Notes under the pieces: model-generated
Seen by the model: the letters and a program-made list of their open reading frames with translations, nothing else
What the model was told of the DNA's origin: nothing
The model's database searches: none
In this document: positions 1 to 64,000 of the stretch, one piece after another
Layout: the number at the start of each line of letters is the position of its first letter
Position numbering within the stretch: the first letter of the stretch is position 1
Source: a virus
Taxonomy: Duplodnaviria > Caudoviricetes
Length of the DNA stretch: 64,000 bases
Virus record (IMG/VR): IMGVR_UViG_3300016471_001002
Coordinates: 96,001-160,000 of that record
Strand: one strand, 5' to 3'
Translations under genes and position numbers: made by a program

Positions 1-54
1 CGTAAAGCGTTATATCGAAAAAGCAGCTAACCGCATTAAGTACGTAAAGGTGAC

Positions 55-555
55 ATGATGTTTAAGAGAGATGTAATCACTACTAAAGTTGATTTAAAAG
101 ATTTTTTAAACAGCGTAATCAAAGAATCTCTTAATTCAAAGAAATCATTAATCAATGAGCAAGAAGAAGAAAAAGAAGCTTTAAAAACGGGCGATGTTTC
201 TGTCGAAGAAGTCATTGATAAACTTAACACAATAAGATCTGGAAAATCATTTAAGAGTGAAGAAATAAAAGCAGCAATGCAAGCTTATCTAAATGATTTA
301 GATGATGCAGAAAAAACAGCATTGTTTGCGTTTTTAAAGGGAATTGCGCAAGTCGTCACAGGCGAAGTTGAAGGCGAAAAAGCCACTGAACCCAGCGATT
401 TTCCTGGAAATGTAAAAATGGAAAAGAAACCTACCTCACAAAAGGTTTCCGTTAAACCAGTCGTCATTAAAAAGCCAGAATCAGAAGGACCTTCAGGCAA
501 AAAACCTAAAGAAGACACATCTCCTCCTGTTCCAATTGAGCCAAAGAAAAAGTAA
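55..555 (+). CDS. Hypothetical phage protein (acidic N-terminal half, Lys/Pro-rich tail)
   Basis: 166-aa ORF colinear with neighbours; contains a ..FLNSVIKESL..LINE helix like other probable virion proteins here. Confidence 0.65.
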   Translation: MMFKRDVITTKVDLKDFLNSVIKESLNSKKSLINEQEEEKEALKTGDVSVEEVIDKLNTIRSGKSFKSEEIKAAMQAYLNDLDDAEKTALFAFLKGIAQVVTGEVEGEKATEPSDFPGNVKMEKKPTSQKVSVKPVVIKKPESEGPSGKKPKEDTSPPVPIEPKKK

Positions 556-580
556 ATTTTAATGTTTTTGGTGTATATTC

Positions 581-772
581 ATGTGTATGGATATACAAGA
601 CGTTAAGTTCATTAAGCTTCCAAACGGAAACACTTTAGAAGTTTCAATCTTTCCTGGGTTTTTAGAAAAAGTTAAAGATCATTTTAATTTGACATCAGCT
701 TCTGACGTTGATGATGATCACATCAGAATGTATATTTATGGTGCATTTAAAGGTGCACTAGATAGACAATGA
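581..772 (+). CDS. Hypothetical protein
   Basis: 63-aa ORF; stop overlaps next start (ATGA at 769-772). Confidence 0.55.
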   Translation: MCMDIQDVKFIKLPNGNTLEVSIFPGFLEKVKDHFNLTSASDVDDDHIRMYIYGAFKGALDRQ

Positions 773-1071
773 GGAAAGATGCCATGATAACTCCTGCTTT
801 GTATGAATTTATAAAACTTACAATTCTCAATGAGAGTCGTGCCAAACAAGCATACTTGTCAGGAGGCAGAATTTCTGAATGGGGATCTGATGATCACATC
901 AAAGATTTAGAAGAACAGATTGAAGAAATTTCTAGAAGAAAATCTAGAGAAAGCAAAGGTTCTGCTCGACGAGCTGAATGGGCAAAAGTTGAATCCAGGC
1001 TTAGAGCTGAATTAAAATCTGCAAAAAGAAAAGCTCAAGTAAAAGCGTTGAACGAAAAAGAAGAGGCTTGA
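769..1071 (+). CDS. Hypothetical protein with charged helix
   Basis: 100-aa ORF coupled to both neighbours. Confidence 0.6.
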   Translation: MRKDAMITPALYEFIKLTILNESRAKQAYLSGGRISEWGSDDHIKDLEEQIEEISRRKSRESKGSARRAEWAKVESRLRAELKSAKRKAQVKALNEKEEA

Positions 1072-1072
1072 C

Positions 1073-2275
1073 ATGGGAGGTGCCGTTGGACATCTGCAAC
1101 ATTTGTATGACAATCGTGATCTCACATTCAATGAGATTGAGGACATTCTCACGGCCGCTGCTTCAGGAAATCTAAAAAAAGTTTCAGAAAAGTTAGATGG
1201 TCTTAACCTCGTTTTTTCTTGGGACGTTTCTGGGGGCATCTTAAAGGTTGCCCGATCTGGGGGAGACATTAAACGTGGAGGAATGGATTCTGAATCTTTG
1301 GCTTCAAAGTTTGCCGGTAGAGGTAATTTGACAGACGCTTTTAATTCTGCTTTTAAAGTTTTGAATGGCGCGTTGTCGACGCTTCCAGACAGGGTCAAAG
1401 AGAAGGTGTTTGGACCCAACGCAAACCACTGGTATTCAATGGAGATCATTTACACGAAGAACCCAAACGTCGTCAACTATGATTCAAACAGTATAGTGTT
1501 TCACGGATGGCCGGTCTTCAAGGTCGAAGAAAACGGTGATGTTCAAATGACTGAAGATGATGCCGGTGGCGTTGACATTTTAACAAACAATATTGATAGG
1601 ATGCAAAAGGCTGTTTCTTCCAATGATTGGAAGGTAAGGGGCCCTGCCCTTGTGCGGATGAAAAAACTTTCCGATGGTTCGATACTGCAATCAACCTTGT
1701 TGAAGATCAAAGCAGCGTTGGACGCCGTTGGACTAGACGGTTCGGCAACCATGAGAGATTTTATTAAAGAAAACATTCAAGCAGATGCTGAATCGCTCGG
1801 ACTGCCATCCAACGTAGTCGACATGCTTGTGCAACGTTGTCTTGCAGAGCCTGGTTCTCCGACCCTGGTCCAAATCAGAAAAAATGCAGATAAATCAGAT
1901 CATGAAACCATCAACGATTTTGTAAAAGAATGTCCTACAAGGTTGAAGGACTATGTACGACCGGTCGAACTTGCAATCAATGATTTTGCGGTTGAATTGT
2001 TGAAAGGTCTCAAGTCTACTTTGATAGATGACACGGATGCAGAAGTGATGAGGCTCAGGTCAGAGGTAGAAAAAGCCGTCGCCATGATCCAGTCATCAGG
2101 AGATGAAAACGCTATGACTATTCTCAACAAGCAACTAGAGAAGCTTGGTTCGGTCAGCGATATAACATCCCCAGTTGAAGGAGTCGTGTTTATTTATAAG
2201 GGAAATGCTTATAAATTTACCGGAAGCTTTAGCGCAGCAAATCAAATCTTGGGAATATTTAGATATCGTAGGTAA
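1073..2275 (+). CDS. Conserved large-phage protein (DUF6267-like, possible ATP-grasp/nucleotidyltransferase-like fold)
   Basis: N-terminal GHLQHLYD, SEKLDGLN, and C-terminal EGVVFIYKG..YKFTGSF motifs resemble a family seen in T4-like and huge phages (from recall). Confidence 0.5.
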   Translation: MGGAVGHLQHLYDNRDLTFNEIEDILTAAASGNLKKVSEKLDGLNLVFSWDVSGGILKVARSGGDIKRGGMDSESLASKFAGRGNLTDAFNSAFKVLNGALSTLPDRVKEKVFGPNANHWYSMEIIYTKNPNVVNYDSNSIVFHGWPVFKVEENGDVQMTEDDAGGVDILTNNIDRMQKAVSSNDWKVRGPALVRMKKLSDGSILQSTLLKIKAALDAVGLDGSATMRDFIKENIQADAESLGLPSNVVDMLVQRCLAEPGSPTLVQIRKNADKSDHETINDFVKECPTRLKDYVRPVELAINDFAVELLKGLKSTLIDDTDAEVMRLRSEVEKAVAMIQSSGDENAMTILNKQLEKLGSVSDITSPVEGVVFIYKGNAYKFTGSFSAANQILGIFRYRR

Positions 2276-2278
2276 AAA

Positions 2279-3265
2279 ATGGAAAATCTTCTAAAAAGAT
2301 ATATTAAAATCCTCATAGAGGCTCCTGGTGTGCTCATGGAAAAAGACTCTACAAAGAAAGTTACATCCAGCCCTTCGGCCGCTATAAAAAAAGTTTCAAA
2401 GGTCAGCTTTGATAATTTAAATCTTTGGCAAGATTTTCCTAGTAAAGTTCCTCTTGTTGGCCGGTCCGGCGTCGGCCCGGGAGAAGACAGGCTAGCTGAC
2501 ATATTTGGTGGAGAAGTTCAGGGGCAGAACGTGTCATTCGATTTAGAGTTTTCATCTGGACCCCTTGCGGGAGTCTGGGAGGTAAAAGCTCCAGACGCGG
2601 AAGGAAATATTCGACCTGGTACTGAAGGTACATCTGCCGTAGCACCACTTATGAAAATTTTAGTGACCGCGTGTGATGAGCTCTATGAGTTTGTAAATTT
2701 TCCTGGCGTCAAAGAGATAACCAAGAACAGCGAATCAAAAGGTCTTTATGATGAGATTGAATCATTCATAAACTTTAAGAAAGACGAAAAAGGAAAAACA
2801 AACTACGAGCTTATTCAAAGCGGAGAAATAAATTCTGAAAGATTCATTTCAGCGAAGAAAGCCGTAGAAGCAGCTTCTAAACTGATCAAAAAAACGCAAG
2901 GAAATCTTTTAACAATCGTTGTTAACAAAAAGAAGTATCAAGTTACTCCTACAAACATGTTAAAGATATCTAAGCTGCTTGGGATGGAACAAGATGAATC
3001 TTCTTCTAACTTGGGAGATATCTCCGCCATCGCTGAAGCGCTATCTGTTTTAAACAGTCCTGTTTTTGCTGATCCATCATTGTTAGATTCTAAATGGAAC
3101 GGAATAAGCCCAGATAACGTTTTTGATGTTACAGGAGTTATTCTTGTTAACGAAAAAGGATTTATGGTCCTTCGTTATCCTTATGGAGACAAGATTAAAA
3201 TCTCTAGAATATCACAAGGCAAGCCAAAATTTAAAGTTCCTCTAAGAGGATCTAAGAGGATCTAA
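2279..3265 (+). CDS. Hypothetical protein, possible PD-(D/E)xK nuclease fold
   Basis: GPGEDRL...SFDLEF...WEVKA resembles the E..D..ExK motif. Confidence 0.4.
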   Translation: MENLLKRYIKILIEAPGVLMEKDSTKKVTSSPSAAIKKVSKVSFDNLNLWQDFPSKVPLVGRSGVGPGEDRLADIFGGEVQGQNVSFDLEFSSGPLAGVWEVKAPDAEGNIRPGTEGTSAVAPLMKILVTACDELYEFVNFPGVKEITKNSESKGLYDEIESFINFKKDEKGKTNYELIQSGEINSERFISAKKAVEAASKLIKKTQGNLLTIVVNKKKYQVTPTNMLKISKLLGMEQDESSSNLGDISAIAEALSVLNSPVFADPSLLDSKWNGISPDNVFDVTGVILVNEKGFMVLRYPYGDKIKISRISQGKPKFKVPLRGSKRI

Positions 3266-3280
3266 GAGGATCTAAGAGGA
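3241..3280 (+). repeat. Perfect tandem repeat (TCTAAGAGGA) x4
   Basis: Four exact 10-bp copies spanning the stop codon of 2279..3265. Confidence 0.95.
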
Positions 3281-3295
3281 AAAGCATAGCTAAAT

Positions 3296-4183
3296 TTAGT
3301 CTTTGATTGTATCAGCACAACATCTAAACCCTTGTTGGTAGAATGCATGACCTGGGCCATGGTTACGGGTCGCAGGACGACATCGAGTTCGAACAGGACC
3401 CCAATATCCTCCTTTGAGAATTGAAGGATACTTACCGGGCCTTGTTGCCACTGTCCATTCATCAACATTACCAATCATGTCATGGACCCCGAATGGACTC
3501 ATACACTGCGGGTCAGATCCTGATAGATGACCTTGCCATAATTTTTGTAGTTCCTCTCCACTGTCCCTTGTCCCCCTCGGAAACATGCGGCGGGTGTCGT
3601 ATTCGAACCACTGTCTGTCTATGTTACATTTTTGAGGATCTCTTATGTAACCATTCGGAAAGGGAAGCGCTTCTTCTCCTTCGCAAGCAAAAGTCCATTC
3701 ATCTTCTGTGCACAATCTTTTGCCTCTAGACTCGCATAACTTTTGTGATTCATCCCACGTTACCATGATCCAAGGTGCGGCTCCGCCTTTATTGGGCCAT
3801 TCGTATGGGTCGATGCAAAAGCTCATGTCTTTCTGTGGAAATTCATCTCTGCTCTTTTCCCACCTCTGTTGATCAAAAGCCGCGCACCGTTCAGGAAAGT
3901 TTCTTTCTATCCATCTGGTACAAGTAACTTTTTGTAGGGTTTCGATGGTGTTGAACGCGTATGGGTTTGGATTAGAGTTTACACGCATCTTGCCGTTGAC
4001 CTCTATCATGTCTCCACCCGGACAATTGATGGACCCCTTGGGGGATAGGCCCGGGTCATTTGCTACGATCCAGTATTTTTTGTCGATGAAGTCCCACTCG
4101 TTGGTTGGAGAACCGATATGTTGGCAATATTCATCACAAACTTGTAATGATAGAATTTGCGAAAAAATGATTTTAAAATTCAT
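3296..4183 (-). CDS. Formylglycine-generating enzyme (FGE/SUMF1-like) domain protein
   Basis: CESRGKRLCTEDEWTFAC, SPFGVHDMIGNVDEW, LKGGYW, QGFRCC; Cys-rich style typical of myxobacterial homologues. Confidence 0.88.
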   Translation of the reverse strand: MNFKIIFSQILSLQVCDEYCQHIGSPTNEWDFIDKKYWIVANDPGLSPKGSINCPGGDMIEVNGKMRVNSNPNPYAFNTIETLQKVTCTRWIERNFPERCAAFDQQRWEKSRDEFPQKDMSFCIDPYEWPNKGGAAPWIMVTWDESQKLCESRGKRLCTEDEWTFACEGEEALPFPNGYIRDPQKCNIDRQWFEYDTRRMFPRGTRDSGEELQKLWQGHLSGSDPQCMSPFGVHDMIGNVDEWTVATRPGKYPSILKGGYWGPVRTRCRPATRNHGPGHAFYQQGFRCCADTIKD

Positions 4184-4203
4184 ATGATGATTTATGTAAT
4201 GAA

Positions 4204-4446
4204 TTATTCAAAAAATTCTATATGATCGACCATTGATTCTAGAATCCATCCTGCGTTTAAGCTTGTGTTGAATACGCATAACCAATTTTGATCGTTTAGC
4301 TTCGTTTTTTGTTTTATGATAATTGCAAGTTGACCTGGTTCAAGAACGTCAGTTCTATAGTAAGAATATCCTGGACCTGATCTTAACACAACAGGAAATT
4401 TTCTTCTATATCCTATTGTGACTAAGTCGCCTATTTGAAAACTCAC
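4204..4446 (-). CDS. Small SH3/KOW-like beta-barrel protein
   Basis: FQIGDLVT start, GQLAIII, NAGWI. Confidence 0.55.
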   Translation of the reverse strand: MSFQIGDLVTIGYRRKFPVVLRSGPGYSYYRTDVLEPGQLAIIIKQKTKLNDQNWLCVFNTSLNAGWILESMVDHIEFFE

Positions 4447-5006
4447 GTGATCAACTCATCGACGCATCCCCATTTAAGAGAATCTTTTGCGTCGAGATAC
4501 CAGTCTTGCTTTTTCTTGTAAACTTTTTCAAGTCTTTCTTTTGTGATCTTTGTGTTTTCAAGCGTCATGTCTTCGATTTTCTGTTGTAAACGCTTCGCTT
4601 CAATGACGTCCTCTTCCACTTCAGCGACTTTACCATGAGTACCCGTGCTAACTTGATGATACATCATTGTTCCATGTTTATGGATTTTTCTATGACGACC
4701 GTGAATTGCGATCATAAACCCGCATGACATAGCGCATCCAGTCACGATAGTGTCAACCGGTGTTCCTTTATCTTTCATAATAGAAAGCAATCCAAAGCAT
4801 TGATACACTGCACCGCCGTATGAATCAATATGAATTACGATTGGTTTAGGTTCGTATGATAAACCAAATAGAGGATAAAGCTTTTTCAGAAATTCGTCGT
4901 GTTCTCTAATATCGATGATCGCTTTTGATAAAGAATTCATTGATTCTTGATCGACTTGATGCGATAAAAACAAATTTCTGTGTGCTGGTCTTTCTAGTTC
5001 GGGCAT
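4443..5006 (-). CDS. clpP: ClpP-family serine protease proteolytic subunit
   Basis: IDSYGGAVY, GCAMSCG (catalytic Ser), MMYHQ (His), DWYLDA..SLKWGCVD (Asp). Confidence 0.85.
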   Translation of the reverse strand: MPELERPAHRNLFLSHQVDQESMNSLSKAIIDIREHDEFLKKLYPLFGLSYEPKPIVIHIDSYGGAVYQCFGLLSIMKDKGTPVDTIVTGCAMSCGFMIAIHGRHRKIHKHGTMMYHQVSTGTHGKVAEVEEDVIEAKRLQQKIEDMTLENTKITKERLEKVYKKKQDWYLDAKDSLKWGCVDELIT

Positions 5007-5043
5007 AATGTGTTAAACGTATATTATTAAAAAAAAATGTATA

Positions 5044-5292
5044 TTAAGTTATTTTCTTAAGGTAATTCACGTTAACCCATCCAACAATATTTTTTTCTGT
5101 GCAAACTTTTGCGCCTATTGTTCCCTTGTGTCCGTCTTTAGAGTTACAAAGTTCAATAACAATAGCTGTTTCTTTTTTGTTGAAAATACCGACTATGTTT
5201 GGCCAAAAAACTAAAACTGATTCATCGTAGTCATCCCATGTCTCCCAAAGAGTCAAAGAATCCATTAGGCCAATGTTATGTAACACGACCAA
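5044..5292 (-). CDS. Small SH3/KOW-like protein (start uncertain; frame extends upstream through PGDLV)
   Basis: PGDLVVL, ETAIVIE, KNIVGWV. Confidence 0.5.
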   Translation of the reverse strand: MVVLHNIGLMDSLTLWETWDDYDESVLVFWPNIVGIFNKKETAIVIELCNSKDGHKGTIGAKVCTEKNIVGWVNVNYLKKIT

Positions 5293-5539
5293 ATCTCCTG
5301 GACATGGAACTGCACATTTTTTTTGATAGAATTTTATTTTATTTAAATTCCTTATCTTGATCTAATCCATCCAATTCGACGATTAAATCTGTTAGTTGTT
5401 TTATTTCTTTAGAAAAATCTTTTCCAAGACTTCTAAGTTCTTGAATGAGTTCATTTAATTCCGTTATCTCTTGTAAAAGAGACTCGCGTTTGCTCGTCAT
5501 AACGTCACCTACGCTGATTGTAAGTATTACTGACGAACG

Positions 5540-5773
5540 TCAAAAACTAGAAATCCATATTCTCGGAACGTATCCTGTTAATCCAGAGTTCGTTAAAATT
5601 TTATACCAATTAATTTTTTGACCTTTTTCTTTGAAAAGCCCGATGACAATTGCTGTTTCTTTACAAGAGAACTCAGTATCCAAAATGAATAAATCATCAT
5701 CTGTTATTTTATAAAATTGCCTTTTACCAGAAAAAGTAGGCTTAACTAGTTGTCCTATAGAAAAAATGTTCAT
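5540..5773 (-). CDS. Small SH3/KOW-like protein
   Basis: FSIGQLVK, ETAIVIG, KILTNSGLTGYV. Confidence 0.55.
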   Translation of the reverse strand: MNIFSIGQLVKPTFSGKRQFYKITDDDLFILDTEFSCKETAIVIGLFKEKGQKINWYKILTNSGLTGYVPRIWISSF

Positions 5774-5900
5774 TAAATGAATAAATTATTTAATGGAAGT
5801 TTTTTTATTTTTATTGAAAAACTTTTTAGAATTTTTAGGGAAGTTATTTTTGTCTCTTGGGGTTGTATCAAAGGCAATTTCTTTTCTTTACCTCGATTGA

Positions 5901-6170
5901 TCAAGGTTCATCACCTTTAACATTCTCATCATAAGAATCTAAATCGTTTAACTCAAGGTTTTCACGTTCATAAAGGGGTTTTTCACAAAGAAAATCTTCT
6001 TTTTGATCTTGCATTGCTTCTTGAAACTCTACGACATTAGCAGATTGTGATTCTTGGTGAATCATTGGTTCATCATATGATGAATTTTTTGTCAAAGGGT
6101 CATTTGGCAAAATGGAAGTGCAAAATGCAAAAATATACGTTGAATAACAAATAAATTTAATTGAGTTCAT
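5901..6170 (-). CDS. Hypothetical protein with hydrophobic N-terminus and acidic tail
   Basis: 89-aa ORF overlapping the aceA stop by 4 nt. Confidence 0.5.
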
Positions 6171-7420
6171 TTTGAAAATTGTTGGGTTTCTGTGGAATGC
6201 TCTAGAGCCAATGTTGATGAAGTACCACCTGTGATGACTTTAGATACTTCATCGAAGTATCCTGTCCCAACTTCTCGTTGGTGTTTTGTAGCCGTATATC
6301 CAAATTGTTCTGAAGCAAACTCTGCTTGTTGCAGTTCAGAATATGCGGCCATTCCTCTGTCCTTGTAAGCACGAGAAAGTTCGAACATTCCATAATTCAA
6401 TGAATGGAATCCGGCGAGTGTGACGAATTGGAATTTGTAACCCATTGCTCCAAGTTCACGTTGAAACTTTGCAATGGTAGCATCGTCGAGCTTCTTCTTC
6501 CAGTTAAACGATGGTGAACAATTGTACGCCAATGGCTTGCCTGGGAATTTTGCATGAATTCCTTCCGCAAATGTTTTTGCTTCTTCGAGATCAGGAGTTG
6601 AAGTTTCCATCCAGATCATGTCCGCGTAAGGTGCATATGCTAATCCGCGGGCGATGCAACGTTCCATTCCTGTTCCGCTAAGGTAATGGAATCCTTCAGG
6701 GGTTCTTTTGTTGGGTTCGATATAAGCATGGTCATACGGATCAGCGTCGCTTGTAATAAGATTTGCAGACTCTGCATCCGTCCTAGCAATGATAACTGTT
6801 GGAACGTCACAAACATCTGCTGCTAAACGAGCAGCTGTTAATGTACGAATAAATTGTGATGTTGGAACAAGAACTTTTCCTCCAAGATGACCGCACTTCT
6901 TTTCAGAAGCAAGTTGGTCTTCCCAATGCACTGCCGCTGCTCCTGCCTCAATCATTGCCTTCATCAATTCATATGCATTAAGAGGTCCTCCAAATCCTGC
7001 TTCTGCGTCTGCGACGATGGGAACCATCCAATGTTTATTGTTATCAGGATTCTCTGCATGCTCAATCTGTTCAGCACGCAAAAGAGCTTGATTAATTCTT
7101 TTGACGATGGTAGGTACGCTGTTTACGGGATACAGGCTCTGATCTGGATATGTGTTCCCTGATAAATTTGCATCTGCTGCGACCTGCCAACCTGAAAGAT
7201 AAATTGCTTCAAGACCGGCTTTTACCTGTTGAACAGCCATTGCACCAGTCGATGCCCCAAGCGCATTGATGTATGGTTTTTCATTGATCAATTTCCAGAA
7301 TCTTTCTGCGCCGAGTCGGGCTAACGTATGTTCGACCCTAGTCTTTCCACGAAGCTTTTCGACATCAGTTTCGTTATAAAGTCTTTTAATGTTTGCAAAT
7401 CTATCTTTCATAATCATCAT
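6167..7420 (-). CDS. aceA: Isocitrate lyase (glyoxylate shunt)
   Basis: [21 protein letters not shown], catalytic KKCGH motif, [32 protein letters not shown] all intact. Confidence 0.97.
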
Positions 7421-7472
7421 CCAAAAGCAATGAGGTTAATTTATAGTTTAGTTTATAAATTTATAAAACTTT

Positions 7473-8069
7473 TTAAATTTTGTTTTCTAAAATTGTCTTT
7501 ACGTATTTTCTTAGTAAGTTTTCTCCGACTATTTCGTCTTGCAACAGTTCGAATATCTCTTTTCCATGCTGCTGAATCGCTTGGGGCAATAAGGCGACAA
7601 ACCCCACAAGATCTCCGTCTTCGAGGAATTCTCGCATTTCCGTTCCACTGACTTGCACAGTTTCAGATCTGCTAATCCCTCGCCGGACGATTTGTCCGTT
7701 CGTGAATAATGTTGGAGCAGCTTTTATCAAGCTTTCATCGGTGTACTTTAAGATGTCTTCTTCATCAGAATAAATTGTATAAATGTCGGTTGATCCTTCT
7801 GCTTCTGCTTTTTCTAATTCTAGATAAACTTTGCTGACTGGTATGCCACCATAATCTGGCGTTACGTTTTCAGGTAACGTTGGTTCTATGTAATCCCACC
7901 AAATCGTTTGCATGGTATCGCCGCTAACCTTTAATTCCCCTGATCTGGTCCTGTCAGATGTAGATACAAAAAGTTTAACGATGTCATTTTCATTTGACGC
8001 AATTCTAACAAGACCATCATGCCCAGCATGATAAGGTTTTGCAGACATAGGAACTAAACCAATCTTCAT
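7473..8069 (-). CDS. Cytidylyltransferase-like (HxGH) nucleotidyltransferase
   Basis: MSAKPYHAGH motif and C-terminal VSGTEMR (SxT-like); start placed at MKIGL. Confidence 0.7.
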   Translation of the reverse strand: MKIGLVPMSAKPYHAGHDGLVRIASNENDIVKLFVSTSDRTRSGELKVSGDTMQTIWWDYIEPTLPENVTPDYGGIPVSKVYLELEKAEAEGSTDIYTIYSDEEDILKYTDESLIKAAPTLFTNGQIVRRGISRSETVQVSGTEMREFLEDGDLVGFVALLPQAIQQHGKEIFELLQDEIVGENLLRKYVKTILENKI

Positions 8070-8101
8070 AGACCTATATTTATGTAGCAATAGTAATAAA
8101 T

Positions 8102-8536
8102 TTGATGATTATGTTTATTAAACCAGCTATATCATGCGGAGCAGTTGTTTATAAGAAAGAACAAGGAAAAACTTTTGTTCTTCTTGTAAAGCAATCTGGA
8201 CATACGCTAGGCTGGGGGATCCCAAAAGGCCATATGGAGCCTGGAGAAACTTATTCAAAAACAGCAATTAGAGAAGTAAAAGAAGAAGCAGGAATCGATA
8301 TTAAAATTTTAACTCGTTTGCCTCATGCTACTTTGACAAGAAAAAATTATAAAAAAATCGTTGTTCCTTATTTAGCTATTCAAATTGATGATTCAGTTCC
8401 TAGATGCGATCATAAAATGAGCGAAGTGGTCGACGTTAAATGGTTTGATGCAGAATTTTTACCTCAAATATACCCTTATCAAAAACCAATTATTGATGCT
8501 GCAATGCTCATCTTAGGAGGATATGTCAATGGATAA
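8102..8536 (+). CDS. NUDIX hydrolase
   Basis: Nudix box GHMEPGETYSKTAIREVKEEAG preceded by WGIPK. Confidence 0.92.
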   Translation: MMIMFIKPAISCGAVVYKKEQGKTFVLLVKQSGHTLGWGIPKGHMEPGETYSKTAIREVKEEAGIDIKILTRLPHATLTRKNYKKIVVPYLAIQIDDSVPRCDHKMSEVVDVKWFDAEFLPQIYPYQKPIIDAAMLILGGYVNG

Positions 8537-8774
8537 ATTCATTTTAGATGAAGCTATATCCATTGTTTCATCTTATGTGGGCCCGACTAATAATTGGATG
8601 ATTATAAAAAAGGAATTATTAAAAACTCTATCTCCACAAGATAGAATGTATTTTTCTACAAGAGATCCAGTCACGAAGAAGCAAACGATGAATACTTTTG
8701 AAAAAATCGTTGCAGAAAAATGGCGCGACAAGACAGGAATATACCCCATACTTATTGACCGTAATGAAAGATGA
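8523..8774 (+). CDS. Hypothetical protein
   Basis: 83-aa ORF overlapping both neighbours. Confidence 0.55.
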   Translation: MSMDKFILDEAISIVSSYVGPTNNWMIIKKELLKTLSPQDRMYFSTRDPVTKKQTMNTFEKIVAEKWRDKTGIYPILIDRNER

Positions 8775-9678
8775 ACAAGAAATTATAAGAGAATTTATTA
8801 GAGAGTCTCTTTTGGTTGAGGATGGTGCTTCTTTTCGTCGCAGCATGGGCGCTGCGGTTGGAAAACTTAAAGATGTTGCAGTGGGAGAATTTAAAAATGT
8901 CTTTGCTGCGGTAAAACAGCTTGCTGGAATAACATTTGAAGCGGTCAAGGAAGTTGGATCTTTGGGTTTATTCAAGGCTAACTACGATAAAGTAAAAGAA
9001 AATTACCAAAAAAACCTTCAAGAAATCGACTTCAAATATGGCGATGCTATTCGTGAGGCTAGAGGGAACGTCGATATTGCACTAGCACCTTTAAAAGCAG
9101 CAACAAAAGCCGGTTTTGGAGCGACTGCTCTTGCGTTTTTTGCAGTTAACCCGTTGGCTTTCATTGCAGCAGGAGCTGCTGCTTCCGTTGCAGGAACTGG
9201 AATAAAAAAAGCTGCTGAAAAAGGAAAAGAAGTCATAGATAAAGCTGAAAAAGCAATTGATAAAATGGCTTATGGTGAAAAAGAAGCCGCTGGTGCAACA
9301 GAAATCACAAATGAGCAATGGGTGAAAGACGCGAAAGCTGACGTGTTGAAGGCGTCAGAAAGCTATTACCAACAAATAAAAGAGCAAATTAACAAGGTTT
9401 TATCTGCTTCTAAGATCGAAGATTTAGGTTTACCAGCTGAACTAGTAAAAAAATTGCAAACAGATGAAAAGAATAAACAAATTGTCCTAAAAGCCAGCAA
9501 AGGTATGGCGTTGAATTCAATTCTTTCTTCTGTAAAGCAAGATAAACAAAGAGTTATCGATGATGCTAAGAAAGCAGGATTATCAGATAAGATAATTTAT
9601 GATAGCAAAAGTTACATAAAAATTTATGATAAGCTCATCAATGAAATTAATGCAGCATTAAAATCTGCAGCGGCATGA
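8764..9678 (+). CDS. Hypothetical Ala/Lys-rich helical protein, possible virion or membrane protein
   Basis: Start placed at MKDEQEIIREFIRESLLVE; central hydrophobic Ala-rich stretch. Confidence 0.6.
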   Translation: MKDEQEIIREFIRESLLVEDGASFRRSMGAAVGKLKDVAVGEFKNVFAAVKQLAGITFEAVKEVGSLGLFKANYDKVKENYQKNLQEIDFKYGDAIREARGNVDIALAPLKAATKAGFGATALAFFAVNPLAFIAAGAAASVAGTGIKKAAEKGKEVIDKAEKAIDKMAYGEKEAAGATEITNEQWVKDAKADVLKASESYYQQIKEQINKVLSASKIEDLGLPAELVKKLQTDEKNKQIVLKASKGMALNSILSSVKQDKQRVIDDAKKAGLSDKIIYDSKSYIKIYDKLINEINAALKSAAA

Positions 9679-9720
9679 AATTTTCTAAACATATCGAGCG
9701 CATCCTGTATAGTTTACAGT

Positions 9721-10026
9721 ATGCCGAAACGACAACAAAAAAATTATAACGTGGACATCATGCAACCAGATGAACTTGGAGAGCTCAAGAAGCTTGTCAA
9801 GGAATTTGTGTCTAGAATTGAAAATGTCGACAACGAAATTGAACTTTTAAAAAGCGATAGAAAAGAACTCATTGAAGAGTATTCTACAAAGCTTGACTTG
9901 AAAGTACTTCAAGCCGCAATGAGAGTTGTTAAGATCAAGCAAGGCGTTGCTCATAAAGACACGTTTGATCTTTTCTTAGAAGTTTTAGATCCAGAACCAG
10001 GATCTGATTCAGCGAGTGAATCATGA
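9721..10026 (+). CDS. GapR/phage DsbA-like dsDNA-binding protein
   Basis: LVKEFVSRIENVDNEIELLKSDRKELIEE..KLDLKVLQAAMRVVK matches the family pattern. Confidence 0.65.
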   Translation: MPKRQQKNYNVDIMQPDELGELKKLVKEFVSRIENVDNEIELLKSDRKELIEEYSTKLDLKVLQAAMRVVKIKQGVAHKDTFDLFLEVLDPEPGSDSASES

Positions 10027-10403
10027 CTAAAATGAATAAAAATGAAAAAGAACAAGATGAAGGCTTAAAGCCTAAGAAGAACTTTTCTTTAAAACTTTCA
10101 AGAAAAGAGCTTGTTCATCTACGAGACTTATTCGGCGTTTTATTGCCAGCAGACATGAAGTCTACCATCAGTCAAGCTCTTGCATCTAGTCAAGACAGAC
10201 AGCTCATAGAATCAAAGCTTTGGAACAAGATCATCAGCTTGTGTAATGAAGCAGAAATTCCTCTAGGAGATGAAGCCCCAGATTTTATCGTAACAATTTC
10301 TTCGACTCCGCAGCTTGGCGTTTTTGAACTTATCTCTGAAGAAGAAGAAATTGCTGCTGCTATCGGTCAACAGCTATTAGCTGAAGCTGCGGAGGATGAA
10401 TGA
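10023..10403 (+). CDS. Hypothetical protein
   Basis: 126-aa ORF, ATGA overlaps on both sides. Confidence 0.6.
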   Translation: MTKMNKNEKEQDEGLKPKKNFSLKLSRKELVHLRDLFGVLLPADMKSTISQALASSQDRQLIESKLWNKIISLCNEAEIPLGDEAPDFIVTISSTPQLGVFELISEEEEIAAAIGQQLLAEAAEDE

Positions 10404-10804
10404 AATACTCGATAGGCCAAATTTTGTATATTCTAATGAATCGTGAAACGAAGATATTACCCGTTCAGGTAATTGAAGAAATTACAAAAAAAAGCTTAAA
10501 TGGAGAATCAACTAACTATATCGTAAGAGTAGGATCAAAAGGAGAAGCAACGTCATTGTCAGACATCGACGGAGAAATATTTGATTCTATTATTGTTTTG
10601 AGGCAAACTCTTCATGAAAAAATCATAAAGATGGTTGATTCTGTCGTAGAAAATTCTGAGAAAAGAGCAAAAGAATGGTATCAAATTGATGATGTTGATT
10701 CCATCATAAGTGAGCCAATTGAAAAAGCTATAGAAATTCAGCAGGATGATGCGGTGGTTATTTTGCCAGATGGAACAAAAGCGAAAATAAAAATGGCAAT
10801 TTAA
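10400..10804 (+). CDS. Hypothetical protein with KOW-like start (YSIGQILY)
   Basis: 134-aa ORF, ATGA overlap. Confidence 0.6.
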   Translation: MKYSIGQILYILMNRETKILPVQVIEEITKKSLNGESTNYIVRVGSKGEATSLSDIDGEIFDSIIVLRQTLHEKIIKMVDSVVENSEKRAKEWYQIDDVDSIISEPIEKAIEIQQDDAVVILPDGTKAKIKMAI

Positions 10805-10815
10805 GGGATAAATTT

Positions 10816-11058
10816 ATGACAGAACAATCCAGCGATGTTTATAAACACGTTTATCAATCATTAAATGAAATTAAGAAAAAGTTGACTGAGATGTCATTTA
10901 TGGATTTGTCACAAATTCATATAGACCAAGAATGGTCATGGATGCCATATGTCAAAGATCATATTGATTTTTTACTCGAACAAACGAATGGAGTTCTTGA
11001 AAGCTTGAAGGATTCTCCTCCTCCTTCCATCAGGAATATCGAAAATATCGATCAATAA
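10816..11058 (+). CDS. Hypothetical protein
   Basis: 80-aa ORF with upstream AAGGGA. Confidence 0.5.
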   Translation: MTEQSSDVYKHVYQSLNEIKKKLTEMSFMDLSQIHIDQEWSWMPYVKDHIDFLLEQTNGVLESLKDSPPPSIRNIENIDQ

Positions 11059-11106
11059 AAATCGTTTATTAAAAAAAATCGCTTTTGAAATGCGCGAATA
11101 GCTTTG

Positions 11107-11141
11107 TGCAAACTTGCTTCTTTTAGTTATAATGTAAATCC
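11107..11141 (+). promoter_or_regulatory. Promoter TGCAAA-N17-TAATGT-N6-ATG
   Basis: Same geometry as 11 other promoters in the window. Confidence 0.65.
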
Positions 11142-11855
11142 ATGGACCGCTCTGAGCTAAAAAAAGCCCTAAAGCTCGCAAGAAATATCGTAATGACTCA
11201 TGGCATTACGAATCACATGACGGAACATTATAAAGAAAGCCTGTTAAGATATGACGAAAGTGAATACCATGATCATAATCAATATGAATTTTTGCTAGAT
11301 CCAAAGCGTTCAGGCTGGAGCAATGGAAATTTTGTTTGTTGCTTAAATGTAGGTTATGAGTCGGGAGAAAACGTTCTCGTAGCCGGAGGGTTCTATCGAG
11401 ATTATTTTCGAAGGATTTCGATCCGTTACGGAAACTCAGAATTCTCTTTGGAACAGGTAAAAGAAAGAGAGAATTTTATCAATTCGCTGCTGATGGTTGC
11501 GGAGATGATTGAATCTTGCATCCCTCAAAAGATTACCTTGACAGTTGAGACGCCCGAAGAGGTAACAAACCGTAAAAGGAAAGAACACGAACAGAACGTA
11601 GGGTTTCAAATCTACCATGAGCTTGGTAGTTCAAGCTTTAAAAACCTCCGAACGGGCGGAAAAGGCCGAATTTGTAGGATCCCAGATTCATATCTAAACG
11701 TCCACGAAAACATGCCAGAAGCAGGAACGTATCGATATACACATATTAACAAACGTGATCGCCGCGGAAGACCAACGAGTCATTCGAGGTATGTTTTTAA
11801 CGTTTCCTTGGCTTTCAATGGCGATTCTTATGTGAAAATTTTTAAGGTTGATTGA
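11142..11855 (+). CDS. Hypothetical protein
   Basis: 237-aa ORF directly behind promoter motif. Confidence 0.65.
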   Translation: MDRSELKKALKLARNIVMTHGITNHMTEHYKESLLRYDESEYHDHNQYEFLLDPKRSGWSNGNFVCCLNVGYESGENVLVAGGFYRDYFRRISIRYGNSEFSLEQVKERENFINSLLMVAEMIESCIPQKITLTVETPEEVTNRKRKEHEQNVGFQIYHELGSSSFKNLRTGGKGRICRIPDSYLNVHENMPEAGTYRYTHINKRDRRGRPTSHSRYVFNVSLAFNGDSYVKIFKVD

Positions 11856-11856
11856 G

Positions 11857-11891
11857 TGCAAAGTTCACCACCAAAATGGTAGTATAAGACC
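11857..11891 (+). promoter_or_regulatory. Promoter TGCAAA-N17-TAGTAT-N6-ATG (extended -10)
   Basis: Conserved geometry; TGn before the -10 hexamer. Confidence 0.75.
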
Positions 11892-12473
11892 ATGGGTATT
11901 GGAAAGATTGACCTCCACGAGGCAGAATCCATCGCAAATAAAGTTCGACAGCACATCTTCCCGGCAATGGACCGCGTCGAAGTAGCTGGTTCAATTCGCC
12001 GACGAAAAGAAATTGTCGGTGACATTGAGATCTGTGGCATCCCTGGTGATCGTGAACGCCTCATCTCCCTCCTCAGTGACGTCGGTCAACACATCAAGCC
12101 CGGTGTTCCAGGTGCCATTCCATGGACTCCTAAGGTCTCTGCCAAGTACCTTCGTGTTCGATTGGCGGAGGGGATGAACCTCGATGTCTTCCTGGCGACT
12201 CCTGATAACTGGGGTGGTCTGTACATGATGCGAACTGGTAGCGGAGCTGGACCAGACGGTAATCCATTTCATGGATTTATCCCAGGAATCTTTGGTCGAT
12301 GGAAGAAGATGTCCGGTGGCGGTCGTATGACAGATTGTATGCCAACTACAACGGATGGCACCCAACTCCTTGTCGCCGAAGAACAGGATTTCTTCGATCT
12401 TCTCGAAATGGATTTCGTTCCTCCTCAGGAACGTATGTCCAAAGGTGCAATTAAGAAGTACGCTAAGGTATAA
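11892..12473 (+). CDS. polX: Minimal family X DNA polymerase (palm plus thumb only)
   Basis: VAGSIRRRKEIVGDIEI, NLDVF, YMMRTGS, EQDFFDLLEMDFVPPQER; 193 aa, no lyase or PHP domain. Confidence 0.82.
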   Translation: MGIGKIDLHEAESIANKVRQHIFPAMDRVEVAGSIRRRKEIVGDIEICGIPGDRERLISLLSDVGQHIKPGVPGAIPWTPKVSAKYLRVRLAEGMNLDVFLATPDNWGGLYMMRTGSGAGPDGNPFHGFIPGIFGRWKKMSGGGRMTDCMPTTTDGTQLLVAEEQDFFDLLEMDFVPPQERMSKGAIKKYAKV

Positions 12474-12480
12474 TCTAAAC

Positions 12481-13311
12481 ATGTCAATCCTTTGTATCGA
12501 TTTCATGAATCAATGTCATCGTGCTCGATCCGGATTCCAGGTCGGGCCTGCCCCTGTCGTCTTCAACTTTTTCAGGCAGTTCAAGTCTCTCGTTGATCAA
12601 TTCAAACCGAATCGAGTTTATGTGGTCCTCGAGGGCCGACCGGTTAAGCGCTACGAACTTCTGCCCGAGTACAAGGCCACACGTCGAGTTGAGGAGGACG
12701 ACCCCAAGTATGCAGAGCTTCAAAAGTTCTTCAAGCAAAAGGATCATATCGTCGATCTCCTGACCAAGCACTTCCCTGTCTCAGTCGTTCGGCACCCTAC
12801 ATCTGAGTGTGACGATACTATCTACAATCTCATCGATCGTTCCACCACAGCGGTGCCATGGACTGTAGTCTCCAATGACTCAGATTTTACCCAGTTAATT
12901 CAGAAATATTCTCATGTAAAAGTATGGAATCCAATTAAGAAAGAATATCTGGAGGCACCTGAGGATTACGATTACATCACCTGGAAGTCCCTACGTGGTG
13001 ATGGATCAGACAACATCCCTGGCATCCCCGGCATCGGCGACAAGACCGCAGCTGATTTGGCTACCGACCCTGACAAGTTAGCAAGGTTTCTTTCTGACCC
13101 CAACAATGCGGCACAGTTTCAACGCAACTATGAACTTATTTCGTTCAAGGAGTGGACCGAGGGTGAGCGGATGGAAATGACTTCTTCATCTCCGATTTGT
13201 AATTGGGATGCAGTGAAAGTTGCCTTTGACGTTTACGGATTTAAATCTATCGTTAAAGAAGAAGCTTGGAATAAGTTTATTGGATCTTTTTCCTCGCTTT
13301 GGGGTTCTTAA
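12481..13311 (+). CDS. 5'-3' exonuclease / flap endonuclease (T4 RNase H, T5 D15-like)
   Basis: ILCIDFMN, VYVVLEG, YKATR, ECDDTI, VSNDSDFTQL, LRGDGSDNIPGIPGIGDKTA (H3TH); start at ATG 12481. Confidence 0.92.
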   Translation: MSILCIDFMNQCHRARSGFQVGPAPVVFNFFRQFKSLVDQFKPNRVYVVLEGRPVKRYELLPEYKATRRVEEDDPKYAELQKFFKQKDHIVDLLTKHFPVSVVRHPTSECDDTIYNLIDRSTTAVPWTVVSNDSDFTQLIQKYSHVKVWNPIKKEYLEAPEDYDYITWKSLRGDGSDNIPGIPGIGDKTAADLATDPDKLARFLSDPNNAAQFQRNYELISFKEWTEGERMEMTSSSPICNWDAVKVAFDVYGFKSIVKEEAWNKFIGSFSSLWGS

Positions 13312-13324
13312 TAATTAATGATTA

Positions 13325-13600
13325 ATGAAATCATTATTTTTTCTTCTATTTTGCTCAGGTTGTGGAACCGTGTGGGGATCTCAAGCGACGACGATAGAAC
13401 CTCTACCAATTAAATTTGGTGGGTTTAAAGATAGTTCGATTGAACTTGCGATACCTCTTAAAGTAGAGAAGAAAAAATCAGGAACAGGGTATCGCTCGCC
13501 AATTGAGATTAGGATTAGGGCTTTGCTTACAACGCCAGACGACGTTCCAGTTCCTATAATTCCATCGGGATGTGAAGGTAGAGTAAGAGTTAGGTGGTGA
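13325..13600 (+). CDS. Hypothetical lipoprotein-like protein
   Basis: Hydrophobic leader ending LFCSGC. Confidence 0.45.
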   Translation: MKSLFFLLFCSGCGTVWGSQATTIEPLPIKFGGFKDSSIELAIPLKVEKKKSGTGYRSPIEIRIRALLTTPDDVPVPIIPSGCEGRVRVRW

Positions 13601-13871
13601 TAGGAATTAACCATCCTTCGCCTGTCCATCCGCTAGTACCATTTGAAGTTAAAACCCGATAGGCTCCATTTTGCCATTCAGGCGTTAGGTATTTGTCTTG
13701 AATTTCTTTATCTGTAGGCTTTCTTGCCTCTATGATCACAAGGACGTCGTCAGAATATATTTTATCAATATCGTCATCGACTTCACAAGCGTATGAAGAC
13801 CAAATAATCAAACCATCACAATCTGGCTTGCATATTGCAAGAGTGCCAGGTTTTAGAAGCTTTCTAGACAT
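13590..13871 (-). CDS. Small SH3/KOW-like protein
   Basis: LKPGTLAI, DVLVIIE, YRVLTSNGTSGW. Confidence 0.55.
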   Translation of the reverse strand: MSRKLLKPGTLAICKPDCDGLIIWSSYACEVDDDIDKIYSDDVLVIIEARKPTDKEIQDKYLTPEWQNGAYRVLTSNGTSGWTGEGWLIPITT

Positions 13872-13936
13872 TATATAGATTTTATATCAATCATTTAACG
13901 AAATGTTTTAGATATTTATAGTAAGAGGAGATTTCC

Positions 13937-14476
13937 ATGAAAGAAGAATACAATAAAATTCTTGCAGAAACCAAGCAAGAATTTCCAGACTTTGAAATCA
14001 TCGAGAAAGAAAAATCCGTGTTGATGAAGTTCATCGATGCGGCATTGAAGATCATAACTTTTGGACAGATGAAACTCTTTATGACGGGTTTTATCACCAC
14101 GATGGGAAATAAAGTTTATGTTCCGAGCAGCTGGGAAAACGCTACAATAACTAGCAAGGCCGAGATTATCAGGCACGAAAGAGTTCACATGCGTCAAGCC
14201 AAGAGGCACGGAAGATTCTTGTTCTCAGTTGCGTACCTTTTAGTTCCATTTCCATTGGTGTTTGCACGATGGCGCAAAAAGTTTGAACAAGAAGCTTATG
14301 AAGAAAGCCTCCGCGCTATTTACGAATATCATGGAGAAAAGGCTTTCACACCGGCTTTAAAAGAAAATATGATTGCTCATTTCACCACGGCACAATATTT
14401 TTGGATGTGGCCTTTCAGGAAGTCCATCGAGGCTTGGTATGATGCAGCAATAGAAAAAGTAAAGTCATCTAAGTAA
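13937..14476 (+). CDS. Putative zinc metallopeptidase (HExxH)
   Basis: IIRHERVHMRQ followed by a hydrophobic segment and FEQEAY; SD GAGGAG upstream. Confidence 0.7.
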   Translation: MKEEYNKILAETKQEFPDFEIIEKEKSVLMKFIDAALKIITFGQMKLFMTGFITTMGNKVYVPSSWENATITSKAEIIRHERVHMRQAKRHGRFLFSVAYLLVPFPLVFARWRKKFEQEAYEESLRAIYEYHGEKAFTPALKENMIAHFTTAQYFWMWPFRKSIEAWYDAAIEKVKSSK

Positions 14477-14497
14477 ATTAAATTAAAAAACATTATG

Positions 14498-14529
14498 AAG
14501 CAGAGAGGATACCCTCTCTGCTTTTTTTT
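14498..14529 (+). terminator. Intrinsic terminator between convergent genes
   Basis: 11-bp perfect stem AAGCAGAGAGG/CCTCTCTGCTT, 4-nt loop, T-run. Confidence 0.85.
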
Positions 14530-14543
14530 ACATCATGTTTTTC

Positions 14544-14774
14544 TCAGCACGGATTATTCTTATACCATTCTATCATTCGTAGAATCTCTGGAACTTGGTG
14601 ATCGTCACAATCCTTGTATGACTTACCCAGACGAGATTTTAGTCTCTCCCATATGTGGGCATAAGAATTACGCTCTTTGAGAAACTTGCAGGGAGGTAAT
14701 TTACCCTTAAGATGATCTCCAGCATCTTTTGCCGCTGTTCTAATAACCTTAATATTTTCTTCCGATAAAGGCAT
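14544..14774 (-). CDS. Hypothetical protein
   Basis: 76-aa ORF ending at the terminator. Confidence 0.6.
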   Translation of the reverse strand: MPLSEENIKVIRTAAKDAGDHLKGKLPPCKFLKERNSYAHIWERLKSRLGKSYKDCDDHQVPEILRMIEWYKNNPC

Positions 14775-14894
14775 GAATCAAATATTACATTTGATTACAA
14801 AAATCTATAAATCTCAAGAACAAAAAGAGAATCTCGAGTGAAATACTATAACTATAATTAAGCTGGATTTTCAACCGCCAGCGAGGAGTCTCTA

Positions 14895-15620
14895 GTGAAA
14901 AATTTCATGAGCTCGCTAATCTTGGGGTCGTTCTTCTTCCTGGTAGGTTGTTGTTCATCTTCGCATGTTCAAACTCCTAAAGTGAGTAATGTTTTAAACG
15001 AACATGAAATGCAAAGATCTTCTCAGATAGAAAACGTAAAGAAAATAAAAAGATTGACAGTCGCACTTACTAGTTTAGACACTTCAGATCAAATGATCCA
15101 TTGTGCTGCCATTTGGATTAATCGCGGAATGTTGTTAACTGCAAATCATTGCGTTAATAAAGATGAATTGATAACGTATATAACTTATGATGAGCTTAAT
15201 GAAAGCTCATTCCATTTAGCTATAGTAAAATCGAACGATGAAATTAACGATTTGGCGCTTCTTTTAGTTGACCCGAGTTCAGAACCGCCTCATGATGTCG
15301 TCGAAATAACTGACGAAATTGTTGAGCCTGGTGAAGAAGTTAACATCATGGGCCACACAGTCGGGTTAGGATGGACTTTTTCTAAAGGATATGTCTCATC
15401 AATAAGAAATAACTTAAAAACTCCGGATTTATTTCCCACGGAAAAAGTTATTCAAATATCATCACCAGCTTGGCTAGGAAATTCTGGCGGTGGTGCGTTC
15501 GATTTGAATGGACATCTTGTAGGATTATGTTCATATATTTCTACTTCAGGACCTTTTTTAACTTATTTCATTCATAAAAACACGATTGTTAAGTTTCTTA
15601 TGAAAGAAGGTGCTATATAA
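14895..15620 (+). CDS. Trypsin-like (S1) serine protease, lipoprotein
   Basis: Triad LTANHCV / DLALL / GNSGGG; lipobox-like LVGC; SD GAGGAG. Confidence 0.88.
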   Translation: MKNFMSSLILGSFFFLVGCCSSSHVQTPKVSNVLNEHEMQRSSQIENVKKIKRLTVALTSLDTSDQMIHCAAIWINRGMLLTANHCVNKDELITYITYDELNESSFHLAIVKSNDEINDLALLLVDPSSEPPHDVVEITDEIVEPGEEVNIMGHTVGLGWTFSKGYVSSIRNNLKTPDLFPTEKVIQISSPAWLGNSGGGAFDLNGHLVGLCSYISTSGPFLTYFIHKNTIVKFLMKEGAI

Positions 15621-16686
15621 TATTGCGTTTTTTCTTGCAGGAGGCTACATCATGGCAAGAGTCGAAGATGTTACATGGGGTTCTTATCAAGAATTTGAAG
15701 GTCCTTTTTATAAAGGAAAAATAAAATTTGAGCTTCCTAAAAATCCATCGATTAATGATAAGTTTTTAGCTACAATCGTCGCGATTGAAAGCGGTCATTA
15801 TGATGCAATCAACATGTATGATAGGATGATTGTTTCTGCCGGATTAATACAGTGGGGAGAAGCCAACGTTTTTTCAGTATCAAAGATGTTGGGTTTTTTT
15901 TGTGATTCTGGATTTGAAACAATAGTTCAAGGATGTTTGAAACCTGCTTTAGATGTATCTGGTTCTTCATTTAAGAAAAACCAAAAGGGAATTTGGAGAT
16001 TTTTTATAGGAACGTCAGAGGTTAATAACCTAGCAGCGCAACAAAAACTTTTTTGGGGATGTGATGGTAAAAAAGGTAGTTGGAAATCAGAAGAAAGTAA
16101 AAAATGTGCAAAACTTTGGGCTGCTTGCATAGCTTCAATCTTAGAAGATCCACGAACACGCGAATTGCAAAAGAAATTCACGCTTGATAGATTAATGGGA
16201 TTCGTTACCCCGACCGCAAAAAAAGAATTATTTGATGATAAAACTCAAACGCAATGGTCAAATGCATTAAGAGCAATTTATTTAACTTTTGCAATTAATC
16301 TTCCCCGCGTGACAGGAGAAATGTTTTCTTCAACAAAATTTGTTGGTGAAAAATGGTCTGAAGAGTGGTGTTTGTGTTTAATAAAAAAATTAACTTTTGG
16401 ATCAAACATTAAAATTTATCCAACAAGATATAATGCTTTAAGACCTGTTATAGAAAAATTATTTGATGTTGATCTTCCACAAAATGCAGAAGAGTTAAAA
16501 CTTTGGGATCCAAAAACGACGCCTCCTCCTTCAAGTAAAAACGCCATAGGTAATTCGCAACAAACGATAAATGAAGAATTGTTGAAGGAGTTAAATCAAA
16601 TTATAATGACTAAACCTTCTCAGCCGCCACCGGCTCCTAATCCGATTGTGGCTCTTTTCAAAAAGATTTTTTCATTTTTTTCCTGA
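15610..16686 (+). CDS. Putative lysozyme-fold peptidoglycan hydrolase (true start may be 15652)
   Basis: AIESGHYDAINMYD..VSAGLIQW resembles lysozyme-superfamily Glu and GxxQ motifs; Pro-rich tail. Confidence 0.45.
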   Translation: MLYNIAFFLAGGYIMARVEDVTWGSYQEFEGPFYKGKIKFELPKNPSINDKFLATIVAIESGHYDAINMYDRMIVSAGLIQWGEANVFSVSKMLGFFCDSGFETIVQGCLKPALDVSGSSFKKNQKGIWRFFIGTSEVNNLAAQQKLFWGCDGKKGSWKSEESKKCAKLWAACIASILEDPRTRELQKKFTLDRLMGFVTPTAKKELFDDKTQTQWSNALRAIYLTFAINLPRVTGEMFSSTKFVGEKWSEEWCLCLIKKLTFGSNIKIYPTRYNALRPVIEKLFDVDLPQNAEELKLWDPKTTPPPSSKNAIGNSQQTINEELLKELNQIIMTKPSQPPPAPNPIVALFKKIFSFFS

Positions 16687-16995
16687 AGAAAGTAGCTTAA
16701 CAACTTTTGGAGCTTCGTTGGTTGAGAATACAAACCATTGGTGAATGGTTTCATCCCATGTGTGAATGAGACCATTTTCTTCAAGCTCTTTTACCGTACA
16801 AACATGAAATGCTTGTTTTCCATTCCTAAATCGATCAACAATGATTTCATTTCCTACTTGACCGACAAACTTTCCATCGACGATAGCATCTTGTAGAGAA
16901 TCAGGCTTGAATCCTCTTTTTACTTTTTTAGAATCTACCTTTTCTACTTTCTTTTTTTGAATTTTTTCTACGAATTGTTTTCTTTCAATTGTCAT
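16672..16995 (-). CDS. Hypothetical protein
   Basis: Start placed at MTIERK, overlapping the upstream glycosylase stop. Confidence 0.5.
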   Translation of the reverse strand: MTIERKQFVEKIQKKKVEKVDSKKVKRGFKPDSLQDAIVDGKFVGQVGNEIIVDRFRNGKQAFHVCTVKELEENGLIHTWDETIHQWFVFSTNEAPKVVKLLSSGKK

Positions 16996-17407
16996 GTTTT
17001 TTCCTCCAAATCCAATATGAAGCAAGAACCCCATCATTTGGTGGAGTATCTCCTAGTTTATTTTTAAAAAATATTTCCCAAGATCTAGCTGCGTATTCGC
17101 CTACCCCAGGTAGATCTCTAGGGTCTTTCCATTTTTTGCTTAAATAAGCTTTTGACATATTGAGTAAATTTTTTGCTCTTCTATTTTTAAACCCCAAAGA
17201 AGCAATTGTTTCAATAACGTCAGCTTCATTTGCTGAAATTAAATCTTTTGCAGATGGCCATTTTGTGAAAAAAATAGAAAGAACTTTTTCTGCTTGTTTT
17301 CTAGAAGTACAATTCAGCATGATGCATGAAGTAAACATTTTCCATTCATCAGGCCATACGTCTTCTTGAATCAATCCAAATCCGCTTCTTGGAGGTATTC
17401 GGTTCAT
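16985..17407 (-). CDS. HhH-GPD DNA glycosylase, MBD4-like
   Basis: WKMFTSCIMLNCTS, WPSA, LGFKNRRA, LPGVGEYAARSWEIF, DGVLASYW. Confidence 0.8.
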   Translation of the reverse strand: MNRIPPRSGFGLIQEDVWPDEWKMFTSCIMLNCTSRKQAEKVLSIFFTKWPSAKDLISANEADVIETIASLGFKNRRAKNLLNMSKAYLSKKWKDPRDLPGVGEYAARSWEIFFKNKLGDTPPNDGVLASYWIWRKKHDN

Positions 17408-17523
17408 TTTTTGAATAGTAACGTTTGTTTTTTTTCTTTACACGTTTCAAATTCATACGCGAATTTGAAAAAATAAAAAATTTTTTTGTGAACAATGTGA
17501 TCAAATGTAATATATAAATTGCC

Positions 17524-18168
17524 ATGAGTTTCATAGCATACATTACAACAATTTTGCTAGGACTTCAACCCGCCTATGGCGATAACGAGACCTGGCAGGA
17601 ACGCACTGATAGGATGACAATCATCGCTGAAGCGATTGATGATGCTTCATCTAGAGCAACATGCTCTGACAAGTACAACGTAGAAGGTTGCGTAGCAACT
17701 TGGCCACAAGATAAAAAAAGCTTAGCAATTCTCTTGGTCACTAAGGGATATTGGGAATCTAAGTTTGCAAAAAACGTTCATGAAGGAAAATGCAGACCAT
17801 ACGAATGTGATTCGTACCGAAAAGACGGTCACCTTATTCACAAGGCAAGATCACCTTGGCAAATTCAGAGAACTGGGCTTGTCTCGAAGGAAGAATATTC
17901 AAAAATGAATTCTTCATCTCAAGAGAGCACGACGGTTTCTGCGAATGTCGCTGTTCGATATTTGTCGATCGGAATGAGACAATGTCACACAATCATGGGT
18001 GCAATGTCAATTTACGGCGGAGTTAAATCTTGCAACTGGTCTGGTGTAAAACATCGATTATCTTTTTATAAAAAGTTGATGGAAAAATCGCCAGAAGATC
18101 TTTCTGCGGCAAAAGAAAAACAAGAGCAACTGCATAAGTCATTTGTTAAAGTATCTTCTTATAAGTAG
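17524..18168 (+). CDS. Secreted lysozyme/lytic transglycosylase-like protein
   Basis: Signal-like N-terminus, GYWESKF catalytic-Glu-like motif, ARSPWQI. Confidence 0.5.
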   Translation: MSFIAYITTILLGLQPAYGDNETWQERTDRMTIIAEAIDDASSRATCSDKYNVEGCVATWPQDKKSLAILLVTKGYWESKFAKNVHEGKCRPYECDSYRKDGHLIHKARSPWQIQRTGLVSKEEYSKMNSSSQESTTVSANVAVRYLSIGMRQCHTIMGAMSIYGGVKSCNWSGVKHRLSFYKKLMEKSPEDLSAAKEKQEQLHKSFVKVSSYK

Positions 18169-18191
18169 CAAGAAATAAAAACCATTTTGGT

Positions 18192-18216
18192 CGCCCTCTT
18201 AACGGAGGGCGTTTTT
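18192..18216 (+). terminator. Intrinsic terminator
   Basis: CGCCCTC/GAGGGCG stem followed by TTTTT. Confidence 0.75.
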
Positions 18217-18237
18217 GTTTCAGCAAAGAATAAAATT

Positions 18238-18501
18238 GTGAAAAAAAGAAAAGAATCGTTGTATTCTATTTCTGTGAAAGTAGGGTCATTAGTTGTTCCT
18301 ACTTCGTTTAACCAAAGAGAATCTTTTTATTTAACTCCTATATCAGTTTTCGAGCAAGAAAATTTTTTATCTTGGCCAGAATGGAAAAAAGGAGAAATCG
18401 GAATTGTTCTACCCCCAGAAGAAGGTCAAATAGGAATTAAGGTTTTAATTCCTGATGGTGTTGGGTTGTGCTTCTTTGATGAAATAAAAGAGATATTGTA
18501 A
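18238..18501 (+). CDS. Small SH3/KOW-like protein (start uncertain)
   Basis: VKVGSLVV, GEIGIVL, IKVLIPDGVG. Confidence 0.5.
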   Translation: MKKRKESLYSISVKVGSLVVPTSFNQRESFYLTPISVFEQENFLSWPEWKKGEIGIVLPPEEGQIGIKVLIPDGVGLCFFDEIKEIL

Positions 18502-18504
18502 GTT

Positions 18505-18855
18505 GTGAATACATTTATGAAAGTAGAACCCTTAAATAAAGTCGCGATTACTCTTTTTATAATTGCAAAAATCTTTGGATTAATTGGCGTTAGCATGGGA
18601 TTCATGGGATCAAAAACGCATACAATCGGAGGATATCTTCTTTTCTTTGCAATAATTTCTATTTTTGGATCCATAGGATGCGCATTGTTTCAAACGGCGA
18701 AAGATAAAAAGAAGTTTTCCAAAGAAGACGAAGAGAATGCAAAGCTTAACTCATTTATAAGAGTAAAATCGACTTTAGAACAAGAAATTAAAGATCTTGA
18801 AGAACGTAGAATGGCCCTTGAAAATTTTTTGATTAAAAAAGGAAAAATGCTATGA
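18505..18855 (+). CDS. Two-TM membrane protein with C-terminal coiled coil
   Basis: Two hydrophobic segments then a charged helix. Confidence 0.6.
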   Translation: MNTFMKVEPLNKVAITLFIIAKIFGLIGVSMGFMGSKTHTIGGYLLFFAIISIFGSIGCALFQTAKDKKKFSKEDEENAKLNSFIRVKSTLEQEIKDLEERRMALENFLIKKGKML

Positions 18856-19844
18856 TTAAGTTTGCAGATGTAATTTTAGACCTACAACAAGGTGATAGCG
18901 GAAAAGGAAAAATTTCGAACGCATTGGTTCAGACTGGCGAATATACACATTCAGTTAGATACAACGGATCTAATAATGCTGGGCATACGGTTTATGTTGA
19001 AGGCAAAAAAATTGTTACGCATAGCATTCCTGCCGGCGTTCTTCATGGTGTAAAAAGCATCATTGGCCCTGGTTGCGTTCTTAATATAGATCATTTCTTT
19101 GATGAAATGGATATGCTTTATGATAAAGGAATTGATCCGGATGATTTAGTTTTTATTTCAAAAAATACTCATATCATTACTAATAAGCATCTTGAAGAAG
19201 ATCAACAAGACGTTTCAATCGGAACAACAAAACGAGGCAACGGACCTGCATATAGAGACAAGTACGCAAGAAAAGGAAAACGTGCTGAAGATTTTCATGA
19301 ATTACAACCTTATTTAATTGATGTTTATGAAGAATTTCATGAAAAACAAGAATGCAGCATCCTCTTTGAAGGAGCGCAAGGATTTTATTTAGACATAGAC
19401 TGGGGTGATTATCCCTATGTGACTTCTTCTCATTGTACGGTTGGATCTGCAGTTATGAATGGAGTTCCACCACAAAAGATTAGAAGAATTTATGGAGCAG
19501 CAAAAATTTATGAGACTTATGTTGGTTCAAAGAAGTTTGAACCGAAAGATCCAGTTTTTGAAAAGATTAGGCAACTAGGTAATGAGTTTGGTGCAACCAC
19601 CAATAGGCCGCGGCAGTGTAATTGGTTGAATATTGATAATCTAGTTAAAGCAGTAAAAGTCAATGGTGTGACAGATCTTGTTATATCGAAGATGGATATT
19701 TTAAGAGAAATCCGAGCATGGAACATGTATTATAAAGGAAGAAAACTTTCTTTCTCTTCTGAGTGGGCAATCAAAGATTTTATCACGACTCAAGTTGGAA
19801 AAGATGTTATTATACATTGGAGTGATAATCCAGAAGCCATATGA
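18852..19844 (+). CDS. purA: Adenylosuccinate synthetase, short form
   Basis: QQGDSGKGK, NNAGHT, IGTTKRGNGPAY, FEGAQG..LDIDWGDYPYVTSS, EFGATTNRPR, ISKMD. Confidence 0.93.
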   Translation: MIKFADVILDLQQGDSGKGKISNALVQTGEYTHSVRYNGSNNAGHTVYVEGKKIVTHSIPAGVLHGVKSIIGPGCVLNIDHFFDEMDMLYDKGIDPDDLVFISKNTHIITNKHLEEDQQDVSIGTTKRGNGPAYRDKYARKGKRAEDFHELQPYLIDVYEEFHEKQECSILFEGAQGFYLDIDWGDYPYVTSSHCTVGSAVMNGVPPQKIRRIYGAAKIYETYVGSKKFEPKDPVFEKIRQLGNEFGATTNRPRQCNWLNIDNLVKAVKVNGVTDLVISKMDILREIRAWNMYYKGRKLSFSSEWAIKDFITTQVGKDVIIHWSDNPEAI

Positions 19845-19861
19845 TTTTCAAGGGGAAAAAA

Positions 19862-20206
19862 ATGGCTAGAAAAGTTGACAAACCGTGGGGGCATGAACTG
19901 ATTTGGGCGGAAACTGAAAAATATGTTGGGAAAATTCTCCATATTTCAAATGGGTTTTGTCTATCGCTACAATATCATAACGTAAAAGATGAAACGATAT
20001 TGGTTCAATCAGGTATTTTAACGATGGAAATAAGAGAAGGCGAGTCTAGGAAAATCTTTAAAATGAATTCTGGAGATTCGATAAGAATTAAACCTACTAT
20101 TATTCATAGAATGTCCGCGTATGACGGAGATGTTGACGTGATTGAAGTTTCAACTTCTGAACTTGATGATGTTATCAGGCTAGAAGACAGTTACGGAAGA
20201 GTTTAG
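19862..20206 (+). CDS. Cupin (mannose-6-phosphate isomerase type II C-terminal-like)
   Basis: KPWGHE, LSLQYHNVKDET, IHRM, IEVST, DVIRLEDSYGR. Confidence 0.85.
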   Translation: MARKVDKPWGHELIWAETEKYVGKILHISNGFCLSLQYHNVKDETILVQSGILTMEIREGESRKIFKMNSGDSIRIKPTIIHRMSAYDGDVDVIEVSTSELDDVIRLEDSYGRV

Positions 20207-20244
20207 TTCATTTTTTGTTGTTTGTAGTATATTATCAATAACTA

Positions 20245-22563
20245 ATGAATTCATCTTCGCATTTAAAAAAATTTTTTGCTTTAGCCATTTGCGCAATAAT
20301 TTCATGCGTAAGCGAAACAAAAGAGACAACTACTGATGTAGTTTTTTCTGATGACATAAGCGATTCTTCGCAGGGGGGCAACGAACCTAAAGAACCTGAA
20401 TCCTGCAAAGAAGAAGAAAAACGAACTTGTCATGTTGCGCTTGGTGAACATGAAGGTGTTCTTAGTTGCTTCGTTGGAGTTCAAACTTGTGTAGATGGTG
20501 AATGGTCTGACTGTTCAGACGGCGAAGATGTCAAAAAAATTCCAAATGATGATGGCAAACCTTTATCGCTAACCTCTGAAAAAGTTTGCACTGATAATCC
20601 CTGCGATCCTCGTTGCAGTAAGTGGGTAGAAGATGGGAAGTGGAAGGCAGACGGTTCTATCTGCAAATGGCCGTGGAATTGGTCTAGCACTCCAGCGGAT
20701 AGTATCGATAAGGCGAACAAGGGAGGCGCAGCCAAAGAACCTTGCACACATGGTTCGCAATGCCACCAGAACCAGAAGTGTCAAGATCCAGCTCAAGGAA
20801 GTTGCTCTCATGACATCTGCACCAAAGGTGCAGGTTTAATCAAGGGTTGTGAGACCAAGTGTGTTGACAAGATCTGTGACGAGAAGCCTCAGTGCTGCGA
20901 GAAGAAGTATACAGGTACTTGTGAAGTCGAACCTTGCTTGACCTATCAAAAGGGGTTAACTAAAGATTGCGATCCAAATGTCAAGAAGACCTGTGATTGG
21001 GACAAGACGTGTTGCCCTTATACTCAGATCGAAACCTGTAGTTATTGGGGAATCATTGGATATAAACAGGTTTGCGAATGGATCGAAACTTACAAGTGTG
21101 GCTGGCGTAATTACTATTTCTGCGGATGGAGATGGAGAGAAGTATACACATGTGGTTGGCGTTGGAGAGAAATTTATAAATGTGGCTGGAGATGGCGTGA
21201 GTTCTACGTCTGCGGGTGGCGGTGGAGAGAAATATACGTTTGCGGATGGAGATGGAGAGAAGTATACGTCTGTGGCTGGCGACAGACCTATGTTTGCGGG
21301 TGGAATTATTGTTGTAACTTCTTCTGGTGCGAATGGTGCTACACTTGCTGGTGGGATTACCGGTACGAGTGCTGGTGGGAACAAGTATATGTCTATGAGT
21401 GTTGGTGGGAACAGATCTACGTATATGAATGCTGGTGGGAGCTTCGATATGTGTACGAGTGTTGGTGGGAACAGATCTATGTTTATGAGTGCTGGTGGGA
21501 GCAGCAATACGTGTATGAATGTTGGTGGGAAGAGCGTTACGAGTGCTGGTGGGAACTGACACAAAAGTGTTGGGATGAGCCTGAGTACGGTTGGATCTAT
21601 TATTCCTGCGAGAAGAGTTACGAGGGTGAGTGGACCCAAAAGTGCGTAGATCAATACAAGGTTTATAATCCTGGAGCTTGTCCCATGAGTTGGAAGGGAG
21701 ATTGGGATGCCACCTGTATCAATGCGGTCCACGATACATGTCACAACTATTGCGATGGAGTCAAGAAGGGAGCCGGTGATTGTGTAGAATGGGAGGCTCC
21801 AAACTTCGATGACAAGTGTGGAGACTTTGAACTCGGGGTTGGCCTCACCTGTCAATCAGGTAACACGCCGATCGTCCCAATCTGCAACACTGGGTCCAAA
21901 GAAGCACCGAAAGGTATTCCGATCGCAATCATGCCGAAGGGTTCAGGTTATTTTGGAACAGAACCAACATCGCTTCCGGGTGCGAAGTACTGCTACACCG
22001 ATGAAGCTATTCCGGCCGGTGAGTGTCGCAACGTGAAGAGCTGTAATGTGGTCGACGGAGACGAGGTCATGGTCAACCCGTCCACGAACGCCAGCTACAA
22101 CAAGGCTGAGTGCTTCAAGGGTGACAACTGGGGATTCTTCTATAATGCGGCCTGTGGATATCCACCAAAATGTCCAGGGGGTTATCTAGATACCACCAAA
22201 GTGGAATCTTATGAAACTACTTGTGAATCTGGCGAGACACCAGTCTGGGGTTTCTTGTCTTGGGATTCAACAACACCGCCTGGCACAGAAGTTTCATTCC
22301 GCGTGAGGACAGCGGGAACGAAAGCAGATCTTTCTTCTGCAACTTGGTATTCTGTGTCGACCAAATCGACGAATGCATCTCCTGATTGTTTGGCCAGCGG
22401 ACCGTCACCATGTCCGGTTGACCTCTACAACGTGCTTGGAAAGATTCAAGCTCAGAAGAAGTTCCTGGAGTTGGAGGTCAGTATCAAGGTCGACGCTAAC
22501 AAGAAGAACACACCGGTTCTAGAAAAATGGGAGATCAGCTATTCCTGTAAGGAGGAACAGTGA
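20245..22563 (+). CDS. Secreted/lipoprotein Cys- and Trp-rich protein with mirror-symmetric repeat insert
   Basis: Lipobox-like IISC; Cys-rich domains; CGWRWRExY and CWWEQxYVYE repeats; C-terminal SWDSTTPPGTEVSFRVRTA beta domain. Confidence 0.8.
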   Translation: MNSSSHLKKFFALAICAIISCVSETKETTTDVVFSDDISDSSQGGNEPKEPESCKEEEKRTCHVALGEHEGVLSCFVGVQTCVDGEWSDCSDGEDVKKIPNDDGKPLSLTSEKVCTDNPCDPRCSKWVEDGKWKADGSICKWPWNWSSTPADSIDKANKGGAAKEPCTHGSQCHQNQKCQDPAQGSCSHDICTKGAGLIKGCETKCVDKICDEKPQCCEKKYTGTCEVEPCLTYQKGLTKDCDPNVKKTCDWDKTCCPYTQIETCSYWGIIGYKQVCEWIETYKCGWRNYYFCGWRWREVYTCGWRWREIYKCGWRWREFYVCGWRWREIYVCGWRWREVYVCGWRQTYVCGWNYCCNFFWCEWCYTCWWDYRYECWWEQVYVYECWWEQIYVYECWWELRYVYECWWEQIYVYECWWEQQYVYECWWEERYECWWELTQKCWDEPEYGWIYYSCEKSYEGEWTQKCVDQYKVYNPGACPMSWKGDWDATCINAVHDTCHNYCDGVKKGAGDCVEWEAPNFDDKCGDFELGVGLTCQSGNTPIVPICNTGSKEAPKGIPIAIMPKGSGYFGTEPTSLPGAKYCYTDEAIPAGECRNVKSCNVVDGDEVMVNPSTNASYNKAECFKGDNWGFFYNAACGYPPKCPGGYLDTTKVESYETTCESGETPVWGFLSWDSTTPPGTEVSFRVRTAGTKADLSSATWYSVSTKSTNASPDCLASGPSPCPVDLYNVLGKIQAQKKFLELEVSIKVDANKKNTPVLEKWEISYSCKEEQ

Positions 22564-22941
22564 TCATCGAGAACGCTTAAGTTCTTCTTTGATTAACTCG
22601 CGAAGAACGCCTCGAAGAACTTTTTCTTCGAGGTTGGCATCAATAGCAGATACGACGTATTTGTTTTTTCTCAAGCTAGAATTCAAATTAAATATGTCCA
22701 TCCCAGCTCCACCCACGTATGCGACCACATTATTGAGTTGAGCTATTAAATCGTCGAGAACCTTCTTGTCTTGATCATCGACTTGACCATCACCAGTTAC
22801 GTCAGCGTTTTGGCTCTTTTGAATTGCGCTAATAACTTTACCGATGCCAACGACAGGTTCATCTAACTGTTTTTTTATTTTGGCAAGAGCCACGTGAGTT
22901 TTTGCTGCGCCAAGCTCATTTATTCTAGACGGTTTTTTCAT
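22564..22941 (-). CDS. Hypothetical protein with EF-hand/dockerin-like loop
   Basis: NADVTGDGQVDDQD; ends LRELIKEELKR; ATGA overlap with upstream gene. Confidence 0.55.
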   Translation of the reverse strand: MKKPSRINELGAAKTHVALAKIKKQLDEPVVGIGKVISAIQKSQNADVTGDGQVDDQDKKVLDDLIAQLNNVVAYVGGAGMDIFNLNSSLRKNKYVVSAIDANLEEKVLRGVLRELIKEELKRSR

Positions 22942-23573
22942 TTCTTTTTCTTCTTTTTGCCACGTGCTTTTTTGATTTGATTCCATTGAGCGGCGTCGAC
23001 TTTTCTTGCGGGACCGCCTGCAAGCACGCTATTGACTCTGGCCATTGCCCACGCATGTTGAGAAGCCCCGGGTCTATGTCCCGTTCTCCATGCTGCTAGA
23101 CCTTTATTATAGATTGCTCGCAAGGCGCTCATCGGCGCGCCAGACTTTTCTGCCTTGTTTTTCAGAGCTTTTGTGACGTTGTTTCCTTTTTTCTTCTCTT
23201 CGAGGACGGCCTCCGCGATAAATTCTTTTAGGACGTCTAAGTCGACCGCCAAATCTAGATCTTCTTCTAACAAGTCTTCATTTTCGATTAATGATTCTCC
23301 GAACATGTCTTTAACTTTCTTGTTCCATTTGGAAGGTTTTGTTTTTATTGGCTCACCAGTCTTTGGGTCTTTGTCTGTGGCAAAAGGTCGATAAGCTGAT
23401 GGATCATCAGTGTCTTTCTTTGCGCGCGCTCTTATTTCTTTTGCTCTCTTTTCCTTTTCAGGAGAACCTTTTAGATAAGAAGGATTAACCTTGCTTTTTT
23501 TCTCTTCTTCTCCTAAAATTGATTCAATTTCTTCTAAGATTATTTCGTATAATTTTTGTTCTGTCTCAAGCAT
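22938..23573 (-). CDS. Conserved viral protein (DUF5824-like C-terminal domain)
   Basis: LRAIYNKGLAAWRTGHRPGASQHAWAMARVNS motif recalled from large DNA viruses. Confidence 0.55.
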   Translation of the reverse strand: MLETEQKLYEIILEEIESILGEEEKKSKVNPSYLKGSPEKEKRAKEIRARAKKDTDDPSAYRPFATDKDPKTGEPIKTKPSKWNKKVKDMFGESLIENEDLLEEDLDLAVDLDVLKEFIAEAVLEEKKKGNNVTKALKNKAEKSGAPMSALRAIYNKGLAAWRTGHRPGASQHAWAMARVNSVLAGGPARKVDAAQWNQIKKARGKKKKKK

Positions 23574-23590
23574 GAAATAATTATTCAGCG

Positions 23591-23911
23591 ATGTTCCAAA
23601 GAGGATTAAATTTATTTAGATCAATTTCATTTGCTTTAAAGCATCGTTTAAAGCACAAACTAGAACATTTTTCTATTTCAGAACTAAAAGATGTGTTCAT
23701 AAAGGGAGGAGTTCCTCTTCTCATCATATTCATTGGATGGGAAATAATAGAAGATGTTCTGTTTCCAGCCGCGTTTTGGACGTTAGGAAAATTTGTTCAT
23801 CCTGTATTTTATGCAGGAATGCCGATATCATGGATGCTGTGTCTTCATTGGATCGCAGTCCCGGTTCTTTGGGGAGTTTGGATGAAAATATCAAAAAAAT
23901 CGAAGCAGTGA
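23591..23911 (+). CDS. Small membrane protein
   Basis: Several hydrophobic Trp-rich segments. Confidence 0.55.
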   Translation: MFQRGLNLFRSISFALKHRLKHKLEHFSISELKDVFIKGGVPLLIIFIGWEIIEDVLFPAAFWTLGKFVHPVFYAGMPISWMLCLHWIAVPVLWGVWMKISKKSKQ

Positions 23912-23943
23912 AAAAGCTCATAACTTTGATGTAGTATGGATCT
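23909..23943 (+). promoter_or_regulatory. Promoter TGAAAA-N17-TAGTAT-N6-ATG
   Basis: Conserved geometry. Confidence 0.65.
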
Positions 23944-24891
23944 ATGTTATCGTTTGAGGCACTTTCCTGTGATCCTTTGCGATTAATTAAGCAAAAATTT
24001 GCAAAATCTCGCGTCTTTATACCACGTGTCATCGAAACGTTGGAAGGCGTCTTCTCAAGAGGCGGCTATGTGTCAGGAGGATCTGCTGCGATCGTTGGCA
24101 GATGGTTGTTTTCTGAATTGAGTTATGGTACTTTGCCAGAAGAAGGTCCAAGATTTAAAAATGATGATCCTCAAAACCGTGTAGAGGAATACCTCATTTT
24201 GCCATCTTTTAGAATCCCGAAGGATGCAGAAGATAGGCTTAAAAATCGTTTTTGGAAATCAGGGGCTGGAGATATTGACTTTTATTTTAAAAATGATTCA
24301 GATGCATCTGATGTCATCCAATTCCTCAACATGGAAGTGAAGAGGTATAAAGTCTCCAACTTGTATCCGTCAGGTGATGCTCCGACTTTGGCTGGATGGG
24401 GACGAGAATATTATTTTGGTAATGCCCTCGTACAAGCAATCACGAAAATTACAGGTGATCCGTGTCAAATACTTGAATCTTTTGACATTGTCAATGCGCA
24501 GTGTTATCTAGACAAGAGTGGATTTTACTACACAAATCGTTGGTTAGATTGCGAAAAGAGGGGCGAGCTAGAGATTTTTAGGGGCGATAAGGACAACCTA
24601 TTATGGAGAGTCTCAAAATGGGCCGTACGACACAACTTAAGAGTAACCAGCGATTCTCAAAAGATTCTATCACATGCAGCCGTCAATCTTGCTGAAAAGA
24701 TTCAATTAGGAGATGGTCCTGTGATGTGGAATCGACCGGTCGACATGAAACATTTACGTGGAAAGGTTAAAGAATTAATTTGGAGATGGGATGCAAGCAA
24801 TATTCTATTGGCATCTCTTATTTTAGATTCTTATGATCAACTTGATCTATTAGGGTTAATTTCTGAAAAGAGCAAGGAGAATGATGCGTAA
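23944..24891 (+). CDS. Pol-beta superfamily nucleotidyltransferase-like protein
   Basis: GGYVSGGS..., GDIDFYF (DxD), ESFDIVNAQ. Confidence 0.6.
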   Translation: MLSFEALSCDPLRLIKQKFAKSRVFIPRVIETLEGVFSRGGYVSGGSAAIVGRWLFSELSYGTLPEEGPRFKNDDPQNRVEEYLILPSFRIPKDAEDRLKNRFWKSGAGDIDFYFKNDSDASDVIQFLNMEVKRYKVSNLYPSGDAPTLAGWGREYYFGNALVQAITKITGDPCQILESFDIVNAQCYLDKSGFYYTNRWLDCEKRGELEIFRGDKDNLLWRVSKWAVRHNLRVTSDSQKILSHAAVNLAEKIQLGDGPVMWNRPVDMKHLRGKVKELIWRWDASNILLASLILDSYDQLDLLGLISEKSKENDA

Positions 24892-25270
24892 TGTCATTGG
24901 AAAGAAAAAGACCAAAGCTATCTCGAAAGATGTTCAAAGATTTAAAGTAGGAGATTTGGTAAAGATAGTTGAAGATCCAAATAGTTTTGTGATCGGTGAG
25001 GGTCTCATTGACAGAATGGGTCTCATCGTAGAGTATGATTCAGAAAAAAACATTTATAGCGTTTTATTAGAAAACGGAAACAAATTTAGGATTTTGGATT
25101 TTATGTTGAAAAATGTAAAAAATATGAAAAAGCAAAAGAAACAGAAAAAGTTGGACGAAAGCGATTACACAAAAACGATTACGCACTGTCCAACTTGCGG
25201 AGTTGATCTAAATGGACCTGATTTTTGCAAATCGATAAATTGTGCTTGCGCTCCTAAAATTACGTGTTAA
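24881..25270 (+). CDS. SH3/KOW-like protein with Cys-rich C-terminus
   Basis: FKVGDLVKI, MGLIVE; CPTC...CKSINC. Confidence 0.55.
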   Translation: MMRNVIGKKKTKAISKDVQRFKVGDLVKIVEDPNSFVIGEGLIDRMGLIVEYDSEKNIYSVLLENGNKFRILDFMLKNVKNMKKQKKQKKLDESDYTKTITHCPTCGVDLNGPDFCKSINCACAPKITC

Positions 25271-25279
25271 TTATGGGAG

Positions 25280-25546
25280 ATGCAATCAAGCTCTTCTTTA
25301 GAGAAAATATTTAAATGCGGACAGTTGATCACTACAAATTTTGAAGGTGATTACAGGTTAACGTATTGTAGAGTACCTCTAGAGAAAACCATTCCAAATA
25401 ATACTCGATTCTACTGTGGAGACATAGGTCTTATCGTTGAAACGTTAGATGTACCAGACTTATTTTATACGTCTGGATTCGCGATGATTTTAGTTCCACA
25501 AGGAAGAGGGTGGGTCCCTTTTGAGTGGTTAAAGTCGTTGAGTTAA
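25280..25546 (+). CDS. Small SH3/KOW-like protein
   Basis: CGQLI, DIGLIVE, ILVPQGRGW. Confidence 0.6.
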   Translation: MQSSSSLEKIFKCGQLITTNFEGDYRLTYCRVPLEKTIPNNTRFYCGDIGLIVETLDVPDLFYTSGFAMILVPQGRGWVPFEWLKSLS

Positions 25547-25547
25547 T

Positions 25548-25781
25548 ATGTCGCCTGGGGATTTAGTACAAATTACATTAAGAGGAGTATGTTCCGATAA
25601 GTTTATAGGAATATTATTATCAATTTCTCTGGAGTCTCCCCACATTCCAAGGTATGATTCTCAGCAAAGTCGTCCTGGACCGATTTTTAATTTGAAAGTT
25701 TTGAAAATTGATGGAGAAATATGGGATTCTTGGATCGATCAAAATGATATTGTAGAAACTTTATTAAAAAATGAATTATGA
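25548..25781 (+). CDS. Small SH3/KOW-like protein
   Basis: MSPGDLVQ, IGILL. Confidence 0.6.
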   Translation: MSPGDLVQITLRGVCSDKFIGILLSISLESPHIPRYDSQQSRPGPIFNLKVLKIDGEIWDSWIDQNDIVETLLKNEL

Positions 25782-25790
25782 TTGATCAAA

Positions 25791-26018
25791 ATGATGAAGA
25801 CCGGTGATCTTATCATCGTTATTTCTCACGAATGGGAAAAATCCCAACACGGTCGGCGAGGGTATTCTTCATATCCAAGAGTCCGTGGGTTTCATAAGTC
25901 AATCTACGTAGTACCAGACACGATCGGAATCATACTAGAAAAACGGAATGATTACTACAGGATAGCCTTCGACTCTAGAGAAGTTTGGATGAACATGGAC
26001 AAGGTGAAAAAGCTATAG
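25791..26018 (+). CDS. Small SH3/KOW-like protein
   Basis: KTGDLII, TIGIILE. Confidence 0.6.
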   Translation: MMKTGDLIIVISHEWEKSQHGRRGYSSYPRVRGFHKSIYVVPDTIGIILEKRNDYYRIAFDSREVWMNMDKVKKL

Positions 26019-26034
26019 GATCTCCGGTGGTGGT

Positions 26035-26277
26035 ATGTCGTCGTCTCGTAGAAAAAACGTTGGTGATCTTGTGGTTCCAATCGGTACTTGGGACATTCTT
26101 CTCTTCGATGAAAATGCCGAACTTGGCTACACGATCCACTGGAAACCTGAACACGTGGCTCTCGTCATCGGTATGAAGACCCTCAACGATACCCAAGGAA
26201 GAACTAGGTTAATCGAGGTCCTCACCCCCAACGGTGCCGGATGGTGTTACCTATCGGAGGCTCAGAAGGTAAGATGA
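26035..26277 (+). CDS. Small SH3/KOW-like protein
   Basis: VGDLVV, EVLTPNGAGW. Confidence 0.6.
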   Translation: MSSSRRKNVGDLVVPIGTWDILLFDENAELGYTIHWKPEHVALVIGMKTLNDTQGRTRLIEVLTPNGAGWCYLSEAQKVR

Positions 26278-26477
26278 ACCCCGGTGACCTCGTTAGAAAA
26301 ATCGATTGGAACGGTGAGTTGAATCCCCGGTTGTTAGGGATTCTTCTCGAGGTGAAGATCGATAAAAAGTTGTTGAAGAGCCCCTTTGGAGTTCCGTGGA
26401 TTTATAAAGTGGCATGGAACGATGGTATTATCAAGGAACACGAGATGGGTACCCTCCGCAGGGTTTCAGTCAGGTGA
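26274..26477 (+). CDS. Small SH3/KOW-like protein
   Basis: MNPGDLVR, LGILLE; ATG overlaps upstream stop. Confidence 0.6.
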   Translation: MNPGDLVRKIDWNGELNPRLLGILLEVKIDKKLLKSPFGVPWIYKVAWNDGIIKEHEMGTLRRVSVR

Positions 26478-26480
26478 AAC

Positions 26481-26699
26481 ATGGAAATCACTTACCACGG
26501 GCACAACACCATAGAACTTAATCCTGGTGACCTAATCCGTTACCAGCTGGTTTCTGGTGTTTGGAACTACATGGGTACATTCATCGATGTTCTTCCACCC
26601 CTTCCTCACCGCGGAAACGTAAGATGGATTCGAGTCTTAACTCAGGACGGTTTGCAGAAGTTAAACACGGCCACCATTTTCAGGATGGAAAAGCAATGA
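26481..26699 (+). CDS. Small SH3/KOW-like protein
   Basis: NPGDLIR, RVLTQDG. Confidence 0.6.
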   Translation: MEITYHGHNTIELNPGDLIRYQLVSGVWNYMGTFIDVLPPLPHRGNVRWIRVLTQDGLQKLNTATIFRMEKQ

Positions 26700-26700
26700 G

Positions 26701-26735
26701 TGCAAAACCCGTCTTTCCTGTGGTATACTGACCCT
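26701..26735 (+). promoter_or_regulatory. Promoter TGCAAA-N17-TATACT-N6-ATG
   Basis: Conserved geometry, extended -10. Confidence 0.8.
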
Positions 26736-26945
26736 ATGGATCTGAAGCCCGGTGACCTGGTTCGGCACAAGATCAACCGCGATTGGGTGGGTGTGGTGTT
26801 GGGACTCGCAGTGGACCCGAATTCTCGTAGGAAATTTACGAAGTACACCGCCTACCAGTTGAACTCCTACCGTGTTCTTCGCCTGGGATCTGAATCGACC
26901 CTCTTCGCTAGGTTTCACATCTCGTACTTGGAGGTCATTGGGTGA
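26736..26945 (+). CDS. Small SH3/KOW-like protein
   Basis: LKPGDLVR, VGVVLG, LEVI. Confidence 0.6.
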   Translation: MDLKPGDLVRHKINRDWVGVVLGLAVDPNSRRKFTKYTAYQLNSYRVLRLGSESTLFARFHISYLEVIG

Positions 26946-27145
26946 TCAAACCGGGCGATCTGATTCGATTTACTTGGGCTCATCACCAGACGGCCATGGG
27001 TGTTGTTCTATCCATCCATCCACCGCCCAATTATCACAGTGGAATTGATTACACGATAGAGATCTTAGAGCCCGACGGCCGTAAGTTCGTTTATGATGTT
27101 TTTCGGGGTGGTGACCAACCGGAGGTCCTCAGTGAAGCCGGGTGA
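26942..27145 (+). CDS. Small SH3/KOW-like protein
   Basis: KPGDLIR, MGVVLS. Confidence 0.6.
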   Translation: MIKPGDLIRFTWAHHQTAMGVVLSIHPPPNYHSGIDYTIEILEPDGRKFVYDVFRGGDQPEVLSEAG

Positions 27146-27338
27146 TCTCATTCGTGGGAAGCAAGGCTTCTGGAAGGGCACCCCTCTGGTTGGTATCATC
27201 ATCAAGGAATCTGACCGTAGCAACACCTGGGGAGATGACAGGCACCAATGGTGGACGGTCCTGTGTGAGGGAGGTGTGGTTGTGGACGAGATTGAATCAC
27301 TGATGGAGGTCGTCGATGAAAACTCTTCAGGCAGGTGA
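27132..27338 (+). CDS. Small SH3/KOW-like protein
   Basis: GTG start, KPGDLIR, VGIIIK, MEVV. Confidence 0.6.
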   Translation: MKPGDLIRGKQGFWKGTPLVGIIIKESDRSNTWGDDRHQWWTVLCEGGVVVDEIESLMEVVDENSSGR

Positions 27339-27522
27339 CCTTGTTCAGGTGGAACCGCATGCCAGTTGCAACGTGGATTGGGGTTCGGCCAAGAGGCATT
27401 TTAACACTGGTAAACAGCCCACCTTGGGAGTCCTGATCGAGAACAAACTCGAGTGGTACCATGTGATGATGAACGATGGTAGATCTGGGTGGATTTGGTT
27501 CCGTGAGGTGAAGCCGTTGTGA
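27316..27522 (+). CDS. Small SH3/KOW-like protein
   Basis: AGDLVQ, LGVLIE, GRSGW. Confidence 0.6.
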   Translation: MKTLQAGDLVQVEPHASCNVDWGSAKRHFNTGKQPTLGVLIENKLEWYHVMMNDGRSGWIWFREVKPL

Positions 27523-27734
27523 AGCCGGGTGATTACGTTTCTGTGACTCGTTATCACAATGGTTTCCGCATGGATGACCCACCTATAACCGGTCTCCTGG
27601 TGGAACGTTGCCCATTGATGCCCTTCGATTCCTTTAAAAGATCTTTCATAATTAAGATACTGGAAACAACAGGGGAATTAAGGGAAATATTTGTGGACAA
27701 TCGTGATGTCACGAAGGTGCTAATTGGAGCCTGA
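27519..27734 (+). CDS. Small SH3/KOW-like protein
   Basis: KPGDYVS, TGLLVE. Confidence 0.6.
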   Translation: MKPGDYVSVTRYHNGFRMDDPPITGLLVERCPLMPFDSFKRSFIIKILETTGELREIFVDNRDVTKVLIGA

Positions 27735-28005
27735 GTACAAGGTCGGTGACCTGGTCCGACTCAATGTGGTCAAGAAACCCTTGGGATTGACGGTCCTCGT
27801 GGACATCAGCGGTGATGTTTTTGCGATGGAGATGAACCGTGATGGTTTGATTCCCAAGATCGTGGGACGGTTTTTCAAGGGTGATGTCGGTGTTGTTCTC
27901 CAGATCGATGATGAAACCTTCATGACTCGGATTATCACCAAGTCAGGTTTGATAGGTTGGGGAAACACTTGGGATTTTATCCCGGTGCAAAACACCGGGG
28001 GATGA
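27724..28005 (+). CDS. Small SH3/KOW-like protein
   Basis: YKVGDLVR, DVGVVLQ, KSGLIGW. Confidence 0.6.
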   Translation: MEPEYKVGDLVRLNVVKKPLGLTVLVDISGDVFAMEMNRDGLIPKIVGRFFKGDVGVVLQIDDETFMTRIITKSGLIGWGNTWDFIPVQNTGG

Positions 28006-28020
28006 TGATATTATAGAACC
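27986..28020 (+). promoter_or_regulatory. Promoter TGCAAA-N17-TATTAT-N6-ATG
   Basis: Conserved geometry, extended -10. Confidence 0.75.
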
Positions 28021-28218
28021 ATGAAGCTCGGTGACCTTCTCCTGGTGAATCCTGGAACTCATGTTCCGCCTGGTGGCCGATATTCCCAGGGTGTTGTTCT
28101 AACAAACCCTACCTCTCTGGGTTTTCTCACCATCGCGTGGCGGGATGGTAAGATCACAAGGGAATTTTTGGGTAATGTTTCCAAGTACTACACGGTGATC
28201 AACAGTGAAACCCGGTAA
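28021..28218 (+). CDS. Small SH3/KOW-like protein (close paralogue of 30280..30486)
   Basis: KLGDLLL, VPPGGRYSQGVVL. Confidence 0.62.
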   Translation: MKLGDLLLVNPGTHVPPGGRYSQGVVLTNPTSLGFLTIAWRDGKITREFLGNVSKYYTVINSETR

Positions 28219-28393
28219 ACTCGTTGTGTGGAGAGCTAGATTTCAAATGGATCTTCCTGGTGATATTGGGATCATCCTGGAACACATCCCCCATGAATCC
28301 CGTGGAAATGATCCGTTCCCCCACTGGAAGGTATTGTTTCCGGAACGCGGAGTTCTTCACTGCCGAGAATCGGATCTCCAGGAGGTTGAGTGA
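28205..28393 (+). CDS. Small SH3/KOW-like protein
   Basis: KPGKLVV, DIGIILE, DLQEV. Confidence 0.6.
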   Translation: MKPGKLVVWRARFQMDLPGDIGIILEHIPHESRGNDPFPHWKVLFPERGVLHCRESDLQEVE

Positions 28394-28578
28394 GAGTTGG
28401 TGATCTCGTTCTCTACACCAATCCCCAGAGGATGATCTCCCCCACACTCGGGATAATCACCGAGGAACACCACAACATCTCAATCGATCACCGTTTCTTC
28501 TCCGTTCTACTCCACAATGGTAGGAAACAAATCATCTCTGATCACTACCTCTCCCTCCCCGGTGAAAATCCACCGTAG
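28390..28578 (+). CDS. Small SH3/KOW-like protein
   Basis: RVGDLVL, LGIITE. Confidence 0.6.
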   Translation: MRVGDLVLYTNPQRMISPTLGIITEEHHNISIDHRFFSVLLHNGRKQIISDHYLSLPGENPP

Positions 28579-28597
28579 GATGATTTAGGATAACATC
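28563..28597 (+). promoter_or_regulatory. Promoter TGAAAA-N17-TAGGAT-N6-ATG
   Basis: Conserved geometry. Confidence 0.6.
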
Positions 28598-28813
28598 ATG
28601 AAGAACAAAAGAGGGCATCACTACTTCATTTCCTCCACCAAATCAGGAAAGATTCTTGCCCAAAGCGGGGAGAAAGGTGATGTGGAGAAGTTCTCCGAAA
28701 CATGGATTCGAGAATCTCCCCATTATGATCCAGGTGATCCAATCATCATAGAGAAGGTTACCGTGGATTGGGATGGTTTCAAAACCTCAAAAAAGATCAT
28801 CAAGGAATATTGA
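28598..28813 (+). CDS. Hypothetical protein
   Basis: 71-aa ORF behind promoter. Confidence 0.55.
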   Translation: MKNKRGHHYFISSTKSGKILAQSGEKGDVEKFSETWIRESPHYDPGDPIIIEKVTVDWDGFKTSKKIIKEY

Positions 28814-28816
28814 ACA

Positions 28817-29068
28817 ATGCCGCTCTATAGAGTAACATTCCATACAGAAATCCTCATCGATGCCCGTGATGAACGTGAGGCCGAGAGGATTGGGGATAGA
28901 AACCTAGAATCCGAGGTTAGGAACTGTGGATCCGAGGTGTATCGGATTGAGGAATTGAATTCCGTGGATCAACTCCGAAGGGCAGAGAGGGGTTCCTTAC
29001 CTTGGAGAGCAACGGAGAGAAGAGGGGAACCTGAGCTACTGGTGGAAGAGATTCTGGGAGGAAAGTGA
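28817..29068 (+). CDS. Hypothetical protein
   Basis: 83-aa ORF in chain. Confidence 0.6.
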   Translation: MPLYRVTFHTEILIDARDEREAERIGDRNLESEVRNCGSEVYRIEELNSVDQLRRAERGSLPWRATERRGEPELLVEEILGGK

Positions 29069-29071
29069 ACC

Positions 29072-29437
29072 GTGGGTACAAACTATTATCTCCACCAAAA
29101 ATCAACCTCGATGTGTGAACACTGTGGGCATGACCCCGGTGCCAAGGTGTTACACATAGGAAAATCCTCCTATGGTTGGTGTTTCTCCCTTCACATCATT
29201 CCTGAGGAAGGTATCAATTCCTTGGATGATTGGAAGTTGGCCTGGGATAAACCTGACACCAAGATCCTCAATGAATATGATGAGGTTGTCCGGCCCGAGG
29301 ACATGTTGAAGATCATCACCACTCGTGGCCCTGGAAAATGGTCACCTGAGGGAATGGATCCACAGAGACATGATGGGGATCACTGTGTTGGGCATGGAAA
29401 TGAATCATATGATCTTATCATTGGGGAATTTAGTTGA
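29072..29437 (+). CDS. Conserved phage hypothetical protein
   Basis: MGTNYY...LHIGKSSYGWCF pattern recalled from diverse phages. Confidence 0.65.
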   Translation: MGTNYYLHQKSTSMCEHCGHDPGAKVLHIGKSSYGWCFSLHIIPEEGINSLDDWKLAWDKPDTKILNEYDEVVRPEDMLKIITTRGPGKWSPEGMDPQRHDGDHCVGHGNESYDLIIGEFS

Positions 29438-29438
29438 G

Positions 29439-29473
29439 TGCAAAACACCGTGAGGGGATGATATACTGGTAAC
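29439..29473 (+). promoter_or_regulatory. Promoter TGCAAA-N17-TATACT-N6-ATG
   Basis: Conserved geometry, extended -10. Confidence 0.8.
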
Positions 29474-29686
29474 ATGGAGATCATCCGGGTACATGAACTT
29501 CAGGTTGGAAAACTGTACCGTTGGAATGAGTACATGGGTGATCAAGATGAGATCTTCATGGTGGTTGGAAACCCCATCGATGGAGTATCTCAGGATGTTC
29601 ACTATGTGGAAGTAATTTCCAGTAAGTTTTCCCACAATAAAATGATGGTTTTCTCCTCCGATCGATTCAACGAGGTGATGGAATGA
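29474..29686 (+). CDS. Small SH3/KOW-like protein
   Basis: LQVGKLYR, FMVVG, VEVI. Confidence 0.55.
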   Translation: MEIIRVHELQVGKLYRWNEYMGDQDEIFMVVGNPIDGVSQDVHYVEVISSKFSHNKMMVFSSDRFNEVME

Positions 29687-29910
29687 AGCCCAGTTCCGGT
29701 ATGGTTCCAGGTGTTCTGGTTAGAAACCGTTGCTATATGCATTTTTATCTCACCGCGGAAAGTGTTAACCGTGGAATTCCGAAGGAAGGAATTCCTATGG
29801 ATTCCATCAGTACTGTTCTCACCCCGCCTAACGGAACCTGGATCAAGGTTCTGTGTGATGGTAAGATCGGCTGGGTTAACTGGACCCTGTGGCTTGAGGT
29901 GATCCAGTGA
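29683..29910 (+). CDS. Small SH3/KOW-like protein
   Basis: PGVLVR, KVLCDGKIGW, LEVI. Confidence 0.6.
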   Translation: MKPSSGMVPGVLVRNRCYMHFYLTAESVNRGIPKEGIPMDSISTVLTPPNGTWIKVLCDGKIGWVNWTLWLEVIQ

Positions 29911-30098
29911 AACCAGGTGATCTGGTTAGGTTAACTCGTTTCGATGAGATACCTTTCATTGGTGTTTATCTCGGCCCATCCAATAGATTTGATGAGAAGA
30001 GACAACCTTATGAGGGGAGGTTCGTGTTGAACACCGGAATCATTAAAGATGTTGATTTCGGAAACCATTTGGTTTGGAACTTCGAGGTGATGAAGTGA
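29907..30098 (+). CDS. Small SH3/KOW-like protein
   Basis: KPGDLVR, IGVYLG, FEVM. Confidence 0.6.
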   Translation: MKPGDLVRLTRFDEIPFIGVYLGPSNRFDEKRQPYEGRFVLNTGIIKDVDFGNHLVWNFEVMK

Positions 30099-30283
30099 AA
30101 CTATCTCTCGGTGATATGGTTTTCGTGAGGGATTCTCTCTTTGTTCCTCCAACAAAACCGTTAATCATCATTGATATCTACAAGGTAGGGCTTTCTTCGT
30201 ATCCCTACTTCGTGGTTGTGGATCCAAACACCGGTGAAAAGTTTACTTACCAGAAACACGATCTTTCGGAGGATCCTCTGTGA
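30095..30283 (+). CDS. Small SH3/KOW-like protein
   Basis: GTG start, LGDMVFV, LIIID. Confidence 0.55.
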   Translation: MKLSLGDMVFVRDSLFVPPTKPLIIIDIYKVGLSSYPYFVVVDPNTGEKFTYQKHDLSEDPL

Positions 30284-30486
30284 GTTTTTGTGTTGGTGAT
30301 TTACTCCTCGTGGCACCGGGTTCATATGTTCCACCGGGTGGAAGATATTCCCAGGGGATTGTTTTATCTGATCCTGATCCAGGTTTCCGTACCGTGTATG
30401 TGGCCTGGTATGATGGTAAGATCACCCAGGAATTGGTGAGTAACCTTTTGAAATCCTACGTGAGGATCACCAATGATTCTAGGTGA
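30280..30486 (+). CDS. Small SH3/KOW-like protein (close paralogue of 28021..28218)
   Basis: VGDLLL, VPPGGRYSQGIVL. Confidence 0.62.
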   Translation: MSFCVGDLLLVAPGSYVPPGGRYSQGIVLSDPDPGFRTVYVAWYDGKITQELVSNLLKSYVRITNDSR

Positions 30487-30697
30487 TCTTCTCCAGGCAA
30501 AGAGTAAAATCCAGGTTGGTGTGGTTCGGATCTACAGGGAGCCCCAATGTGATTCATGGGAAACACACACGATAAAGGGTGAAACATTCCTTCTATTGGA
30601 GGAACACAAGAATCAGTGGGGCCAGGATGTTTGTAAGGTTCTATTTCCCTGGGGAATCCGTTGGGTTTACCGGTTGGATGTGGAGGTGGTGGAATGA
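30473..30697 (+). CDS. Small SH3/KOW-like protein
   Basis: ILGDLLQ, CKVLFPWGIRW, VEVV. Confidence 0.6.
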   Translation: MILGDLLQAKSKIQVGVVRIYREPQCDSWETHTIKGETFLLLEEHKNQWGQDVCKVLFPWGIRWVYRLDVEVVE

Positions 30698-30885
30698 AAA
30701 GGGGAACCTTGGTTCGATTCAACGTTTCCATCTATTCTGATTGGGGTTTGGGGATTCTCCTCGGTGAGAAACCGATTGTGGATAGAGAAGGTAGGAATCA
30801 CCGTGGATTTTATGATGTTTTAACCCAGTGTGGAGTTAAACTAGTTTCCAGTGAATACTTTGAGAGGTTGAGTTGGGATGTTTAG
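30694..30885 (+). CDS. Small SH3/KOW-like protein
   Basis: KRGTLVR, LGILLG, DVLTQCG. Confidence 0.6.
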   Translation: MKRGTLVRFNVSIYSDWGLGILLGEKPIVDREGRNHRGFYDVLTQCGVKLVSSEYFERLSWDV

Positions 30886-31111
30886 CATTGGTGATTTGGT
30901 GAGGATGAAGAAAGTTTATAGTTCCACACCACTTTTTTCCACCTGGGGAAACAAGGAAGGTGGTGATAAACCCATTGGAACCATTCAACCAGGTGAGATC
31001 GGTGTTGTTCTTGAAACAACCCAACCTCGAGGTGGAAACGGGGCACGGATCATGGTATCCGGTGGGAAGATCGGTTGGGTTAATCTTATTTTCCTGGAGA
31101 ATGAAACATGA
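30878..31111 (+). CDS. Small SH3/KOW-like protein
   Basis: SIGDLVR, EIGVVLE, GKIGWV. Confidence 0.62.
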   Translation: MFSIGDLVRMKKVYSSTPLFSTWGNKEGGDKPIGTIQPGEIGVVLETTQPRGGNGARIMVSGGKIGWVNLIFLENET

Positions 31112-31308
31112 AACCTGGGGATCTTCTCAAATTCATCCATATTGTTGATCTAATGGATCCGATTTACCGTGAATCCGGGTGGAAGTTTGGGATCTACCTG
31201 GAGCACAAAAACATTAAGTTCAGTGGTGAAACCATAAAGGTTATCGATTCCGACGGGAAGATAAACCACTATCCTCAGGATTCATATCATTTCCAGGTGG
31301 TGGAATGA
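31108..31308 (+). CDS. Small SH3/KOW-like protein
   Basis: KPGDLLK, FGIYLE, FQVV. Confidence 0.6.
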   Translation: MKPGDLLKFIHIVDLMDPIYRESGWKFGIYLEHKNIKFSGETIKVIDSDGKINHYPQDSYHFQVVE

Positions 31309-31478
31309 TTCCATCTCCAGGTGATTTGGTAAAAGTGAAAGGCTACAGAACAGATTCACTCGGGTTGATTATCGATATTCAAGGTGGAACTGGTTTGTAC
31401 CGGGTTTGGTTGCTCGGCCAACCTGATCTCTATAAGGTTTTCCGGTATTCCAAGGAGATGTTGGAGGTTGTGGGGTGA
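31305..31478 (+). CDS. Small SH3/KOW-like protein (57 aa, absent from ORF track)
   Basis: Translated by hand: MIPSPGDLVKVKGYRTDSLGLIIDIQGGTGLYRVWLLGQPDLYKVFRYSKEMLEVVG; overlaps both neighbours. Confidence 0.6.
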   Translation: MIPSPGDLVKVKGYRTDSLGLIIDIQGGTGLYRVWLLGQPDLYKVFRYSKEMLEVVG

Positions 31479-31660
31479 GAAACAATGATATCCCCAGTAT
31501 CAATCAGGTGGTACCTGGATCCCTGGTTATCCACCGTTACACCCCTGAGATCGGTGTGGTTCTCCGCGTTTCCTGGAACATGGTTGAGGTTCTACTTGGA
31601 AACTCCACCGTGAAGTGGGAGATGAATGGATTCAGAAGTACCTATAGGAATCTCCAGTGA
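31475..31660 (+). CDS. Small SH3/KOW-like protein
   Basis: VPGSLVI, EIGVVLR. Confidence 0.58.
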   Translation: MRNNDIPSINQVVPGSLVIHRYTPEIGVVLRVSWNMVEVLLGNSTVKWEMNGFRSTYRNLQ

Positions 31661-31884
31661 GAATCGGTGATATGGTTCAACTCAGCCCCTCCCACAAGAG
31701 TTACGTTAACATGTATGAGGAGGATGATCTGAACCGAATAGAGAACGGTGAAAGGTTCTACCGGAATGATATAGGATTGGTTCTGGAGAGCCAAGGGAAC
31801 GGGGAATACATCCACTTCAAGGTTTTAACTCCCCGCGGGGCAATGGGGTGGATCCATAACTTCCACCTGGAGTTGGTGAGATGA
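31657..31884 (+). CDS. Small SH3/KOW-like protein
   Basis: RIGDMVQ, DIGLVLE, KVLTPRGAMGW, LELVR. Confidence 0.62.
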   Translation: MRIGDMVQLSPSHKSYVNMYEEDDLNRIENGERFYRNDIGLVLESQGNGEYIHFKVLTPRGAMGWIHNFHLELVR

Positions 31885-32084
31885 AACCCGGAGATTTGGT
31901 TTTAATCTCCGCGGATTTTCTGGAACCACATGAACCCCGTGTGGGGATATTCTGGAGTGATAAGGTTCCACTGGATGAATGGGGAGATCAGGTTGCAGGT
32001 GAGTGTGATTGTATCGTTTTCTGGAACGAAGATTTCATTCCTTTCATATGGGAAAACCTAACACTCCTCTCGGAGGTACCATGA
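31881..32084 (+). CDS. Small SH3/KOW-like protein
   Basis: KPGDLVL, VGIFW. Confidence 0.6.
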   Translation: MKPGDLVLISADFLEPHEPRVGIFWSDKVPLDEWGDQVAGECDCIVFWNEDFIPFIWENLTLLSEVP

Positions 32085-32272
32085 AACGGGGTGATCTGGT
32101 AAAAATCACCCATCAAAAAACAGGAGAGGGTGAGGTGGTGGTGTGTTACAAACCGGAGGTAATCAGGTGTTTCAATCACTATGGTTCTTATCATGGAATC
32201 CAGATGATCAATTCCAACGGAACCATTGTTTGTTACCCGGTGGATCGTTGGAGTTTTGAGGTGATCCGGTGA
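32081..32272 (+). CDS. Small SH3/KOW-like protein
   Basis: KRGDLVK, FEVIR. Confidence 0.6.
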   Translation: MKRGDLVKITHQKTGEGEVVVCYKPEVIRCFNHYGSYHGIQMINSNGTIVCYPVDRWSFEVIR

Positions 32273-32472
32273 GAGTTGGAGATCTAGTTCGTTTCCGAAC
32301 CGGGAGGAAACTAATCACCAGGGATATCACCTGGGATACAGGATTGATACTTGAGATATTCCTCGATGATTTTGATGGGGGAGATAAGTGCAAAATTCTG
32401 GATTCCAGTGGTAGAATTAAATGGATTCGTTCCCATGGAACCGAGGTATTGAACCACAATGAAACCTGGTGA
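32269..32472 (+). CDS. Small SH3/KOW-like protein
   Basis: RVGDLVR, TGLILE, KILDSSG. Confidence 0.62.
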   Translation: MRVGDLVRFRTGRKLITRDITWDTGLILEIFLDDFDGGDKCKILDSSGRIKWIRSHGTEVLNHNETW

Positions 32473-32707
32473 TATGGTTAGTGTGAAGGATGGTGATAAA
32501 GGTAACACCTACTGGTTATACCATCCTGAATCCCCAATTACCATTAACCTCATCCCCACCGATATTCGGTTTGGATTCTCAGATACCGGTTTGATATTGG
32601 AATCCCATGTGAACACTGGGATGTACCCTTACGCAACCTTCCTCAAGATTCTCACCCCTCGGGGAATCGGTTGGGCAAATGAGAATTGGGTGGAGGTTCT
32701 ACTGTGA
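32459..32707 (+). CDS. Small SH3/KOW-like protein
   Basis: KPGDMVS, DTGLILE, KILTPRGIGW. Confidence 0.62.
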   Translation: MKPGDMVSVKDGDKGNTYWLYHPESPITINLIPTDIRFGFSDTGLILESHVNTGMYPYATFLKILTPRGIGWANENWVEVLL

Positions 32708-32973
32708 AACCTGGATCACAAGTTCGTTTAATTCCTGAGTTGGAAGGTAACGAGGATTACAAGATCCTCTGGGATGATCCACCGGATTTCACTTCAATCT
32801 ACAGGAAGAACCACACCGGGAGGTTCCGTTACACCGAGGTTGGAATGGTTCTTGAACAAAGATATGTTTCCGATGATAACCTACCTCTTCACGTTCAAAC
32901 CACCTGGATCAAGGTTCTATGTTCCTCAGGAATCGGTTGGATTAAAAGATGTGATCTGGAGTTGGTGAGATGA
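32704..32973 (+). CDS. Small SH3/KOW-like protein
   Basis: KPGSQVR, EVGMVLE, KVLCSSGIGW, LELVR. Confidence 0.62.
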   Translation: MKPGSQVRLIPELEGNEDYKILWDDPPDFTSIYRKNHTGRFRYTEVGMVLEQRYVSDDNLPLHVQTTWIKVLCSSGIGWIKRCDLELVR

Positions 32974-33176
32974 AGATCGGAAATCTTATTCGAATCACTC
33001 GGTTCTTCAAGGATTGGAAGATCAACACCACCACCGGTGTTCTACTACATTTTTGCCCCGTGGAACCAATCAAGGATACCCATAAAAAATCTTTCAATAT
33101 TCGGATGTTGGAAACCAACGGGGAAATTCAGGATTTTATTCTGGTTCCGGAGGATGGGATTGAGGTGTTGGGGTGA
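32970..33176 (+). CDS. Small SH3/KOW-like protein
   Basis: KIGNLIR, TGVLL, IEVL. Confidence 0.6.
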   Translation: MKIGNLIRITRFFKDWKINTTTGVLLHFCPVEPIKDTHKKSFNIRMLETNGEIQDFILVPEDGIEVLG

Positions 33177-33370
33177 GAAAACCAGGTGATATGGTTCGAA
33201 TCTCCTCCAAAACCGATGGTGATATTGATGGAAAACTTGCCACCGTTATCGAGCATGTGGATGAGAACCTCCGTTCCGGGAGGATGTGTTACACCAAGGT
33301 TTTCCTCATGATTTCCGGGGTTCCTGTTTTTAGGTACCTCTGCCCGGATTCACTGGAGTTGGTGAGATGA
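33173..33370 (+). CDS. Small SH3/KOW-like protein
   Basis: KPGDMVR, ATVIE, LELVR. Confidence 0.6.
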   Translation: MRKPGDMVRISSKTDGDIDGKLATVIEHVDENLRSGRMCYTKVFLMISGVPVFRYLCPDSLELVR

Positions 33371-33594
33371 AAAATAGAACACTTTTATCTCTAGGTGATC
33401 CAGTTATTTGTACCCCTTTCAAATGGGAAAACAATCCTGAAGTGGATTCTCCACCGTTTGTGGGGATGTGGATGGGGAGTAGAAGGAATGAATGGAATCC
33501 ATCCGAATATAATGTTCTCGGCCCGGATGGGTTGGTTTGGTTGTGGAGTAACCGTTGGGCGGTGGAGAGGATCAATGAAACCGAACCTCGGTGA
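33367..33594 (+). CDS. Small SH3/KOW-like protein
   Basis: LGDPVI, YNVLGPDGLVW. Confidence 0.55.
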   Translation: MKNRTLLSLGDPVICTPFKWENNPEVDSPPFVGMWMGSRRNEWNPSEYNVLGPDGLVWLWSNRWAVERINETEPR

Positions 33595-33784
33595 GTTGTG
33601 GATGGTGAGTGATACCGTTAGGGTAACCGTTGGAAACAAGGTTGCAACTTTCCGCCTATCCGGGCCGGGTTTGGTGGTGAAAATCCATGAGAACCGCGAT
33701 GAATACGGAGATTATTACACCGTGTTCTGGGGTGGAAAAACATCGGAACTATTCCGGGATAATTTTGTGGAGAGGATATCTTGA
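33575..33784 (+). CDS. Small SH3/KOW-like protein
   Basis: LGELW, GLVVK, YTVFWGG. Confidence 0.55.
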   Translation: MKPNLGELWMVSDTVRVTVGNKVATFRLSGPGLVVKIHENRDEYGDYYTVFWGGKTSELFRDNFVERIS

Positions 33785-33981
33785 AATTATCTCCTGGAAA
33801 TCTAATCAGAATCTATCTCCTACCACACCGAGATGAGTTACGGAACGGTGGGATTGTTGTTGGGAAATCCAATGAATTCGGTTCTGATTTCTATGATGTT
33901 CTGGAACTTGGAACCGGGCGGATGATTTATGTTCCAGTGAACAGTATCGGGAAGAAGTATGAGATTGAGGTGTTTGGGTGA
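33781..33981 (+). CDS. Small SH3/KOW-like protein
   Basis: SPGNLIR, GGIVVG, IEVF. Confidence 0.58.
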   Translation: MKLSPGNLIRIYLLPHRDELRNGGIVVGKSNEFGSDFYDVLELGTGRMIYVPVNSIGKKYEIEVFG

Positions 33982-34241
33982 GTAAATTTAACCCCGGTGA
34001 TTCGGTTCGGATCAGATCTGATCCAAATCACCCAACGGATCAACATCGAATTTACGATTTCCCGGAGAAGATCCGCTGGGCTGGAGAATCCATAGTTCCT
34101 CGGAGTTTCATCGGTAAGGTTCCGGGTGGTTCAATTGGAATCGTGGTGGAGATAAAAGAGGAACAGTGTAAGGTTCTGTTTTTCGGTGGTGAGGTTTTCG
34201 GATGGGTGAGTGAGAACAAATTAGTTGGGGAGGCAGAGTGA
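33978..34241 (+). CDS. Small SH3/KOW-like protein
   Basis: FNPGDSVR, SIGIVVE, EVFGWV. Confidence 0.62.
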   Translation: MSKFNPGDSVRIRSDPNHPTDQHRIYDFPEKIRWAGESIVPRSFIGKVPGGSIGIVVEIKEEQCKVLFFGGEVFGWVSENKLVGEAE

Positions 34242-34257
34242 ATCTAGGAAAACTTTT

Positions 34258-35151
34258 TCAACCTTCCCGTTGAAGTTTTTCTAACCTTTTCTTTTCCCGC
34301 CCTAATCTCTGTTTTTCCTTCACCATTGCTCTATATTCAGGATTTTCCCACTGTTTCTTTCTTATTTCACTCATCTTTTTCCTGTGCTCAGGATCCTCCC
34401 ACATTTTCTTACTCGATTCAGAAATCTTTTCTTTATACTCAGGATCCTCCCACTTTTTCTTGCTGGATTCAGAAATCTTTTCTCTATACTCAGGATCCTC
34501 CCACTTTTTTTTATGTGATTCTCTCATCTTTTCTCTATATTCAGGATTTTCCCACTGTTTCTTTACTGATTCGCTTAATTTTCCCCTGCGTTCAGGACCC
34601 TCCCACACCTTCTTTCTAGATTTACTCATCTTTTCCTTGTGCTCAGGATCCTCCCACATTTTCTTTTGAGTTTCGCTCATCTTTTTTCTTTGTTCAGGAT
34701 CTTCACACCTTTTTTTATGTGATTCACGCATCTTTTTTTTGAACATGGGATCTTCCCACATCTTCTTACTTTTTTCCTGATGTTTTTTTCTTTGTTCAGG
34801 ATCTTCGAGCCTTTTTTTATGTGATTCACTCATCTTTTTTTTAACTTCTTCAGTGTACTTGTATCCTGAAACACCATCTCCACCAAGGGTAAAATTCGCT
34901 CCACCTTTTCCATGATGAACATATGTTTGAAGTTCCCCAATGAGTTGAATCTCTTTCTCAAATGATTCTTGCTCACTGCGAGTTTCAAAAACAATTTCTC
35001 TGATGATCCCATGCTTGTTTTTGATTCTTGTGTGAAGATGATTTCTTTCTAGATCTTTAACTCTACTTTCATCACCTTTCCCAACGTAGAAGGGCTTTCT
35101 ATCATCACCTCTGAAATCAACATACACGAAGAATTTCTTCTCAATTTCCAT
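34258..35151 (-). mobile_element. GIY-YIG-family homing endonuclease with ten 17-aa (51-bp) WEDPE repeats (NUMOD3-like)
   Basis: FVYVD...FYVGKG...R...E...N(FTLGGDG) nuclease pattern; repeat KKxWEDPEYREKxSES. Confidence 0.75.
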
Positions 35152-35281
35152 ATCAATAAATATACTCTAAGTACCTAAAAAGATAACAAAAACAATGGTT
35201 TTTGATAGGTTTTATGTAAATTTAAGGGATCATAGAGTAGAAAATTATAAGATTGAGAAGTTATAGTTTGTTCGGAGAAAA

Positions 35282-36922
35282 ATGAAAACCAGCAAAATTT
35301 TTTTGATCATATGTACCCTGGTTTCAGGGGCATTCCTTTCTTACCCGAAGATCCTCCGGTGGCAGGTAGAGAAAAGGTTACCAGGAGTTGAATTCACGGA
35401 TGTAAATCTAGAGTTGTTACCTTTCGTGCTCACCCTATCAGGGGTTACCTTCAACCGTGGGTGGATCTCCGGTGATCTGGAAAGTATAACCTCTGATTTC
35501 CGCGGTGAACATGTTGTTCTGAGGGGTGGAAACCTGACCGTGAACCTGGATGATAAACCAGAAGGGGATGATAAACCGGATGGGTTTACCGTTCAAAAGA
35601 GGGATATTCAACTAAGAAACCTTGGTGTGAAGGTATCCCACACGGGGCACAACATCACCATGGAAGGTGTTCGAACCGATGGCCCCAAGGTGTGTTTCTC
35701 CTCGGCCAGGTTGGAGGTTCCAAACATCACCACCGGGAACGGTTGTTTCAACCGGGAAGATGATAGTTTCACCGTGGGCCGGGCAGAAATGAAGTTGATG
35801 AAGTTCAGAGGTGCTGAGGTAAAGAACCTCACCGCAGAGAACATCACCTTCAACACCAAAACCAAGGTGGCCCAGGTGGATAAGGTAGGGGTTCAGGTAA
35901 CCTTCGAAGGCCAAGAATTCCTCATCGATTCTCACGGTGTGATGGCATCCAGAAAACCCGATACCATCAAGGTTGAATCACTAAAGGTAAAACATCCATG
36001 GTTGGCCGGGGATTGGTTGGAACTAGGAAAGGTGAGTGTTGGCCACGGAGACAGGTGGAGCCTCACCGTTGGGGGTTCCCACATCGGGGTTGAACCAAAA
36101 TCACTTACGATTTCAGGGGAGGAGGAATGCGGAACCTGGATCGATTCACTTCCGCCCAACCTGAAGATCGGCCCACTTTCAGGGGTGAAGATGACAGGTA
36201 AATCCAGTTTTTCCATCGGGTTCCGTCCCAAACCTACCTTCAACCTCAGGTCCGATTGCAGGGCCCGGTGTGATTCACTTCCAAACCTACGGAAGCCATT
36301 CCGCTACACGGCCTATGATCCCAAAGGAAAACCATTCGAGAGGGAGACCGGCCGAGGTACCAGAAGCTGGGTTTCATTGTTGATGACCGGAGATATGCCC
36401 CTGGCCGTAACCACCATGGAGGATCCTGGTTTCGAACATCACCGTGGATTCATTGTTCAGGCCTTCAGCAACAGTTTCCTGGATAACCTAAAACAAGGCC
36501 GTTTTCTCCGAGGTGGAAGTACCATCACAATGCAGTTGGCCAAGAACCTCTGGTTGACCCGAGAAAAAACCTTGGGTAGAAAGGTTCAGGAATTCTTCTT
36601 ATCTCAGGCCCTGGAATCTTGTTATTCCAAGGATGAGATCATGGAGTTGTACCTAAACGTTGTTGAATTTGGCCCTAATCAGTATGGAGTTGGAAACGGT
36701 TCCATGTATTGGTTCCACAAGGGCCCTGGTGAATTGGTACCAACCGAGGCATTTTGGTTGGCCAGTATCCTACCTCGGCCTAGTAGAACACAACCTCCAA
36801 CCGATTCTAGTTTGAAACACGTGGAAGGTTTGATGAAACGTTTGGCCGAGGATGGCCGTATTCCTAATTTCACGGATGATATGGTGGAACCCGAGGAAGT
36901 GCAAAACCCCGAGGAGCCATGA
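35282..36922 (+). CDS. Peptidoglycan glycosyltransferase (GT51, no transpeptidase domain) with N-terminal anchor and beta-rich region
   Basis: All five GT51 motifs: EDPGFEHHRG, GGSTITMQLAKNL, RKVQE, KDEIMELYLN, LASILPRP. Confidence 0.9.
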   Translation: MKTSKIFLIICTLVSGAFLSYPKILRWQVEKRLPGVEFTDVNLELLPFVLTLSGVTFNRGWISGDLESITSDFRGEHVVLRGGNLTVNLDDKPEGDDKPDGFTVQKRDIQLRNLGVKVSHTGHNITMEGVRTDGPKVCFSSARLEVPNITTGNGCFNREDDSFTVGRAEMKLMKFRGAEVKNLTAENITFNTKTKVAQVDKVGVQVTFEGQEFLIDSHGVMASRKPDTIKVESLKVKHPWLAGDWLELGKVSVGHGDRWSLTVGGSHIGVEPKSLTISGEEECGTWIDSLPPNLKIGPLSGVKMTGKSSFSIGFRPKPTFNLRSDCRARCDSLPNLRKPFRYTAYDPKGKPFERETGRGTRSWVSLLMTGDMPLAVTTMEDPGFEHHRGFIVQAFSNSFLDNLKQGRFLRGGSTITMQLAKNLWLTREKTLGRKVQEFFLSQALESCYSKDEIMELYLNVVEFGPNQYGVGNGSMYWFHKGPGELVPTEAFWLASILPRPSRTQPPTDSSLKHVEGLMKRLAEDGRIPNFTDDMVEPEEVQNPEEP

Positions 36923-36934
36923 TAGGATGTGGTT
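36900..36934 (+). promoter_or_regulatory. Promoter TGCAAA-N17-TAGGAT-N6-ATG (within 3' end of the GT51 gene)
   Basis: Conserved geometry, extended -10. Confidence 0.7.
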
Positions 36935-37123
36935 ATGGATGTTGGTGATTTGTGTTTTACCAATTTCTTTGGTGAACCACACCGAGCGGGGATAATCCTG
37001 AGAGTTGGGTGGAATTCCTATGGGATTGTATCCTACCTAACCCTCCTCCCTGATGGGAAACAGGTTTATTTCCGCCCGGAACAAATCATCCTCCCCGAGG
37101 AGTTTCAAAAATATCATGAGTGA
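36935..37123 (+). CDS. Small SH3/KOW-like protein
   Basis: MDVGDLC, AGIILR. Confidence 0.58.
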   Translation: MDVGDLCFTNFFGEPHRAGIILRVGWNSYGIVSYLTLLPDGKQVYFRPEQIILPEEFQKYHE

Positions 37124-37442
37124 AATAAACACGGTATTCATCACCTCCCTCCTCACCCTCGATGGAAAACTACTCGATGAGGTTGATTGGAAAATTGGAG
37201 ATATGGTTCGTTTCCTTTACTCCAGTTCCACCGGAACCATTGTGAGAAAAACCTCCGATAATCAGGTGGAGGTTTTATGGGGTGATTTTTACAATCCCTT
37301 CCACGATACATTGGGGAGGCCCGGAGGTAGGATTAACTACGATCAGGTTGCAAGGAATTTATTCACCGTGGAACCTCTTCCTCAAGGTGCAATTCCTTTC
37401 TACCTGGATATGGTGGAAAAAAGAATGAAGGGTGATGAGTGA
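37116..37442 (+). CDS. Protein with internal SH3/KOW-like domain
   Basis: WKIGDMVR, TGTIVR, VEVLW. Confidence 0.55.
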   Translation: MSEINTVFITSLLTLDGKLLDEVDWKIGDMVRFLYSSSTGTIVRKTSDNQVEVLWGDFYNPFHDTLGRPGGRINYDQVARNLFTVEPLPQGAIPFYLDMVEKRMKGDE

Positions 37443-37485
37443 AATTCCTCCACCTCATGTGGTACCTTGATCAAGGAGAAGAAGG

Positions 37486-37758
37486 ATGAGCAAAGAAATC
37501 GATACCGAGAAGTGGTTGAGTTGTTTGTTTTCCGAGTTAATCAGGCGTGGGTTGGATAGTGATGAACACCTACATTTTAAAGATTCCCCTCTAGGTGGTT
37601 CTCCTGCCCCGAGCCGGGTAGAGTTGATGGTGGCCCACCTTGGTTACACGGGTGAGTTTCTAACGGAACTTCTCCAGGAACACCTCGAGAGGATCCTCCA
37701 TGATTACGGAAAGTTGGAGGCCGGGTTACATGCACCACCCCCAGGAGATTCGAAGTGA
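37486..37758 (+). CDS. Hypothetical protein
   Basis: SD AAGGAG; chain of overlapped genes. Confidence 0.55.
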   Translation: MSKEIDTEKWLSCLFSELIRRGLDSDEHLHFKDSPLGGSPAPSRVELMVAHLGYTGEFLTELLQEHLERILHDYGKLEAGLHAPPPGDSK

Positions 37759-38081
37759 ATAAATCCCGTTATGAAATTCATCTTGATCCACCACTCGCAC
37801 CGGAACAAGGAATCACCAAGGAAAACCACCAGTTATTGGAATTGTTCTTCCTCGCACCACCTCACATTGGGGAATGGTTTCTAAAACTACCTGATGTTCA
37901 GGATAGAATGGTGGTTAACTTCACCGATTCCAAGTACCACCCGGATTCCTACCGGGAAATGATTGTGGAGCTCCTGGAGGAAATGAACCGAAACCGGTGC
38001 GGTGAGTTTCCAGAGGATCTAAAGGAAGTCATGAAGATCCTAAAGGTTGGTGAGGATGTGCAAAGTTCCGCGGGAGGATGA
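37755..38081 (+). CDS. Hypothetical protein
   Basis: GTGA overlap. Confidence 0.55.
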   Translation: MNKSRYEIHLDPPLAPEQGITKENHQLLELFFLAPPHIGEWFLKLPDVQDRMVVNFTDSKYHPDSYREMIVELLEEMNRNRCGEFPEDLKEVMKILKVGEDVQSSAGG

Positions 38082-38093
38082 TAAGGTGGAACC
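38059..38093 (+). promoter_or_regulatory. Promoter TGCAAA-N17-TAAGGT-N6-ATG
   Basis: Conserved geometry; spacer TTCCGCGGG shared with 42218 and 44430. Confidence 0.75.
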
Positions 38094-38315
38094 ATGAGCA
38101 ACCCCAAGAACATCAATGATGTGATTCATGATCTCGATGTGTTGATCATGGATCTTCAAAAAATTCATGATGAACACTGGATCAAGAGCACCGCAAAGGG
38201 AACCACATCCAAGAGGATCTTAAGGGTTCTTTCTATCCTCAACACCCAGTTCCAGGAACTTGATGATCTTGAAATTCTGGTGAATGATGAGATGAAGGTG
38301 GAGGAGAGCAAGTGA
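38094..38315 (+). CDS. Hypothetical protein
   Basis: First gene of a cassette. Confidence 0.55.
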   Translation: MSNPKNINDVIHDLDVLIMDLQKIHDEHWIKSTAKGTTSKRILRVLSILNTQFQELDDLEILVNDEMKVEESK

Positions 38316-38587
38316 GCAATTCCGATAAAAATCCGTGCAAGGAAATCGATCTTGGGGTTCACGATGAAATCGATTACATCTCCAGGAAGATCAGAGAAGC
38401 CCTAGGAACCCAACACATCGGTGAGAATCAATCCCGTGAGATCCTTGAGAAACAGTTTAATAGTGATCGGGAATACATAAGGAACCTGTACGAGAACATC
38501 CTCAAGGAGAAGTGCGTAGAGTTGGGAATCGATCCTGAATCACTTCGTGTGGATTGGGGATCAATGAAGGTGGAGGAGAAACAATGA
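38312..38587 (+). CDS. Hypothetical protein
   Basis: Overlap chain; ends ATGAAGGTGGAGGAG like the upstream gene. Confidence 0.55.
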   Translation: MSNSDKNPCKEIDLGVHDEIDYISRKIREALGTQHIGENQSREILEKQFNSDREYIRNLYENILKEKCVELGIDPESLRVDWGSMKVEEKQ

Positions 38588-38775
38588 AGAAGATTTGGAT
38601 CGTAGTTCAATCAACTCCGGATCCTGATTATGAGTGTGGTAGGATTAAGTGCCTTAGTGCTCATAGTTCAAAGAAGAAGGCAGAGGTTTGGTTGAACGAT
38701 AACGAAAAGATGTACAAGGAAGATTTTAGTTCATTTCAGATCCAATCGGTTCCTTGGGAGGAGGATAAACCGTGA
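38584..38775 (+). CDS. Hypothetical protein
   Basis: Start at MKKIWIV, ATGA overlap. Confidence 0.55.
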   Translation: MKKIWIVVQSTPDPDYECGRIKCLSAHSSKKKAEVWLNDNEKMYKEDFSSFQIQSVPWEEDKP

Positions 38776-38963
38776 AGAAATCAAAATCAAAGTTTTGTTC
38801 CAATTGCGGTGATCTGATTCCTGAAGGAAAGGAATTCATCGAGTTCAAAGGTTCATACTTTCACGATGATAAGGTAACCTGCATCGGAAACCTAAAGGTT
38901 ACGGTTGAAACCCTCAGGAGAAAGTTGATCGAGATCAATTCGATCACCAACGATATCCCATGA
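38772..38963 (+). CDS. Small CxxC zinc-ribbon protein
   Basis: FCSNCGD..., H...C. Confidence 0.55.
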   Translation: MKKSKSKFCSNCGDLIPEGKEFIEFKGSYFHDDKVTCIGNLKVTVETLRRKLIEINSITNDIP

Positions 38964-39463
38964 AAATCAATCAAGATCTTGTAACCAAAACCTTCCAGTG
39001 TAGGAATGGAACCTCTGGGTTGTACCATGATCCAGGTGATGTGAAGTTTATCCAAGAGGTTCTACAGAGAAACCTTGGTGTTTTTGTTAGTGAATCCGAG
39101 GTGATCGATTTTTGGCACTGGAGATCCAACGAATGGGATTCTTCTTTTCTCTCAATCAATTACCATGATGATGTTGAAATCCTGGAATGGTTCCAAAAAT
39201 TCATTGAATTTGTTGGGGTTGAACCTGATGAGGATGAAGAAAATATTCCTCAACCATCTCCAAGGGTTGGTGTGAAGGTTGTGGTGAAGGATGAGGAAGG
39301 AATCCCATGGGAGATCGAATTGGATCCTGATTATCACTCACAACTTATCCAGGATATTGAATCCCAGATTCCAGAAAATAGTGAAGGTGGATCCGTTCGA
39401 TATTCCTTGGAATATGATCCCAAAAAGATTTGGAACATGAGAAAGTTGGATGAGAAGAAATAA
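38960..39463 (+). CDS. Hypothetical acidic protein with no alanine
   Basis: 167 aa, ATGA overlap, zero Ala. Confidence 0.6.
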   Translation: MKINQDLVTKTFQCRNGTSGLYHDPGDVKFIQEVLQRNLGVFVSESEVIDFWHWRSNEWDSSFLSINYHDDVEILEWFQKFIEFVGVEPDEDEENIPQPSPRVGVKVVVKDEEGIPWEIELDPDYHSQLIQDIESQIPENSEGGSVRYSLEYDPKKIWNMRKLDEKK

Positions 39464-39483
39464 AAGAACAGAGATCTAAAAGA

Positions 39484-40449
39484 TCAATTAGAATCTTTTC
39501 CCTCAGCTTCTTTTTTAAGCTTGTTTAATCTTCTTGTTTCCCAACACTTTTTAAGGTGTTCTTTCTTTTGTTCAGGGGTTCTTTTGCTATGAGCTTCTTT
39601 CATTTTTTTGATTCTTAAATCTCTTATATCAGGATCTTCCCACTGTTTTTTTGCGATCTGTTTGGATCTTTTTTTATATTCAGGTTTGTTTACTGCTTTC
39701 TTTATTGATTCTCTAGTTTTTTCTTTGTAATCAGGATCTTCCCATCTTTTCTTATTTAACTCACTCATCTTTTCTCTGAGCTCAGGATTTTCCCAGGTTT
39801 TCTTCAAAGAATCACTCAACGTTTTTCTAAGCTCAGGATCTTCCCACGCCTTTTTCATAGAAGCTTTTCGAGATGATTTATGCTCAGGATCTTCCCAAAT
39901 CTCTTTTGTTTTTTCACTTATGTTTTTTCTGTACTCTTCATCTTTTCTTGCTTCTATTTGTTTCTCTCTAAATTCATAATTTTCCCATGCTTTTTTTGTT
40001 AAATCAGAAAACTTCGTTCCAAGTTTTTCTCTCGAATCAGAATCATTCCAAATCTCTTGCATTGATTTTTTAATTGATTCACTAGTTTTTCTCTTGTATT
40101 CTTCATCTTCCCATATTGATTTTACGGAGTTTCTTATTTTTTCTTTGCTTTCTTCACTTATCCCAACACAACCTTCTCCACCAAAGGTAAAATTTGATCC
40201 ACCTTTTCCAAAATCAACATGTGTTTCAAGCTCTTGGATAAGCTCAATTTCTCTTTTAAAAGCTTCATTTTCATCAACATGTTCAGAATCAATTTTTCTG
40301 ATTATCCCATGCTTGTTTTTTATTCTTTCATGAAGTTGATTTCGATTTAGATCTTTAATTCTCGATTTAGTTCCTTTTCCTACATAAAAAGGTTTTCCAT
40401 CATCTTCACGATAATCCACATAAACGTAAAACATTCCTCTTATCTCCAT
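39484..40449 (-). mobile_element. GIY-YIG-family homing endonuclease with WEDPE repeats
   Basis: FYVYVD..FYVGKG..R..E..NFTFGG; about nine imperfect 17-aa repeats; start placed at MEIRG. Confidence 0.75.
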
Positions 40450-40489
40450 TACCATAAATATAAGTAAAGATAAGAAAAAAGATTCTTTT

Positions 40490-40518
40490 TGTAAATTTAA
40501 TAGAACCTTTGATATGGT
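40490..40518 (+). promoter_or_regulatory. Promoter TGTAAA-N17-TATGGT
   Basis: Motif variant; ATG of a 24-aa ORF 7 nt downstream. Confidence 0.55.
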
Positions 40519-40596
40519 TAGAAATATGAAACATTTAGAATTCTTCTCCGAGTTTCTACAACATGTTGGGGTGGAAATTGATGAGGAGGATGAACC

Positions 40597-42216
40597 ATGA
40601 AGAAAGTAACAAAGATCAAAAGATCACCTAGAATTGTTCAAAAGGTTGAGAATGAAGGGTGTGAAACCATCTATTGGATCGGTAATTCCGCATTCATTCA
40701 TTATGAGGATGAGGAAGGTAGTTCAGATAAGAAACATACCATTAGTACCGATGGTAGGTTTTATAGGGAAGTAGGAAGTTCCAGTTCACCAGATTCGGTG
40801 AGCATCACAGTTGTTTCACCAGATTTCACGATTATTAATTACTGCTACGAACCAATCCCTGAGGAACCATGAAGAAACTTAAGGTTGAGAGCATCCAAAC
40901 TGATCACAGGATTGAAAATGAATCTGATCTTGGTATTGCATTGAAACACCATAATCAGATGGCAAGATTGGGAGGATTGGTTCCTGATGCAATTGAACCA
41001 ATTGAGATCAACCTGAAGAATATCAAACTGGATTCTAATGGAAAACCTATTCTAACCATTGAAACGAAGGTGGGAGAAACTAATGAATAACATTGATCTA
41101 AGCGGTGTGTTTGATGGTGTAAAACCACAGGAGGATAACGTTCTTCCTCGTTTGGTTACCATGATCCAGGTTACGGAACCGATCCAGGAGAAGGATGTTC
41201 CAAAGAGATTGTTGGTAACCGTTAACGGTGGTGAGGTGATCAGGTACCAGAGCCTTTCCCACCTTCCGGTGGAGGTTGTGAGGGTGATCGATACACTTCC
41301 AGGTTTCGTGGGTTTCAATAAGGATATCCTCCTGGAAAAGATCGATAATCTCCGGAACGCGGTGGAGAATCTAAAAGTGGAGGAGGAACCATGAAGAAGA
41401 TCTTGGTGAATGATGGATTGAGGGAATTTCTTGATCCAAAGGAATTTTTTGTAAAGAGATATGATGAGAACATGAAGGAAGGAAACACCGAGTGTTTTGG
41501 GCTCCGCCAAACCGGGAGAACAACTCGGATGATTATTGAAACAATCCAGAAGGTTGTGGAGAATCCTGAATTAAAGTTCACCATTCTTACCCACAATTGG
41601 GATATGGTTCCTCGGATCATCCATGTGATGAACCACTATGCACACCAAATGGATGTTAAAATCCCAAATGATTCCATTAGTGTTGTTCCTGATGTGGAAC
41701 TTGGTTTCACCGGAGCAACAGTGTTGAGGGATAATGGAATCACCGATGTGAGAATCACCAAGGAATTGAGGGAGAAACCATGAGCGGAGATAATCAACCA
41801 GAAACAGTTTCGGTTCCTGTAACCCAACAGGATTTCATGGTGATCCGGGCATCACTTCACCACTCGATCTCATTCTGGGGCCATGCCCTGGAAACTGGGG
41901 AATATCCAGAAAACTTTGATGAAGGAAAAGCAAAGGAGATCCTCCAGATGAGCAGGGATGTTATCGAGAAAGTGAACATGATCTTAACCATGAAACCGAT
42001 TTCTTCCCAGAATGTTGGAGTTACACATTGAACCCAATCCCTCTATATTCTCCACCCCGATTCCCCAGGTTCTTCCGTTCAAAACCCGGTGAAATTAGTG
42101 AAGGTAGGTGTTGGTGTTGTTCCCACGGTGCTTATCTGTACATCGGAACTTCACTGTGGAACCTCATCTGGATCTTCATCAAAGAGTTTAAATCGGATCG
42201 GCATCTCGTGGGTTAA
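40597..42216 (+). other. Chain of six small hypothetical genes (40597..40872, 40869..41090, 41083..41394, 41391..41783, 41780..42031, 42028..42216)
   Basis: Consecutive stop/start overlaps, several ending EEP with GAGGAACCATGA junctions; 41391..41783 has a P-loop-like RQTGRTT. Confidence 0.6.
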
Positions 42217-42217
42217 G

Positions 42218-42252
42218 TGTAAAGTTCCGCGGGGTGATGATATACTAGAACC
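42218..42252 (+). promoter_or_regulatory. Promoter TGTAAA-N17-TATACT-N6-ATG
   Basis: Conserved geometry, extended -10. Confidence 0.8.
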
Positions 42253-42618
42253 ATGGAAACCAAGAAAACCCCTAAGAAACCAAAACACAAACACTTCTGG
42301 GAGTTTCATTCCTGGGTAAAAGGCCCAAAGAGCCCAAAGGATAACTACCAAACCTGGGATTTCGAGGTTGAATACAGGTGTTCCTGTGGGAAGAACCAAA
42401 AGGTTGAACCCAGTGAGGAAGAACTGAAACAATACATCAAGGATTCCATGTGTGATTACTGCGGTGAACTTCATGAACAACATGAGGATCCTCGTGAATG
42501 TATCACGGTTCTTCGAACCAAGGTGGTTGGGCTAGAGGATCGCCTGGAAAAACTAGAGGATCAAATGGATTCCATCCGAAGGGTGTTCAGGGATTCCGTT
42601 GATCGAGATCGATGGTGA
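42253..42618 (+). CDS. Hypothetical protein with CxC/CxxC motifs and coiled coil; no alanine
   Basis: RCSCG, MCDYCG. Confidence 0.6.
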   Translation: METKKTPKKPKHKHFWEFHSWVKGPKSPKDNYQTWDFEVEYRCSCGKNQKVEPSEEELKQYIKDSMCDYCGELHEQHEDPRECITVLRTKVVGLEDRLEKLEDQMDSIRRVFRDSVDRDRW

Positions 42619-42621
42619 ACC

Positions 42622-43071
42622 ATGAGGAAGAAGAAGATGGGATTTTACTCAACCAACTTTCAAGATTCGGAAGAGAACAACATCTCGATCCACTACTCAC
42701 CTGAATACAAGCAATTTTCGGTATCCATCACCGATGGGCACGGAGAAAGAACTAATTCAATTGAGATGGGTTATGAGGATCTCCGTTCTCTATTCAAAGA
42801 AGCCGAGAACATCTTCTTTCAACATGAAGGGTTGATTGATGATGAACGGAGTTTCCCAAAACCAAACACAGAGGATTGAATCATGAAAGCCAAAGTTACT
42901 GCTCGATACTGGGATTCTGAACTCCAATCCAGGTTTGGTTCATTTGATTCAATCCATAATTTTCCAAATGATACCGAAACATTCCTGAAGGAAGTTATGA
43001 AGTTCGGTAGGTTTGAAACGAAGTTGGAAGGTGATCTACTCACCCTTGAGTTCCAAAACGATTACGATTGA
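42622..43071 (+). other. Two small hypothetical genes (42622..42879, 42883..43071)
   Basis: Colinear ORFs with 3-nt gaps. Confidence 0.55.
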
Positions 43072-43074
43072 ATC

Positions 43075-43247
43075 ATGAAACCCGAGAAAAACTTCTTCTT
43101 CTCTGCCAAAAATTCATACGAGATAATGAGATAGGTTGTTCCGAATCCATCTACCAATCGGATAGGATCATCCTAAATTCACCGGATTTCATTCGTGAAA
43201 TTTGTGATCTGGTTGGTTACCATCAATTCGAGGAGGATGAAAAGTGA
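43075..43247 (+). pseudogene. Frameshifted small gene (one base missing in an A5 run near 43086)
   Basis: Adding one A gives MKPEKKLLLLCQKFIRDNEIGCSESIYQSDRIILNSPDFIREICDLVGYHQFEEDEK, whose stop overlaps the GTG of the next gene. Confidence 0.55.
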
Positions 43248-44452
43248 TTCTATATAATGATTACGAACAAGTTGAAACCTGGGAAGATCTTGATGATCTT
43301 GTGAAAAGGATGTATGGCCCCGTTCCAATCACCAACCGGATGGTAACACCTCATCTCCCCAAGGAATGGGATGAGAAGAACCAGTACCCCTGGAAGAACG
43401 GTGAACCAGTTCTATTCCTCGGTGAAGTGATTGGTATGCCAGGCCACGGTGTTTTTGTGGGTAAGGATGGCCTAGTGAAGTTTGGGTACCACACAGATTC
43501 CTTCAAGGTTATTCCAAAGGATGAACTATGAATCCCGATCAAAAATACCTGATCAAATACAAAGATCCCTTTGATTCCAACACCAAAAACCGATATTGGT
43601 TCAAGGATCATGAGGAATGGATTCCAGATCCAAGTGGAGCAACACTTTTTACTCAGGAAGGTGGTGTAAGAGAGGTTGGTAGGTTACTGGTGGATTATGA
43701 GTGGATCACAAAATTGATTCCCTCGGAGGAAATTCCAAAGGTAAAACCTGTTTCACCTCCAAGCGGGGATTTCATTCTCATTGTTGATTGTGATGGAGAT
43801 CCTCAGGAAGTTTTTGGGGGAAATGTAAACCTTGATCAGGTATTCCAGTTGATCGATAAACTGGATCGTGAATCAGGTTATCATCCACATTCCGCCTGGA
43901 GGAGGTGCGCAGGTGGATTTACTCGGGTGTTTGAAAGAATTGGAAAGGATCCAAAGTGAAAAACGAATCACTTGATTTTTTGGTGGAGAAGGGAGATATT
44001 GTTTTTTACACCTATGAAAATCTGGATGAGGAAGGTAATCCAGGTGAAGGTGAGTTTAGAAACACCGAGAGGTTAACCCTTCTATTTCCAAGTGGAAATA
44101 ATTTGATCCTGGATACGTGTTGTTCCGGTATGAATCAAAACACTGTTTTGATGATGGAATTATTGAAAGTAGATCCAAAGTGAAACTCGAGCAACTTGGG
44201 AGGGATACCAACGGAGGTATTTCCTCCCTTCCACAAATTAAATCAGGTAAGAACCGTGGTTTTAGAAAACCTGAGGTTGGTGGTAATTGGTTGTGTACCG
44301 GTGGTTATACCCACGATTCTCGGTGGGATGAGAAGAATGCCCACGGCTCATGGCTCACTTCCATGGAGAAAATCGGGTTCCGCACCGGAAAATATGAACT
44401 GGATGGGGTGGTTAACCTATATGTTTGGGTGCAAAATTCCGCGGGGGGATGA
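43244..44452 (+). other. Chain of four small hypothetical genes (43244..43531, 43528..43959, 43956..44183, 44180..44452)
   Basis: Overlapping starts/stops; two contain no alanine; two end KDPK/VDPK with the same GATCCAAAGTGAAA junction. Confidence 0.6.
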
Positions 44453-44464
44453 TAGAATAAAAAT
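44430..44464 (+). promoter_or_regulatory. Promoter TGCAAA-N17-TAGAAT-N6-ATG
   Basis: Conserved geometry, extended -10. Confidence 0.78.
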
Positions 44465-44752
44465 ATGAACACCACACCAACCCGAATCGATCTGGTTCAA
44501 CTCTGGATGGAAACCCACTTCAAGGGGATTCCCTGTGCTGTTTTCTTCGATCCTCTAGGGGATGGTGATAGAATCTCACTGTTCATCGATAAACTCGGAA
44601 TCTCCTGCGGAACAGGTATGGGGCAAATCATCAACTCCAACTTTCTCATCCTACCATCACCCAACCCAGATTCACTAGTGAACAACCTCAAACAAGACAC
44701 CTGGGGCTTCGCAATGAGCTGGAATGGAAACAATTTCACGAGTGAGAATTAA
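44465..44752 (+). CDS. Hypothetical protein
   Basis: First gene behind promoter. Confidence 0.55.
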   Translation: MNTTPTRIDLVQLWMETHFKGIPCAVFFDPLGDGDRISLFIDKLGISCGTGMGQIINSNFLILPSPNPDSLVNNLKQDTWGFAMSWNGNNFTSEN

Positions 44753-44768
44753 TAGATATTTAACCTCC

Positions 44769-45068
44769 ATGAAGATATCAATCAATCAACTCCGCAGGAT
44801 TATCAAGGAAGAAGTTCAAACACTCACCGAGGCAGGAGATCCAAACAAAATCAAGTTTGAAGAAATCAAACAATCACTGGTTGATTTCCTCCAATCCAAC
44901 GGTGAACTGGTTTCAGGTGATGTTGTTCTACAAGGAAATACCATCAAGTTCCACATCTATGATCAAGATGCCCCAGATCTTCAATCACAACCCAGAGTTA
45001 AGATAACCCTGGAACTAGAACCCAGCATGGCACAACTTCGAGATGAAAATCCAGAGGTTTTCCTGTGA
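44769..45068 (+). CDS. Protein with MKISINQLRRIIKEE leader
   Basis: Leader shared with 46918 and 47361; ATATTTA 6 nt upstream. Confidence 0.65.
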   Translation: MKISINQLRRIIKEEVQTLTEAGDPNKIKFEEIKQSLVDFLQSNGELVSGDVVLQGNTIKFHIYDQDAPDLQSQPRVKITLELEPSMAQLRDENPEVFL

Positions 45069-45084
45069 GAATTAAAGGATAAAA

Positions 45085-45393
45085 ATGTCGGGAGGAGCCA
45101 TTCACCCACAATACCTGTACTACCAGGTGAACCAATTCGCGGATGAACTTGAGAACCGAATCGAAAACAACAATGTTCCGGATGAATACGGTTATGCCCC
45201 AAACCTCCCGGATGATATCCTCGATTACCTAAAACTCCAGGTTTCCAACCTAAGGAAAATCTCCGAGGTGATGAGAGCAACGGACTATTTATTTGCTGGT
45301 GACCATGGACCCGAAAATTTTCTAAAGATCATTGAGAAAATTGAAAAAAGTATTCAGGCTCTACATCAGGTATTTGACTCAATTTCCTGTTGA
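45085..45393 (+). CDS. Conserved phage hypothetical protein
   Basis: MSGG...YLYYQVNQFADEL pattern; 3' end overlaps the antisense endonuclease. Confidence 0.6.
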   Translation: MSGGAIHPQYLYYQVNQFADELENRIENNNVPDEYGYAPNLPDDILDYLKLQVSNLRKISEVMRATDYLFAGDHGPENFLKIIEKIEKSIQALHQVFDSISC

Positions 45394-46340
45394 AGTTTTT
45401 TTAACCTTCTGGTTTCCCACCCCTTTTTAAGTCTCTCGCTTCTTTGCTCGGGTGTGAGTTCAGCTAATTTCGATTTTATAGATTCACTTGTTTTTTTCTT
45501 ATGTTCAGGATCCTCCCACAATTTTTTTCTTATTTCGCTCATTTTTTCTCTATATTCAGGATCCTCCCACGATTTTTTTCTTATTTCACTCATTTTTTCT
45601 TTGAACTCAGGATCCTCCCATTTCTTTTTGTTGGCTTCGCTTTGTTTTCTTTTGTATTCAGGATCGTTTCGTATTTTTTTCATTTTGTGATCCGGATTTT
45701 CCCAGGATTTTCTAATAGATTCTTTATGCTTTTCCTTGATCTCAGGTTTTTTTAGAGAATCTTTGATAGCTTCGCTGTGCTTCTTTAATAATTCAGGATC
45801 TTCCCAAACTTTTTGTTGTTGTTCACTGCATTTTTTTCTGAGTTCAGGGTCACTCCAAGTTTTCTTAAATGATTCACTCATCCTTTCCTTGAATTCAGGA
45901 TTCTCCCATTTCTTTCTTTTTGTTGCCTTCATTCTTTCTTTTCTATCCTGGTTTTCCCAAGATTTTTTTTGTAATTCACTCATCCTTTCTTTGAACTCAG
46001 GATTTTCCCACTTCTTTTTACAGGCCTCTCTTTGTTCTTCGTTCCATTTGTAGCCTGTTGTTCCATCTCCGCCAAGGGTAAAATTGGCACCACCTTCACC
46101 AAAATCAACATGGGTTTTTAGTTCCTGGATAAGTTCGACTTCTTTATCAAATGCCTCTTGTTGATTGATGGTTTCAAATAGGACTTTCCTAACCATGCCA
46201 TGCTTATTTTTGATTTTGGCGTGAAGAGGATTTCTTTTTGATTTTCTCACTCTACAATCTACACCTTTTCCAACATAAAAAGGTCTTCCATCATCCTCTC
46301 GATAATCAACATAAACAAAGAATTTTTGTTCGGTTTCCAT
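45366..46340 (-). mobile_element. GIY-YIG-family homing endonuclease with WEDPE repeats
   Basis: FFVYVD..FYVGKG..R..E..NFTLGGDG; about eleven 17-aa repeats; start placed at METEQ. Confidence 0.75.
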
Positions 46341-46515
46341 ATCCATAAATATGGAAAAAGATTATAAAAAGCCATATTTTTATATGGTTTCGTGTAAATT
46401 TTCAGATTTTTATATACTGTTTCTACTAATAAAAAGTATGAAGAATATTTCTGGCGATCATAACGAGTTAAGCTTCATGAAAACCATCGGGAAAATCGAG
46501 GCTGAAAAATAAATC

Positions 46516-46731
46516 ATGGAACTCCGCATCGGTGATCAATGCTCAATTTGGAACGGAAATTCATCCATCTCAGATTCACGAAACTGGCTCATCGGCATCG
46601 TGATGAAAAAGAAGAACCACAAATACTGGAATGAAACTCGATACCAAGTTTTCTGGCACGATTTGTTAAAAGATACTACGTGGTACACTGCGAATGAGAT
46701 CAAATTAGATGAAACTCGGTTCTCTCGTTAA
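46516..46731 (+). CDS. Small SH3/KOW-like protein
   Basis: LRIGDQC, IGIVMK, YQVFW. Confidence 0.58.
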   Translation: MELRIGDQCSIWNGNSSISDSRNWLIGIVMKKKNHKYWNETRYQVFWHDLLKDTTWYTANEIKLDETRFSR

Positions 46732-46900
46732 AATCCACCCAATCGATCATCTTTCACGTGAATTCCGCGGTGAACTTGGAACTCTATTAGATCTAGAGAT
46801 TCACAACTATCTCTCAGAGAAATTCTATTACGCAAAAGTGATGCTCCTCTCAGGGAAGATTATCTTCACCTCCCAAAATTCGCTGGAATTTATCAGTTAA
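46709..46900 (+). CDS. Small SH3/KOW-like protein
   Basis: KLGSLVK, LGTLLD, LEFI. Confidence 0.6.
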   Translation: MKLGSLVKIHPIDHLSREFRGELGTLLDLEIHNYLSEKFYYAKVMLLSGKIIFTSQNSLEFIS

Positions 46901-46917
46901 AGGTAATAATTACCCCT

Positions 46918-47187
46918 ATGAAGATCACAGTTTCACAACTCCGTAAAATCATCAAGGAAGAAGTTTCTAGAATTATTGAAGAGAATATCAACATTGATCG
47001 AATGGTGCTTGATGAACACTATGAGGTTTATCAGGAAACCACTCGTAGTGGTGCAATACTCTACAAGGTGAAGTTCACTGCACCAAAGGATCTTCCACGT
47101 TTCATTTGGGTGAATCCAAATGGTTCCTGGATTGGCAGGAATTCTAAAATGCTAAACGATGATATCGTTGCGAGTGGAAATTTTTGA
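46918..47187 (+). CDS. Protein with MKITVSQLRKIIKEE leader
   Basis: ATAATTA 5 nt upstream; may extend to 47267 via a -1 frame. Confidence 0.6.
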   Translation: MKITVSQLRKIIKEEVSRIIEENINIDRMVLDEHYEVYQETTRSGAILYKVKFTAPKDLPRFIWVNPNGSWIGRNSKMLNDDIVASGNF

Positions 47188-47271
47188 AATATGATGAAGA
47201 TAGATTCCGTAATGCCATCCAAAAGATTGAAGGCAAACTAACCTTTTTAAGGGTGATGAATAATTAATCCC

Positions 47272-47343
47272 ATGAAACTCACAACGGCACAACTCAAACA
47301 AATCATCTTCACCTCCCAAAATTCTCTGGAATTTATCAATTAA
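47272..47343 (+). pseudogene. 23-aa chimeric mini-ORF MKLTTAQLKQII/FTSQNSLEFIN
   Basis: Leader-family N-terminus fused to the last 11 codons of the SH3-like gene 46709..46900. Confidence 0.65.
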
Positions 47344-47360
47344 AGGTAATAATTACCCCT

Positions 47361-48107
47361 ATGAAGATTACCGTATCGCAACTCCGTAAGATCATCCGTG
47401 AAGAAGTGCAGAGGAACATCTCTGAAGCCAAGTTCAACGTGGGTGATAAGGTAGAGGAAAAAGGAACCGATTCCGGTTGGTGGGAGGTTCTAGAATTAAT
47501 TCCCGATAATAGAACAGGTAAAACCGTTGCCAAATTACAAATGTTTCAACCTGTGGGTGGTAGAACACCAATCACACACGTAACAACGGATAAACTTGCT
47601 AAAGTTAGAGAATCTCTATCACATCCAGGTTCTTCACCCCTGAAGGATGGTGGTGTTGTTAACCGTGAATCCGGAGAGATTCTGGTTATGGATAGTGTTC
47701 CTCCTCAATACCTCGATCACATTGAGGTTGATGAGATGGGTTATACCACACTTCCAAATGATAAGTTTGAGGAACTTCGTGGTGAATTGAAGGGATTATC
47801 CGCAGGGAAACCAAAGAAACAACGATTAGCACCCTTCCAACTCAACAAGGGATCCAAGGGTTTCAATGATTACATCCGGGATGTTGATAGGGATATGCCA
47901 ACCTCATGGGATTCTCCAGATCCTCAGGATGTTCACGATGAATTTCTTAAGTTAAGGGATTATGATGGTGAAGTTCCACTCAAAATGCTAGCGGCCGGCT
48001 TAGGGGTAGAACCCAACCAAATCGATTGGAACGGAACCGGTTTAAGGGTGATGAACGGTGTTGTTACTGAACTCATCGGCGATACCCCCTACAGAACCAA
48101 TAGGTGA
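47361..48107 (+). CDS. Protein with MKITVSQLRKIIREE leader, an SH3/KOW-like domain and unknown C-terminal region
   Basis: Leader then FNVGDKVE...WEVLE. Confidence 0.65.
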   Translation: MKITVSQLRKIIREEVQRNISEAKFNVGDKVEEKGTDSGWWEVLELIPDNRTGKTVAKLQMFQPVGGRTPITHVTTDKLAKVRESLSHPGSSPLKDGGVVNRESGEILVMDSVPPQYLDHIEVDEMGYTTLPNDKFEELRGELKGLSAGKPKKQRLAPFQLNKGSKGFNDYIRDVDRDMPTSWDSPDPQDVHDEFLKLRDYDGEVPLKMLAAGLGVEPNQIDWNGTGLRVMNGVVTELIGDTPYRTNR

Positions 48108-48143
48108 TCATCAGCACAAAAGGTAACCCACATTTAACTTTCG

Positions 48144-48178
48144 TGCAAAATACCTCATGGCGATGTTAAAATACCTCC
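48144..48178 (+). promoter_or_regulatory. Promoter TGCAAA-N17-TAAAAT-N6-ATG
   Basis: Conserved geometry, extended -10. Confidence 0.78.
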
Positions 48179-48403
48179 ATGGCTCCACAACTCGGTGATC
48201 TAATCCACATCATAAAAGATACCCACGGCTACCCAGATAACTGGATCCGCGGCACAGATCCAATCAGATTCCCAAACGGCTCCACTGGCATCCTACTGGA
48301 TATCAAACCTTCATCCACAGATGAACCACGAACCTTCTACAAGGTTGCCACCCCACAAGGCACGGTATCCATCTTCGAAGGCTTCACAGAACTCATCAAA
48401 TAA
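48179..48403 (+). CDS. Small SH3/KOW-like protein
   Basis: QLGDLIH, STGILLD, KVATPQG. Confidence 0.6.
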   Translation: MAPQLGDLIHIIKDTHGYPDNWIRGTDPIRFPNGSTGILLDIKPSSTDEPRTFYKVATPQGTVSIFEGFTELIK

Positions 48404-48415
48404 CGGATCAACACC

Positions 48416-48604
48416 ATGAACATCGGCGATCTTGTTCACGTAAGAAAATCTAACGTGTTTCACCAACTCGGCCTCGGGATCATCCTAGAACTTCACGCCG
48501 AACCCGATCGAACCTACTGCGATGTGTTCTTCCCAGACAGCGGAGAAACCTACGGGATCTTCGATAGAGATCTAGAAAAACTATCGGATCAACACGGAAG
48601 GTAA
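48416..48604 (+). CDS. Small SH3/KOW-like protein
   Basis: NIGDLVH, LGIILE, DLEKL. Confidence 0.62.
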   Translation: MNIGDLVHVRKSNVFHQLGLGIILELHAEPDRTYCDVFFPDSGETYGIFDRDLEKLSDQHGR

Positions 48605-48756
48605 CCCACATTTACCTTTCGTGCACAAAGAATAAACCACACCACTGCATCATACTGGATGCGGGGTTTTCGGAGGACGATGAGTACTTCTACCAGGTTC
48701 TCGCAGGTGAAAAGGTGGTTTGGATACGGGCAGAATACCTCACGGAGGTAAAGTGA
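48568..48756 (+). pseudogene. SH3-like open frame lacking a canonical start
   Basis: Hand translation ..KTIGSTRKVTHIYLSCTKNKPHHCIILDAGFSEDDEYFYQVLAGEKVVWIRAEYLTEVK; stop overlaps GTG of next gene. Confidence 0.45.
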
Positions 48757-49657
48757 ACCCAGGCGATCTGTGTATGGCCCAGGATTGGGCTCCAGATTAC
48801 AACTTTGTGAGGGGAACAAAACACCCCAATGTCACTACCAAAAAGATCCAACACAAACAGTTGTACATATTCCTAGGAATGGATACAGAAGAACAACACA
48901 TGGGTAGGTACTTACTTCCCGACGGCGGTGTGTGGTTGTCCGACCCAATGTTCATGGAGGTTCTATGATGAAACCAAACTCAGGTGACATGATTCTCATC
49001 CCAAAGGGCCGGCACTTCTACGGTCCTTCCTGGAAGGTGGGAGATGACCCACCTAGATTCCAACGAGACACCATCGGGGTGTTTATCGAGGTGATGAAGA
49101 GTGATGTGTACGAAACACGAGAGTTCTGGAGGATCTTCACGGAGATGGGTCCTGGGATCATCAACTCGAAGTTCTGTGAGGCGGTGAGGTGAAGCCCGGT
49201 GATATGGTTCGTCTCAAACGAGACATGGACTTAGAAATTGACGTATATTCGCACTGGGATAAACCTGCTCCTATTTTAGAAGAATTAGGAACGGTATCTC
49301 CTGGTCGGTTGTACCTGGTCCTAGATGTGGGCCGGGATGACCTAAATCTGAAGGGTGTTAAGGTCTTTGACGGTGTCATCGCGGGATGGACCTATGAAGA
49401 GTTCATGGAAGCTGTGTGAAGATCAGACGGTGACCATGTACCTCCGCCCCGGTGACCTGATCTGCTACGTACCGGGAGACTCAGAGAATTCACAGCAGAT
49501 GGGCGCGACGGAAGATATTCCTTACGGAACCACAGGGGTTTTTCTGGGATTAGGATCCGGTTGGGAGAAGTTCGTGGCAGGCTGTGAACCTGTCGACGTG
49601 TTGATAGAAGGTAGGGTGATACGGCTCTACATGGATGAGGTTAGGAAAGTTGCTTAA
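48753..49657 (+). other. Four small SH3/KOW-like genes (48753..48968, 48965..49192, 49189..49419, 49436..49657)
   Basis: NPGDLC, NSGDMIL, KPGDMVR, RPGDLIC starts; G-x-W hairpins; MEVL/CEAV/MEAV ends. Confidence 0.6.
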
Positions 49658-49659
49658 AC

Positions 49660-51489
49660 TTATGATAGTTTTTCGATGGAAATGAAATTATTATTATAAC
49701 TTGCTCCCACTATCAAAGTGATTTTCCATGCAATCAAATTTGAAGTATCCATCAACAACCAGGTGTCTGTCGCTCCTGAAGTTTCAAAATTATGACCTGC
49801 TTGAATATATGTTGGAGTTGTCGTAATCGAAACTGGTGATGCTTGGCTAATCGTAGCACCACCAGTTCCATTATATGAATAAACCCCGCTACCATACACA
49901 CTATAAGTTCCAGAAACTGTTGATAATTGTAGACTTCTATTACCGCTAGTGGACATTCTTGCTTTTAAATTTCCAAGAGTAACATCACTGCCGGCGTTCA
50001 CAAATCCGGATGCACTGTTAGTTCCAATTGTAATTGAACCATTTGATCCTGTCGTGACAGTGATGTTATTTCCTGCTTTAAGATATGAAGTTCCATCAGA
50101 TAATTGAGTTAAAGAACCGCTTAATCCTTGATTGAACTTGACAGATTCTGAAAATGTTGTAGCCCCTGCAACTCCGGAGCTTCCTGCTCCCGAAGATCCT
50201 GTAGTTAACAGCCTAACCGTTATGATGTCTTCCGCGTTAAGAGCCGTATTAAAATGTATGACCGTGTTTTCTGGAACTGTGTAATCTTTGTCGTTTCCTG
50301 CAACTAATAGTTGTCCGTTGATATAAACGTCGACGTCTGATTGAGGGTTATATCCGGAAATTAATCTTCCTATTGAAGAAACGTCGATATTTCCTGAAGC
50401 ATCTTGCGATGTTCCATAAAAATATCCTTTCGAATAAATTTGAGATTCTGAAGTATTAGACGATCCTGTAACGGTTGATTCAACAGTAATTGATCCATTG
50501 GATCCTGTAGTTATTCTTATGCCGCTCCCAGCGATAAGATATGACGTTCCATCAGTTAACTTCGTTAATGAACCACTAAGACCAGCAACATGCTTAGTAA
50601 CACCTGTAAAAGTTGAACCGCTGATGGTTGCAACGACTGAATCATCAATTGAAACTGTATAATTACTGCCCGGACCACCGTTTGATGCTCTTAATCCAGT
50701 TCCTACAGTAAAAACTCTTTCTGAAGACAATGATCCCGTCGCAGATAGGACGAGATATTGGGAATCAGAATCTCCGCCGCGGGCGTTTGAATTACTTACT
50801 CCGCTAGATCCTGAACTGATGACCTCTGCGGCCATCTTTCCGACATAAGCAAATGCTCTAGCAAAAGCGGGTATTTTTGTTGCGCTGTAATCTTGTAAAA
50901 ACAAGATGCCGTTGTAGTAATCTACGTTCCAGTCGACGTTGTCTAACAATGGTATTTCATCGCCAACCCCGCCTGATCCGTCATCTTTGTATATTTTTAC
51001 GATGTATGGATTCGGCGCAGTTTGCGAATAAAATGGAGGAACTAATTGTAGTTGTCCTAAAGATTCATGAACTAATTTATTGTTATTAAAAACTCCATTA
51101 CCAATCCTTGAATTGTTTGAAATAGATTGGTAATTTGAAGGAAGAACGAATTTATAAGCATGAGGACCTGCAGACTGCAAGTCTTCTCCTGTATCAGTTC
51201 CTGAACCGCCTCCGGAAACGTTAGCGTCATATGTAGTACCAGTTAACGCAGTTAATACGAACTGAATATATTCGACAGTACCATTGTCTCCAGCAGATGC
51301 GCTTTGGACGAGATATAATGTTTGAGAAGGAGAATTAGGTATCGGTTCTCCGAATATAATGCCTGTCGACGTCTGTATGTTTGACCCTATTACCTCTTCA
51401 CCATCAATTTTTAAGTTGGAGGTATGAGCCTTGCCGAGTAATTTTTTCTGCGCAAAAAGTGTGGCGCTTGTGTCTGTTTTACCGGCCAT
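49660..51489 (-). CDS. Tail fibre / virion structural protein
   Basis: Gly/Ser/Thr-rich, two SGSLTxLxDGTSYLxAG repeats, DVYINGQLL..DY domain. Confidence 0.65.
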   Translation of the reverse strand: MAGKTDTSATLFAQKKLLGKAHTSNLKIDGEEVIGSNIQTSTGIIFGEPIPNSPSQTLYLVQSASAGDNGTVEYIQFVLTALTGTTYDANVSGGGSGTDTGEDLQSAGPHAYKFVLPSNYQSISNNSRIGNGVFNNNKLVHESLGQLQLVPPFYSQTAPNPYIVKIYKDDGSGGVGDEIPLLDNVDWNVDYYNGILFLQDYSATKIPAFARAFAYVGKMAAEVISSGSSGVSNSNARGGDSDSQYLVLSATGSLSSERVFTVGTGLRASNGGPGSNYTVSIDDSVVATISGSTFTGVTKHVAGLSGSLTKLTDGTSYLIAGSGIRITTGSNGSITVESTVTGSSNTSESQIYSKGYFYGTSQDASGNIDVSSIGRLISGYNPQSDVDVYINGQLLVAGNDKDYTVPENTVIHFNTALNAEDIITVRLLTTGSSGAGSSGVAGATTFSESVKFNQGLSGSLTQLSDGTSYLKAGNNITVTTGSNGSITIGTNSASGFVNAGSDVTLGNLKARMSTSGNRSLQLSTVSGTYSVYGSGVYSYNGTGGATISQASPVSITTTPTYIQAGHNFETSGATDTWLLMDTSNLIAWKITLIVGASYNNNFISIEKLS

Positions 51490-51490
51490 T

Positions 51491-54400
51491 TTAACTCCAG
51501 GTTATACTAATCCTATCTAAATAGCCAGTCCAGTCTTCAGATGCTGAAATTTTTACTACGATGTATTCAGCTCCTGATATTGTACCATCTGCTGTCGCAC
51601 CATTGAATGTGCACGTATTAGTCACACCGCTGACTGTCACTGTAGAATTTAAATCTCCACTTAAACAACCATCTCCTTCATTGAAATTTCCTGAACCTGC
51701 CGACGGCTTTCCTAAATCCAACAACCCTGTTTTTCCTGGTATACCAACTTCTACGAAAACATTCTTATTTGCCCCAAGAACCGCCGCGTTTGCTCCGGTT
51801 TTTCCAACAATTGTTGCGTCTCCGAATAATGTAACTTGAACGCTGGGTCTGTCATTTACAGTGTTGTTTAAAAATCCTCTAAAATAATTTCTTGTGGAAT
51901 TTGTTAATGAACTATAGTTAACGTTTCCAGCAGGAGACTCTATTGATCCACCCTCAATATGATTCCTGAAATCTCCATCAACTCCACCATCTTTAGGCGC
52001 TAATAGATAAGTGTCATACACCAGCAATCCCGTAGCGTAGGTTGGGTTTCCAACTTGATCGTCCATGCTTATGGTAGAATCCCAAGTTTTTGTACCGCCT
52101 GTTATATCTGATTGAGCAGTATAAGATCCACTTGTGAGTCTGTACGTTTCACTCGTAAAGTATTCATCTGTATTAGCATTGCTCGTGTTTACAGGGGTCC
52201 ACACTAACATATTTGTTGTAAGCTGAGAGGACAAAGTAAGAGTAGATTTTAGAGGGTGTAAAAACACCATTGCTCCGCCACAACTATACGCTGTTGTATA
52301 ATTTCCAGGTAAAGATTTTGTTCGCGTAAAGTTTATAGTTCCGCTAACGTGTAACAATTCATTTTGGCTATCTAAGTTTGTATTCAACGTTTGAAGACTG
52401 TCTGTTGTAGCATTTGTAGTCTTCGTCGAAGATAATCCAGAACCTGACTGGATAATTTGGGCTGCAGTTGCATTTGTTAGACTTGCGAAAGAAATTGCAG
52501 TTGAGCTATTGGAATAAACGTTCTTATAAATGTTCGATATTCTAGTTCTTATGCTTCCTGATGGGGAATTAAAGAACTTAACTCCGCTCATGTATGAGAA
52601 TGAATCATCACCAAATATTGACAGTCCATTGCCGGCAGAAGAAAGAGCATTTGAATCGGGATCATTAACCCACTCGACATAATTGGTTGTTCTGTTAACG
52701 CCGTTTACTGTGTGATATACACGTAAGTAATTCCAACCAGTTCTTTGATTGGCGGGTACGACTCTGTACCTGGCAGTTCTCTGTATTTCTGAATATCTTG
52801 GGACACCATTGTCAAACAAACCTGGGCCCCACGTGCTTAAAGCGATGAAACCTGAACCATTTGCATTTAAACTTGTACCTGTTCCTGCACCTGGCGATCC
52901 GACCCCTACGAGGTTATAAGATCCGGTTAATTCGACAGCATGTATTACGCTTCCGTTTACTTCGAGACTAATGCTTCCACTGTTGGCATCTGAAAATGCG
53001 TTTGCGACGTAGTCCTGACCTGGTGACGTCACATCTTCATTTAAATCACCTTCCATGGTTGTCGCGCCGGCGAATACTGCTCTTCGAAGATTTGCACCTG
53101 ATGTTGCAACTTGATATATTGCGTTAAGATCCGCCGCAGAGAATCCTGCGTCTGTCGAAGAATTCGTGTATCCCGTTATAGATTTCGAAGAACCGAAAGA
53201 AAGTCTTGCAGTCGTCCCAGTGTTGTCAGAATCTATATTGTCTAAATCAGGGACTGGTGTTAAAGTTCCAGTACCCGCGCCGAAGTCTACAGTGATAGAA
53301 GAAACGTTACCTGTCCAAGAAGCGTCTGCTAGTATCTTTAAGACGACATACTCATTGTTGTCTACTGAAACATTTCCAAAGTTTAAATAGTTTGTAGCGT
53401 TTAAAGTACTGTCAAAACTTAGTAAGGCATTAGAAACATACGCACCGGCTCCTTCTTGCACGTTATCTAATACGAAAGGTAGCGCCACGTCCATCCAGCC
53501 CGTTTTACCAGGTATTTTAATAAAACACTTGATTCTTGACGCGTTGAACGCTGTCGCATTAGAGACTATAGTCGATGATCCATTCATCGCCAAAGACAGG
53601 TCGTATTGTGCCCCAGATGTGTTTTTAAACCATCTATAAAATGTTCTTGTGCCTGTTATACCAGAATAATTTGGATTTTCATTAGGACCTCCTGAGAATA
53701 CGGAGAAGTTACCTCCATTCACAGCGTTCTTTGGAGATACCAGAGTCGTGTTATAGAATTGTAGTCCGTCAGAGTGGCCTCCATTTGAAGAAGTCATGAA
53801 AACTTGTGAGTTCCAAACATTCGATGCATTAATGACATCGGCCTGAGCGTCATATGATCCTGATACTATTCTGTAGTTTTCTCTTCTAAATGTTTCAACT
53901 AGTTCAGTCGATGTATTCGCATAATTGTATGCTAATATTTGAGAAGTTGTTGCTTGTCCACCATTAGATAAATTTGACTTAAGAGGATGAGTAACATTGA
54001 CCCCTGCAGTTATTGACCCACTGACCAAATAATCTACGTTGATTGCTGCAGATGAAGTTATATGTAAAGATTTGGAATGATTTTCTCCTGCAGCAGTATT
54101 GATTGTCGGTTTAGCCTGGTTTGCAAAACTAAAGTTTAATCCTGAACTTGCGGCAGATGAATTGGACGTCGTAAAGCTAATTGCAGTGGTGTCATAAACG
54201 TATTTGTAAGCGTTATCAACTTTAACTTTGTAGGTTAATGTTCCGCTTTGGAAATATTCGACGCCAGAAAGATGTATGGATCCTGAACCAGTAAAGGATA
54301 ATGAGCTATTGCTTGCAGATAAAGCGTTAGCATTGTTATCGTTAACCCATTCGACATAGTTCGTTTGAACTTGTGATGATCCTTTATTGTGTATGACTTG

Positions 54401-56716
54401 AAGATAATTCCATCCGTTTCTTTGGTCTGCGGTGTGAACTAGATACTTACCTGTTCTGTGTTGGAATGGTGAAAATTCCATTCCATTAGATTGCAATGCG
54501 CTACCTGTTTGTGAGAGATTTGTAAATCCAGATCCGTTTGCGTTAAGCTGCGATTTGGTTCCAGATCCAGGAACTCCAGTTCCTGCAGAGCTAGTTGTTA
54601 AATCTATGCTGTGAATTAAAGATCCGTTGACATAAAGATTTAAAGTTCCTTGGTTTGCATTTCCAAATGCGTTTGCTACGTAGTTCGTTACACCGGTATT
54701 GTGTACGTATGATGAAACATCTTCGTTTAAATCTCCAGATACGTTCGTTGTTCCAGTATAGATTCCTTTTCTAATATTGTTTCCTGATGTAGAAGCAGAA
54801 TAAGATCCGTTAACATCAACTGCTGAAAATCCTGCAGTCGTATTGCTAGAAACGTATGCAGGAGACGAAGAAGATTGATCATTGCTAGATCCAAATGAAA
54901 GATATGCAGTCGTTCCAGCTGCTGCATCACAATCTAAATTATCTAAATCTGGAGCTGGGGAAGGTGCTAAAGACAGTAATAATTCGTTGAATCTATCAAT
55001 TGCAGTTCCTATCGGGGTAGACGGAGTGAAATCAGTAAAAATGCCGTCTGTGTACGTACCGTCTTCCGGATCTCCGATTGTTCCTGAAGATCCACCCCCA
55101 CCAGTATCTCCAGTTGAAGATATGATTATAGAACCATTTGATTGGGATGTTATTTGAATACCAGATCCGGCAACAAGATATGATGTTCCATCGGTCAGCT
55201 GAGTTAATGATCCAGAAAATCCTGAATTAGCCTCTATTACATTTCCTGATATATCAGCTGCTCTTAAATTAGAATATGAAGAAATAGGAATAGGGAGAGA
55301 TCCTGTAGCACTGTTCGTAGTCTTAGCAAATGCAAATTCTTCAGCAGAATCATCCCAAAACGCTGCGACATTTTCTCCTCCGGAAATTCCTCCAATCCAC
55401 CCTCTATCTCCCGATGTTTCCGCAATTGTTCCAGAAGAAAATCCTAATCCTATGATTGAATCTTTAATTTCTAGATTTGTCGTGTTAATTGTAGTTGTGA
55501 CGCCATCAACTATTAAATCGCCTGAAATTACTACATCGCCACCAATGATAACATCATTAGATACGCTTAACCCAGAACTGCCAGTAATCGATAAGTCATT
55601 AAACTGATTATTTGTGCCTTTTGAAAATATGCTATCTTGAACTTCTAAATTGCCTTGTACGGCTGCATCATTAGAGATTGTAATTTCGTAAAAAGATCCA
55701 GTTACTCCTGACAACGTGCTGGTCATCTTGTCATATGCAAGACCTTCACTTCCCCCGAAAGAACCTCCGTCATTAAATTGAACTTGAGTATTTGATCCTC
55801 CTGGAGAGGATACTGCTGTTGATGAAATGGTGACTGAACCATTAGACGCAGATGAAATTGTTATATTATCGCCCGCAACTAAATATGATGTTCCATCTGC
55901 AAGAGTTGTGAGAGAACCTGAAAATCCGAGGATCGATTTTAGAGTACCAGATGCTACAACATCTCCGCTAAATACTGATTTATATCCGTCGCCAGGGGAT
56001 CCTGAAACGAAAAAGAATGTGTCCGATCCTACGGTTATTGTCTCTGGATGAGGAGAGAAAACGATCGTTCCTGGTTCATTCTCAACTCTAATGTATGCAG
56101 ATGCTTGTCCTAAAGCCAAAGATCCGCTGATTCTGACGTCGCCTCCAAAAACAGCCTTAGATCCGTCTAGTATCGATCCGCTGACATAGAAGAAAACGTC
56201 TGTTCCTTTGTCACGAGGAGAATCAATTCCAGGTTCGCCTCCAGTAAAAGCTACAGCCCCTGTTGTAAATGCTGCGCCCGTCGTCGTTGAAACAAAGAAA
56301 TTATCTCCACCACCTCCTGCAGAAGAAATCTGAATAGCTCCATTAGAAGTCGTAAGAAGAGTAATGTTGCTTCCAGCTATGAGGTAGTCCGTTCCATCTG
56401 TTAATTTTGTTAATGAACCTGATATTTTGTTAGAAATTAAATTTTGTGCAGAAACTCCAGCTAACGTCGTACTACCTGTAGCGCTGAAATTGTTTATATT
56501 CAATGTTCCTGTAAACATTGAATTAATCTCATAAAGATCTAACGCTGGATTGTCTACCCAAGTACCTTCCGGATTTAACAATCTTCTTATCTGCGTTCTC
56601 AGGCTATTGAGATCATCCGTGAGGTCACGATTCGCTAATGTAAGATCGCGATTATCATCAACATCACTCCCAAATGAGGCAGTAATTTGATTTTGAAATA
56701 CCGAGGTTTTTCCCAT
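51491..56716 (-). CDS. Large tail fibre / virion structural protein with internal duplication
   Basis: 1741 aa; three SGSLTxLxDGTxYLxAG repeats; two tandem ~570-aa modules beginning PDLDNxD. Confidence 0.7.
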   Translation of the reverse strand: MGKTSVFQNQITASFGSDVDDNRDLTLANRDLTDDLNSLRTQIRRLLNPEGTWVDNPALDLYEINSMFTGTLNINNFSATGSTTLAGVSAQNLISNKISGSLTKLTDGTDYLIAGSNITLLTTSNGAIQISSAGGGGDNFFVSTTTGAAFTTGAVAFTGGEPGIDSPRDKGTDVFFYVSGSILDGSKAVFGGDVRISGSLALGQASAYIRVENEPGTIVFSPHPETITVGSDTFFFVSGSPGDGYKSVFSGDVVASGTLKSILGFSGSLTTLADGTSYLVAGDNITISSASNGSVTISSTAVSSPGGSNTQVQFNDGGSFGGSEGLAYDKMTSTLSGVTGSFYEITISNDAAVQGNLEVQDSIFSKGTNNQFNDLSITGSSGLSVSNDVIIGGDVVISGDLIVDGVTTTINTTNLEIKDSIIGLGFSSGTIAETSGDRGWIGGISGGENVAAFWDDSAEEFAFAKTTNSATGSLPIPISSYSNLRAADISGNVIEANSGFSGSLTQLTDGTSYLVAGSGIQITSQSNGSIIISSTGDTGGGGSSGTIGDPEDGTYTDGIFTDFTPSTPIGTAIDRFNELLLSLAPSPAPDLDNLDCDAAAGTTAYLSFGSSNDQSSSSPAYVSSNTTAGFSAVDVNGSYSASTSGNNIRKGIYTGTTNVSGDLNEDVSSYVHNTGVTNYVANAFGNANQGTLNLYVNGSLIHSIDLTTSSAGTGVPGSGTKSQLNANGSGFTNLSQTGSALQSNGMEFSPFQHRTGKYLVHTADQRNGWNYLQVIHNKGSSQVQTNYVEWVNDNNANALSASNSSLSFTGSGSIHLSGVEYFQSGTLTYKVKVDNAYKYVYDTTAISFTTSNSSAASSGLNFSFANQAKPTINTAAGENHSKSLHITSSAAINVDYLVSGSITAGVNVTHPLKSNLSNGGQATTSQILAYNYANTSTELVETFRRENYRIVSGSYDAQADVINASNVWNSQVFMTSSNGGHSDGLQFYNTTLVSPKNAVNGGNFSVFSGGPNENPNYSGITGTRTFYRWFKNTSGAQYDLSLAMNGSSTIVSNATAFNASRIKCFIKIPGKTGWMDVALPFVLDNVQEGAGAYVSNALLSFDSTLNATNYLNFGNVSVDNNEYVVLKILADASWTGNVSSITVDFGAGTGTLTPVPDLDNIDSDNTGTTARLSFGSSKSITGYTNSSTDAGFSAADLNAIYQVATSGANLRRAVFAGATTMEGDLNEDVTSPGQDYVANAFSDANSGSISLEVNGSVIHAVELTGSYNLVGVGSPGAGTGTSLNANGSGFIALSTWGPGLFDNGVPRYSEIQRTARYRVVPANQRTGWNYLRVYHTVNGVNRTTNYVEWVNDPDSNALSSAGNGLSIFGDDSFSYMSGVKFFNSPSGSIRTRISNIYKNVYSNSSTAISFASLTNATAAQIIQSGSGLSSTKTTNATTDSLQTLNTNLDSQNELLHVSGTINFTRTKSLPGNYTTAYSCGGAMVFLHPLKSTLTLSSQLTTNMLVWTPVNTSNANTDEYFTSETYRLTSGSYTAQSDITGGTKTWDSTISMDDQVGNPTYATGLLVYDTYLLAPKDGGVDGDFRNHIEGGSIESPAGNVNYSSLTNSTRNYFRGFLNNTVNDRPSVQVTLFGDATIVGKTGANAAVLGANKNVFVEVGIPGKTGLLDLGKPSAGSGNFNEGDGCLSGDLNSTVTVSGVTNTCTFNGATADGTISGAEYIVVKISASEDWTGYLDRISITWS

Positions 56717-56787
56717 CGAATTTAAATATACGGCTTATGAGTATATGGCAACAATGACTTTATAAACGTATTAAATAATACAAAAGA

Positions 56788-58335
56788 TCACTGATCTTCG
56801 AACCAGCCCACAGATACTGCCGCGGTGTCGATATCACTACTACCTGCCCTGACGGCCGCTACGGTTATAGTCTCTCCATTCCCCACGTAGAAGTTTTCAT
56901 CTTCGATCTTTAGAGTCACGGAAATATTCGCGCCGATGATGACTTCCTTTAAAAGCTGTGTGTTTGATCCTATCGAGACCGTCGTGGCAGCTGTATCTGT
57001 CGCGACCATAGAATGTGTTGAGTCTATGTGTTGGAAGTTGACCGGTCCTCCCAGCACCGCATTTTTATAGAGGATTATCTTTAAGATCTTACCGCTACTG
57101 GAATTACCAGTTTCGCAACCGAAAGAAGCATTGAATAGTTGTATTTCTCCGTAGTTGGATTGGTTGTTAAACACCCTGTTCACACGAAGGGTTACGACAG
57201 GAACTATCGTGCTGCTCACGCTAGACTTCGTAGCTCCTTTCGCGTACGCGACGCCGACGTTCCTTTGGACCAACCCTTCGTTGAATATCGCGGCCGAAGC
57301 GCCCTTTATTGTGACGTTAGAAGCCGAAGATCCGCTGTTGATGGCTTCCCATCTGGCGCTGGTCGCTGGGTCTCTTAGGACCAGAGTGTCTCTCACGTTC
57401 GTGTTTTGGATCTTGTGAACGTCGGTCAGGAATCCAGATTCTGGGTTTTCTATAGAGAACACTGCGTCTCCGAACCCGAGGTACTGGTAACCTACCCCAT
57501 AGACGTTACCTTTAGAGGTATTGAGCGTGGTTCTGGATGGTCCGTTTCCGTCCATCGTGTCTAGGTTCCATAGTGATTGTGTGGTGAACGTCTCGATGGG
57601 CAGCTCACCGACCTGAAGGGTCGAAGTCGTGGACACGATGGATACACCTCCCACCGTGATGCTAAAAGTTCCTCCAAATGGTCCTGGGATGTCGGATATG
57701 AAGTACACGGTACCGTCTATCGACTCTGCTTTCCACCCAGAACCTATATTCGAATAATCTTGTTGAGAGATGAGATATGATGTTTGATTGGCGTTTGTCC
57801 CGCCATTGATAGCGAAGGACGTTGACTCTCCGTTGAGGGTGACAACAACAGTGACGGCACCTTGAGCGGTGATGGAAAATGACCTGATTTCACGTTTGGA
57901 CCTGGACCTGTGTAGGATTCCAAAGTCTGTACCGTTCTTACAGAAGAAATAACCAGATTCTCTGTTTCCGATGCCGGCTAATTGTCTTGTGTCGGTTTGT
58001 CCTGGACCAAACATAGAAGTAAGTCTGCACATCACTCCTTGTCCGGCTCTGTACTTTATGTGTCGTGACAGCCTCACTGATGAAGAACCTGACACCGAAT
58101 TCCCTGAAGAACACGACATGATTCCCTCGGAGACGGAGACCGAAGCCCCGATTCCGTTTGAGGATGTGACCCACAGTAACTTGTGCGGGGCCGTTCCGCG
58201 GGCAAAAGTGGCTTGAGCGGCAGGAGTCATGTTAGAAACCAGCGTCGTTCCGAATGGACCTACGCCGTTCGCATTTGAACCATTGGAACCACCACCGCCT
58301 GCTGTTCTTTTACCTAAAGACGTAAATCCTGACAT
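56788..58335 (-). CDS. Probable virion structural protein (beta-rich)
   Basis: 515 aa, Ser/Gly/Thr-rich, upstream of tail-fibre genes in the same orientation. Confidence 0.55.
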   Translation of the reverse strand: MSGFTSLGKRTAGGGGSNGSNANGVGPFGTTLVSNMTPAAQATFARGTAPHKLLWVTSSNGIGASVSVSEGIMSCSSGNSVSGSSSVRLSRHIKYRAGQGVMCRLTSMFGPGQTDTRQLAGIGNRESGYFFCKNGTDFGILHRSRSKREIRSFSITAQGAVTVVVTLNGESTSFAINGGTNANQTSYLISQQDYSNIGSGWKAESIDGTVYFISDIPGPFGGTFSITVGGVSIVSTTSTLQVGELPIETFTTQSLWNLDTMDGNGPSRTTLNTSKGNVYGVGYQYLGFGDAVFSIENPESGFLTDVHKIQNTNVRDTLVLRDPATSARWEAINSGSSASNVTIKGASAAIFNEGLVQRNVGVAYAKGATKSSVSSTIVPVVTLRVNRVFNNQSNYGEIQLFNASFGCETGNSSSGKILKIILYKNAVLGGPVNFQHIDSTHSMVATDTAATTVSIGSNTQLLKEVIIGANISVTLKIEDENFYVGNGETITVAAVRAGSSDIDTAAVSVGWFEDQ

Positions 58336-58399
58336 TTAATCCTCGATATTTGATAAGTATTGTAGAACTTATTTACTTTTAAAAGTATATTTAATTACG

Positions 58400-58798
58400 A
58401 TGTCTATCAATTGGCCTGCAAACGGAGAATACGCATCACCTGCGTATCAGATATCCGCATTACCTTACCTATCTTCCTCGCTCATCTCGCAGGGCCAGGT
58501 TCACAAGTATGAATTTCCTTATGTCACGAAGTTCATCAACATCGTCAACAGAGGTTCAGTAGCGACGGACAAGATAACGTTGGCCTTCACGGAAAGAGGT
58601 TTGCAGTCTTCGGTTGGGAATTATATAACTCTTGATCAAGGAGACACGGTCCATGAAGAAATCAGAACCACTGTTCTTTTCATTTCGTGTTCGCAAGGTT
58701 CTTCTGTAGATTATCAAGTTTTTTGTGGTTTGACGAATATCCCGGCGAAAAATTTCTTGATCCTTACCGGATCTAACGGTCATCCTGGCGTAGGTTAG
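58400..58798 (+). CDS. Small conserved phage protein, probably virion-associated
   Basis: AYQISALPY pattern; ATATTTA 6 nt upstream. Confidence 0.5.
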   Translation: MSINWPANGEYASPAYQISALPYLSSSLISQGQVHKYEFPYVTKFINIVNRGSVATDKITLAFTERGLQSSVGNYITLDQGDTVHEEIRTTVLFISCSQGSSVDYQVFCGLTNIPAKNFLILTGSNGHPGVG

Positions 58799-58838
58799 TG
58801 AAAACCTCGCGTTTTTTGTTGTATGATACAATGATAGG

Positions 58839-59830
58839 GTGTCTTGCAAGAAACTAAAGAAGGGTCGACCAAAGAGATTTCGCAAAGGAAATCTTGTTAA
58901 GTTGTCGATTCCGAAGCTGTCGTTGTGTAGGGATATGACTTCAATTTCTATGTGGAATAAACATCCTGAGTTTGATCATGAAATCAACTCTTATACGTGG
59001 AAAGGATTCCCTAAGGTCATCGGCAACATGTTAAAAAACAAATTATATGTTGTGGTTTTTGTCCACAATTTCCCTCATCCTAGCAAAGATCAATATTGTT
59101 TTTTATTTGGAAACGGAGAAAAAGGGTGGGTCAACTCTCAAAACCTAGAGAAAATTTCATGAAACCCGGAGATCTTGTAGCTGGAAAACTTCCTAAAAAA
59201 AAGTTTGGATATAATGTAACTTCGCTCGTTGGCATGTTGATCGAGATTAAACAGATTTGGAACGTGAAAGTAAGACAAGGGAAATGGGACGAGCACGTAG
59301 AAGACCGTCGGTTGTGGTCCGTCCTGACCGTCCACGGGCTGGTCGAAGAGCTAGAGTCCAGGATGGAGATCATACGTGAATCCTAGGGTCGACAGAATGG
59401 AGGTGGGCGACCTGGTGGTCTGGAACGTGACACGGGGCTACAACTATTTTGACGATAGCTTGAGAAGAATCGGAATTCTTGTCAAAAAGATAGACGAGTT
59501 TGAGCATTGGATCTACGCCGATGTGGTGAATGAACAAGGTAAGTTCGATAGAGTAATGTTATACAAGAAGGATAATCCTCTATGAAGCCAGGAGATATGG
59601 TAATTCTTCGTGCCGACAGGGTCGCAGTACAGCTTCTCAGTGATTCAATTGAGAACAGCACGAACGTTAGATCTGTTACTTACGGAAAGATTGGAGATTC
59701 CACATCTTTTCGTAGAGGAGATACCGGTACTGTAGTAGAGGTTAACGCAGAAAATACCGCTCGAGTGAAGATTCTATATAAATCTTCGATGTGGTGGGGA
59801 AACGTTTCTGATCTATTAGTTATAAGTTAG
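58839..59830 (+). other. Four small SH3/KOW-like genes (58839..59162, 59159..59386, 59376..59585, 59582..59830)
   Basis: RKGNLVK, KPGDLVA, EVGDLVV, KPGDMVI starts; overlapping junctions. Confidence 0.6.
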
Positions 59831-59832
59831 AA

Positions 59833-59856
59833 CTGTGACATGAGCTGTGACATGAG
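59833..59856 (+). repeat. 12-bp tandem duplication CTGTGACATGAG x2 containing the start codon of the next gene
   Basis: Exact copies. Confidence 0.85.
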
Positions 59857-60079
59857 TTGGGATTATAGAGTTTTTAAAAAGAAAATTGGTAATGACTTTG
59901 TTTATGAAGTTCACGAAGTTTATTACAACCTAGACGGTAGCATCAGGTCGTGGACAGAAAATCCAATTAATCCTACCGGTGGAACCTCCGAAGAATTAAA
60001 AAAAGATTTTTATAGGCAGCTGGATGCCTTTGATAAGCCGATTTTAGATTACGATCAGCTACCTTTGAGGCGTTCGTGA
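59852..60079 (+). CDS. Conserved phage hypothetical protein
   Basis: MSWDYRV...HEVYY..DG....WTE.P pattern recalled from many phages. Confidence 0.65.
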   Translation: MSWDYRVFKKKIGNDFVYEVHEVYYNLDGSIRSWTENPINPTGGTSEELKKDFYRQLDAFDKPILDYDQLPLRRS

Positions 60080-60535
60080 AAAAAGGCGATTTAGTCAGGT
60101 TCGAATACCTCTCTCGACATTCATCTGGCGTTGGATGGGAATTCCACAGGGGTGTGGGGGTCATCGTAAAGCACGACTTGAAAGAAGATTCATACGCGAT
60201 CATGACGAAGAGCGGTAACATGATCGAGAGGCTCGACATTCAGCTAGAGTTGATTTCAGAAAACAGCGAAAATGTTGAGAAGAACGAAGGTTAAAATTGG
60301 GTCCATGGTCGTGTTAGCAAAGGGTTTACCTGATGATCCAATGTATCAAACGTCATTGTGGGAAACAGACCTTCATTTCCTTAGGGATCCTTTTACTTTA
60401 AAAATTTCTGGCGTCTGGATCGAACAGCGAGACATTTGTATCGTCATCGATAGAATCGGTACTGGGTTTGTTCTTTTAACTCCGCGAGGAGAAATTGGGT
60501 GGATCGGCAAAGAAAGAATGGAGATTGTTAGGTGA
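60076..60535 (+). other. Two small SH3/KOW-like genes (60076..60294, 60272..60535)
   Basis: KKGDLVR/GVGVIVK; KIGSMVV/LLTPRGEIGW/MEIVR. Confidence 0.6.
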
Positions 60536-60744
60536 ATAAAAAAGTTTATTTATCTCTTTTGCAAAAAAATAATAATGATGTAAAAATCCTTGGCGTCTAT
60601 TCAACGGAAGAAAAAGCTATAAATCGTTGTTTAAAAGAACCATGCTTTTCCCACCAAGGATGGAGGAAAGAATCCATAGAAAAGAATCACTGGCATAATG
60701 GATATGGTCTTTATACGAAGGTATTAGAATCAGCAATAGAATAG
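60532..60744 (+). CDS. Hypothetical protein
   Basis: ILGVYSTEEKA pattern; GTGA overlap. Confidence 0.55.
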   Translation: MNKKVYLSLLQKNNNDVKILGVYSTEEKAINRCLKEPCFSHQGWRKESIEKNHWHNGYGLYTKVLESAIE

Positions 60745-60813
60745 ATGTTATGAACAAGAAATAAAAATGATGTAAAATAAAAAGTATCCCTTTCGGGCAG
60801 AAAGAAAAATAAA

Positions 60814-61032
60814 ATGAGTGATGAAACAACGACAGTCGGTCCTGATCCAAGCACAATTCTTTGCAGAGTAGTTGATGTCAATTCTGCAATACAAAACGCT
60901 TTTACAAAATTCCTAGAATCTGAAAGCAAGACTCTTGAAGATCTTGCAACTTCTTTACGCGATGAGATGTCTCAAATCGAATTGTTCGTTCCAAACATGT
61001 CAGCTGCTGAGCAAACAGACCAGACCGGCTGA
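60814..61032 (+). CDS. Hypothetical protein
   Basis: 72-aa ORF followed by terminator. Confidence 0.5.
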   Translation: MSDETTTVGPDPSTILCRVVDVNSAIQNAFTKFLESESKTLEDLATSLRDEMSQIELFVPNMSAAEQTDQTG

Positions 61033-61053
61033 TCACAATGATCATTTGAAATT

Positions 61054-61081
61054 AAAAGGCTTCTTCATTGAAGCCTTTTTT
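61054..61081 (+). terminator. Intrinsic terminator
   Basis: AAAAGGCTTC/GAAGCCTTTT stem with T-run. Confidence 0.8.
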
Positions 61082-61114
61082 GTATAATTTAAAAGCAGGA
61101 AATAGGATATCAAT

Positions 61115-61614
61115 ATGCCAAAAGCTACTAGTAAAGAAAAAGAAAAAACAACGTTTTATCCTGAACAAGGAACAGCATTTTGCGACAAGAGTTCAACTCA
61201 AAAACTTTTGATTGTTGAATCTCAAGAAAATCTCGCTGTAATTAATGATTTAGAAGATGGTTTCGTTGCCGTTTATTCTTTAGAAAGCGGTCACGAAGAT
61301 TTTGCTAATTGGTTGCAATCTGTAAAAGATGGTAAAATCGAAGTCGTGTGGTGTCCAGTGATGAAAAGAGTTGAAAACAACAAGGATTATTTAAAGCACT
61401 GGAAGCTTTCATGAAACGCATCGGTGTTTCTGCAACAATACGTTTGGACGCTTATAAAATCATTGATGAGGTTATAGATCGAGCCATTCGATACGGATAT
61501 CGTCGTGCACATAAACATGTGAACAATCCCTCTGAAGAATCTTTGATAATGGAAATCCATAATTCAGTCATGAATGATTTAAATGACGTTTTAAAGTTCG
61601 ATGAAGAGTCTTGA
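61115..61614 (+). other. Two hypothetical genes (61115..61414, 61411..61614)
   Basis: SD-led, ATGA overlap. Confidence 0.55.
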
Positions 61615-61738
61615 AAAAGAATCTAACGGTTCGGTTTTTATAATCCTTCAATTATTGTTGATGTTTCTTCCAATTTCTGTCTTTTTTATCCCAGCACTTT
61701 TAACAATTTTCTTTAATGAAAAAAAAGAGAATGAAGAG

Positions 61739-61767
61739 TGTAAATAGAAAGATATTGAAGTTATATT
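61739..61767 (+). promoter_or_regulatory. Promoter TGTAAA-N17-TATATT upstream of the tRNA
   Basis: Same -35/-10 spacing as the motif family. Confidence 0.55.
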
Positions 61768-61781
61768 AACAATATAAACAC

Positions 61782-61856
61782 CCGCCTGTAGGGCCGGTTG
61801 CCCTAGGAGTTCTTATAAAGCTCCGTTGCCTGGTTCAACTCCAGGCAGGCGGACCA
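61782..61856 (+). tRNA. trnI: tRNA-Ile(UAU) with non-standard arms and encoded CCA
   Basis: Acceptor CCGCCTG/CAGGCGG + A + CCA; D stem GGGC/GCCC with 5-nt loop; anticodon loop CT-TAT-AA; T arm CCTGG-TTCAACT-CCAGG. Confidence 0.85.
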
Positions 61857-61874
61857 GACCAGCCAAGAGGAAAA

Positions 61875-62186
61875 ATGAATCTTCAATTAAATCCTAATCA
61901 ACTTCTTGCACTGTATGAATTAGTTGTTCATGCTACGTCTACTTCTTCTGACTCTAAAAAGAAATCTACTTTTATTGAATTAAAAGAGAAGCTTCATGAC
62001 ACCATATCAAACTCTTTAAACCAAGTGAATGATGAGAAAAATAAAGAAAAACTCTCTGCGTGGTTAGGAAAAGAAGAACAAAAAATTAATCAATTAAATG
62101 ATGAGCTTTCAAAGCTGCGTCAAACTAGAATTGACAGTTCAAAAGAACCAGACGATGGTCTTTATTTTCGTCCCGAAAAGAAGTAG
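61875..62186 (+). CDS. Hypothetical helical protein
   Basis: SD GAGG; 103 aa. Confidence 0.55.
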   Translation: MNLQLNPNQLLALYELVVHATSTSSDSKKKSTFIELKEKLHDTISNSLNQVNDEKNKEKLSAWLGKEEQKINQLNDELSKLRQTRIDSSKEPDDGLYFRPEKK

Positions 62187-62202
62187 ATGATAAATAATTT
62201 TA

Positions 62203-63510
62203 GTGCTAATTTCTATCTTTACTCCAACAAATAATACTTCTTGGTTACCAGAAGTCTGGTTATCATTATCAGATCAAGACGTCCATTTTGAATGGATTAT
62301 TGGGTTGAATGGCAGAGCGGATAGAAAAAACATTCCACAAGATGAAAGGATCAAAATCATTGAGACCGGCGCTTGGGATGGCGTTGGTGATGCTAAAAAG
62401 AAGCTTTGCGAAGCTTCCTCAGGTGAAATCCTTCTTGAATTAGATCATGATGATATCCTTGCAGAAGGCGCCTTAAAAGAGGTCCTCGAATCTTTTTCAG
62501 ACCCTCTTGTAGGGTTTGTCTATTCTGATTGTGCTGAATGGATAGAGTCCACGGGTCAACCTTTTACGTATTCCAAAGATTATGGATGGGAATCATATCC
62601 TTGTGAGATCCGCGGGAAAAAGCTACTAGCTACAAAATCATTTCAACCCTCTGCAAGATCTATTTGCCAGATTCTATACGCACCTAATCACTTGAGAGCT
62701 TGGAGAAAGTCCGTCTATCTCGAAGTCGGTGGTCATGATTCATCTCTAAAGGTAGCAGATGATTTTGATCTAATCGCTAGGACATACCTCATCACAAAAT
62801 TCAAACATATCCAGAAGCCACTCTATTGTTACAGACGTAGGTCTGATGGTGGAAACACATGGCTTCAAAATGTGAATGAAATCCAAAGGCTTTGTGGACA
62901 AGGAGCTGATTTATCTATTCCAGCAGAATCGCAACCGATGCTCCTGAGAGACAAGTACCTCCATAAGCTTGTTGAAAGAGAGTGCGACTTAAAAGAGTTG
63001 CCTAAAATTGACATCGGCGGAGGAATATTTGGCGCGCCTGGGTGGAAGACGCTTGATGTATCTGGACATCCTGATATTCAACACGACGTCTTTGGTTCTA
63101 AAAAGCTTCCATTCAAAGACAATTCCATTGGAGCTTTTCGAGCCTTTGATTTCTTGGAGCACGGACATGATGAAGATGCATTTTGGCTGATGGATGAAAT
63201 CTATCGCTGTTTAGTTCCAGGAGGGTGGTTCTTATCTTATACTCCTCATGCATTAGGAATAGGAGCTTCATGTGATCCATCTCACAAAGCAAGATGGGAT
63301 GAAAGAAGATTTCTATACTGGTGTCATTCAGGATTGAGACCATTCCTAGAATCAGCTTACCCTCTAGCAAAGGCAAAATTTCAAGCAGTCAGGCTTTATA
63401 AGGAACTGAGAAAAATGGGACCGCATCCATATTCTTATGATATTCCTTATCTAGTTGCAGACTTGTGCGCACTAAAAGGACAACGCCAACCCGGGGCCAA
63501 GTATATTTAG
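62203..63510 (+). CDS. GT2 glycosyltransferase fused to class I SAM-dependent methyltransferase
   Basis: ISIFTPT..., ILLELDHDD, DDFDL (GT2); IDIGGG, LPFKDNSI, DFLEH, EIYRCLVPGG (MTase). Confidence 0.82.
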   Translation: MLISIFTPTNNTSWLPEVWLSLSDQDVHFEWIIGLNGRADRKNIPQDERIKIIETGAWDGVGDAKKKLCEASSGEILLELDHDDILAEGALKEVLESFSDPLVGFVYSDCAEWIESTGQPFTYSKDYGWESYPCEIRGKKLLATKSFQPSARSICQILYAPNHLRAWRKSVYLEVGGHDSSLKVADDFDLIARTYLITKFKHIQKPLYCYRRRSDGGNTWLQNVNEIQRLCGQGADLSIPAESQPMLLRDKYLHKLVERECDLKELPKIDIGGGIFGAPGWKTLDVSGHPDIQHDVFGSKKLPFKDNSIGAFRAFDFLEHGHDEDAFWLMDEIYRCLVPGGWFLSYTPHALGIGASCDPSHKARWDERRFLYWCHSGLRPFLESAYPLAKAKFQAVRLYKELRKMGPHPYSYDIPYLVADLCALKGQRQPGAKYI

Positions 63511-63620
63511 CCATATGAGCATTAAAGGTTTAGTGACGTTCATCGTCCTTGCAACTCCATGGACGTTTGTGATACCAGGCATCTTGTATCTTTATAAGAC
63601 ATTAAAAAATAAAAAAAAAT

Positions 63621-63649
63621 AAAGCCGAGGTTTCCCCCGGCTTTTTTAT
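63621..63649. terminator. Bidirectional intrinsic terminator between convergent genes
   Basis: AAAGCCG.GG/CC.CGGCTTT stem flanked by A- and T-runs. Confidence 0.75.
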
Positions 63650-63778
63650 TTCAATTTATTCAAGAAGATTCTTGTTCAAGTAACTTCAATCTTTCTTTTT
63701 CTTCACGCTTACACTTTTAAAGTTAGTAACTAATAATGTAAGGTAAACTAACGTGATGCATCTAAGTAGTTGAAATCA

Positions 63779-64000
63779 TTAAGAGTCCCGCCATAAATTA
63801 TTTGAAGCAAAGACTAGGATCTCCTCCGCAGATTCTGCTGAATACCCATATTCTTTCATAAGAGTCTCCACCATGTCTGAGTATTTCTTTTGTTGATCCT
63901 CGTCGCGGGTCTTTGACTTGGTCACTATACGAGCCATTGACCTGACTGAAGAGATCAAGTATGATTCAATTGCATTCTTAAGGGGCTCATAGGTCTTGAA
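63779..64000 (-). CDS. prkA: C-terminus of a PrkA/YeaG-family AAA+ serine kinase-like protein (truncated by window edge)
   Basis: Hand translation FKTYEPLKNAIESYL..SVRSMARIVTKSKTRDEDQQKKYSDMVETLMKEYGYSAESAEEILVFASNNLWRDS matches the PrkA C-terminal pattern. Confidence 0.7.
   Translation of the reverse strand, partial: FKTYEPLKNAIESYLISSVRSMARIVTKSKTRDEDQQKKYSDMVETLMKEYGYSAESAEEILVFASNNLWRDS

Follow-up and report, generated by a model that had tools for sequence, protein, structure and literature searches.

A probable disulfide-laddered beta-hairpin rod in a lipoprotein family shared by large freshwater phages and Polyangiaceae-type bacteria

Trpzips are designed hairpins of 12-16 residues in which cross-strand Trp-Trp pairs occupy alternate positions on one face and stabilise the two strands, and in the bovine ultralong CDR-H3 a long exposed two-stranded beta-ribbon carries a distal element away from the body; this bovine stalk has about 20 residues per strand and no disulfide rungs, its disulfides lying in the folded knob. 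Disulfide rungs are found in theta-defensins, protegrin, tachyplesin and gomesin, free and in some cases cyclic peptides with 1-3 rungs in about 18 residues (PMC6327110; PMC13001179), and in the cystine-ladder-like (CLL) motif of HAP2 from green algae: this large extracellular protein contains an inserted 37-residue loop, laddered by three disulfides of EGF-like connectivity and proposed as an interaction site (PMC6327110). The myxobacterial surface receptor TraA (TIGR04201) is proposed to present its binding domain on a rigid stalk made of Cys-rich tandem repeats (PMC3325183).

The window analysed here, a 64,000-nucleotide stretch of a 211-kb tailed-phage record, contains an uninterrupted ORF (20245..22563, + strand, as are all its parts given below) whose translation is a 772-aa protein (P0001) with 70 Cys. 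The protein starts with a signal peptide (20245..20307) with a KK n-region, a hydrophobic core and the lipobox I-I-S-C (residues 18-21, ending in Cys21), which by sequence motif is a predicted lipoprotein signal, and lipobox-type motifs (LVAC, LASC, LAAC, IASC, VISC) are kept in homologues. An acidic and Ser/Thr low-complexity tether (residues 22-53, 20308..20403; AF2 pLDDT <50 at residues 22-48) leads to an N-terminal Cys-rich body domain (residues 54-258, 20404..21018; pLDDT mostly 80-95) that is conserved across the family together with its terminal CCPY motif. The C-terminal body (residues 460-772 and the stop codon, 21622..22563; pLDDT mostly >90) comprises a Cys-rich middle domain and a beta-sandwich that corresponds to DUF8252/PF26780 in the precomputed annotation of homologues and found generic jelly-roll matches only (best Z 8.9, VIA-align). 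Of the secreted or lipid-anchored Cys-rich body that a first-pass annotation had proposed, the lipid-anchored form is supported by the conserved lipobox.

The two body parts flank the hairpin base (outgoing side, residues 259-276, 21019..21072; return side, residues 443-459, 21571..21621) and the ladder itself. The outgoing arm (residues 277-357, 21073..21315) is built of units of 8, 8, 10x5, 8 and 6 residues, its 10-mers reading CGWRWRExYx, and the return arm (residues 362-442, 21328..21570) of units of 6, 8, 10x5, 8 and 8 residues, with 10-mers CWWEQxYVYE; between them lies the tip turn N-F-F-W (residues 358-361, 21316..21327), which is closed by the pair C357-C362. The ladder Cys are residues 277, 285, 293, 303, 313, 323, 333, 343, 351, 356 and 357 on the outgoing side and 362, 365, 368, 376, 386, 396, 406, 416, 426, 434 and 442 on the return side (spacings across 277-442: 8,8,10x5,8,5,1,5,3,3,8,10x5,8,8), and ten pairs share the constant sum i+j=719, leaving Cys356 and Cys365 as spares. 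As all ladder spacings are even, the ladder Cys would all lie on one face, and in register 719 this face collects 10 C-C, 13 W-Y, 9 Y-W and 4 E-Q pairs. The net charge is +7 for the outgoing and -13 for the return arm. The first-pass annotation had described a mirrored Cys ladder at 21073-21570 (the nucleotides encoding residues 277-442), two spare tip Cys next to a four-residue NFFW turn, a basic outgoing and an acidic returning arm, and Trp/Tyr pairs on the Cys face, all of which we recover; the knob it placed at the tip has to be dropped, there being only a four-residue turn clamped by one or two predicted disulfides.

With theta-defensins and other stapled hairpin peptides, the hairpin shares antiparallel strands and, as predicted, parallel cross-strand disulfides on one face, and the mirrored antiparallel Cys register is seen in the sum of 719, in the mirrored patterns of homologues and in the AF2 strand pairs (see below). 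Unlike theta-defensins, it would have 10 rungs (relatives reach about 18) on arms that are 80-200 residues long, and it is inserted in lipoproteins of 770-1000 aa; here it forms a 166-200-residue insertion in a 772-aa protein rather than a cyclised peptide of about 18 residues. The HAP2 CLL motif is likewise a disulfide-laddered insertion, but one without extended hairpin or aromatic zipper. Whereas Trpzips pair Trp with Trp, the window protein has no W-W pair on the Cys face, and its W-Y and Y-W pairs are repeated about 22 times and interleaved with cystines, so that the hairpin would work like a zipper without being the Trpzip motif. Compared to the bovine CDR-H3, the predicted disulfides are in the stalk, and the tip is a clamped aromatic turn (C357/C362 and one spare Cys pair) in place of a knob mini-domain. 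TraA, finally, is made of sequential local repeat modules with a MYXO-CTERM anchor, whereas here two different arrays would pair behind an N-terminal lipobox, and neither TraA-type (TIGR04201) nor DUF4215 repeat models gave an NCBIfam/Pfam match to the window protein at E<=1.

Both arms are tandem repeats at the DNA level (period 30/60 nt at 21121-21282 for the outgoing arm; 30/60/90 nt at 21363-21531 for the return arm), with longest exact repeats of 27 and 23 nt. The ladder DNA of the window is not an assembly artefact: it recurs with 0 differences in Logan contigs from two further samples of the same study, in one case on a single contig of 874 nt (20926-21799). Since it consists of two tandem arrays, the window taken by itself is only moderately beyond chance. 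The two spare tip Cys defeat a naive palindrome scan of the window's Cys spacings, and a constant-sum statistic over the whole protein leaves periodic ladders indistinguishable from a null of shuffled spacings; explicit arm-by-arm comparison was used in place of both. By this comparison, the homologous sequences indicate that the mirror ladder is highly non-random.

In the family, the ladder is an insertion of variable length, from 0 to 18 units per arm, and across 30-90% identity we found at least 14 distinct spacing patterns in which the return arm exactly mirrors the outgoing arm, several of them aperiodic mixes of 6, 8, 10 and 12. The pattern 6,8,10x5/6/7,8,8 is shared by the window, P0002/P0003 and L002, and P0005 and P0185 follow 10,10,(12,10)n,12,8; the mirrored, aperiodic pattern of P0007 (6,12,10,12,10,12,10,12,12,10,12,12,10,10,8,8) is one of about 2.9 million possible orders of its units by our arithmetic. 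Further mirrored patterns occur in L003 and in the VWA-type sequences P0008, P0009/12, P0010, P0011, P0023 and P0024. Each outgoing unit type has a single return unit type as its counterpart at the mirrored position, and mutual information is higher than for shuffled partners, with a direct cross-strand pair (out6/ret4) at the top; because whole unit types co-vary, this measure shows covariation of partners at a resolution coarser than single contacts. The spare tip Cys are either both present or both absent in homologues, and the tips stay aromatic (FFW, WWS, WWG, GWGWWGW) in loops of 4-9 residues. Changes in arm length are also coordinated among the closest relatives: P0169 (L002) differs from P0001 most in the tether and is near-identical from residue 95 on except for two separate 20-residue indels, one in each arm, and arms are matched (5+5, 6+6 or 7+7) in 7/7 full-length sequences of the window's own group, defined as the six members of its 90% cluster and P0169. 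The claim that copy numbers are kept matched, for which the first-pass annotation had proposed to look for joint gain and loss of units in homologues, holds for the close phage relatives, but 13 assembled homologues have unequal arms.

These unequal sequences (P0004, P0006, P0206 and ten P0005-like ones from one cluster with flanks that are near-identical) are among 29 full-length assembled sequences of the long-ladder clade, and unequal arms are what the first-pass annotation had named as evidence against a hairpin. If they were real alleles of a slippage-prone contingency locus, strict arm matching would not be required, and the Cys/aromatic repeats could instead form a flexible adhesive or metal-binding coat. 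The recovery of some unequal sequences on 2-4 contigs fits such alleles, as does the fact that only 3/13 P0005-like sequences have matched arms, which we estimate to be little above chance pairing. The distribution of the unequal forms points elsewhere: where the DNA was read, they occur only when exact repeats reach 56-107 nt, at or above common assembler word sizes, whereas every locus whose exact repeats are shorter (16-42 nt) is mirrored. The runs that hold the bacterial or phage gene are available as short-word contigs, which bears on unit counts in loci of near-perfect repeats. Moreover, ten P0005-like sequences have zero differences over 584 flanking residues and yet present 8 unit-count combinations, their maximum is 18 units per arm and the 18+18 form is mirrored and found on several contigs, P0004 can be derived from the mirrored P0208 through 2 substitutions and a single 120-nt deletion between direct repeats, and in one MAG the gene is split over two contigs within the ladder. 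Together with the persistence of mirrored patterns across deep divergence, these sequence comparisons suggest that the unequal arms are probably products of assembly collapse, and we regard real unequal alleles, with the flexible coat they imply, as improbable.

AF2 with an 86-sequence alignment predicts strands at 328-357/362-391 around a turn at 358-361 and base strands at 259-285/434-459 (pLDDT 66-85 for both pairs), and the strand pairs at tip and base are both symmetric about 359.5. Residues 301-329 and 392-434 have pLDDT <50, with short strands that are not mirrored, and a single-sequence prediction of residues 225-500 was too poor for use (pLDDT 41). The long antiparallel hairpin that had been proposed is thus upheld by the model at its tip and base, in register 719, but not with confidence in its middle third. 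Foldseek searches against PDB and BFVD returned TM <=0.15 only, and neither a PDB sequence search with the window protein, nor Pfam, NCBIfam, PHROGs and PADLOC searches with P0001, nor tblastn of P0001 against 50,697 phage records gave a match.

The unconfident middle of the monomer model leaves room for a structure in which the arms pair between molecules, or two hairpins lie face to face. The result would be a dimeric rod, either domain-swapped or four-stranded, or a polymer, in which the aromatic/cystine face is buried. This arrangement elaborates the hairpin idea without contradicting it: antiparallel pairing between chains would equally require mirror symmetry, and one face is almost all Trp, Tyr and cystine, which would be costly to expose along about 30 nm; a ribbon with one all-aromatic face may be unstable as a monomer. 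We nevertheless judge it unlikely: the turn is tight, four residues long and shut by a conserved Cys pair, which, like the strands that AF2 pairs at tip and base, speaks for a hairpin within one chain, and designed Trp-zipper peptides, whose aromatics likewise sit on a single face, are monomers. Less likely still is a beta-solenoid or other stacked fold of 10-residue units, with the mirror as a by-product of two tandem arrays with degenerate ends. Both arms are indeed tandem repeats, and disulfide-braced beta-helices exist, such as the beetle antifreeze protein with its 12-residue coils, but a solenoid needs a constant coil length, and the beetle type also a Cys pair inside each coil, whereas the ladder has one Cys per unit and, across relatives, mixes units of 6, 8, 10 and 12. 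It would also leave the mirrored aperiodic orders, the covariation of unit types and the joint changes of the arms unexplained, and AF2 gives long paired strands and no coils. A solenoid or metal-binding model, which the first-pass annotation had listed as counter-evidence, did not emerge, as the Pfam/NCBIfam/PHROGs, PDB, Foldseek and VIA-align searches showed no solenoid, metal-binding or other family match.

We therefore favour, with fair though not full confidence, the reading that residues about 259-459 form one very long disulfide-laddered, Trp/Tyr-zippered beta-hairpin rod on a lipid-anchored body. In this two-stranded antiparallel ribbon, residue i would pair with residue 719-i, and we infer 10 cross-strand disulfide rungs, with an additional C356-C365 bond probable at the tip. 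Between the rungs, the Cys face would carry W-Y, W-Y, E-Q and Y-W pairs, while the opposite face (Arg/Glu/Val/Trp) would join the basic to the acidic arm. The predicted product is a stiff rod of roughly 27-33 nm that ends in the disulfide-clamped aromatic turn NFFW, projects from a globular Cys-rich body made of the N- and C-terminal domains, and would evolve in length by gain or loss of one unit on each arm. Export into an oxidising compartment is suggested by the lipobox, by the 68 Cys that remain after maturation and, in the bacterial homologues, by a DsbA-like gene of the conserved locus. Across the family, an even number of Cys follows the lipobox in 49/61 representatives (p = 2e-6), as would suit pairing in disulfides.

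The window protein is a member of a large and so far uncharacterised family of lipoproteins from Polyangiaceae/Myxococcales that end in DUF8252. In a phmmer search, 771 representatives reach E<=1e-3 and 107 of them E<=1e-30, the matches covering residues 40-260 and 460-772, and homologues at 55-80% identity carry precomputed PF26780; our local Pfam copy, from which the model is probably absent, yielded no PF26780 match on either P0001 or the precomputed-annotated P0002. VWA-domain lipoproteins with DUF8252 from Myxococcales/Polyangiaceae MAGs are true homologues (30-42% identity over the N- and C-terminal domains), with the lipobox in common and the hairpin insertion at the same site after CCPY; they differ in their VWA domain, which the phage protein and its closest bacterial relatives are without, in K-rich ladder units of 6, 8 and 12 residues, and in a GWGWWGW loop as tip. 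On the reading favoured here, the gene was exchanged between Polyangiaceae/Myxococcales bacteria and large freshwater phages; a tree of the non-ladder parts, in which 7/16 inner forks are unsupported, does not resolve the direction of transfer. The first-pass annotation knew of no described phage protein with such a design. It is without a described counterpart in PDB, BFVD, PHROGs or the literature searched, but the gene is one of a host family common to Polyangiaceae-type bacteria and not phage-specific.

The phage record has neither DsbA nor a homologue of the bacterial partner gene, and DUF4215 is present only in the neighbouring bacterial gene. Around the phage gene lie metabolic and unknown genes; synteny with structural genes is not conserved, and this context does not support a function. 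The first-pass annotation had suggested a molecular ruler, receptor probe or decoy. The rod is probably a rigid spacer, whether to present its aromatic tip or to keep the body and the membrane a fixed distance apart. The phage copy is probably produced by the infected cell, whose surface it would alter, for instance as an adsorption block or decoy. A place in the virion, as a fibre or receptor-binding protein with the rod as shaft, would fit one related phage contig, where the gene is directly downstream of a collagen-like fibre-type protein, and the weak resemblance of the jelly-roll body to phage tail/baseplate domains (Z of 7-8). We hold this to be quite improbable: the conserved lipoprotein signal and the 68 mature Cys suggest export by Sec followed by oxidative folding, a route at odds with virion assembly in the cytoplasm, the PHROG search and the synteny give no structural link, and the bacterial orthologues are chromosomal envelope proteins. 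A phage spanin (o-spanin or unimolecular) would be a small outer-membrane lipoprotein with a partner i-spanin, or would have a C-terminal transmembrane segment. The window protein does have a lipobox, but it is 772 aa long, its C-terminus (..YSCKEEQ) is hydrophilic, no partner gene is embedded in it or adjacent to it, and the PHROG search gave no match.

A bolder reading, which we put forward tentatively and at somewhat less than even chances, is that of an undescribed class of rods, beta-ribbons of 30-70 nm with a disulfide staple every 6-12 residues and a Trp/Tyr zip. Selection would set their length through paired slippage events, each step being one unit per arm (about 3.3 nm), giving a length-polymorphic surface probe exchanged by myxobacteria-like hosts and large phages, whose aromatic tip would touch membrane or glycan; phage copies may follow the allele of the host so as to mimic the host protein, block it or co-assemble with it. 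If the structure is true, this probable very long two-stranded rod with about ten disulfide rungs would greatly exceed in length every other natural cystine ladder and aromatic-zipper hairpin, and would be a new single-chain, stiff, nanometre-scale spacer beside coiled coils, collagen, beta-helices and Ig chains, and a design template for rigid, length-programmable rods. The family would also offer a natural example of length co-evolution in two non-homologous repeat arrays that reports physical contact, and a first structural idea for part of 771 representatives so far known only by a DUF. The shared, rapidly length-varying envelope protein ties large freshwater phages to Polyangiaceae-type hosts and provides a handle on host assignment and phage-host surface interaction.

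ORFs on the opposite strand within the ladder (20956-21855, 21053-21562 and 20978-21559) were rejected as genes and are by-products of the repeats.

The open reading frame at 20245-22563 (+ strand) encodes a 772-residue protein, P0001, with 70 cysteines, and its residues 277-442 (nt 21073-21570) carry the cysteine spacings 8,8,10,10,10,10,10,8,5,1,5,3,3,8,10,10,10,10,10,8,8. Ten pairs obey i+j=719 (277/442, 285/434 and so on to 357/362) around an N-F-F-W centre (358-361), with C356 and C365 outside this register. In this register the cysteine face comprises 10 C-C, 13 W-Y, 9 Y-W and 4 E-Q pairs; the net charge is +7 on the outgoing arm (277-357) versus -13 on the return arm (362-442), and aromatic residues make up 36% of the segment. 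The first-pass annotation had read this segment as a β-hairpin stalk with a knob, zippered by disulfides and aromatic residues, and on re-reading P0001 all of its sequence details (spacings, mirror, ten pairs, spare cysteines, arm charges and W/Y pairing) proved correct; the knob had to be dropped, the tip being the four-residue centre with the leftover C356 and C365. In the DNA, each arm is a tandem array of its own with a period of 30 nt (71-84% matches), the longest exact internal repeats being 27 and 23 nt. The ladder DNA is reproduced with no difference in Logan contigs of two other samples of the same study, and one of these contigs (874 nt) spans 20926-21799 alone. ORFs in other frames or on the other strand inside the ladder were regarded as by-products of the repeats and not taken as genes.

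Relatives of P0001 (19 clusters by word-indexed search, 771 representatives by exhaustive phmmer) have in common an N-terminal Cys-rich domain (about 40-260) and C-terminal domains (about 460-772) that end in Pfam DUF8252; many harbour a VWA domain and one a C-type lectin domain. The ladder is inserted behind a conserved CCPY motif and is confined to one subclade. Rungs (mirrored cysteine pairs) per arm number essentially none in P0013, 4 in P0024, 8 in P0009 and P0012, 12-14 in P0008 and P0010 and 10-18 in the VWA-less clade, and wherever a ladder is present in these relatives the return arm mirrors the outgoing arm, unequal-arm sequences excepted (see below). Counted from the tip, both arms of P0007 read 6,12,10,12,10,12,10,12,12,10,12,12,10,10,8,8, and mirrored patterns were likewise found in the viral contig L003 (10,10,12,10,12,10,12,10,10,8,8), P0008 (4,8x9,10,12,12,10), P0009/P0012 (4,8,8,8,6,6,6,12) and P0010 (4,11,8x9,13). 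Since several of these patterns are non-periodic, the mirror cannot come from two regular arrays alone; by our own arithmetic, the P0007 units alone allow about 2.9 million distinct orders. The protein of the viral contig L002 (P0169) is almost the same as the window protein from residue 95 on, yet has 7+7 rather than 5+5 ten-residue units, the difference being two separate 20-residue indels, one per arm. Within the window's group the counts are 5+5, 6+6 or 7+7, and none of the seven full-length sequences examined has mismatched arms. Each arm of P0005 differs from that of P0185 by one 22-residue block; between P0007 and P0200 a tip unit (6 versus 10) has changed on both arms, and the spare tip cysteines are either both present or both absent in homologues. 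The expectation that the arms gain and lose units together was borne out in the window's group and in these two pairs, but not in 13 of the long-ladder clade's 29 full-length assembled sequences.

These 13 exceptions comprise P0004 (6 vs 2 ten-mers), P0206 (9 vs 8), P0006 (an additional 10+12 on the outgoing arm) and ten P0005-like sequences, all with unit counts that rest on short-word contigs. Unequal arms in homologues were to speak against a hairpin, and at face value these sequences do so; we think, however, that most of them reflect assembly collapse, for several reasons. First, where DNA was read, unequal forms are confined to loci with long exact repeats, of 107 and 65 nt (L008), 67 nt (the P0006 locus) and 56 nt (the P0208 locus), compared to 16-42 nt at loci that are always mirrored. 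Second, ten P0005-like sequences exhibit 0 differences over 584 flanking residues, yet 8 unit-count combinations, with at most 18 units per arm and a mirrored maximum of 18+18 that is found on several roughly 100-kb contigs. Third, two substitutions and a single 120-nt deletion, lying between 24-nt direct repeats, separate P0004 from the mirrored P0208. Fourth, in one 'Deltaproteobacteria' MAG the ladder gene is split over two contigs (L009 and L010) with both breaks inside ladder repeats, showing directly that short-read assemblies fail here. Finally, every exception retains mirrored patterns near the tip and near the base. Some unequal forms recur on 2-4 contigs, and a part of the exceptions could be real slippage alleles, with assembly collapse still our reading for the majority.

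The unit types also covary. An outgoing CGWRYIYTYx unit always has a return CWWExVYTYG unit as its mirror partner, CGWRWIExYx is partnered by CWWEQQYVYx, and two kinds of 12-mer pair one-to-one across the mirror in an aperiodic order. Mutual information is higher for true than for shuffled mirror partners, with limited resolution at the residue level, and the highest-scoring pair, out6/ret4, consists of residues directly opposite each other across the strands (E-Q in one type of unit, Y-Y in the other). Every spacing in the long-ladder clade is even, placing all ladder cysteines on one face of the strand pair. An even number of cysteines follows the lipobox cysteine in 49 of the 61 full-length representatives of the family (p = 2e-6), as would be expected if essentially all cysteines were disulfide-bonded; the mature window protein has 68.

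Fold prediction recovered part of the long antiparallel hairpin that had been anticipated. Single-sequence AF2 was poor (pLDDT 41), and AF2 with an 86-sequence alignment gave a mean pLDDT of 77.7 for the full protein, with both body domains mostly >90 and hairpin strands (pLDDT 66-85) at 328-357/362-391, around a turn at 358-361, and at 259-285/434-459. Both strand pairs, at the tip and at the base, are symmetric about 359.5, the register of the cysteine sum 719. Residues 301-329 and 392-434, where homologues carry indels, fell to pLDDT <50 and formed no mirrored strands. Structure searches in PDB, AFDB and BFVD found no entry resembling the hairpin, and the body gave generic jelly-roll matches only (best Z 8.9, Bdellovibrio Bd1399), the AFDB matches being uncharacterised VWA proteins of the same family. 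The hairpin stands as a predicted and unproven model, with good support from covariation and partial support from fold prediction.

The N-terminus of P0001 has a lipoprotein-type signal (IISC at residues 18-21) followed by a disordered acidic/Ser-Thr tether, and lipobox motifs are kept across relatives, in agreement with the secreted or lipid-anchored body proposed in the first-pass annotation. P0001 itself matched none of the Pfam, NCBIfam, PHROG or PADLOC models and nothing among the phage records or PDB sequences searched; judged by its homologues, it appears to be a member of the DUF8252 lipoprotein family, whose named members come from MAGs of Polyangiaceae, Myxococcales and 'Deltaproteobacteria'. 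Its closest relatives (54-88% identity, lacking VWA) are found both on low-GC viral contigs (L002, L003, L004, L014 and L015; 31-41% GC) and on high-GC bacterial contigs (62-67% GC). The bacterial ladder gene belongs to a conserved chromosomal locus (L016, L017 and L018) encoding three FG-GAP/ASPIC proteins, a DsbA-like thioredoxin and the ladder lipoprotein, then a DUF4215/PPC protein whose gene abuts or overlaps the ladder gene's end, a trypsin-like protease and DUF3105, a neighbourhood that may constitute an envelope module. The record holding the window is a 211 kb virus (completeness estimate about 65%), a large tailed phage as indicated by its large terminase, virion structural protein and homing endonucleases, and it carries neither DsbA nor a homologue of the bacterial partner gene. 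The neighbours of its ladder gene encode a PurA/PurZ-like synthetase, a cupin, an HhH-GPD glycosylase and a DUF5824 protein, none of them structural. The two settings of the close relatives and the GC content of the ladder gene (47% versus 41% for the window) argue that it belongs to a family of host envelope proteins exchanged between these bacteria and their phages; phage and bacterial copies are intermixed in a tree of the non-ladder parts, with the direction of transfer not separable.

From the geometry, mirror covariation, family, lipobox, host-phage sharing and partial AF2 support, we infer that P0001 would be exported by Sec, lipidated and then oxidatively folded, with residues about 259-459 forming a single two-stranded ribbon. 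At 3.3 Å per residue the ladder would measure about 27 nm (about 33 nm with the base); for bacterial relatives whose arms have about 200 residues the estimate is about 70 nm. One face would be an unbroken cystine-plus-W/Y zipper, and the other would set outgoing Arg diagonal to return Glu, together with Val and Trp over conserved Gly. Because an aromatic, disulfide-clamped tip is the only far-end element conserved in kind (FFW, WWS and WWG in this clade; GWGWWGW in VWA-type relatives), the rod may be an evolvable spacer that brings the tip to a membrane or glycan or else fixes the distance from the body to the anchoring membrane. Judging solely from the export signal, cysteine content and bacterial orthologues, the phage copy is most likely made in the infected cell envelope for surface remodelling, exclusion or as a decoy; a role in the virion, to which the adjacency of the ladder gene to a collagen-like fibre gene in one related phage would point, is less likely.

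Trp zippers and the bovine CDR-H3 stalk each share single features with the window hairpin, which differs from a stalk-and-knob in that P0001 lacks the knob. It acts like a cystine ladder plus aromatic zipper, yet lies outside the peptide families so built. Three parallel disulfides are present in theta-defensin cystine ladders as in the cystine-ladder-like motif of HAP2 (PMC6327110), and one to a few in β-hairpin antimicrobial peptides (PMC13001179). The Cys-rich tandem repeats of Myxococcus TraA, a proposed rigid stalk (PMC3325183), are by contrast sequential modules, and TraA models have no match on P0001. The literature searched held nothing on DUF8252 or a disulfide-ladder hairpin, and we rate the hairpin as a variant of a known principle at unprecedented scale.

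Several other genes were noted. In L004 (33% GC), the gene directly upstream of the ladder gene (L004:3280-5391) encodes a fibre-type protein of 703 aa that is collagen-like (G-x-y repeat) and has a globular domain at its C-terminus. In the window, the adenylosuccinate-synthetase-like gene at 18852-19844 (+) matches Pfam PF00709 (E = 7e-80) and phrog_1211, '2-aminooxy adenylosuccinate synthetase' (E = 1e-66), which we take to be a PurZ-type family; its 330-aa product is shorter than the 416-position Pfam model. This PurZ-like gene raises the possibility that 2-aminoadenine may replace adenine in the phage DNA. Convergent with the ladder gene, the gene at 22938-23573 (-) encodes the DUF5824 protein, which in its C-terminal part has a further match to the end of a cytidyltransferase-annotated PHROG. 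A 9.4 kb stretch at about 24891-34258 has no ORF of at least 150 aa, though the rest of the window is gene-dense. The 1741-aa ORF at 51491-56716 (-), with no PHROG match and a sub-threshold Pfam match only, may encode a large structural or tail protein because it adjoins a 609-aa ORF and a 515-aa virion structural protein (phrog_1645). Lastly, 39484-40455 (-) and 45366-46346 (-) are a paralogous pair of homing-endonuclease-like genes (phrog_314, phrog_22215).

Follow-up and report, generated by a model that had tools for sequence, protein, structure and literature searches.

Giant viruses carry dozens of copies of a single interaction module (ankyrin, MORN, BTB, or F-box), and the cyanobacterial proteins NdhS, PetP, and PsaE dock onto large complexes. 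Bacterial SH3 (SH3b) domains are exported, fused to hydrolases or surface proteins, and bind the cell wall. Among phages, Bacillus phage G contains a lineage-specific expansion of about 35 zinc-ribbon proteins that has been called "unprecedented" (Iyer et al., 2021; PMC7824862). Phage T4 encodes the early proteins GoF, MotB.1, and Frd.2, small LSm-like beta-barrels that form sequence-divergent, paralogue-like sets recognized by structure prediction only (PMC12152347). A paper on moraphages (PMC12619734) mentions neither SH3 domains nor paralogue families, and it offered no link to the present lineage. The locus considered here lies in a 64,000-nt stretch of DNA (the window), corresponding to bases 96001-160000 of a 211,097-bp IMG/VR virus contig from an uncultured freshwater jumbo phage. 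As judged from sequence, this contig encodes about 50-60 paralogues of one tiny SH3-type protein, mostly in tightly coupled operons. We consider it roughly an even bet (probability about 0.5) that their main array goes back to an old, lineage-specific expansion, within an uncultured freshwater jumbo-phage clade, of a stand-alone SH3b-type mini-protein, the products being putative binding modules for host takeover and/or counter-defence.

The family was delimited with an HMM seeded with 16 array members and iterated over the six-frame ORFs of at least 40 aa from the contig. On convergence it comprised 52 members at E<0.01 across the whole contig, with about 12 weaker ones, and an independent profile search returned 50. 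No match was obtained among 6,415 shuffled and 1,283 reversed ORFs; these controls, together with orthologue dN/dS and conservation in relatives, led us to reject chance ORFs as an explanation. The main array (24881..34241, plus strand) consists of 42 back-to-back co-directional genes of 57-129 aa, which with curated starts make its 9.36 kb 98% coding. Thirty-three of these genes are firm members (HMM E<0.01), 4-6 are probable, and 2 are unrelated. Four genes (25280, 28021, 28598, and 31475) score at E 0.05-0.28, gene 30280 is 58% identical to 28021, and the membership of 30095 and 29474 is uncertain; the 39 array members counted in an earlier note on this DNA thus stand as an upper bound, within a range of 33-39. 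Genes 28817 and 29072 are non-members, and inserted genes of 71, 83, and 121 aa occupy 28598..29437 (plus strand), the latter two being outside the family.

Dispersed copies proposed in the same note were also recovered by HMM. On the minus strand these are three members within 4204..5773 (4204-4446, 5044-5292, and 5540-5773) and one of 93 aa at 13590..13871; on the plus strand they are a 104-aa member at 18187..18501, two members at 46516..46900, a cluster at 48179..49657 with four firm (48179, 48416, 48932, and 49189) and two weak (48720 and 49355) genes, the copies from 46516 being upheld as far as 49419, and a cluster of six at 58839..60535. Three further members lie on the contig beyond the window. 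The pair proposed at 36.9-37.4 kb (36935..37442, plus strand) fared less well, matching weakly at E 0.76 and 45; on motif and promoter only, these two genes are probable members.

The scaffold described in the note reappears as the match-column consensus MKPGDLV, GIvLE, yKVL, G.iGw, and lE, and low pairwise identity was likewise borne out (paralogue median 22%, maximum 43%, independent of distance). Insertions cluster in two loops that border the ligand groove of SH3 domains, reaching 16-18 residues in RT and 13 in n-Src, in agreement with the idea of a constant scaffold bearing variable loops. An AlphaFold (AF2) model of the member at 31657-31881 (pLDDT 91.7) found SH3 domains as all 50 of its best Foldseek matches in the PDB, and its top VIA match was an SH3_3 domain, that of the phiSM101 endolysin (67 residues at rmsd 2.4 Å, Z 9.8). 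The model of the divergent member 28021 (pLDDT 73.9) places strands at 6-9, 22-26, 34-41, 44-51, and 57-60 in the same five-strand order and scores Z 5-6.8 against SH3, Tudor, and KOW folds. Both models thus contain five antiparallel strands in SH3 order closed into a barrel, and structure searches agree, family models finding SH3 and SH3b matches in the PDB, AFDB, and ESM Atlas; the predicted fold is an SH3-type barrel, nearest to bacterial SH3b/SH3_3, as the note's guess of a small barrel had anticipated.

Among ten members searched, none matched Pfam SH3_3 (PF08239; gathering threshold 27 bits) even at E<=1, KOW (PF00467) yielded one sub-threshold match (E 0.1; 12.9 bits against a cut-off of 22.3), and PHROGs returned nothing above threshold. 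The two-domain relative P0006 reaches 22.5 bits with SH3_3, below the Pfam threshold, and the family profile matches P0001, P0010, and P0025 (E 6e-14 to 6e-7, the former value for P0001), in which Pfam recognizes 4-16 SH3_3 repeats. When PDB sequences were searched with the profile, only marginal matches appeared, to SH3, Spt5 KOW, and ribosomal L19 (E 0.08-0.25 for the latter two). No signal peptide or hydrophobic N-terminus was found in members, strand 1 starting at residue 2-5, and none was fused to a hydrolase or surface protein; 24881 was the one member with a second domain. Over 39 members, predicted pI is acidic in 14, neutral in 14, and basic (above 8) in 11.

The array genes are predicted to be expressed as polycistronic operons in which downstream cistrons would be translationally coupled through RTGA overlaps. 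Start/stop overlaps of 4 nt with this sequence occur at 22 of 38 array junctions, and a Shine-Dalgarno sequence lies within the last 30 nt in 29 of 32 coupled genes versus 2 of 7 uncoupled ones, so that stop/start overlap and upstream Shine-Dalgarno are both in place at the sequence level. An E[VL]x tail is present in 15 of the 32 coupled genes and none of the 7 uncoupled, and tail Glu codons are GAG:GAA 33:15 as against 55:70 elsewhere. The next gene's Shine-Dalgarno is contained in the codons for L-E-V-V, the conserved C-terminal motif in the last strand, so that part of the "protein" motif would be a ribosome-binding site. A representative joint of about 39 nt (29894..29932, plus strand) reads GAGGTG, the Shine-Dalgarno in the L-E-V codons, followed by the RTGA overlap and AAACCNGGTGATCTGGTT, encoding K-P-G-D-L-V; at least ten copies of this element are found in the array. 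A polyprotein or frameshift product was rejected, every gene having its own start and Shine-Dalgarno. The design, a predicted leaderless first gene and then a Shine-Dalgarno written into a conserved beta strand, illustrates cleanly how dual coding can make protein conservation look greater than it is.

Strong early promoters had been suggested, but sigma-70-like sites do not exceed shuffled expectation (19 found, 21.8 expected). In their place is a family-specific promoter-like motif, GTGCAAAAYMCC, located at about -36 to -24, the distance to the downstream ATG being exactly 36 nt, and accompanied by a TAnnnT box that stops 6 nt short of this start codon; such a promoter would yield a leaderless first cistron. 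There are four exact matches, against none expected, and a fifth variant. The exact copies, all on the plus strand, are at 27985..28023 (GTGCAAAACACC, which precedes the start codon of member 28021 by exactly 36 nt), 29438..29476 (before gene 29474, at the same 36-nt spacing), 36899..36937 (before the weak member 36935, with an orthologous copy in G002 and G004), and 48143..48181 (before member 48179). The variant, GTGCAAAACCCG, is at 26700..26738 (plus strand), with TATACT preceding the start codon of member 26736 by 6 nt. Relatives contain 7 copies of the motif, 6 of them ahead of family members.

Ten bases after the motif at 27985..28023 begins a block (28034..48536) purged of GAC/GTC and of GpC: the rest of the genome would predict 480 GAC/GTC sites where 30 are present, and GpC stands at 0.38x. 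The block is sharply bounded and conserved in relatives, and the array straddles its edge, the last two thirds lying inside. Six of its few GAC/GTC sites fall within the 121-aa inserted gene, which suggests that this gene is a recent insertion. The small ORFans of the surrounding 20-kb block have no Pfam or PHROG match, and such ORFan richness resembles the early regions of large phages. A GT51 transglycosylase gene 1 kb downstream belongs to the same purged block; a search of 185,579 species genomes, made for host inference, turned up nothing closely related to it, and an isocitrate lyase 70-74% identical to those of many phyla was uninformative on the host. More speculatively, and in our view with the odds well against it, the purged block could be a restriction-proof, first-expressed module like the first-step-transfer DNA of T5, and the SH3 set a long-kept library of some 50 distinct inhibitors or decoys, each against a different host factor or defence system. 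Co-location of the array with a sharply bounded GAC/GTC-free block allows two unexplained features to be studied together.

That the family extends to related phages, a count of which the note had called for, is evident from arrays of 19-29 copies in four related freshwater contigs, including a complete one of 298 kb, retrieved with a single family member as query. Many members lack an orthologue in the fetched parts of these contigs, and repertoires differ among relatives. The family is widespread in lakes (433 clusters at 50% identity), and the phage DNA was found in at least ten freshwater metagenome studies. Against 50,697 GenBank phages, megablast of the array gave no match, nor did tblastn with either a single member or a neighbouring 608-aa protein as query. 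Two riverine metatranscriptomes, from runs chosen because they matched 31545-32628, supplied four contigs of 151-199 nt that fall in this stretch; DNA carry-over is possible for these. The array contains no near-identical repeat pair of the kind seen in targets of diversity-generating retroelements. Recent tandem amplification (a "gene accordion") was rejected, as there are no near-identical neighbours or long DNA repeats and paralogues are at most 43% identical; at that age they do not represent a fast-adapting amplification. Over 20 pooled orthologue pairs, scaffold positions have a dN/dS of 0.26 and loop positions one of 0.39, both purifying; positive selection in the loops, for which the note had proposed a test, is not supported. 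Diversifying selection between orthologues, possible in an arms-race binder set, left no sign.

Our best guess at function is that the set would serve host takeover and/or counter-defence, each protein being a putative binding module that would act in the cytoplasm on a separate target, either a protein or a peptide, from host or phage. Nucleic acid binding is the rival we weighed most seriously, though we regard it as unlikely: small barrels of the KOW, Sm/LSm, Tudor, or Sso7d type would act as RNA chaperones or modulators of transcription or translation and not as protein binders. The best matches of the 28021 model (UvrD/PcrA Tudor, NusG/Spt5 KOW, and LSm/Hfq, at Z 5-6), the weak profile matches to Spt5 KOW and L19, and the 11 basic members all point that way. 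However, KOW and Sm Z values of this size are typical of any small barrel, the best-modelled member is nearest to SH3b and not to KOW or Sm, the 14 acidic members show that pI is not uniformly basic, and generic nucleic acid binding hardly explains fifty different loops. At the other end of the scale, we give very little credence to the idea that members target peptidoglycan or its precursors as canonical SH3b domains do, perhaps in partnership with the GT51 enzyme encoded nearby. The closest folds are indeed the cell-wall-binding SH3_3 and GW domains and the GT51 gene shares the purged block, but members have no signal peptide, membrane anchor, or fusion to a catalytic domain, and none of the ten searched reached the SH3_3 threshold. 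Lacking an export signal, they cannot bind the cell wall outside the cell as SH3b domains do, and homology consequently provides no transferable function.

A role in service of the phage itself, as virion-assembly adaptors or chaperones or as packaged or ejected proteins rather than host modulators, seems improbable to us. Some phage structural proteins contain SH3-like domains, and six members adjoin large, possibly structural genes on the minus strand (49.6-58.3 kb); against this, the array lies among small ORFans away from recognizable structural genes, strand 1 comes at the very start of the members, and a set of fifty different small virion components would be unprecedented. Still harder to credit is that the array is largely a self-propagating cassette expansion in which the joint of about 39 nt favours unequal recombination and single copies add little fitness. 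Such a process would be in keeping with the conserved joint in its ten or more copies, the varying repertoires, the many members lacking an orthologue in the fetched parts of the related contigs, and the existence of fused two- and four-domain relatives (P0006, P0033, and P0018), but frames are intact throughout the 98% coding array, paralogues are old yet intact, arrays have been kept in four relatives, and orthologue dN/dS is 0.26-0.39.

If the proteins are made, they constitute the largest single-domain paralogue family that we found described for a phage (52 firm members versus about 35; PMC7824862), a family absent from Pfam, PHROGs, and GenBank phages, yet widespread in lakes. About 50 SH3 scaffolds that differ in their loops would form a natural collection, which should be useful in the search for new phage-host interfaces and as a binder scaffold. 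New, on the sequence evidence assembled here, are the RTGA/Shine-Dalgarno joints, a candidate family promoter motif, arrays in four relatives, the old age of the paralogues, and purifying selection on orthologues.

In fold, the family is most like bacterial SH3b domains (SH3_3, PF08239; GW, PF13457), including an extra hairpin in the RT-loop region, with Z 9.8 to the Psm C-terminal domain (phiSM101 endolysin, PDB 4krt) and 8.1 to an InlB GW domain (1m9s), TM 0.72-0.81 to SH3b models in AFDB and the Atlas, and profile matches to SH3_3 repeat proteins. Unlike these exported and fused domains, the phage proteins are stand-alone, 57-95 aa long, without an export signal, and below Pfam thresholds. 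As free-standing barrels they resemble NdhS, PetP, and PsaE (55-75 aa; structural matches at Z 6.5-7.7), to which they have no sequence relation. Like the T4 trio they are small stand-alone barrels in large-phage ORFan regions, although, comparing by description, there are fifty proteins rather than three and the fold is SH3b-like rather than LSm-like. Families of giant viruses belong to eukaryotic viruses and consist of multi-repeat proteins, whereas here single-domain genes stand in bacterial-type operons. With phage G the locus shares a jumbo-phage setting and tens of paralogues of one tiny putative binding domain; it differs in fold and phage, in its 52 firm copies, and in having coupled operons, a promoter motif of its own, and a clade-wide family.

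The array at 24881-34241 (+) is part of an old multigene family whose members are SH3b-like mini-proteins that vary in their RT and n-Src loops; a clade of phages has kept the family under purifying selection. It is a chain of small co-directional ORFs, 42 genes with curated starts covering 98% of the bases. An HMM was seeded with 16 members from the array and run iteratively against every six-frame ORF of at least 40 aa across the linear, 211,097-bp source contig (completeness 65%, CheckV estimate), of which the window is bases 96001-160000. It converged on 52 members at E < 0.01, and an independent profile search of the genome gave 50. With no match among 6,415 shuffled and 1,283 reversed ORFs, the small-ORF family described in the earlier note is real, although the 39 copies counted there in the array are an upper bound: 33 genes are assigned firmly and four weakly (E 0.05-0.28), membership is uncertain for two, and two (28817 and 29072, named by start coordinate) are unrelated. 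One of the weak four, 28021, shares 58% identity with gene 30280. The HMM places dispersed copies at 4.2-5.8, 13.6, 18.2, 46.5-49.4, and 58.8-60.5 kb, as had been proposed, and only weak family-like copies at 36.9-37.4 kb. Three further members lie outside the window on the same contig, and the proposed total of about 60 is reached when some 12 weak candidates are counted in. The first array gene (24881-25270) is the sole two-part member in the array, its SH3 domain leading into a linker rich in lysine and then a Cys-rich tail (CPTC...C...C.C) resembling a zinc ribbon.

Member 31657-31881 was modeled by AlphaFold2 with a mean pLDDT of 91.7 from an alignment of 45 members, and all 50 best Foldseek matches in the PDB were SH3 domains. 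In an exhaustive structural search the top match was the cell-wall-binding SH3_3 domain of phiSM101 endolysin (Z 9.8, rmsd 2.4 Å over 67 residues), followed by the InlB GW domain (Z 8.1); matches in AlphaFold DB and the ESM Atlas were SH3b/SH3_3 domains (TM 0.72-0.81). The model of the divergent, HMM-weak member 28021 (pLDDT 74) scores Z 5-6.8 against Tudor, KOW, SH3, and Sm barrels and keeps the same five-strand order; the predicted folds are therefore not heterogeneous, and the SH3-like fold guessed from motifs is borne out by both models. No member tested reached Pfam or PHROG thresholds by sequence, yet the family profile matches proteins built of SH3_3 repeats (E 6e-14 to 6e-7; repeats confirmed by Pfam), which places the family as a remote, uncatalogued branch of the bacterial SH3 domains.

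A constant scaffold with variable loops is evident in the match-column consensus (MKPGDLV, GIvLE, yKVL, G.iGw, lE) and in the focusing of length variation at profile positions 17 and 25, the RT loop, with inserts of up to 16-18 residues, and at positions 39-44, the n-Src loop, with inserts of up to 13. These loops border the ligand groove of SH3 domains. Paralogues within the genome are as dissimilar as the earlier note had stated (median identity 22%, maximum 43%, without effect of distance), no DNA-level repeats were found in the array, and the paralogues are old. Orthologues in relatives are 50-100% identical, and for many members the fetched parts of those relatives contain no orthologue. 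Pooled dN/dS over 20 orthologous pairs was 0.26 for scaffold positions and 0.39 for inserted loops, indicating that the genes are maintained by purifying selection; the positive loop selection that had been envisaged was not seen in this crude pooled test.

Searched with the family profile (E ≤ 0.001), a set of 1.84 billion representative proteins yielded 433 clusters, all of unnamed metagenome proteins and nearly all 55-95 aa long with the domain at the protein start. Arrays occur in four related IMG/VR contigs (278 kb, 298 kb and complete, and fragments of 68 and 32 kb), with 19-23 copies per contig by profile search and 23-36 by HMM in the fetched parts. At least 10 independent metagenome studies of freshwater contain array DNA, and nothing similar was found among the GenBank phages searched. 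Four short contigs (151-199 nt, 95-100% identity) from two riverine metatranscriptomes match 31545-32628 and none match the flanks; the runs were chosen for matching this segment and DNA carry-over is possible, so that they are a weak sign of array transcription.

Adjacent genes share 4-nt RTGA stop/start overlaps at 22 of 38 junctions and overlap by 8-23 nt at most others. For the downstream gene the Shine-Dalgarno (GGAGGT or GAGGTG) is embedded in the preceding gene's codons for the conserved C-terminal L-E-V-V motif. A Shine-Dalgarno is found in the last 30 nt of 29/32 coupled genes vs 2/7 without a coupled successor; an E[VL]x tail likewise marks 15/32 coupled and 0/7 uncoupled genes, and Glu codons in the tails favor GAG over GAA (33:15, against 55:70 elsewhere). 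L-E-V-V, formerly taken as a scaffold motif, is therefore in part a ribosome-binding site. The result at the DNA level is a joint element of about 39 nt, in at least 10 copies. Three metagenome relatives (P0006, P0033, and P0018) carry two or four family domains per chain, as expected if the RTGA stop between neighboring cassettes were lost; in a fourth (P0055), a TIR domain is joined to SH3-like repeats.

The strong early promoters previously suggested were not apparent as sigma-70-like sites, which show no excess (19 found, 21.8 expected). Instead, the window has four copies of a promoter-like motif, GTGCAAAAYMCC, each spaced exactly 36 nt from a downstream ATG (0 expected in shuffles), and a fifth copy is a one-base variant. 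At each copy a TAnnnT box ends 6 nt before the ATG, and a leaderless first cistron is therefore predicted. Each of the five stands ahead of a family or family-like gene (26736, 28021, 29474, 36935, and 48179), and of seven copies with the same spacing in three related contigs, six stand ahead of family members. T4 middle promoters combine an upstream box at about -30 with a -10 box, a layout that the motif resembles by analogy only. The sequence thus suggests operons whose first gene is leaderless and whose later genes are translationally coupled; for these elements and the family jointly, we put the probability at about 0.9.

The left edge of a sharply bounded block (28034-48536) falls within the array. 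In this block GAC/GTC occurs 30 times against 480 expected from the rest of the genome. GpC is reduced to 0.38x, and AGC/GCT, CGC/GCG, and GCA/TGC are also depleted. The conserved K-P-G-D-L-V is written GGTGACCT before the edge and GGTGATCT after it, and alanine in family proteins is 0.9% inside the block (28021-34241) vs 2.2% before it because GpC depletion hits GCN codons. The block starts 10 bases past the start codon of 28021, whose promoter-like motif lies at 27985, and extends about 0.4 kb past another such motif at 48143; the purge is conserved beside the arrays of two related phage contigs (G001 and G002). In G001 (278 kb, linear), array and block are cut off by the contig ends on both sides (266-278 kb and 0.1-5.7 kb), reflecting either an assembly break inside the array or a circularly permuted genome. 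Site and reverse complement are both depleted, which points to double-strand recognition rather than one-strand mutational bias, and the purge may represent avoidance of restriction or modification. Leftover sites cluster at 29132-29367, 36050-36556, and 45087-46283, in a 121-aa gene, a GT51 gene, and an endonuclease-like gene that are apparently recent insertions; the remainder of the block consists of small ORFans.

Three paralogous genes of about 300 aa (34258-35151, 39484-40455, and 45366-46346, all -) contain 51-nt tandem repeats encoding lysine-/glutamate-rich repeats. The first resembles a GIY-YIG homing endonuclease by eye, but Pfam gave no match; similar 292-aa genes interrupt small-gene arrays of related lake contigs (L002:461-1339 and L003:124-1002, both -). 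Cellular-type genes encode isocitrate lyase (6167-7420, -; 70-74% identity to many bacterial phyla), adenylosuccinate synthetase (18852-19844, +), and a 546-aa protein that ends in a GT51 peptidoglycan transglycosylase domain (35282-36922, +). Neither the isocitrate lyase nor the GT51 gene pointed to a host.

The family proteins may act in the cytoplasm as binding modules, each with a target of its own, in host takeover or counter-defence, a tentative reading to which we give slightly less than even odds. By pI, 14 members are acidic, 14 neutral, and 11 basic, which speaks against a single generic charged ligand; that they are nucleic-acid-binding barrels, as the Tudor, KOW, and Sm matches of 28021 might suggest, is rather unlikely. 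Binding of the cell wall or its precursors would suit the phiSM101 match, but unlike SH3b domains the family proteins are free-standing, begin strand 1 at residue 2-5, and lack an export signal, and we regard this as the least probable alternative. Phage-internal adaptors or virion proteins are improbable, and a largely selfish expansion of cassettes, for which the recurrent joint element might be cited and against which purifying selection can be set, is more doubtful still.

Among phage proteins still uncharacterised, small stand-alone SH3-like ones are common, and lineage-specific expansions are already known: phage G carries about 35 zinc ribbons, an expansion called unprecedented (PMC7824862), and T4 has three LSm-like early proteins (PMC12152347). 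What is new here is the size of the family and its absence from family databases, the predicted coupled operons, in which codons of the last strand double as a Shine-Dalgarno, the putative dedicated promoter motif, and the link of the family to a GAC/GTC-free block.

Follow-up and report, generated by a model that had tools for sequence, protein, structure and literature searches.

A block of about 20.6 kb in the 211,097-bp contig of a giant lake phage is almost free of GAC and GTC (one class, written here as GWC) and is poor in the dinucleotide GpC. It spans positions 27985..48604 (+ strand) of the window, the stretch of 64,000 nucleotides analysed here, and contains around 55 small, packed genes on the + strand, arranged in about 7 transcription units of the same direction, and 3 homing-endonuclease genes on the - strand. 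The depletion is a real, local effect that is symmetric between the strands. Selection drives it, strongly enough to alter codon choice, codon junctions, dipeptides, alanine content and promoter sequence, and depletion of the same word is conserved across a diverged clade of phages. We propose that the block is a selected immunity zone against a factor that reads a 3-bp target, a tentative reading to which we give slightly less than an even chance. We found no published precedent for such a block in the literature.

Extent and specificity of the depletion

Between 27,950 and 48,530, GAC/GTC occurs 31 times (approximately 430–590 expected), and the block contains 320 GpC dinucleotides against 945 expected (ratio of 0.34). 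In the remaining ~190 kb of the contig ratios are near 1.0, which agrees with the initial annotation in placing the depletion in one region and not genome-wide. On the left, GAC/GTC is dense until 27,942, followed by a single site at 28,033 and then one at 29,132; on the right, its density is restored from about 48,536–48,831. The longest gap free of GAC/GTC measures 6,668 bp (38,028–44,696; P ~1e-61) and, in an unbiased scan of 32 trinucleotide classes in 4-kb windows, GAC/GTC in the block was the sole extreme. Counts initially made by eye were reproduced, both for GAC/GTC (0 in 40561–44690, 0 in 47341–48120 and 3 in 29401–31300) and for GpC (3 versus 18 CpG in 30001–30480, and 1 in 39001–39480).

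The GpC contexts are unequally affected: GCGC occurs once (43 expected), whereas GGCC is the exception that stays at expectation (44 versus 43). The initial remark that the remaining GpC often lies in GGCC needs one correction: around half of the GGCC sites fall in one gene (35282–36922). The target is specific rather than a result of site avoidance in general, because 6-mer palindromes without GC or GWC occur at 0.90–0.93 of expectation. The 31 residual GWC sites in the block of the phage studied here (G0) imply that single sites are not lethal. Directly upstream, a mini-gene array of the same kind as those in the block (24881..27950, + strand) is GpC-poor (~0.45–0.55) yet normal in GAC/GTC, which shows that one depletion can occur without the other.

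Comparison of the block with other + strand coding DNA gives a k-mer shift with reverse-complement symmetry (3-mers, r = 0.96; 4-mers, r = 0.92; GC contexts, r = 0.82), which indicates that selection acts on duplex DNA. Residual GAC and GTC stand at 41:25 (p = 0.08), and two of the three - strand genes inside the block are depleted as strongly as the + strand genes.

Selection on codons, junctions and proteins

[quoted passage not shown] When the codon pool of the block was permuted, GAC/GTC across codons numbered 12 versus 155 expected, junction GC 54 versus 181 and GGCC 40 versus 17; in-frame GAC/GTC numbered 12 against the 170 expected from genome codon usage, so that a codon-shuffled null is rejected. 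The effect extends to proteins. Ala accounts for 1.9% of residues in the block and 6.7% elsewhere, and the four open reading frames that had been singled out (38960..39463, 42253..42618, 43244..43531 and 43956..44183) indeed have no Ala and encode Asp only as GAT. Dipeptides that force the word are also scarce in the block ([M/W]-Thr, 3 versus 12 expected; [M/W]-[P/H/Q], 9 versus 24.8), with ratios of ~1.0 elsewhere. Selection rather than mutation is indicated because C-ending codons are favoured while GAC/GTC is avoided, and because junctions and dipeptides are also hit.

Promoter-like elements and borders

A regex scan for a repeat family revealed + strand copies of a promoter-like element, GTGCAAA-N17-TAnnnT-N6-ATG, a form that would predict leaderless messages. 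The first copy (27985..28023) coincides exactly with the left edge of the depletion, the second (29438..29476) directly follows the GWC-containing gene 29072–29437 and the third (36899..36937) overlaps the end of a transglycosylase gene. The fourth (38058..38096) is also a cassette-variant junction in metagenome contigs, in which variant joints connect 28472 to 38058 and 38098 to 38761. Further copies are found at 42217..42255 and 44429..44467, and the last (48143..48181) precedes the last fully depleted gene (48179–48403). A tentative additional element (GTGTAAA and TATACT; 46392..46418, + strand), read in the sequence immediately downstream of a GWC-containing homing-endonuclease gene, has a spacer 3 nt shorter than that of the other copies.

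The promoter class, GTGCAAAGTC...AAGACCATG, is used elsewhere in the genome, and the copies in the block are all variants free of GTC and GAC. It also heads GAC/GTC-rich arrays (205–211 kb of the contig), so membership of one temporal class is not enough to set the block apart. At the right border (48600..48672, + strand), a second copy of a 26-nt element, GGTAACCCACATTTAMCTTTCGTGCA, precedes a short hairpin and a run of T that may mark the end of the unit; the hairpin was identified by eye, and a terminator scan gave no match there. Residual GWC clusters in three genes, each immediately upstream of the next promoter-like element. The unit of depletion is apparently transcriptional, because its left border is the first promoter and the residual sites cluster before the next promoters.

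Genes inside the block

The gene at 29072..29437 (+ strand) is an exception, with 6 GWC at near-normal density, which suggests that it joined the end of a transcription unit recently. A gene of 546 amino acids with a peptidoglycan transglycosylase domain (35282..36922, + strand; Pfam PF00912, E = 1.4e-41) has 8 GWC and 22 GGCC, compared with 33 GWC and 3 GGCC in an out-of-block homologue (L001) that is 62% identical and has ordinary Ala codons and normal composition. Of its 17 Ala codons, 15 follow a G and 11 occur as G|GCC. By comparison with this homologue, the GGCC contexts were created through changes in neighbouring bases and not merely spared; fewer GWC, more GGCC and Ala as G|GCC argue that the gene is a later arrival that was partly recoded in place. 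The three homing-endonuclease-like genes on the - strand differ in degree: 34258..35151 is depleted despite its opposite strand (1 GWC), 39484..40455 has none, and 45366..46346 (PHROG 314), with its immediate surroundings, has 10 residual GWC and is read as the least adapted of the three paralogues.

Related phages

Relatives were sought with a marker protein of 248 amino acids encoded near the downstream end of the block (47361..48107, + strand), which has an N-terminal MKIT..QLRKII.EE tag. It had 106 homologues, and the loci retrieved around 13 of them lie in, or border, a GWC-free stretch. Such a block is present in every relative examined, at 11 independent metagenomic loci (G1, G2, G3, L030/31, L032/33, L034/35, L036, L051, L052, L053 and L054). 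These blocks range from 1 to >12 kb and have nearly no 21-mers in common. The purged word is always GWC (for example, 6/302, 3/344 and 0/215), and the tolerated GC contexts vary by lineage (for example, GGCC or CGCG). Genome-wide GWC depletion was not found in the relatives examined, each of which has one local block. In G0 and the complete relative G1, which are otherwise collinear, the block occupies different positions in the backbone.

Alternative explanations

Two causes suggested in the initial annotation are largely refuted. Context-specific mutational decay, through C deamination or another lesion in G(W)C confined to the block, would suit the over-representation of GAT, GTT, AAC, GGT and ACC. 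Such C-to-T loss is, however, at odds with the higher G+C, the preference for C-ending codons outside GAC/GTC, the lack of any excess of GT/AC dinucleotides, the use of GTG as well as GTT for Val and the building of GGCC by altering adjacent bases; the borders are sharp at gene or promoter limits, and avoidance at junctions and in dipeptides requires selection. Codon preference, junctions, dipeptides and borders together make this decay very improbable. Acquisition of the block from a phage lineage that lacks the words genome-wide would account for its distinct composition, its sharp borders and its different backbone positions in G0 and G1. We consider foreign origin extremely improbable, because the relatives have local blocks of their own, entering genes were recoded in place and the promoter class is common to the block (in purged form) and the rest of the genome; islands of normal composition inside the block and the normal out-of-block homologue also count against it as the cause.

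It is unlikely that the block is first-entering DNA on the logic of T5 or T7, located at the leading end, waiting there while its genes are expressed and exposed alone to a host nuclease. Confinement of the avoidance to one block would follow naturally, the operons all run in the same direction from the promoter at the left border, and the block forms ~10% of the contig, resembling the fraction in T5; in T5/BF23 and some Autographiviridae, only first-injected sites matter (PMC10644984; PMC12455610). Against this, mean contig depth in the block is 24–27.5, equal to the 24.4 of the contig that spans the border and flank, so a long terminal repeat collapsed in assembly does not account for the block, although contigs alone would also fit a fixed end with a short repeat at the border; as a contig spans the left border, assembly did not break there. 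The large terminase belongs to the T4 (gp17) type, T4-like phages being among its matches, and this type is classically tied to headful packaging and permuted genomes. Palindromic sites are not avoided in general. The initial proposal of a short avoided GWC/GC target thus survives in its core (selective, on both strands, and visible in junctions, amino acids, promoters and recoding), whereas its placement in DNA exposed early is unsupported, given the equal depth, the terminase and the different block positions in two collinear genomes. Immunity at the level of RNA, in which block transcripts without GAC, GUC and GC escape an endoribonuclease (a host toxin of the MazF/MqsR kind or a phage-delivered host-shutoff RNase) until a block-encoded inhibitor is made, seems decidedly unlikely. 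Toxins that cleave RNA at 3-nt targets are well established (MazF, ACA; MqsR, GCU), as are messages that lack such targets; the genome would be undamaged, so that avoidance in one block fits a permuted genome; and the unit is apparently transcriptional, starting at the first promoter and ending at a possible terminator, with residual sites at the ends of transcription units. Yet the words concerned, whether purged (GAC/GTC and GC) or tolerated (GGCC or CGCG), make up a reverse-complement class, the symmetric k-mer shift (r = 0.92–0.96; GC contexts, 0.82) is not expected from an RNA reader, and promoter DNA 5' of the start point is purged too; we know of no RNase with a GAC/GUC/GC target. Quite improbable is a primase-free zone, in which GTC on either strand is a DnaG-type primase site and no Okazaki fragment starts in the block. 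Among well-studied enzymes, DnaG-type primases are the one class to read a trinucleotide; a primase of the DnaG/gp61 type is encoded by G1, DnaB and DnaE are present in the phage, and a target set by a phage enzyme would explain the constant word across the clade. The match to GTC is drawn by analogy with T7, the primase of which recognizes 5'-GTC-3', which, read on both strands, is the word purged here (PMC2910064); bacterial DnaG specificity differs by class (PMC2978363). We see no clear benefit in an unprimed 20 kb, and the parallel covers GWC and not the GpC depletion, which is left unexplained together with its lineage-specific exceptions. GCC/GGC, the analogue of the second site of T4, are the least depleted GC contexts, and the word is not enriched in the rest of the genome. 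To our knowledge, no primase-free zone has been described in any phage.

Comparison with known systems

In the first-step-transfer (pre-early) region of T5/BF23 and the leading region in some Autographiviridae, word avoidance likewise matters in one early region only, in which host-type promoters precede small genes of the takeover type, and the sites occur freely in the remainder of the genome (PMC10644984, PMC12455610). Those words are ordinary restriction-modification sites of 5–13 bp with a known host, whereas here they are 3 bp and a dinucleotide; and those regions are a mapped genome end or terminal repeat, whereas the block is neither a doubled repeat nor conserved in position. Also unlike those cases, hundreds of sites are gone over 6–20 kb, protein composition pays for their loss and one and the same word is avoided throughout a diverged clade. 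PeSL-type cassettes, in the hyperplastic regions of T4-type phages, resemble the block in that tiny genes are arrayed behind a repeated early promoter, and their gain or loss at promoter repeats has a counterpart in the variant joints at 38058/38098. The promoter class here heads several arrays, of which one is purged and another is not, and we know of no word purge described for such cassettes. Genome-wide avoidance of restriction sites or short palindromes similarly removes reverse-complement-symmetric words and bends synonymous codons, but concerns words of 4–6 bp and moderate depletion; here the depletion is local, concerns 3 bp, reaches 0–7% of expectation and affects amino acids.

A proposed zone of immunity to a short-target factor

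In the immunity reading that we favour, a cluster of same-direction operons with small, probably first-expressed genes would be kept free of GWC, a palindromic 3-bp class, on both strands, and largely GpC-free save for lineage-dependent contexts, such that a factor reading a very short duplex target could not act on these genes. We infer that a discrete factor exists and acts on DNA, the depletion not being a by-product of something else. Candidates are a nuclease or nickase, a roadblock or silencer that binds DNA, and a site-specific modification of the DNA that impedes the host polymerase. Immunity would matter before the phage neutralizes or outlasts the factor; the rest of the genome, with normal word frequency, would be otherwise protected or needed only later. 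Early expression, suggested by gene size, arrangement and the promoter-like elements, would explain why the block alone needs immunity.

We know of no factor with a 3-bp GWC target, and the phage genomes yielded no C5 or N4/N6 methyltransferase and no DpdA/TGT. Against a lethal nuclease, protection of 10% of a circularly permuted genome would not rescue the phage, which favours a non-destructive factor or a special order of entry. That GWC stays the same from lineage to lineage slightly favours a factor that is phage-intrinsic or a very conserved one of the host, and the GC contexts, which differ between lineages, resemble a second layer that depends on the host. If the immunity reading is true, something that acts on the DNA of this phage recognizes a very short word.

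Extent of the word depletion

Over some 20 kb of the window (about 27,950–48,600), in a block of mostly small genes on the + strand, the trinucleotides GAC and GTC (together, GWC) are nearly absent and the dinucleotide GpC is scarce. The initial annotation had noted both features by eye, and all of its counts were reproduced on recount. Positions 27,950–48,530 contain 31 GAC/GTC sites, compared with 430–590 expected, and the longest gap between sites is 6,668 bp (P ~1e-61). On the left, sites are dense up to 27,942, followed by a single site at 28,033 and the next at 29,132; on the right, their density returns between 48,536 and 48,831. GpC is at 0.34 of expectation in the block and is depleted in every context except GGCC (1.01); GCGC occurs once, compared with 43 expected.

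The depletion is not genome-wide. GAC/GTC ratios are around 1 across the remaining 190 kb of the contig, and the loss is limited to this one gene region, as in avoidance restricted to first-injected DNA. Among the 32 reverse-complement trinucleotide classes, evaluated in 4-kb windows, there is no other extreme in this genome (G0) or in that of its complete relative G1. Palindromic 6-mers that contain neither GC nor GWC occur at 0.90–0.93 of expectation in the block, compared with 0.99–1.04 elsewhere, which rules out a general shortage of palindromic restriction sites.

Selection on duplex DNA

GAC accounts for 3% of Asp codons in the block and 31% elsewhere, GTC for 1% and 23% of Val codons, and the Ala content of the proteins is 1.9% compared with 6.7%. 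Codon choice does not account for the counts. When synonymous codons were shuffled among positions, with the codon pool and protein sequences of the block retained, 155 GAC/GTC words spanning codon boundaries were expected and 12 were found; G|C codon junctions were similarly few (54 compared with 181 expected) and GGCC was in excess (40 compared with 17). Dipeptides that cannot be encoded without the words are depleted: Met or Trp followed by Thr occurs 3 times (12 expected), and Met or Trp followed by Pro, His or Gln 9 times (24.8 expected), with ratios of approximately 1.0 for both in the remaining proteome.

The depletion is equal across the three reading frames, and of the three homing-endonuclease genes on the − strand within the block, two show it. 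Relative to other + strand coding DNA, k-mer frequencies in the block are shifted in a reverse-complement symmetric manner (r = 0.96 for 3-mers and 0.92 for 4-mers), as they are among GC contexts (r = 0.82), and residual GAC and GTC occur in a ratio of 41:25 (p = 0.08). The pressure therefore acts on duplex DNA rather than on codons or on a single RNA strand.

Loss of the words by mutation, of the methylation or deamination type that the initial annotation had considered, is very improbable. The block exceeds its surroundings in G+C and in third-position C, which rules out C-to-T drift; C-ending codons are favoured for Asn, Ile, His, Tyr, Phe, Thr and Ser; GT and AC are not in excess; and the recoding of junctions, dipeptides and contexts further counters such decay. 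Over up to 20 kb, selection has eliminated around 95% of the sites of a 3-bp word class and two thirds of those of a dinucleotide.

The phage and its relatives

The window covers bases 96,001–160,000 of an IMG/VR viral contig that is 211,097 bp in length, linear and 65% complete (CheckV). The phage is a large myovirus that encodes a T4-type large terminase, portal, major head protein and two sheath proteins, together with DnaB, a DnaE-type polymerase and GroEL. The terminase shares 41% identity with those of Flavobacterium phage immuto and Microcystis phage Mel-JY01 and is more remotely related to those of T4-like cyanophages and coliphages. A transglycosylase domain encoded in the block provides a weak lead to Bacteroidota as hosts. 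The block genes, searched as DNA and as protein against 50,697 phage records, returned no match, and no word-free block is present in the nearest isolates by terminase (the first 50 kb of immuto and the whole genome of Mel-JY01).

Relatives were located using a 248-amino-acid marker protein (gene 47361–48107, +), which has 106 metagenome homologues, and loci were fetched around some of these. All of the fetched loci lie in, or at the edge of, a stretch free of GAC/GTC. The complete relative G1 (297,894 bp, collinear for the most part with the window phage and encoding a gp61/DnaG-type primase) has 20 sites where 275 are expected over 56.8–69.2 kb, with one unadapted gene left out. Counts are 6 of 302 expected in G2 (1–11.9 kb) and 2 of 157 in G3 (1–5.9 kb). 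Among the other loci, the whole of L034 (12 kb; 3 of 344) and L035 (8 kb; 0 of 215) is free, as are ~11 kb of L053 (~11 of 270), ~6 kb of L032/33 (3 of 187), and ~3 kb and ~2 kb of L030/31 (1 of 80 and 0 of 66, respectively). Four loci include only a block edge in their first ~1 kb: L036 (0 of 27), L051 (1 of 25), L052 (3 of 23) and L054 (12 of 29). The blocks have almost no 21-mers in common. No other purged word was found in distant relatives, down to 38–46% identity of the marker protein; it was always GAC/GTC.

GpC depletion varies among the blocks (0.22–0.62), as do the contexts that are spared. GGCC is tolerated and GCGC is nearly absent in G0, G1, G2 and L032; the blocks of G3 and L034 tolerate CGCG and YGCR, and their strongest depletion is in RGCY, so GGCC is not a universally safe context. 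The pattern in G3 and L034 is reminiscent of the RGCY specificity of CviJI-type enzymes. Some flanks are poor in GpC and have normal GAC/GTC: window positions 24881–27950 (an array of mini-genes), 69–75 kb of G1, 1–3 kb of L051 and 0–4 kb of L054. These flanks may once have been part of the block, with the synonymous words since restored and alanine not, or their GpC scarcity may have a separate cause. Given the constant GWC loss, the variable GpC contexts and the upstream array that is GpC-poor and GWC-normal, there are two layers: a universal, near-absolute purge of GWC and a graded, lineage-dependent purge of GpC.

Other features of the blocks were also recorded. GATC is 2–3.5-fold and CCGG 1.4–2.1-fold above expectation in all blocks compared (G0, G1, G2, G3, L032 and L034); the GATC excess is explained by the choice of GAT and ATC codons and is not significant under the own-codon permutation. 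Near their blocks, relatives carry genes for a TnpB/Cas12f-like OrfB_IS605 protein (L054:7006–8226), a SIR2-domain protein (L030:6665–7414), a SET-domain protein (L032:14322–14714) and a histone-deacetylase-family protein (L032:19982–20534). Nine relatives (G2, G3, L030, L031, L034, L036, L051, L052 and L054), or eight if the near-identical L030 and L031 are merged, have contig ends that fall within the block or at its edge. The block is therefore a hot spot for assembly breaks, probably owing to strain-level variation of cassettes.

Rewriting of arrived genes

The transglycosylase-domain gene (35282–36922) has a 62%-identical homologue in a context of normal composition (locus L001). In that homologue there are 33 GAC/GTC and 3 GGCC, and the Ala codons are ordinary; in the window copy, GAC/GTC number 8 and GGCC 22, with a G before 15 of the 17 Ala codons and the spelling G|GCC at 11 of the 17. 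Neighbouring bases have thus been altered in a way that places unavoidable GpC in the tolerated context, which survival of chance contexts cannot explain, and the gene has been recoded in place after its arrival. Gene 29072–29437 (6 sites) and the homing-endonuclease gene at 45366–46346 (10 sites, including its surroundings) look like more recent arrivals, and the G1 block contains an unadapted gene of 393 amino acids on the opposite strand.

The residual sites are clustered in three genes, each directly before a promoter-like element (at 29438, 36899 and 46392). By hand count, and in only about six clusters, 27 of the 31 sites lie at most 1.7 kb upstream of such an element, compared with 54% expected. 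This is a hint that would fit a non-destructive action on the DNA, and it would fit insertion of cassettes at promoter repeats equally well.

Three paralogous homing-endonuclease-like genes on the − strand (34258–35151, 39484–40455 and 45366–46346) contain tandem 51-nt (17-amino-acid) repeats, up to eight copies each, at 34269–34848, 39612–39936 and 45437–46049. The repeats may form a modular DNA-binding array.

Promoters and cassettes

A promoter-like element (GTGCAAA, a 17-nt spacer, TAnnnT, 6 nt and ATG) is present in 6–8 copies in the block, the first of which (27985–28023) is exactly at the left border; its arrangement predicts leaderless messages. Generic scans for sigma-70 promoters and terminators returned matches no more frequently than in shuffled sequences. 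More than 20 further copies are located elsewhere in the genome, and 15 of the class occur in a high-G+C cassette array at 205–211 kb. The consensus of that array itself includes GTC and GAC (GTGCAAAGTC..., ...AAGACCATG). The copies in the block are variants without GTC and GAC (AAGTT, GAACCATG), which indicates that the purge extends to non-coding signals. Because the promoter class is common to purged and unpurged arrays, the class alone does not set which DNA is purged.

The block comprises approximately seven transcription units in the same direction; it starts at the first promoter-like element and extends to a weak hairpin and a repeated 26-nt element at 48.6 kb. The exact element, GGTAACCCACATTTA(A/C)CTTTCGTGCA, occurs twice (48122–48147 and 48600–48625; none expected by chance), and its copies flank the last two small genes of the right border. 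Three block genes start with a shared tag, MKI(T/S)..QLR(K/R)II(K/R)EE (44763–44816, 46912–46965 and 47355–47408).

Metagenome contigs from the same study contain the joints 28472>38058, 30476>31666, 38098>38761 (in three runs) and 39139>40544, two of which are at a promoter copy; this indicates that cassette-level variants of the block co-exist. A repeated, predicted promoter before small open reading frames and exchange joints at repeats are thus found together, as in the PeSL cassettes of T4-type phages, in which a repeated early promoter precedes small open reading frames and exchange takes place at repeats.

Genome position and DNA modification

Measured as means of Logan contigs, a contig over 22,000–30,375, which by itself spans the left border, has a depth of 24.4, and contigs wholly within the block have depths of 24–27.5 (two deepest runs). 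The equal depth inside the block and in its flank argues that the block is not a collapsed terminal repeat. The backbone genes on either side of the G0 block are separated by ~4 kb in G1, whose own block is ~90 kb away; the location of the block thus varies between genomes. Headful packaging would be expected from a terminase of this type.

No C5 or N4/N6 DNA methyltransferase and no TGT/DpdA was found in phage genomes G000–G003. The single ThyA-family enzyme (L038:6727–7728, genome positions 87,726–88,727) matches the CMP 5-hydroxymethylase MilA at 1e-43, thymidylate synthases at 1e-23 and the T4 dCMP hydroxymethylase at 1e-15. Its neighbours are two NDP-sugar epimerase/dehydratases, a thymidine kinase and a dCMP deaminase, and this combination makes DNA with sugar-modified hydroxymethylcytosine possible. 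As PHROGs labels the enzyme a thymidylate synthase, hypermodification of cytosine is no more than a possibility.

A proposed reader of the word

To account for the data, a selective agent must be strong and conserved, must read GWC and GC words on duplex DNA, and must matter in its action only for the block unit. We tentatively favour the view that the block is an immunity zone, which would shield first-needed genes from a DNA-level reader of a 3-bp target. A lethal nuclease is a poor fit for this reader unless entry is ordered, because a phage with a permuted genome would not be rescued by protection of 10% of it, and because 31 residual sites are tolerated in G0. Avoidance that is limited to one region would be better suited by a non-destructive action, such as arrest of the naive host polymerase by a roadblock, nick or adduct, or silencing nucleated at the word. 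As the word does not change across the clade, the balance tips towards a phage-encoded reader or a very conserved host factor, and the variable GC contexts look like a second, host-dependent layer. It is possible, although we consider it doubtful, that giant T4-like phages of one freshwater clade maintain a word-free domain of 6–20 kb because some DNA-acting system has a 3-bp target, GWC; this system might be a defence of the host, a host-shutoff or modification enzyme of the phage, or the replicative primase.

Regional avoidance has precedents. In T5/BF23 (PMC10644984), and likewise in murciaviruses (PMC12455610), only sites in the first-injected region count. With these phages the block has in common that avoidance is regional and that the early genes are small; the differences lie in how long the word is, how extensive and complete the purge is, what it costs the proteins and how constant it is across a clade. 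Their regions are first-injected; for the block, the contig data make a terminal position less probable. An ordered-entry explanation, in which the block is the DNA that enters first, is in our view unlikely: the depth equal to that of the flank, the contig across the border, the T4-type terminase and the unconserved position all count against it, and the retention of palindromes further weakens a T5-type explanation that involves ordinary restriction enzymes. A fixed end with a short repeat may nevertheless exist. Immunity of block mRNA to a sequence-specific RNase is quite unlikely, as the depletion is symmetric rather than specific to the sense strand and promoter DNA is purged too.

Decidedly unlikely, too, is a zone kept free of primase start sites, with GWC as the template trinucleotide. 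DnaG specificities are short and class-specific (PMC2978363), the trinucleotide of the T7 primase is GTC (PMC2910064) and G1 encodes a DnaG-type primase; however, we see no rationale for such a zone, and it leaves the GpC depletion unaccounted for. The least probable explanation is foreign origin, whereby an acquired island would have kept the composition of its donor with no adaptation in place. Against it, relatives each have a local block, the transglycosylase gene was recoded in situ and the promoter class is common to the rest of the genome. Of the interpretation in the initial annotation, selection against a very short DNA target is thus borne out, mutation and foreign origin are not, and early physical exposure is unproven.

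Implications

To our knowledge, regional avoidance of restriction sites has been described only for ordinary sites of 4–13 bp in mapped first-entering DNA, and we know of no defence system with a 3-bp GWC target; literature searches turned up no account of such a loss of GAC/GTC or GWC. Motif avoidance by region is familiar, and there is a real chance that the present case points to a new kind of DNA reader. That the purge is kept in all relatives examined, although alanine and certain dipeptides were nearly lost and promoters were rewritten, implies a strong, conserved interaction between duplex DNA and a reader of an extraordinarily short target. Constraints at the level of DNA can visibly shape the composition of proteins. 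The signature is easy to screen for, as a reverse-complement word class at less than 0.05 of expectation over at least 5 kb, and it flags ~55 orphan block genes that may serve the earliest takeover or anti-defence functions. A reader that proved to be a defence or a weapon of the phage would represent a novel type of specificity; were it a primase or modification enzyme instead, the block would reveal an unknown rule of phage genome organization. Should the reading proposed for the freshwater clade be right, word-free domains, with words that differ by phage group, would be a general and undescribed means by which phages hide their first-needed genes.
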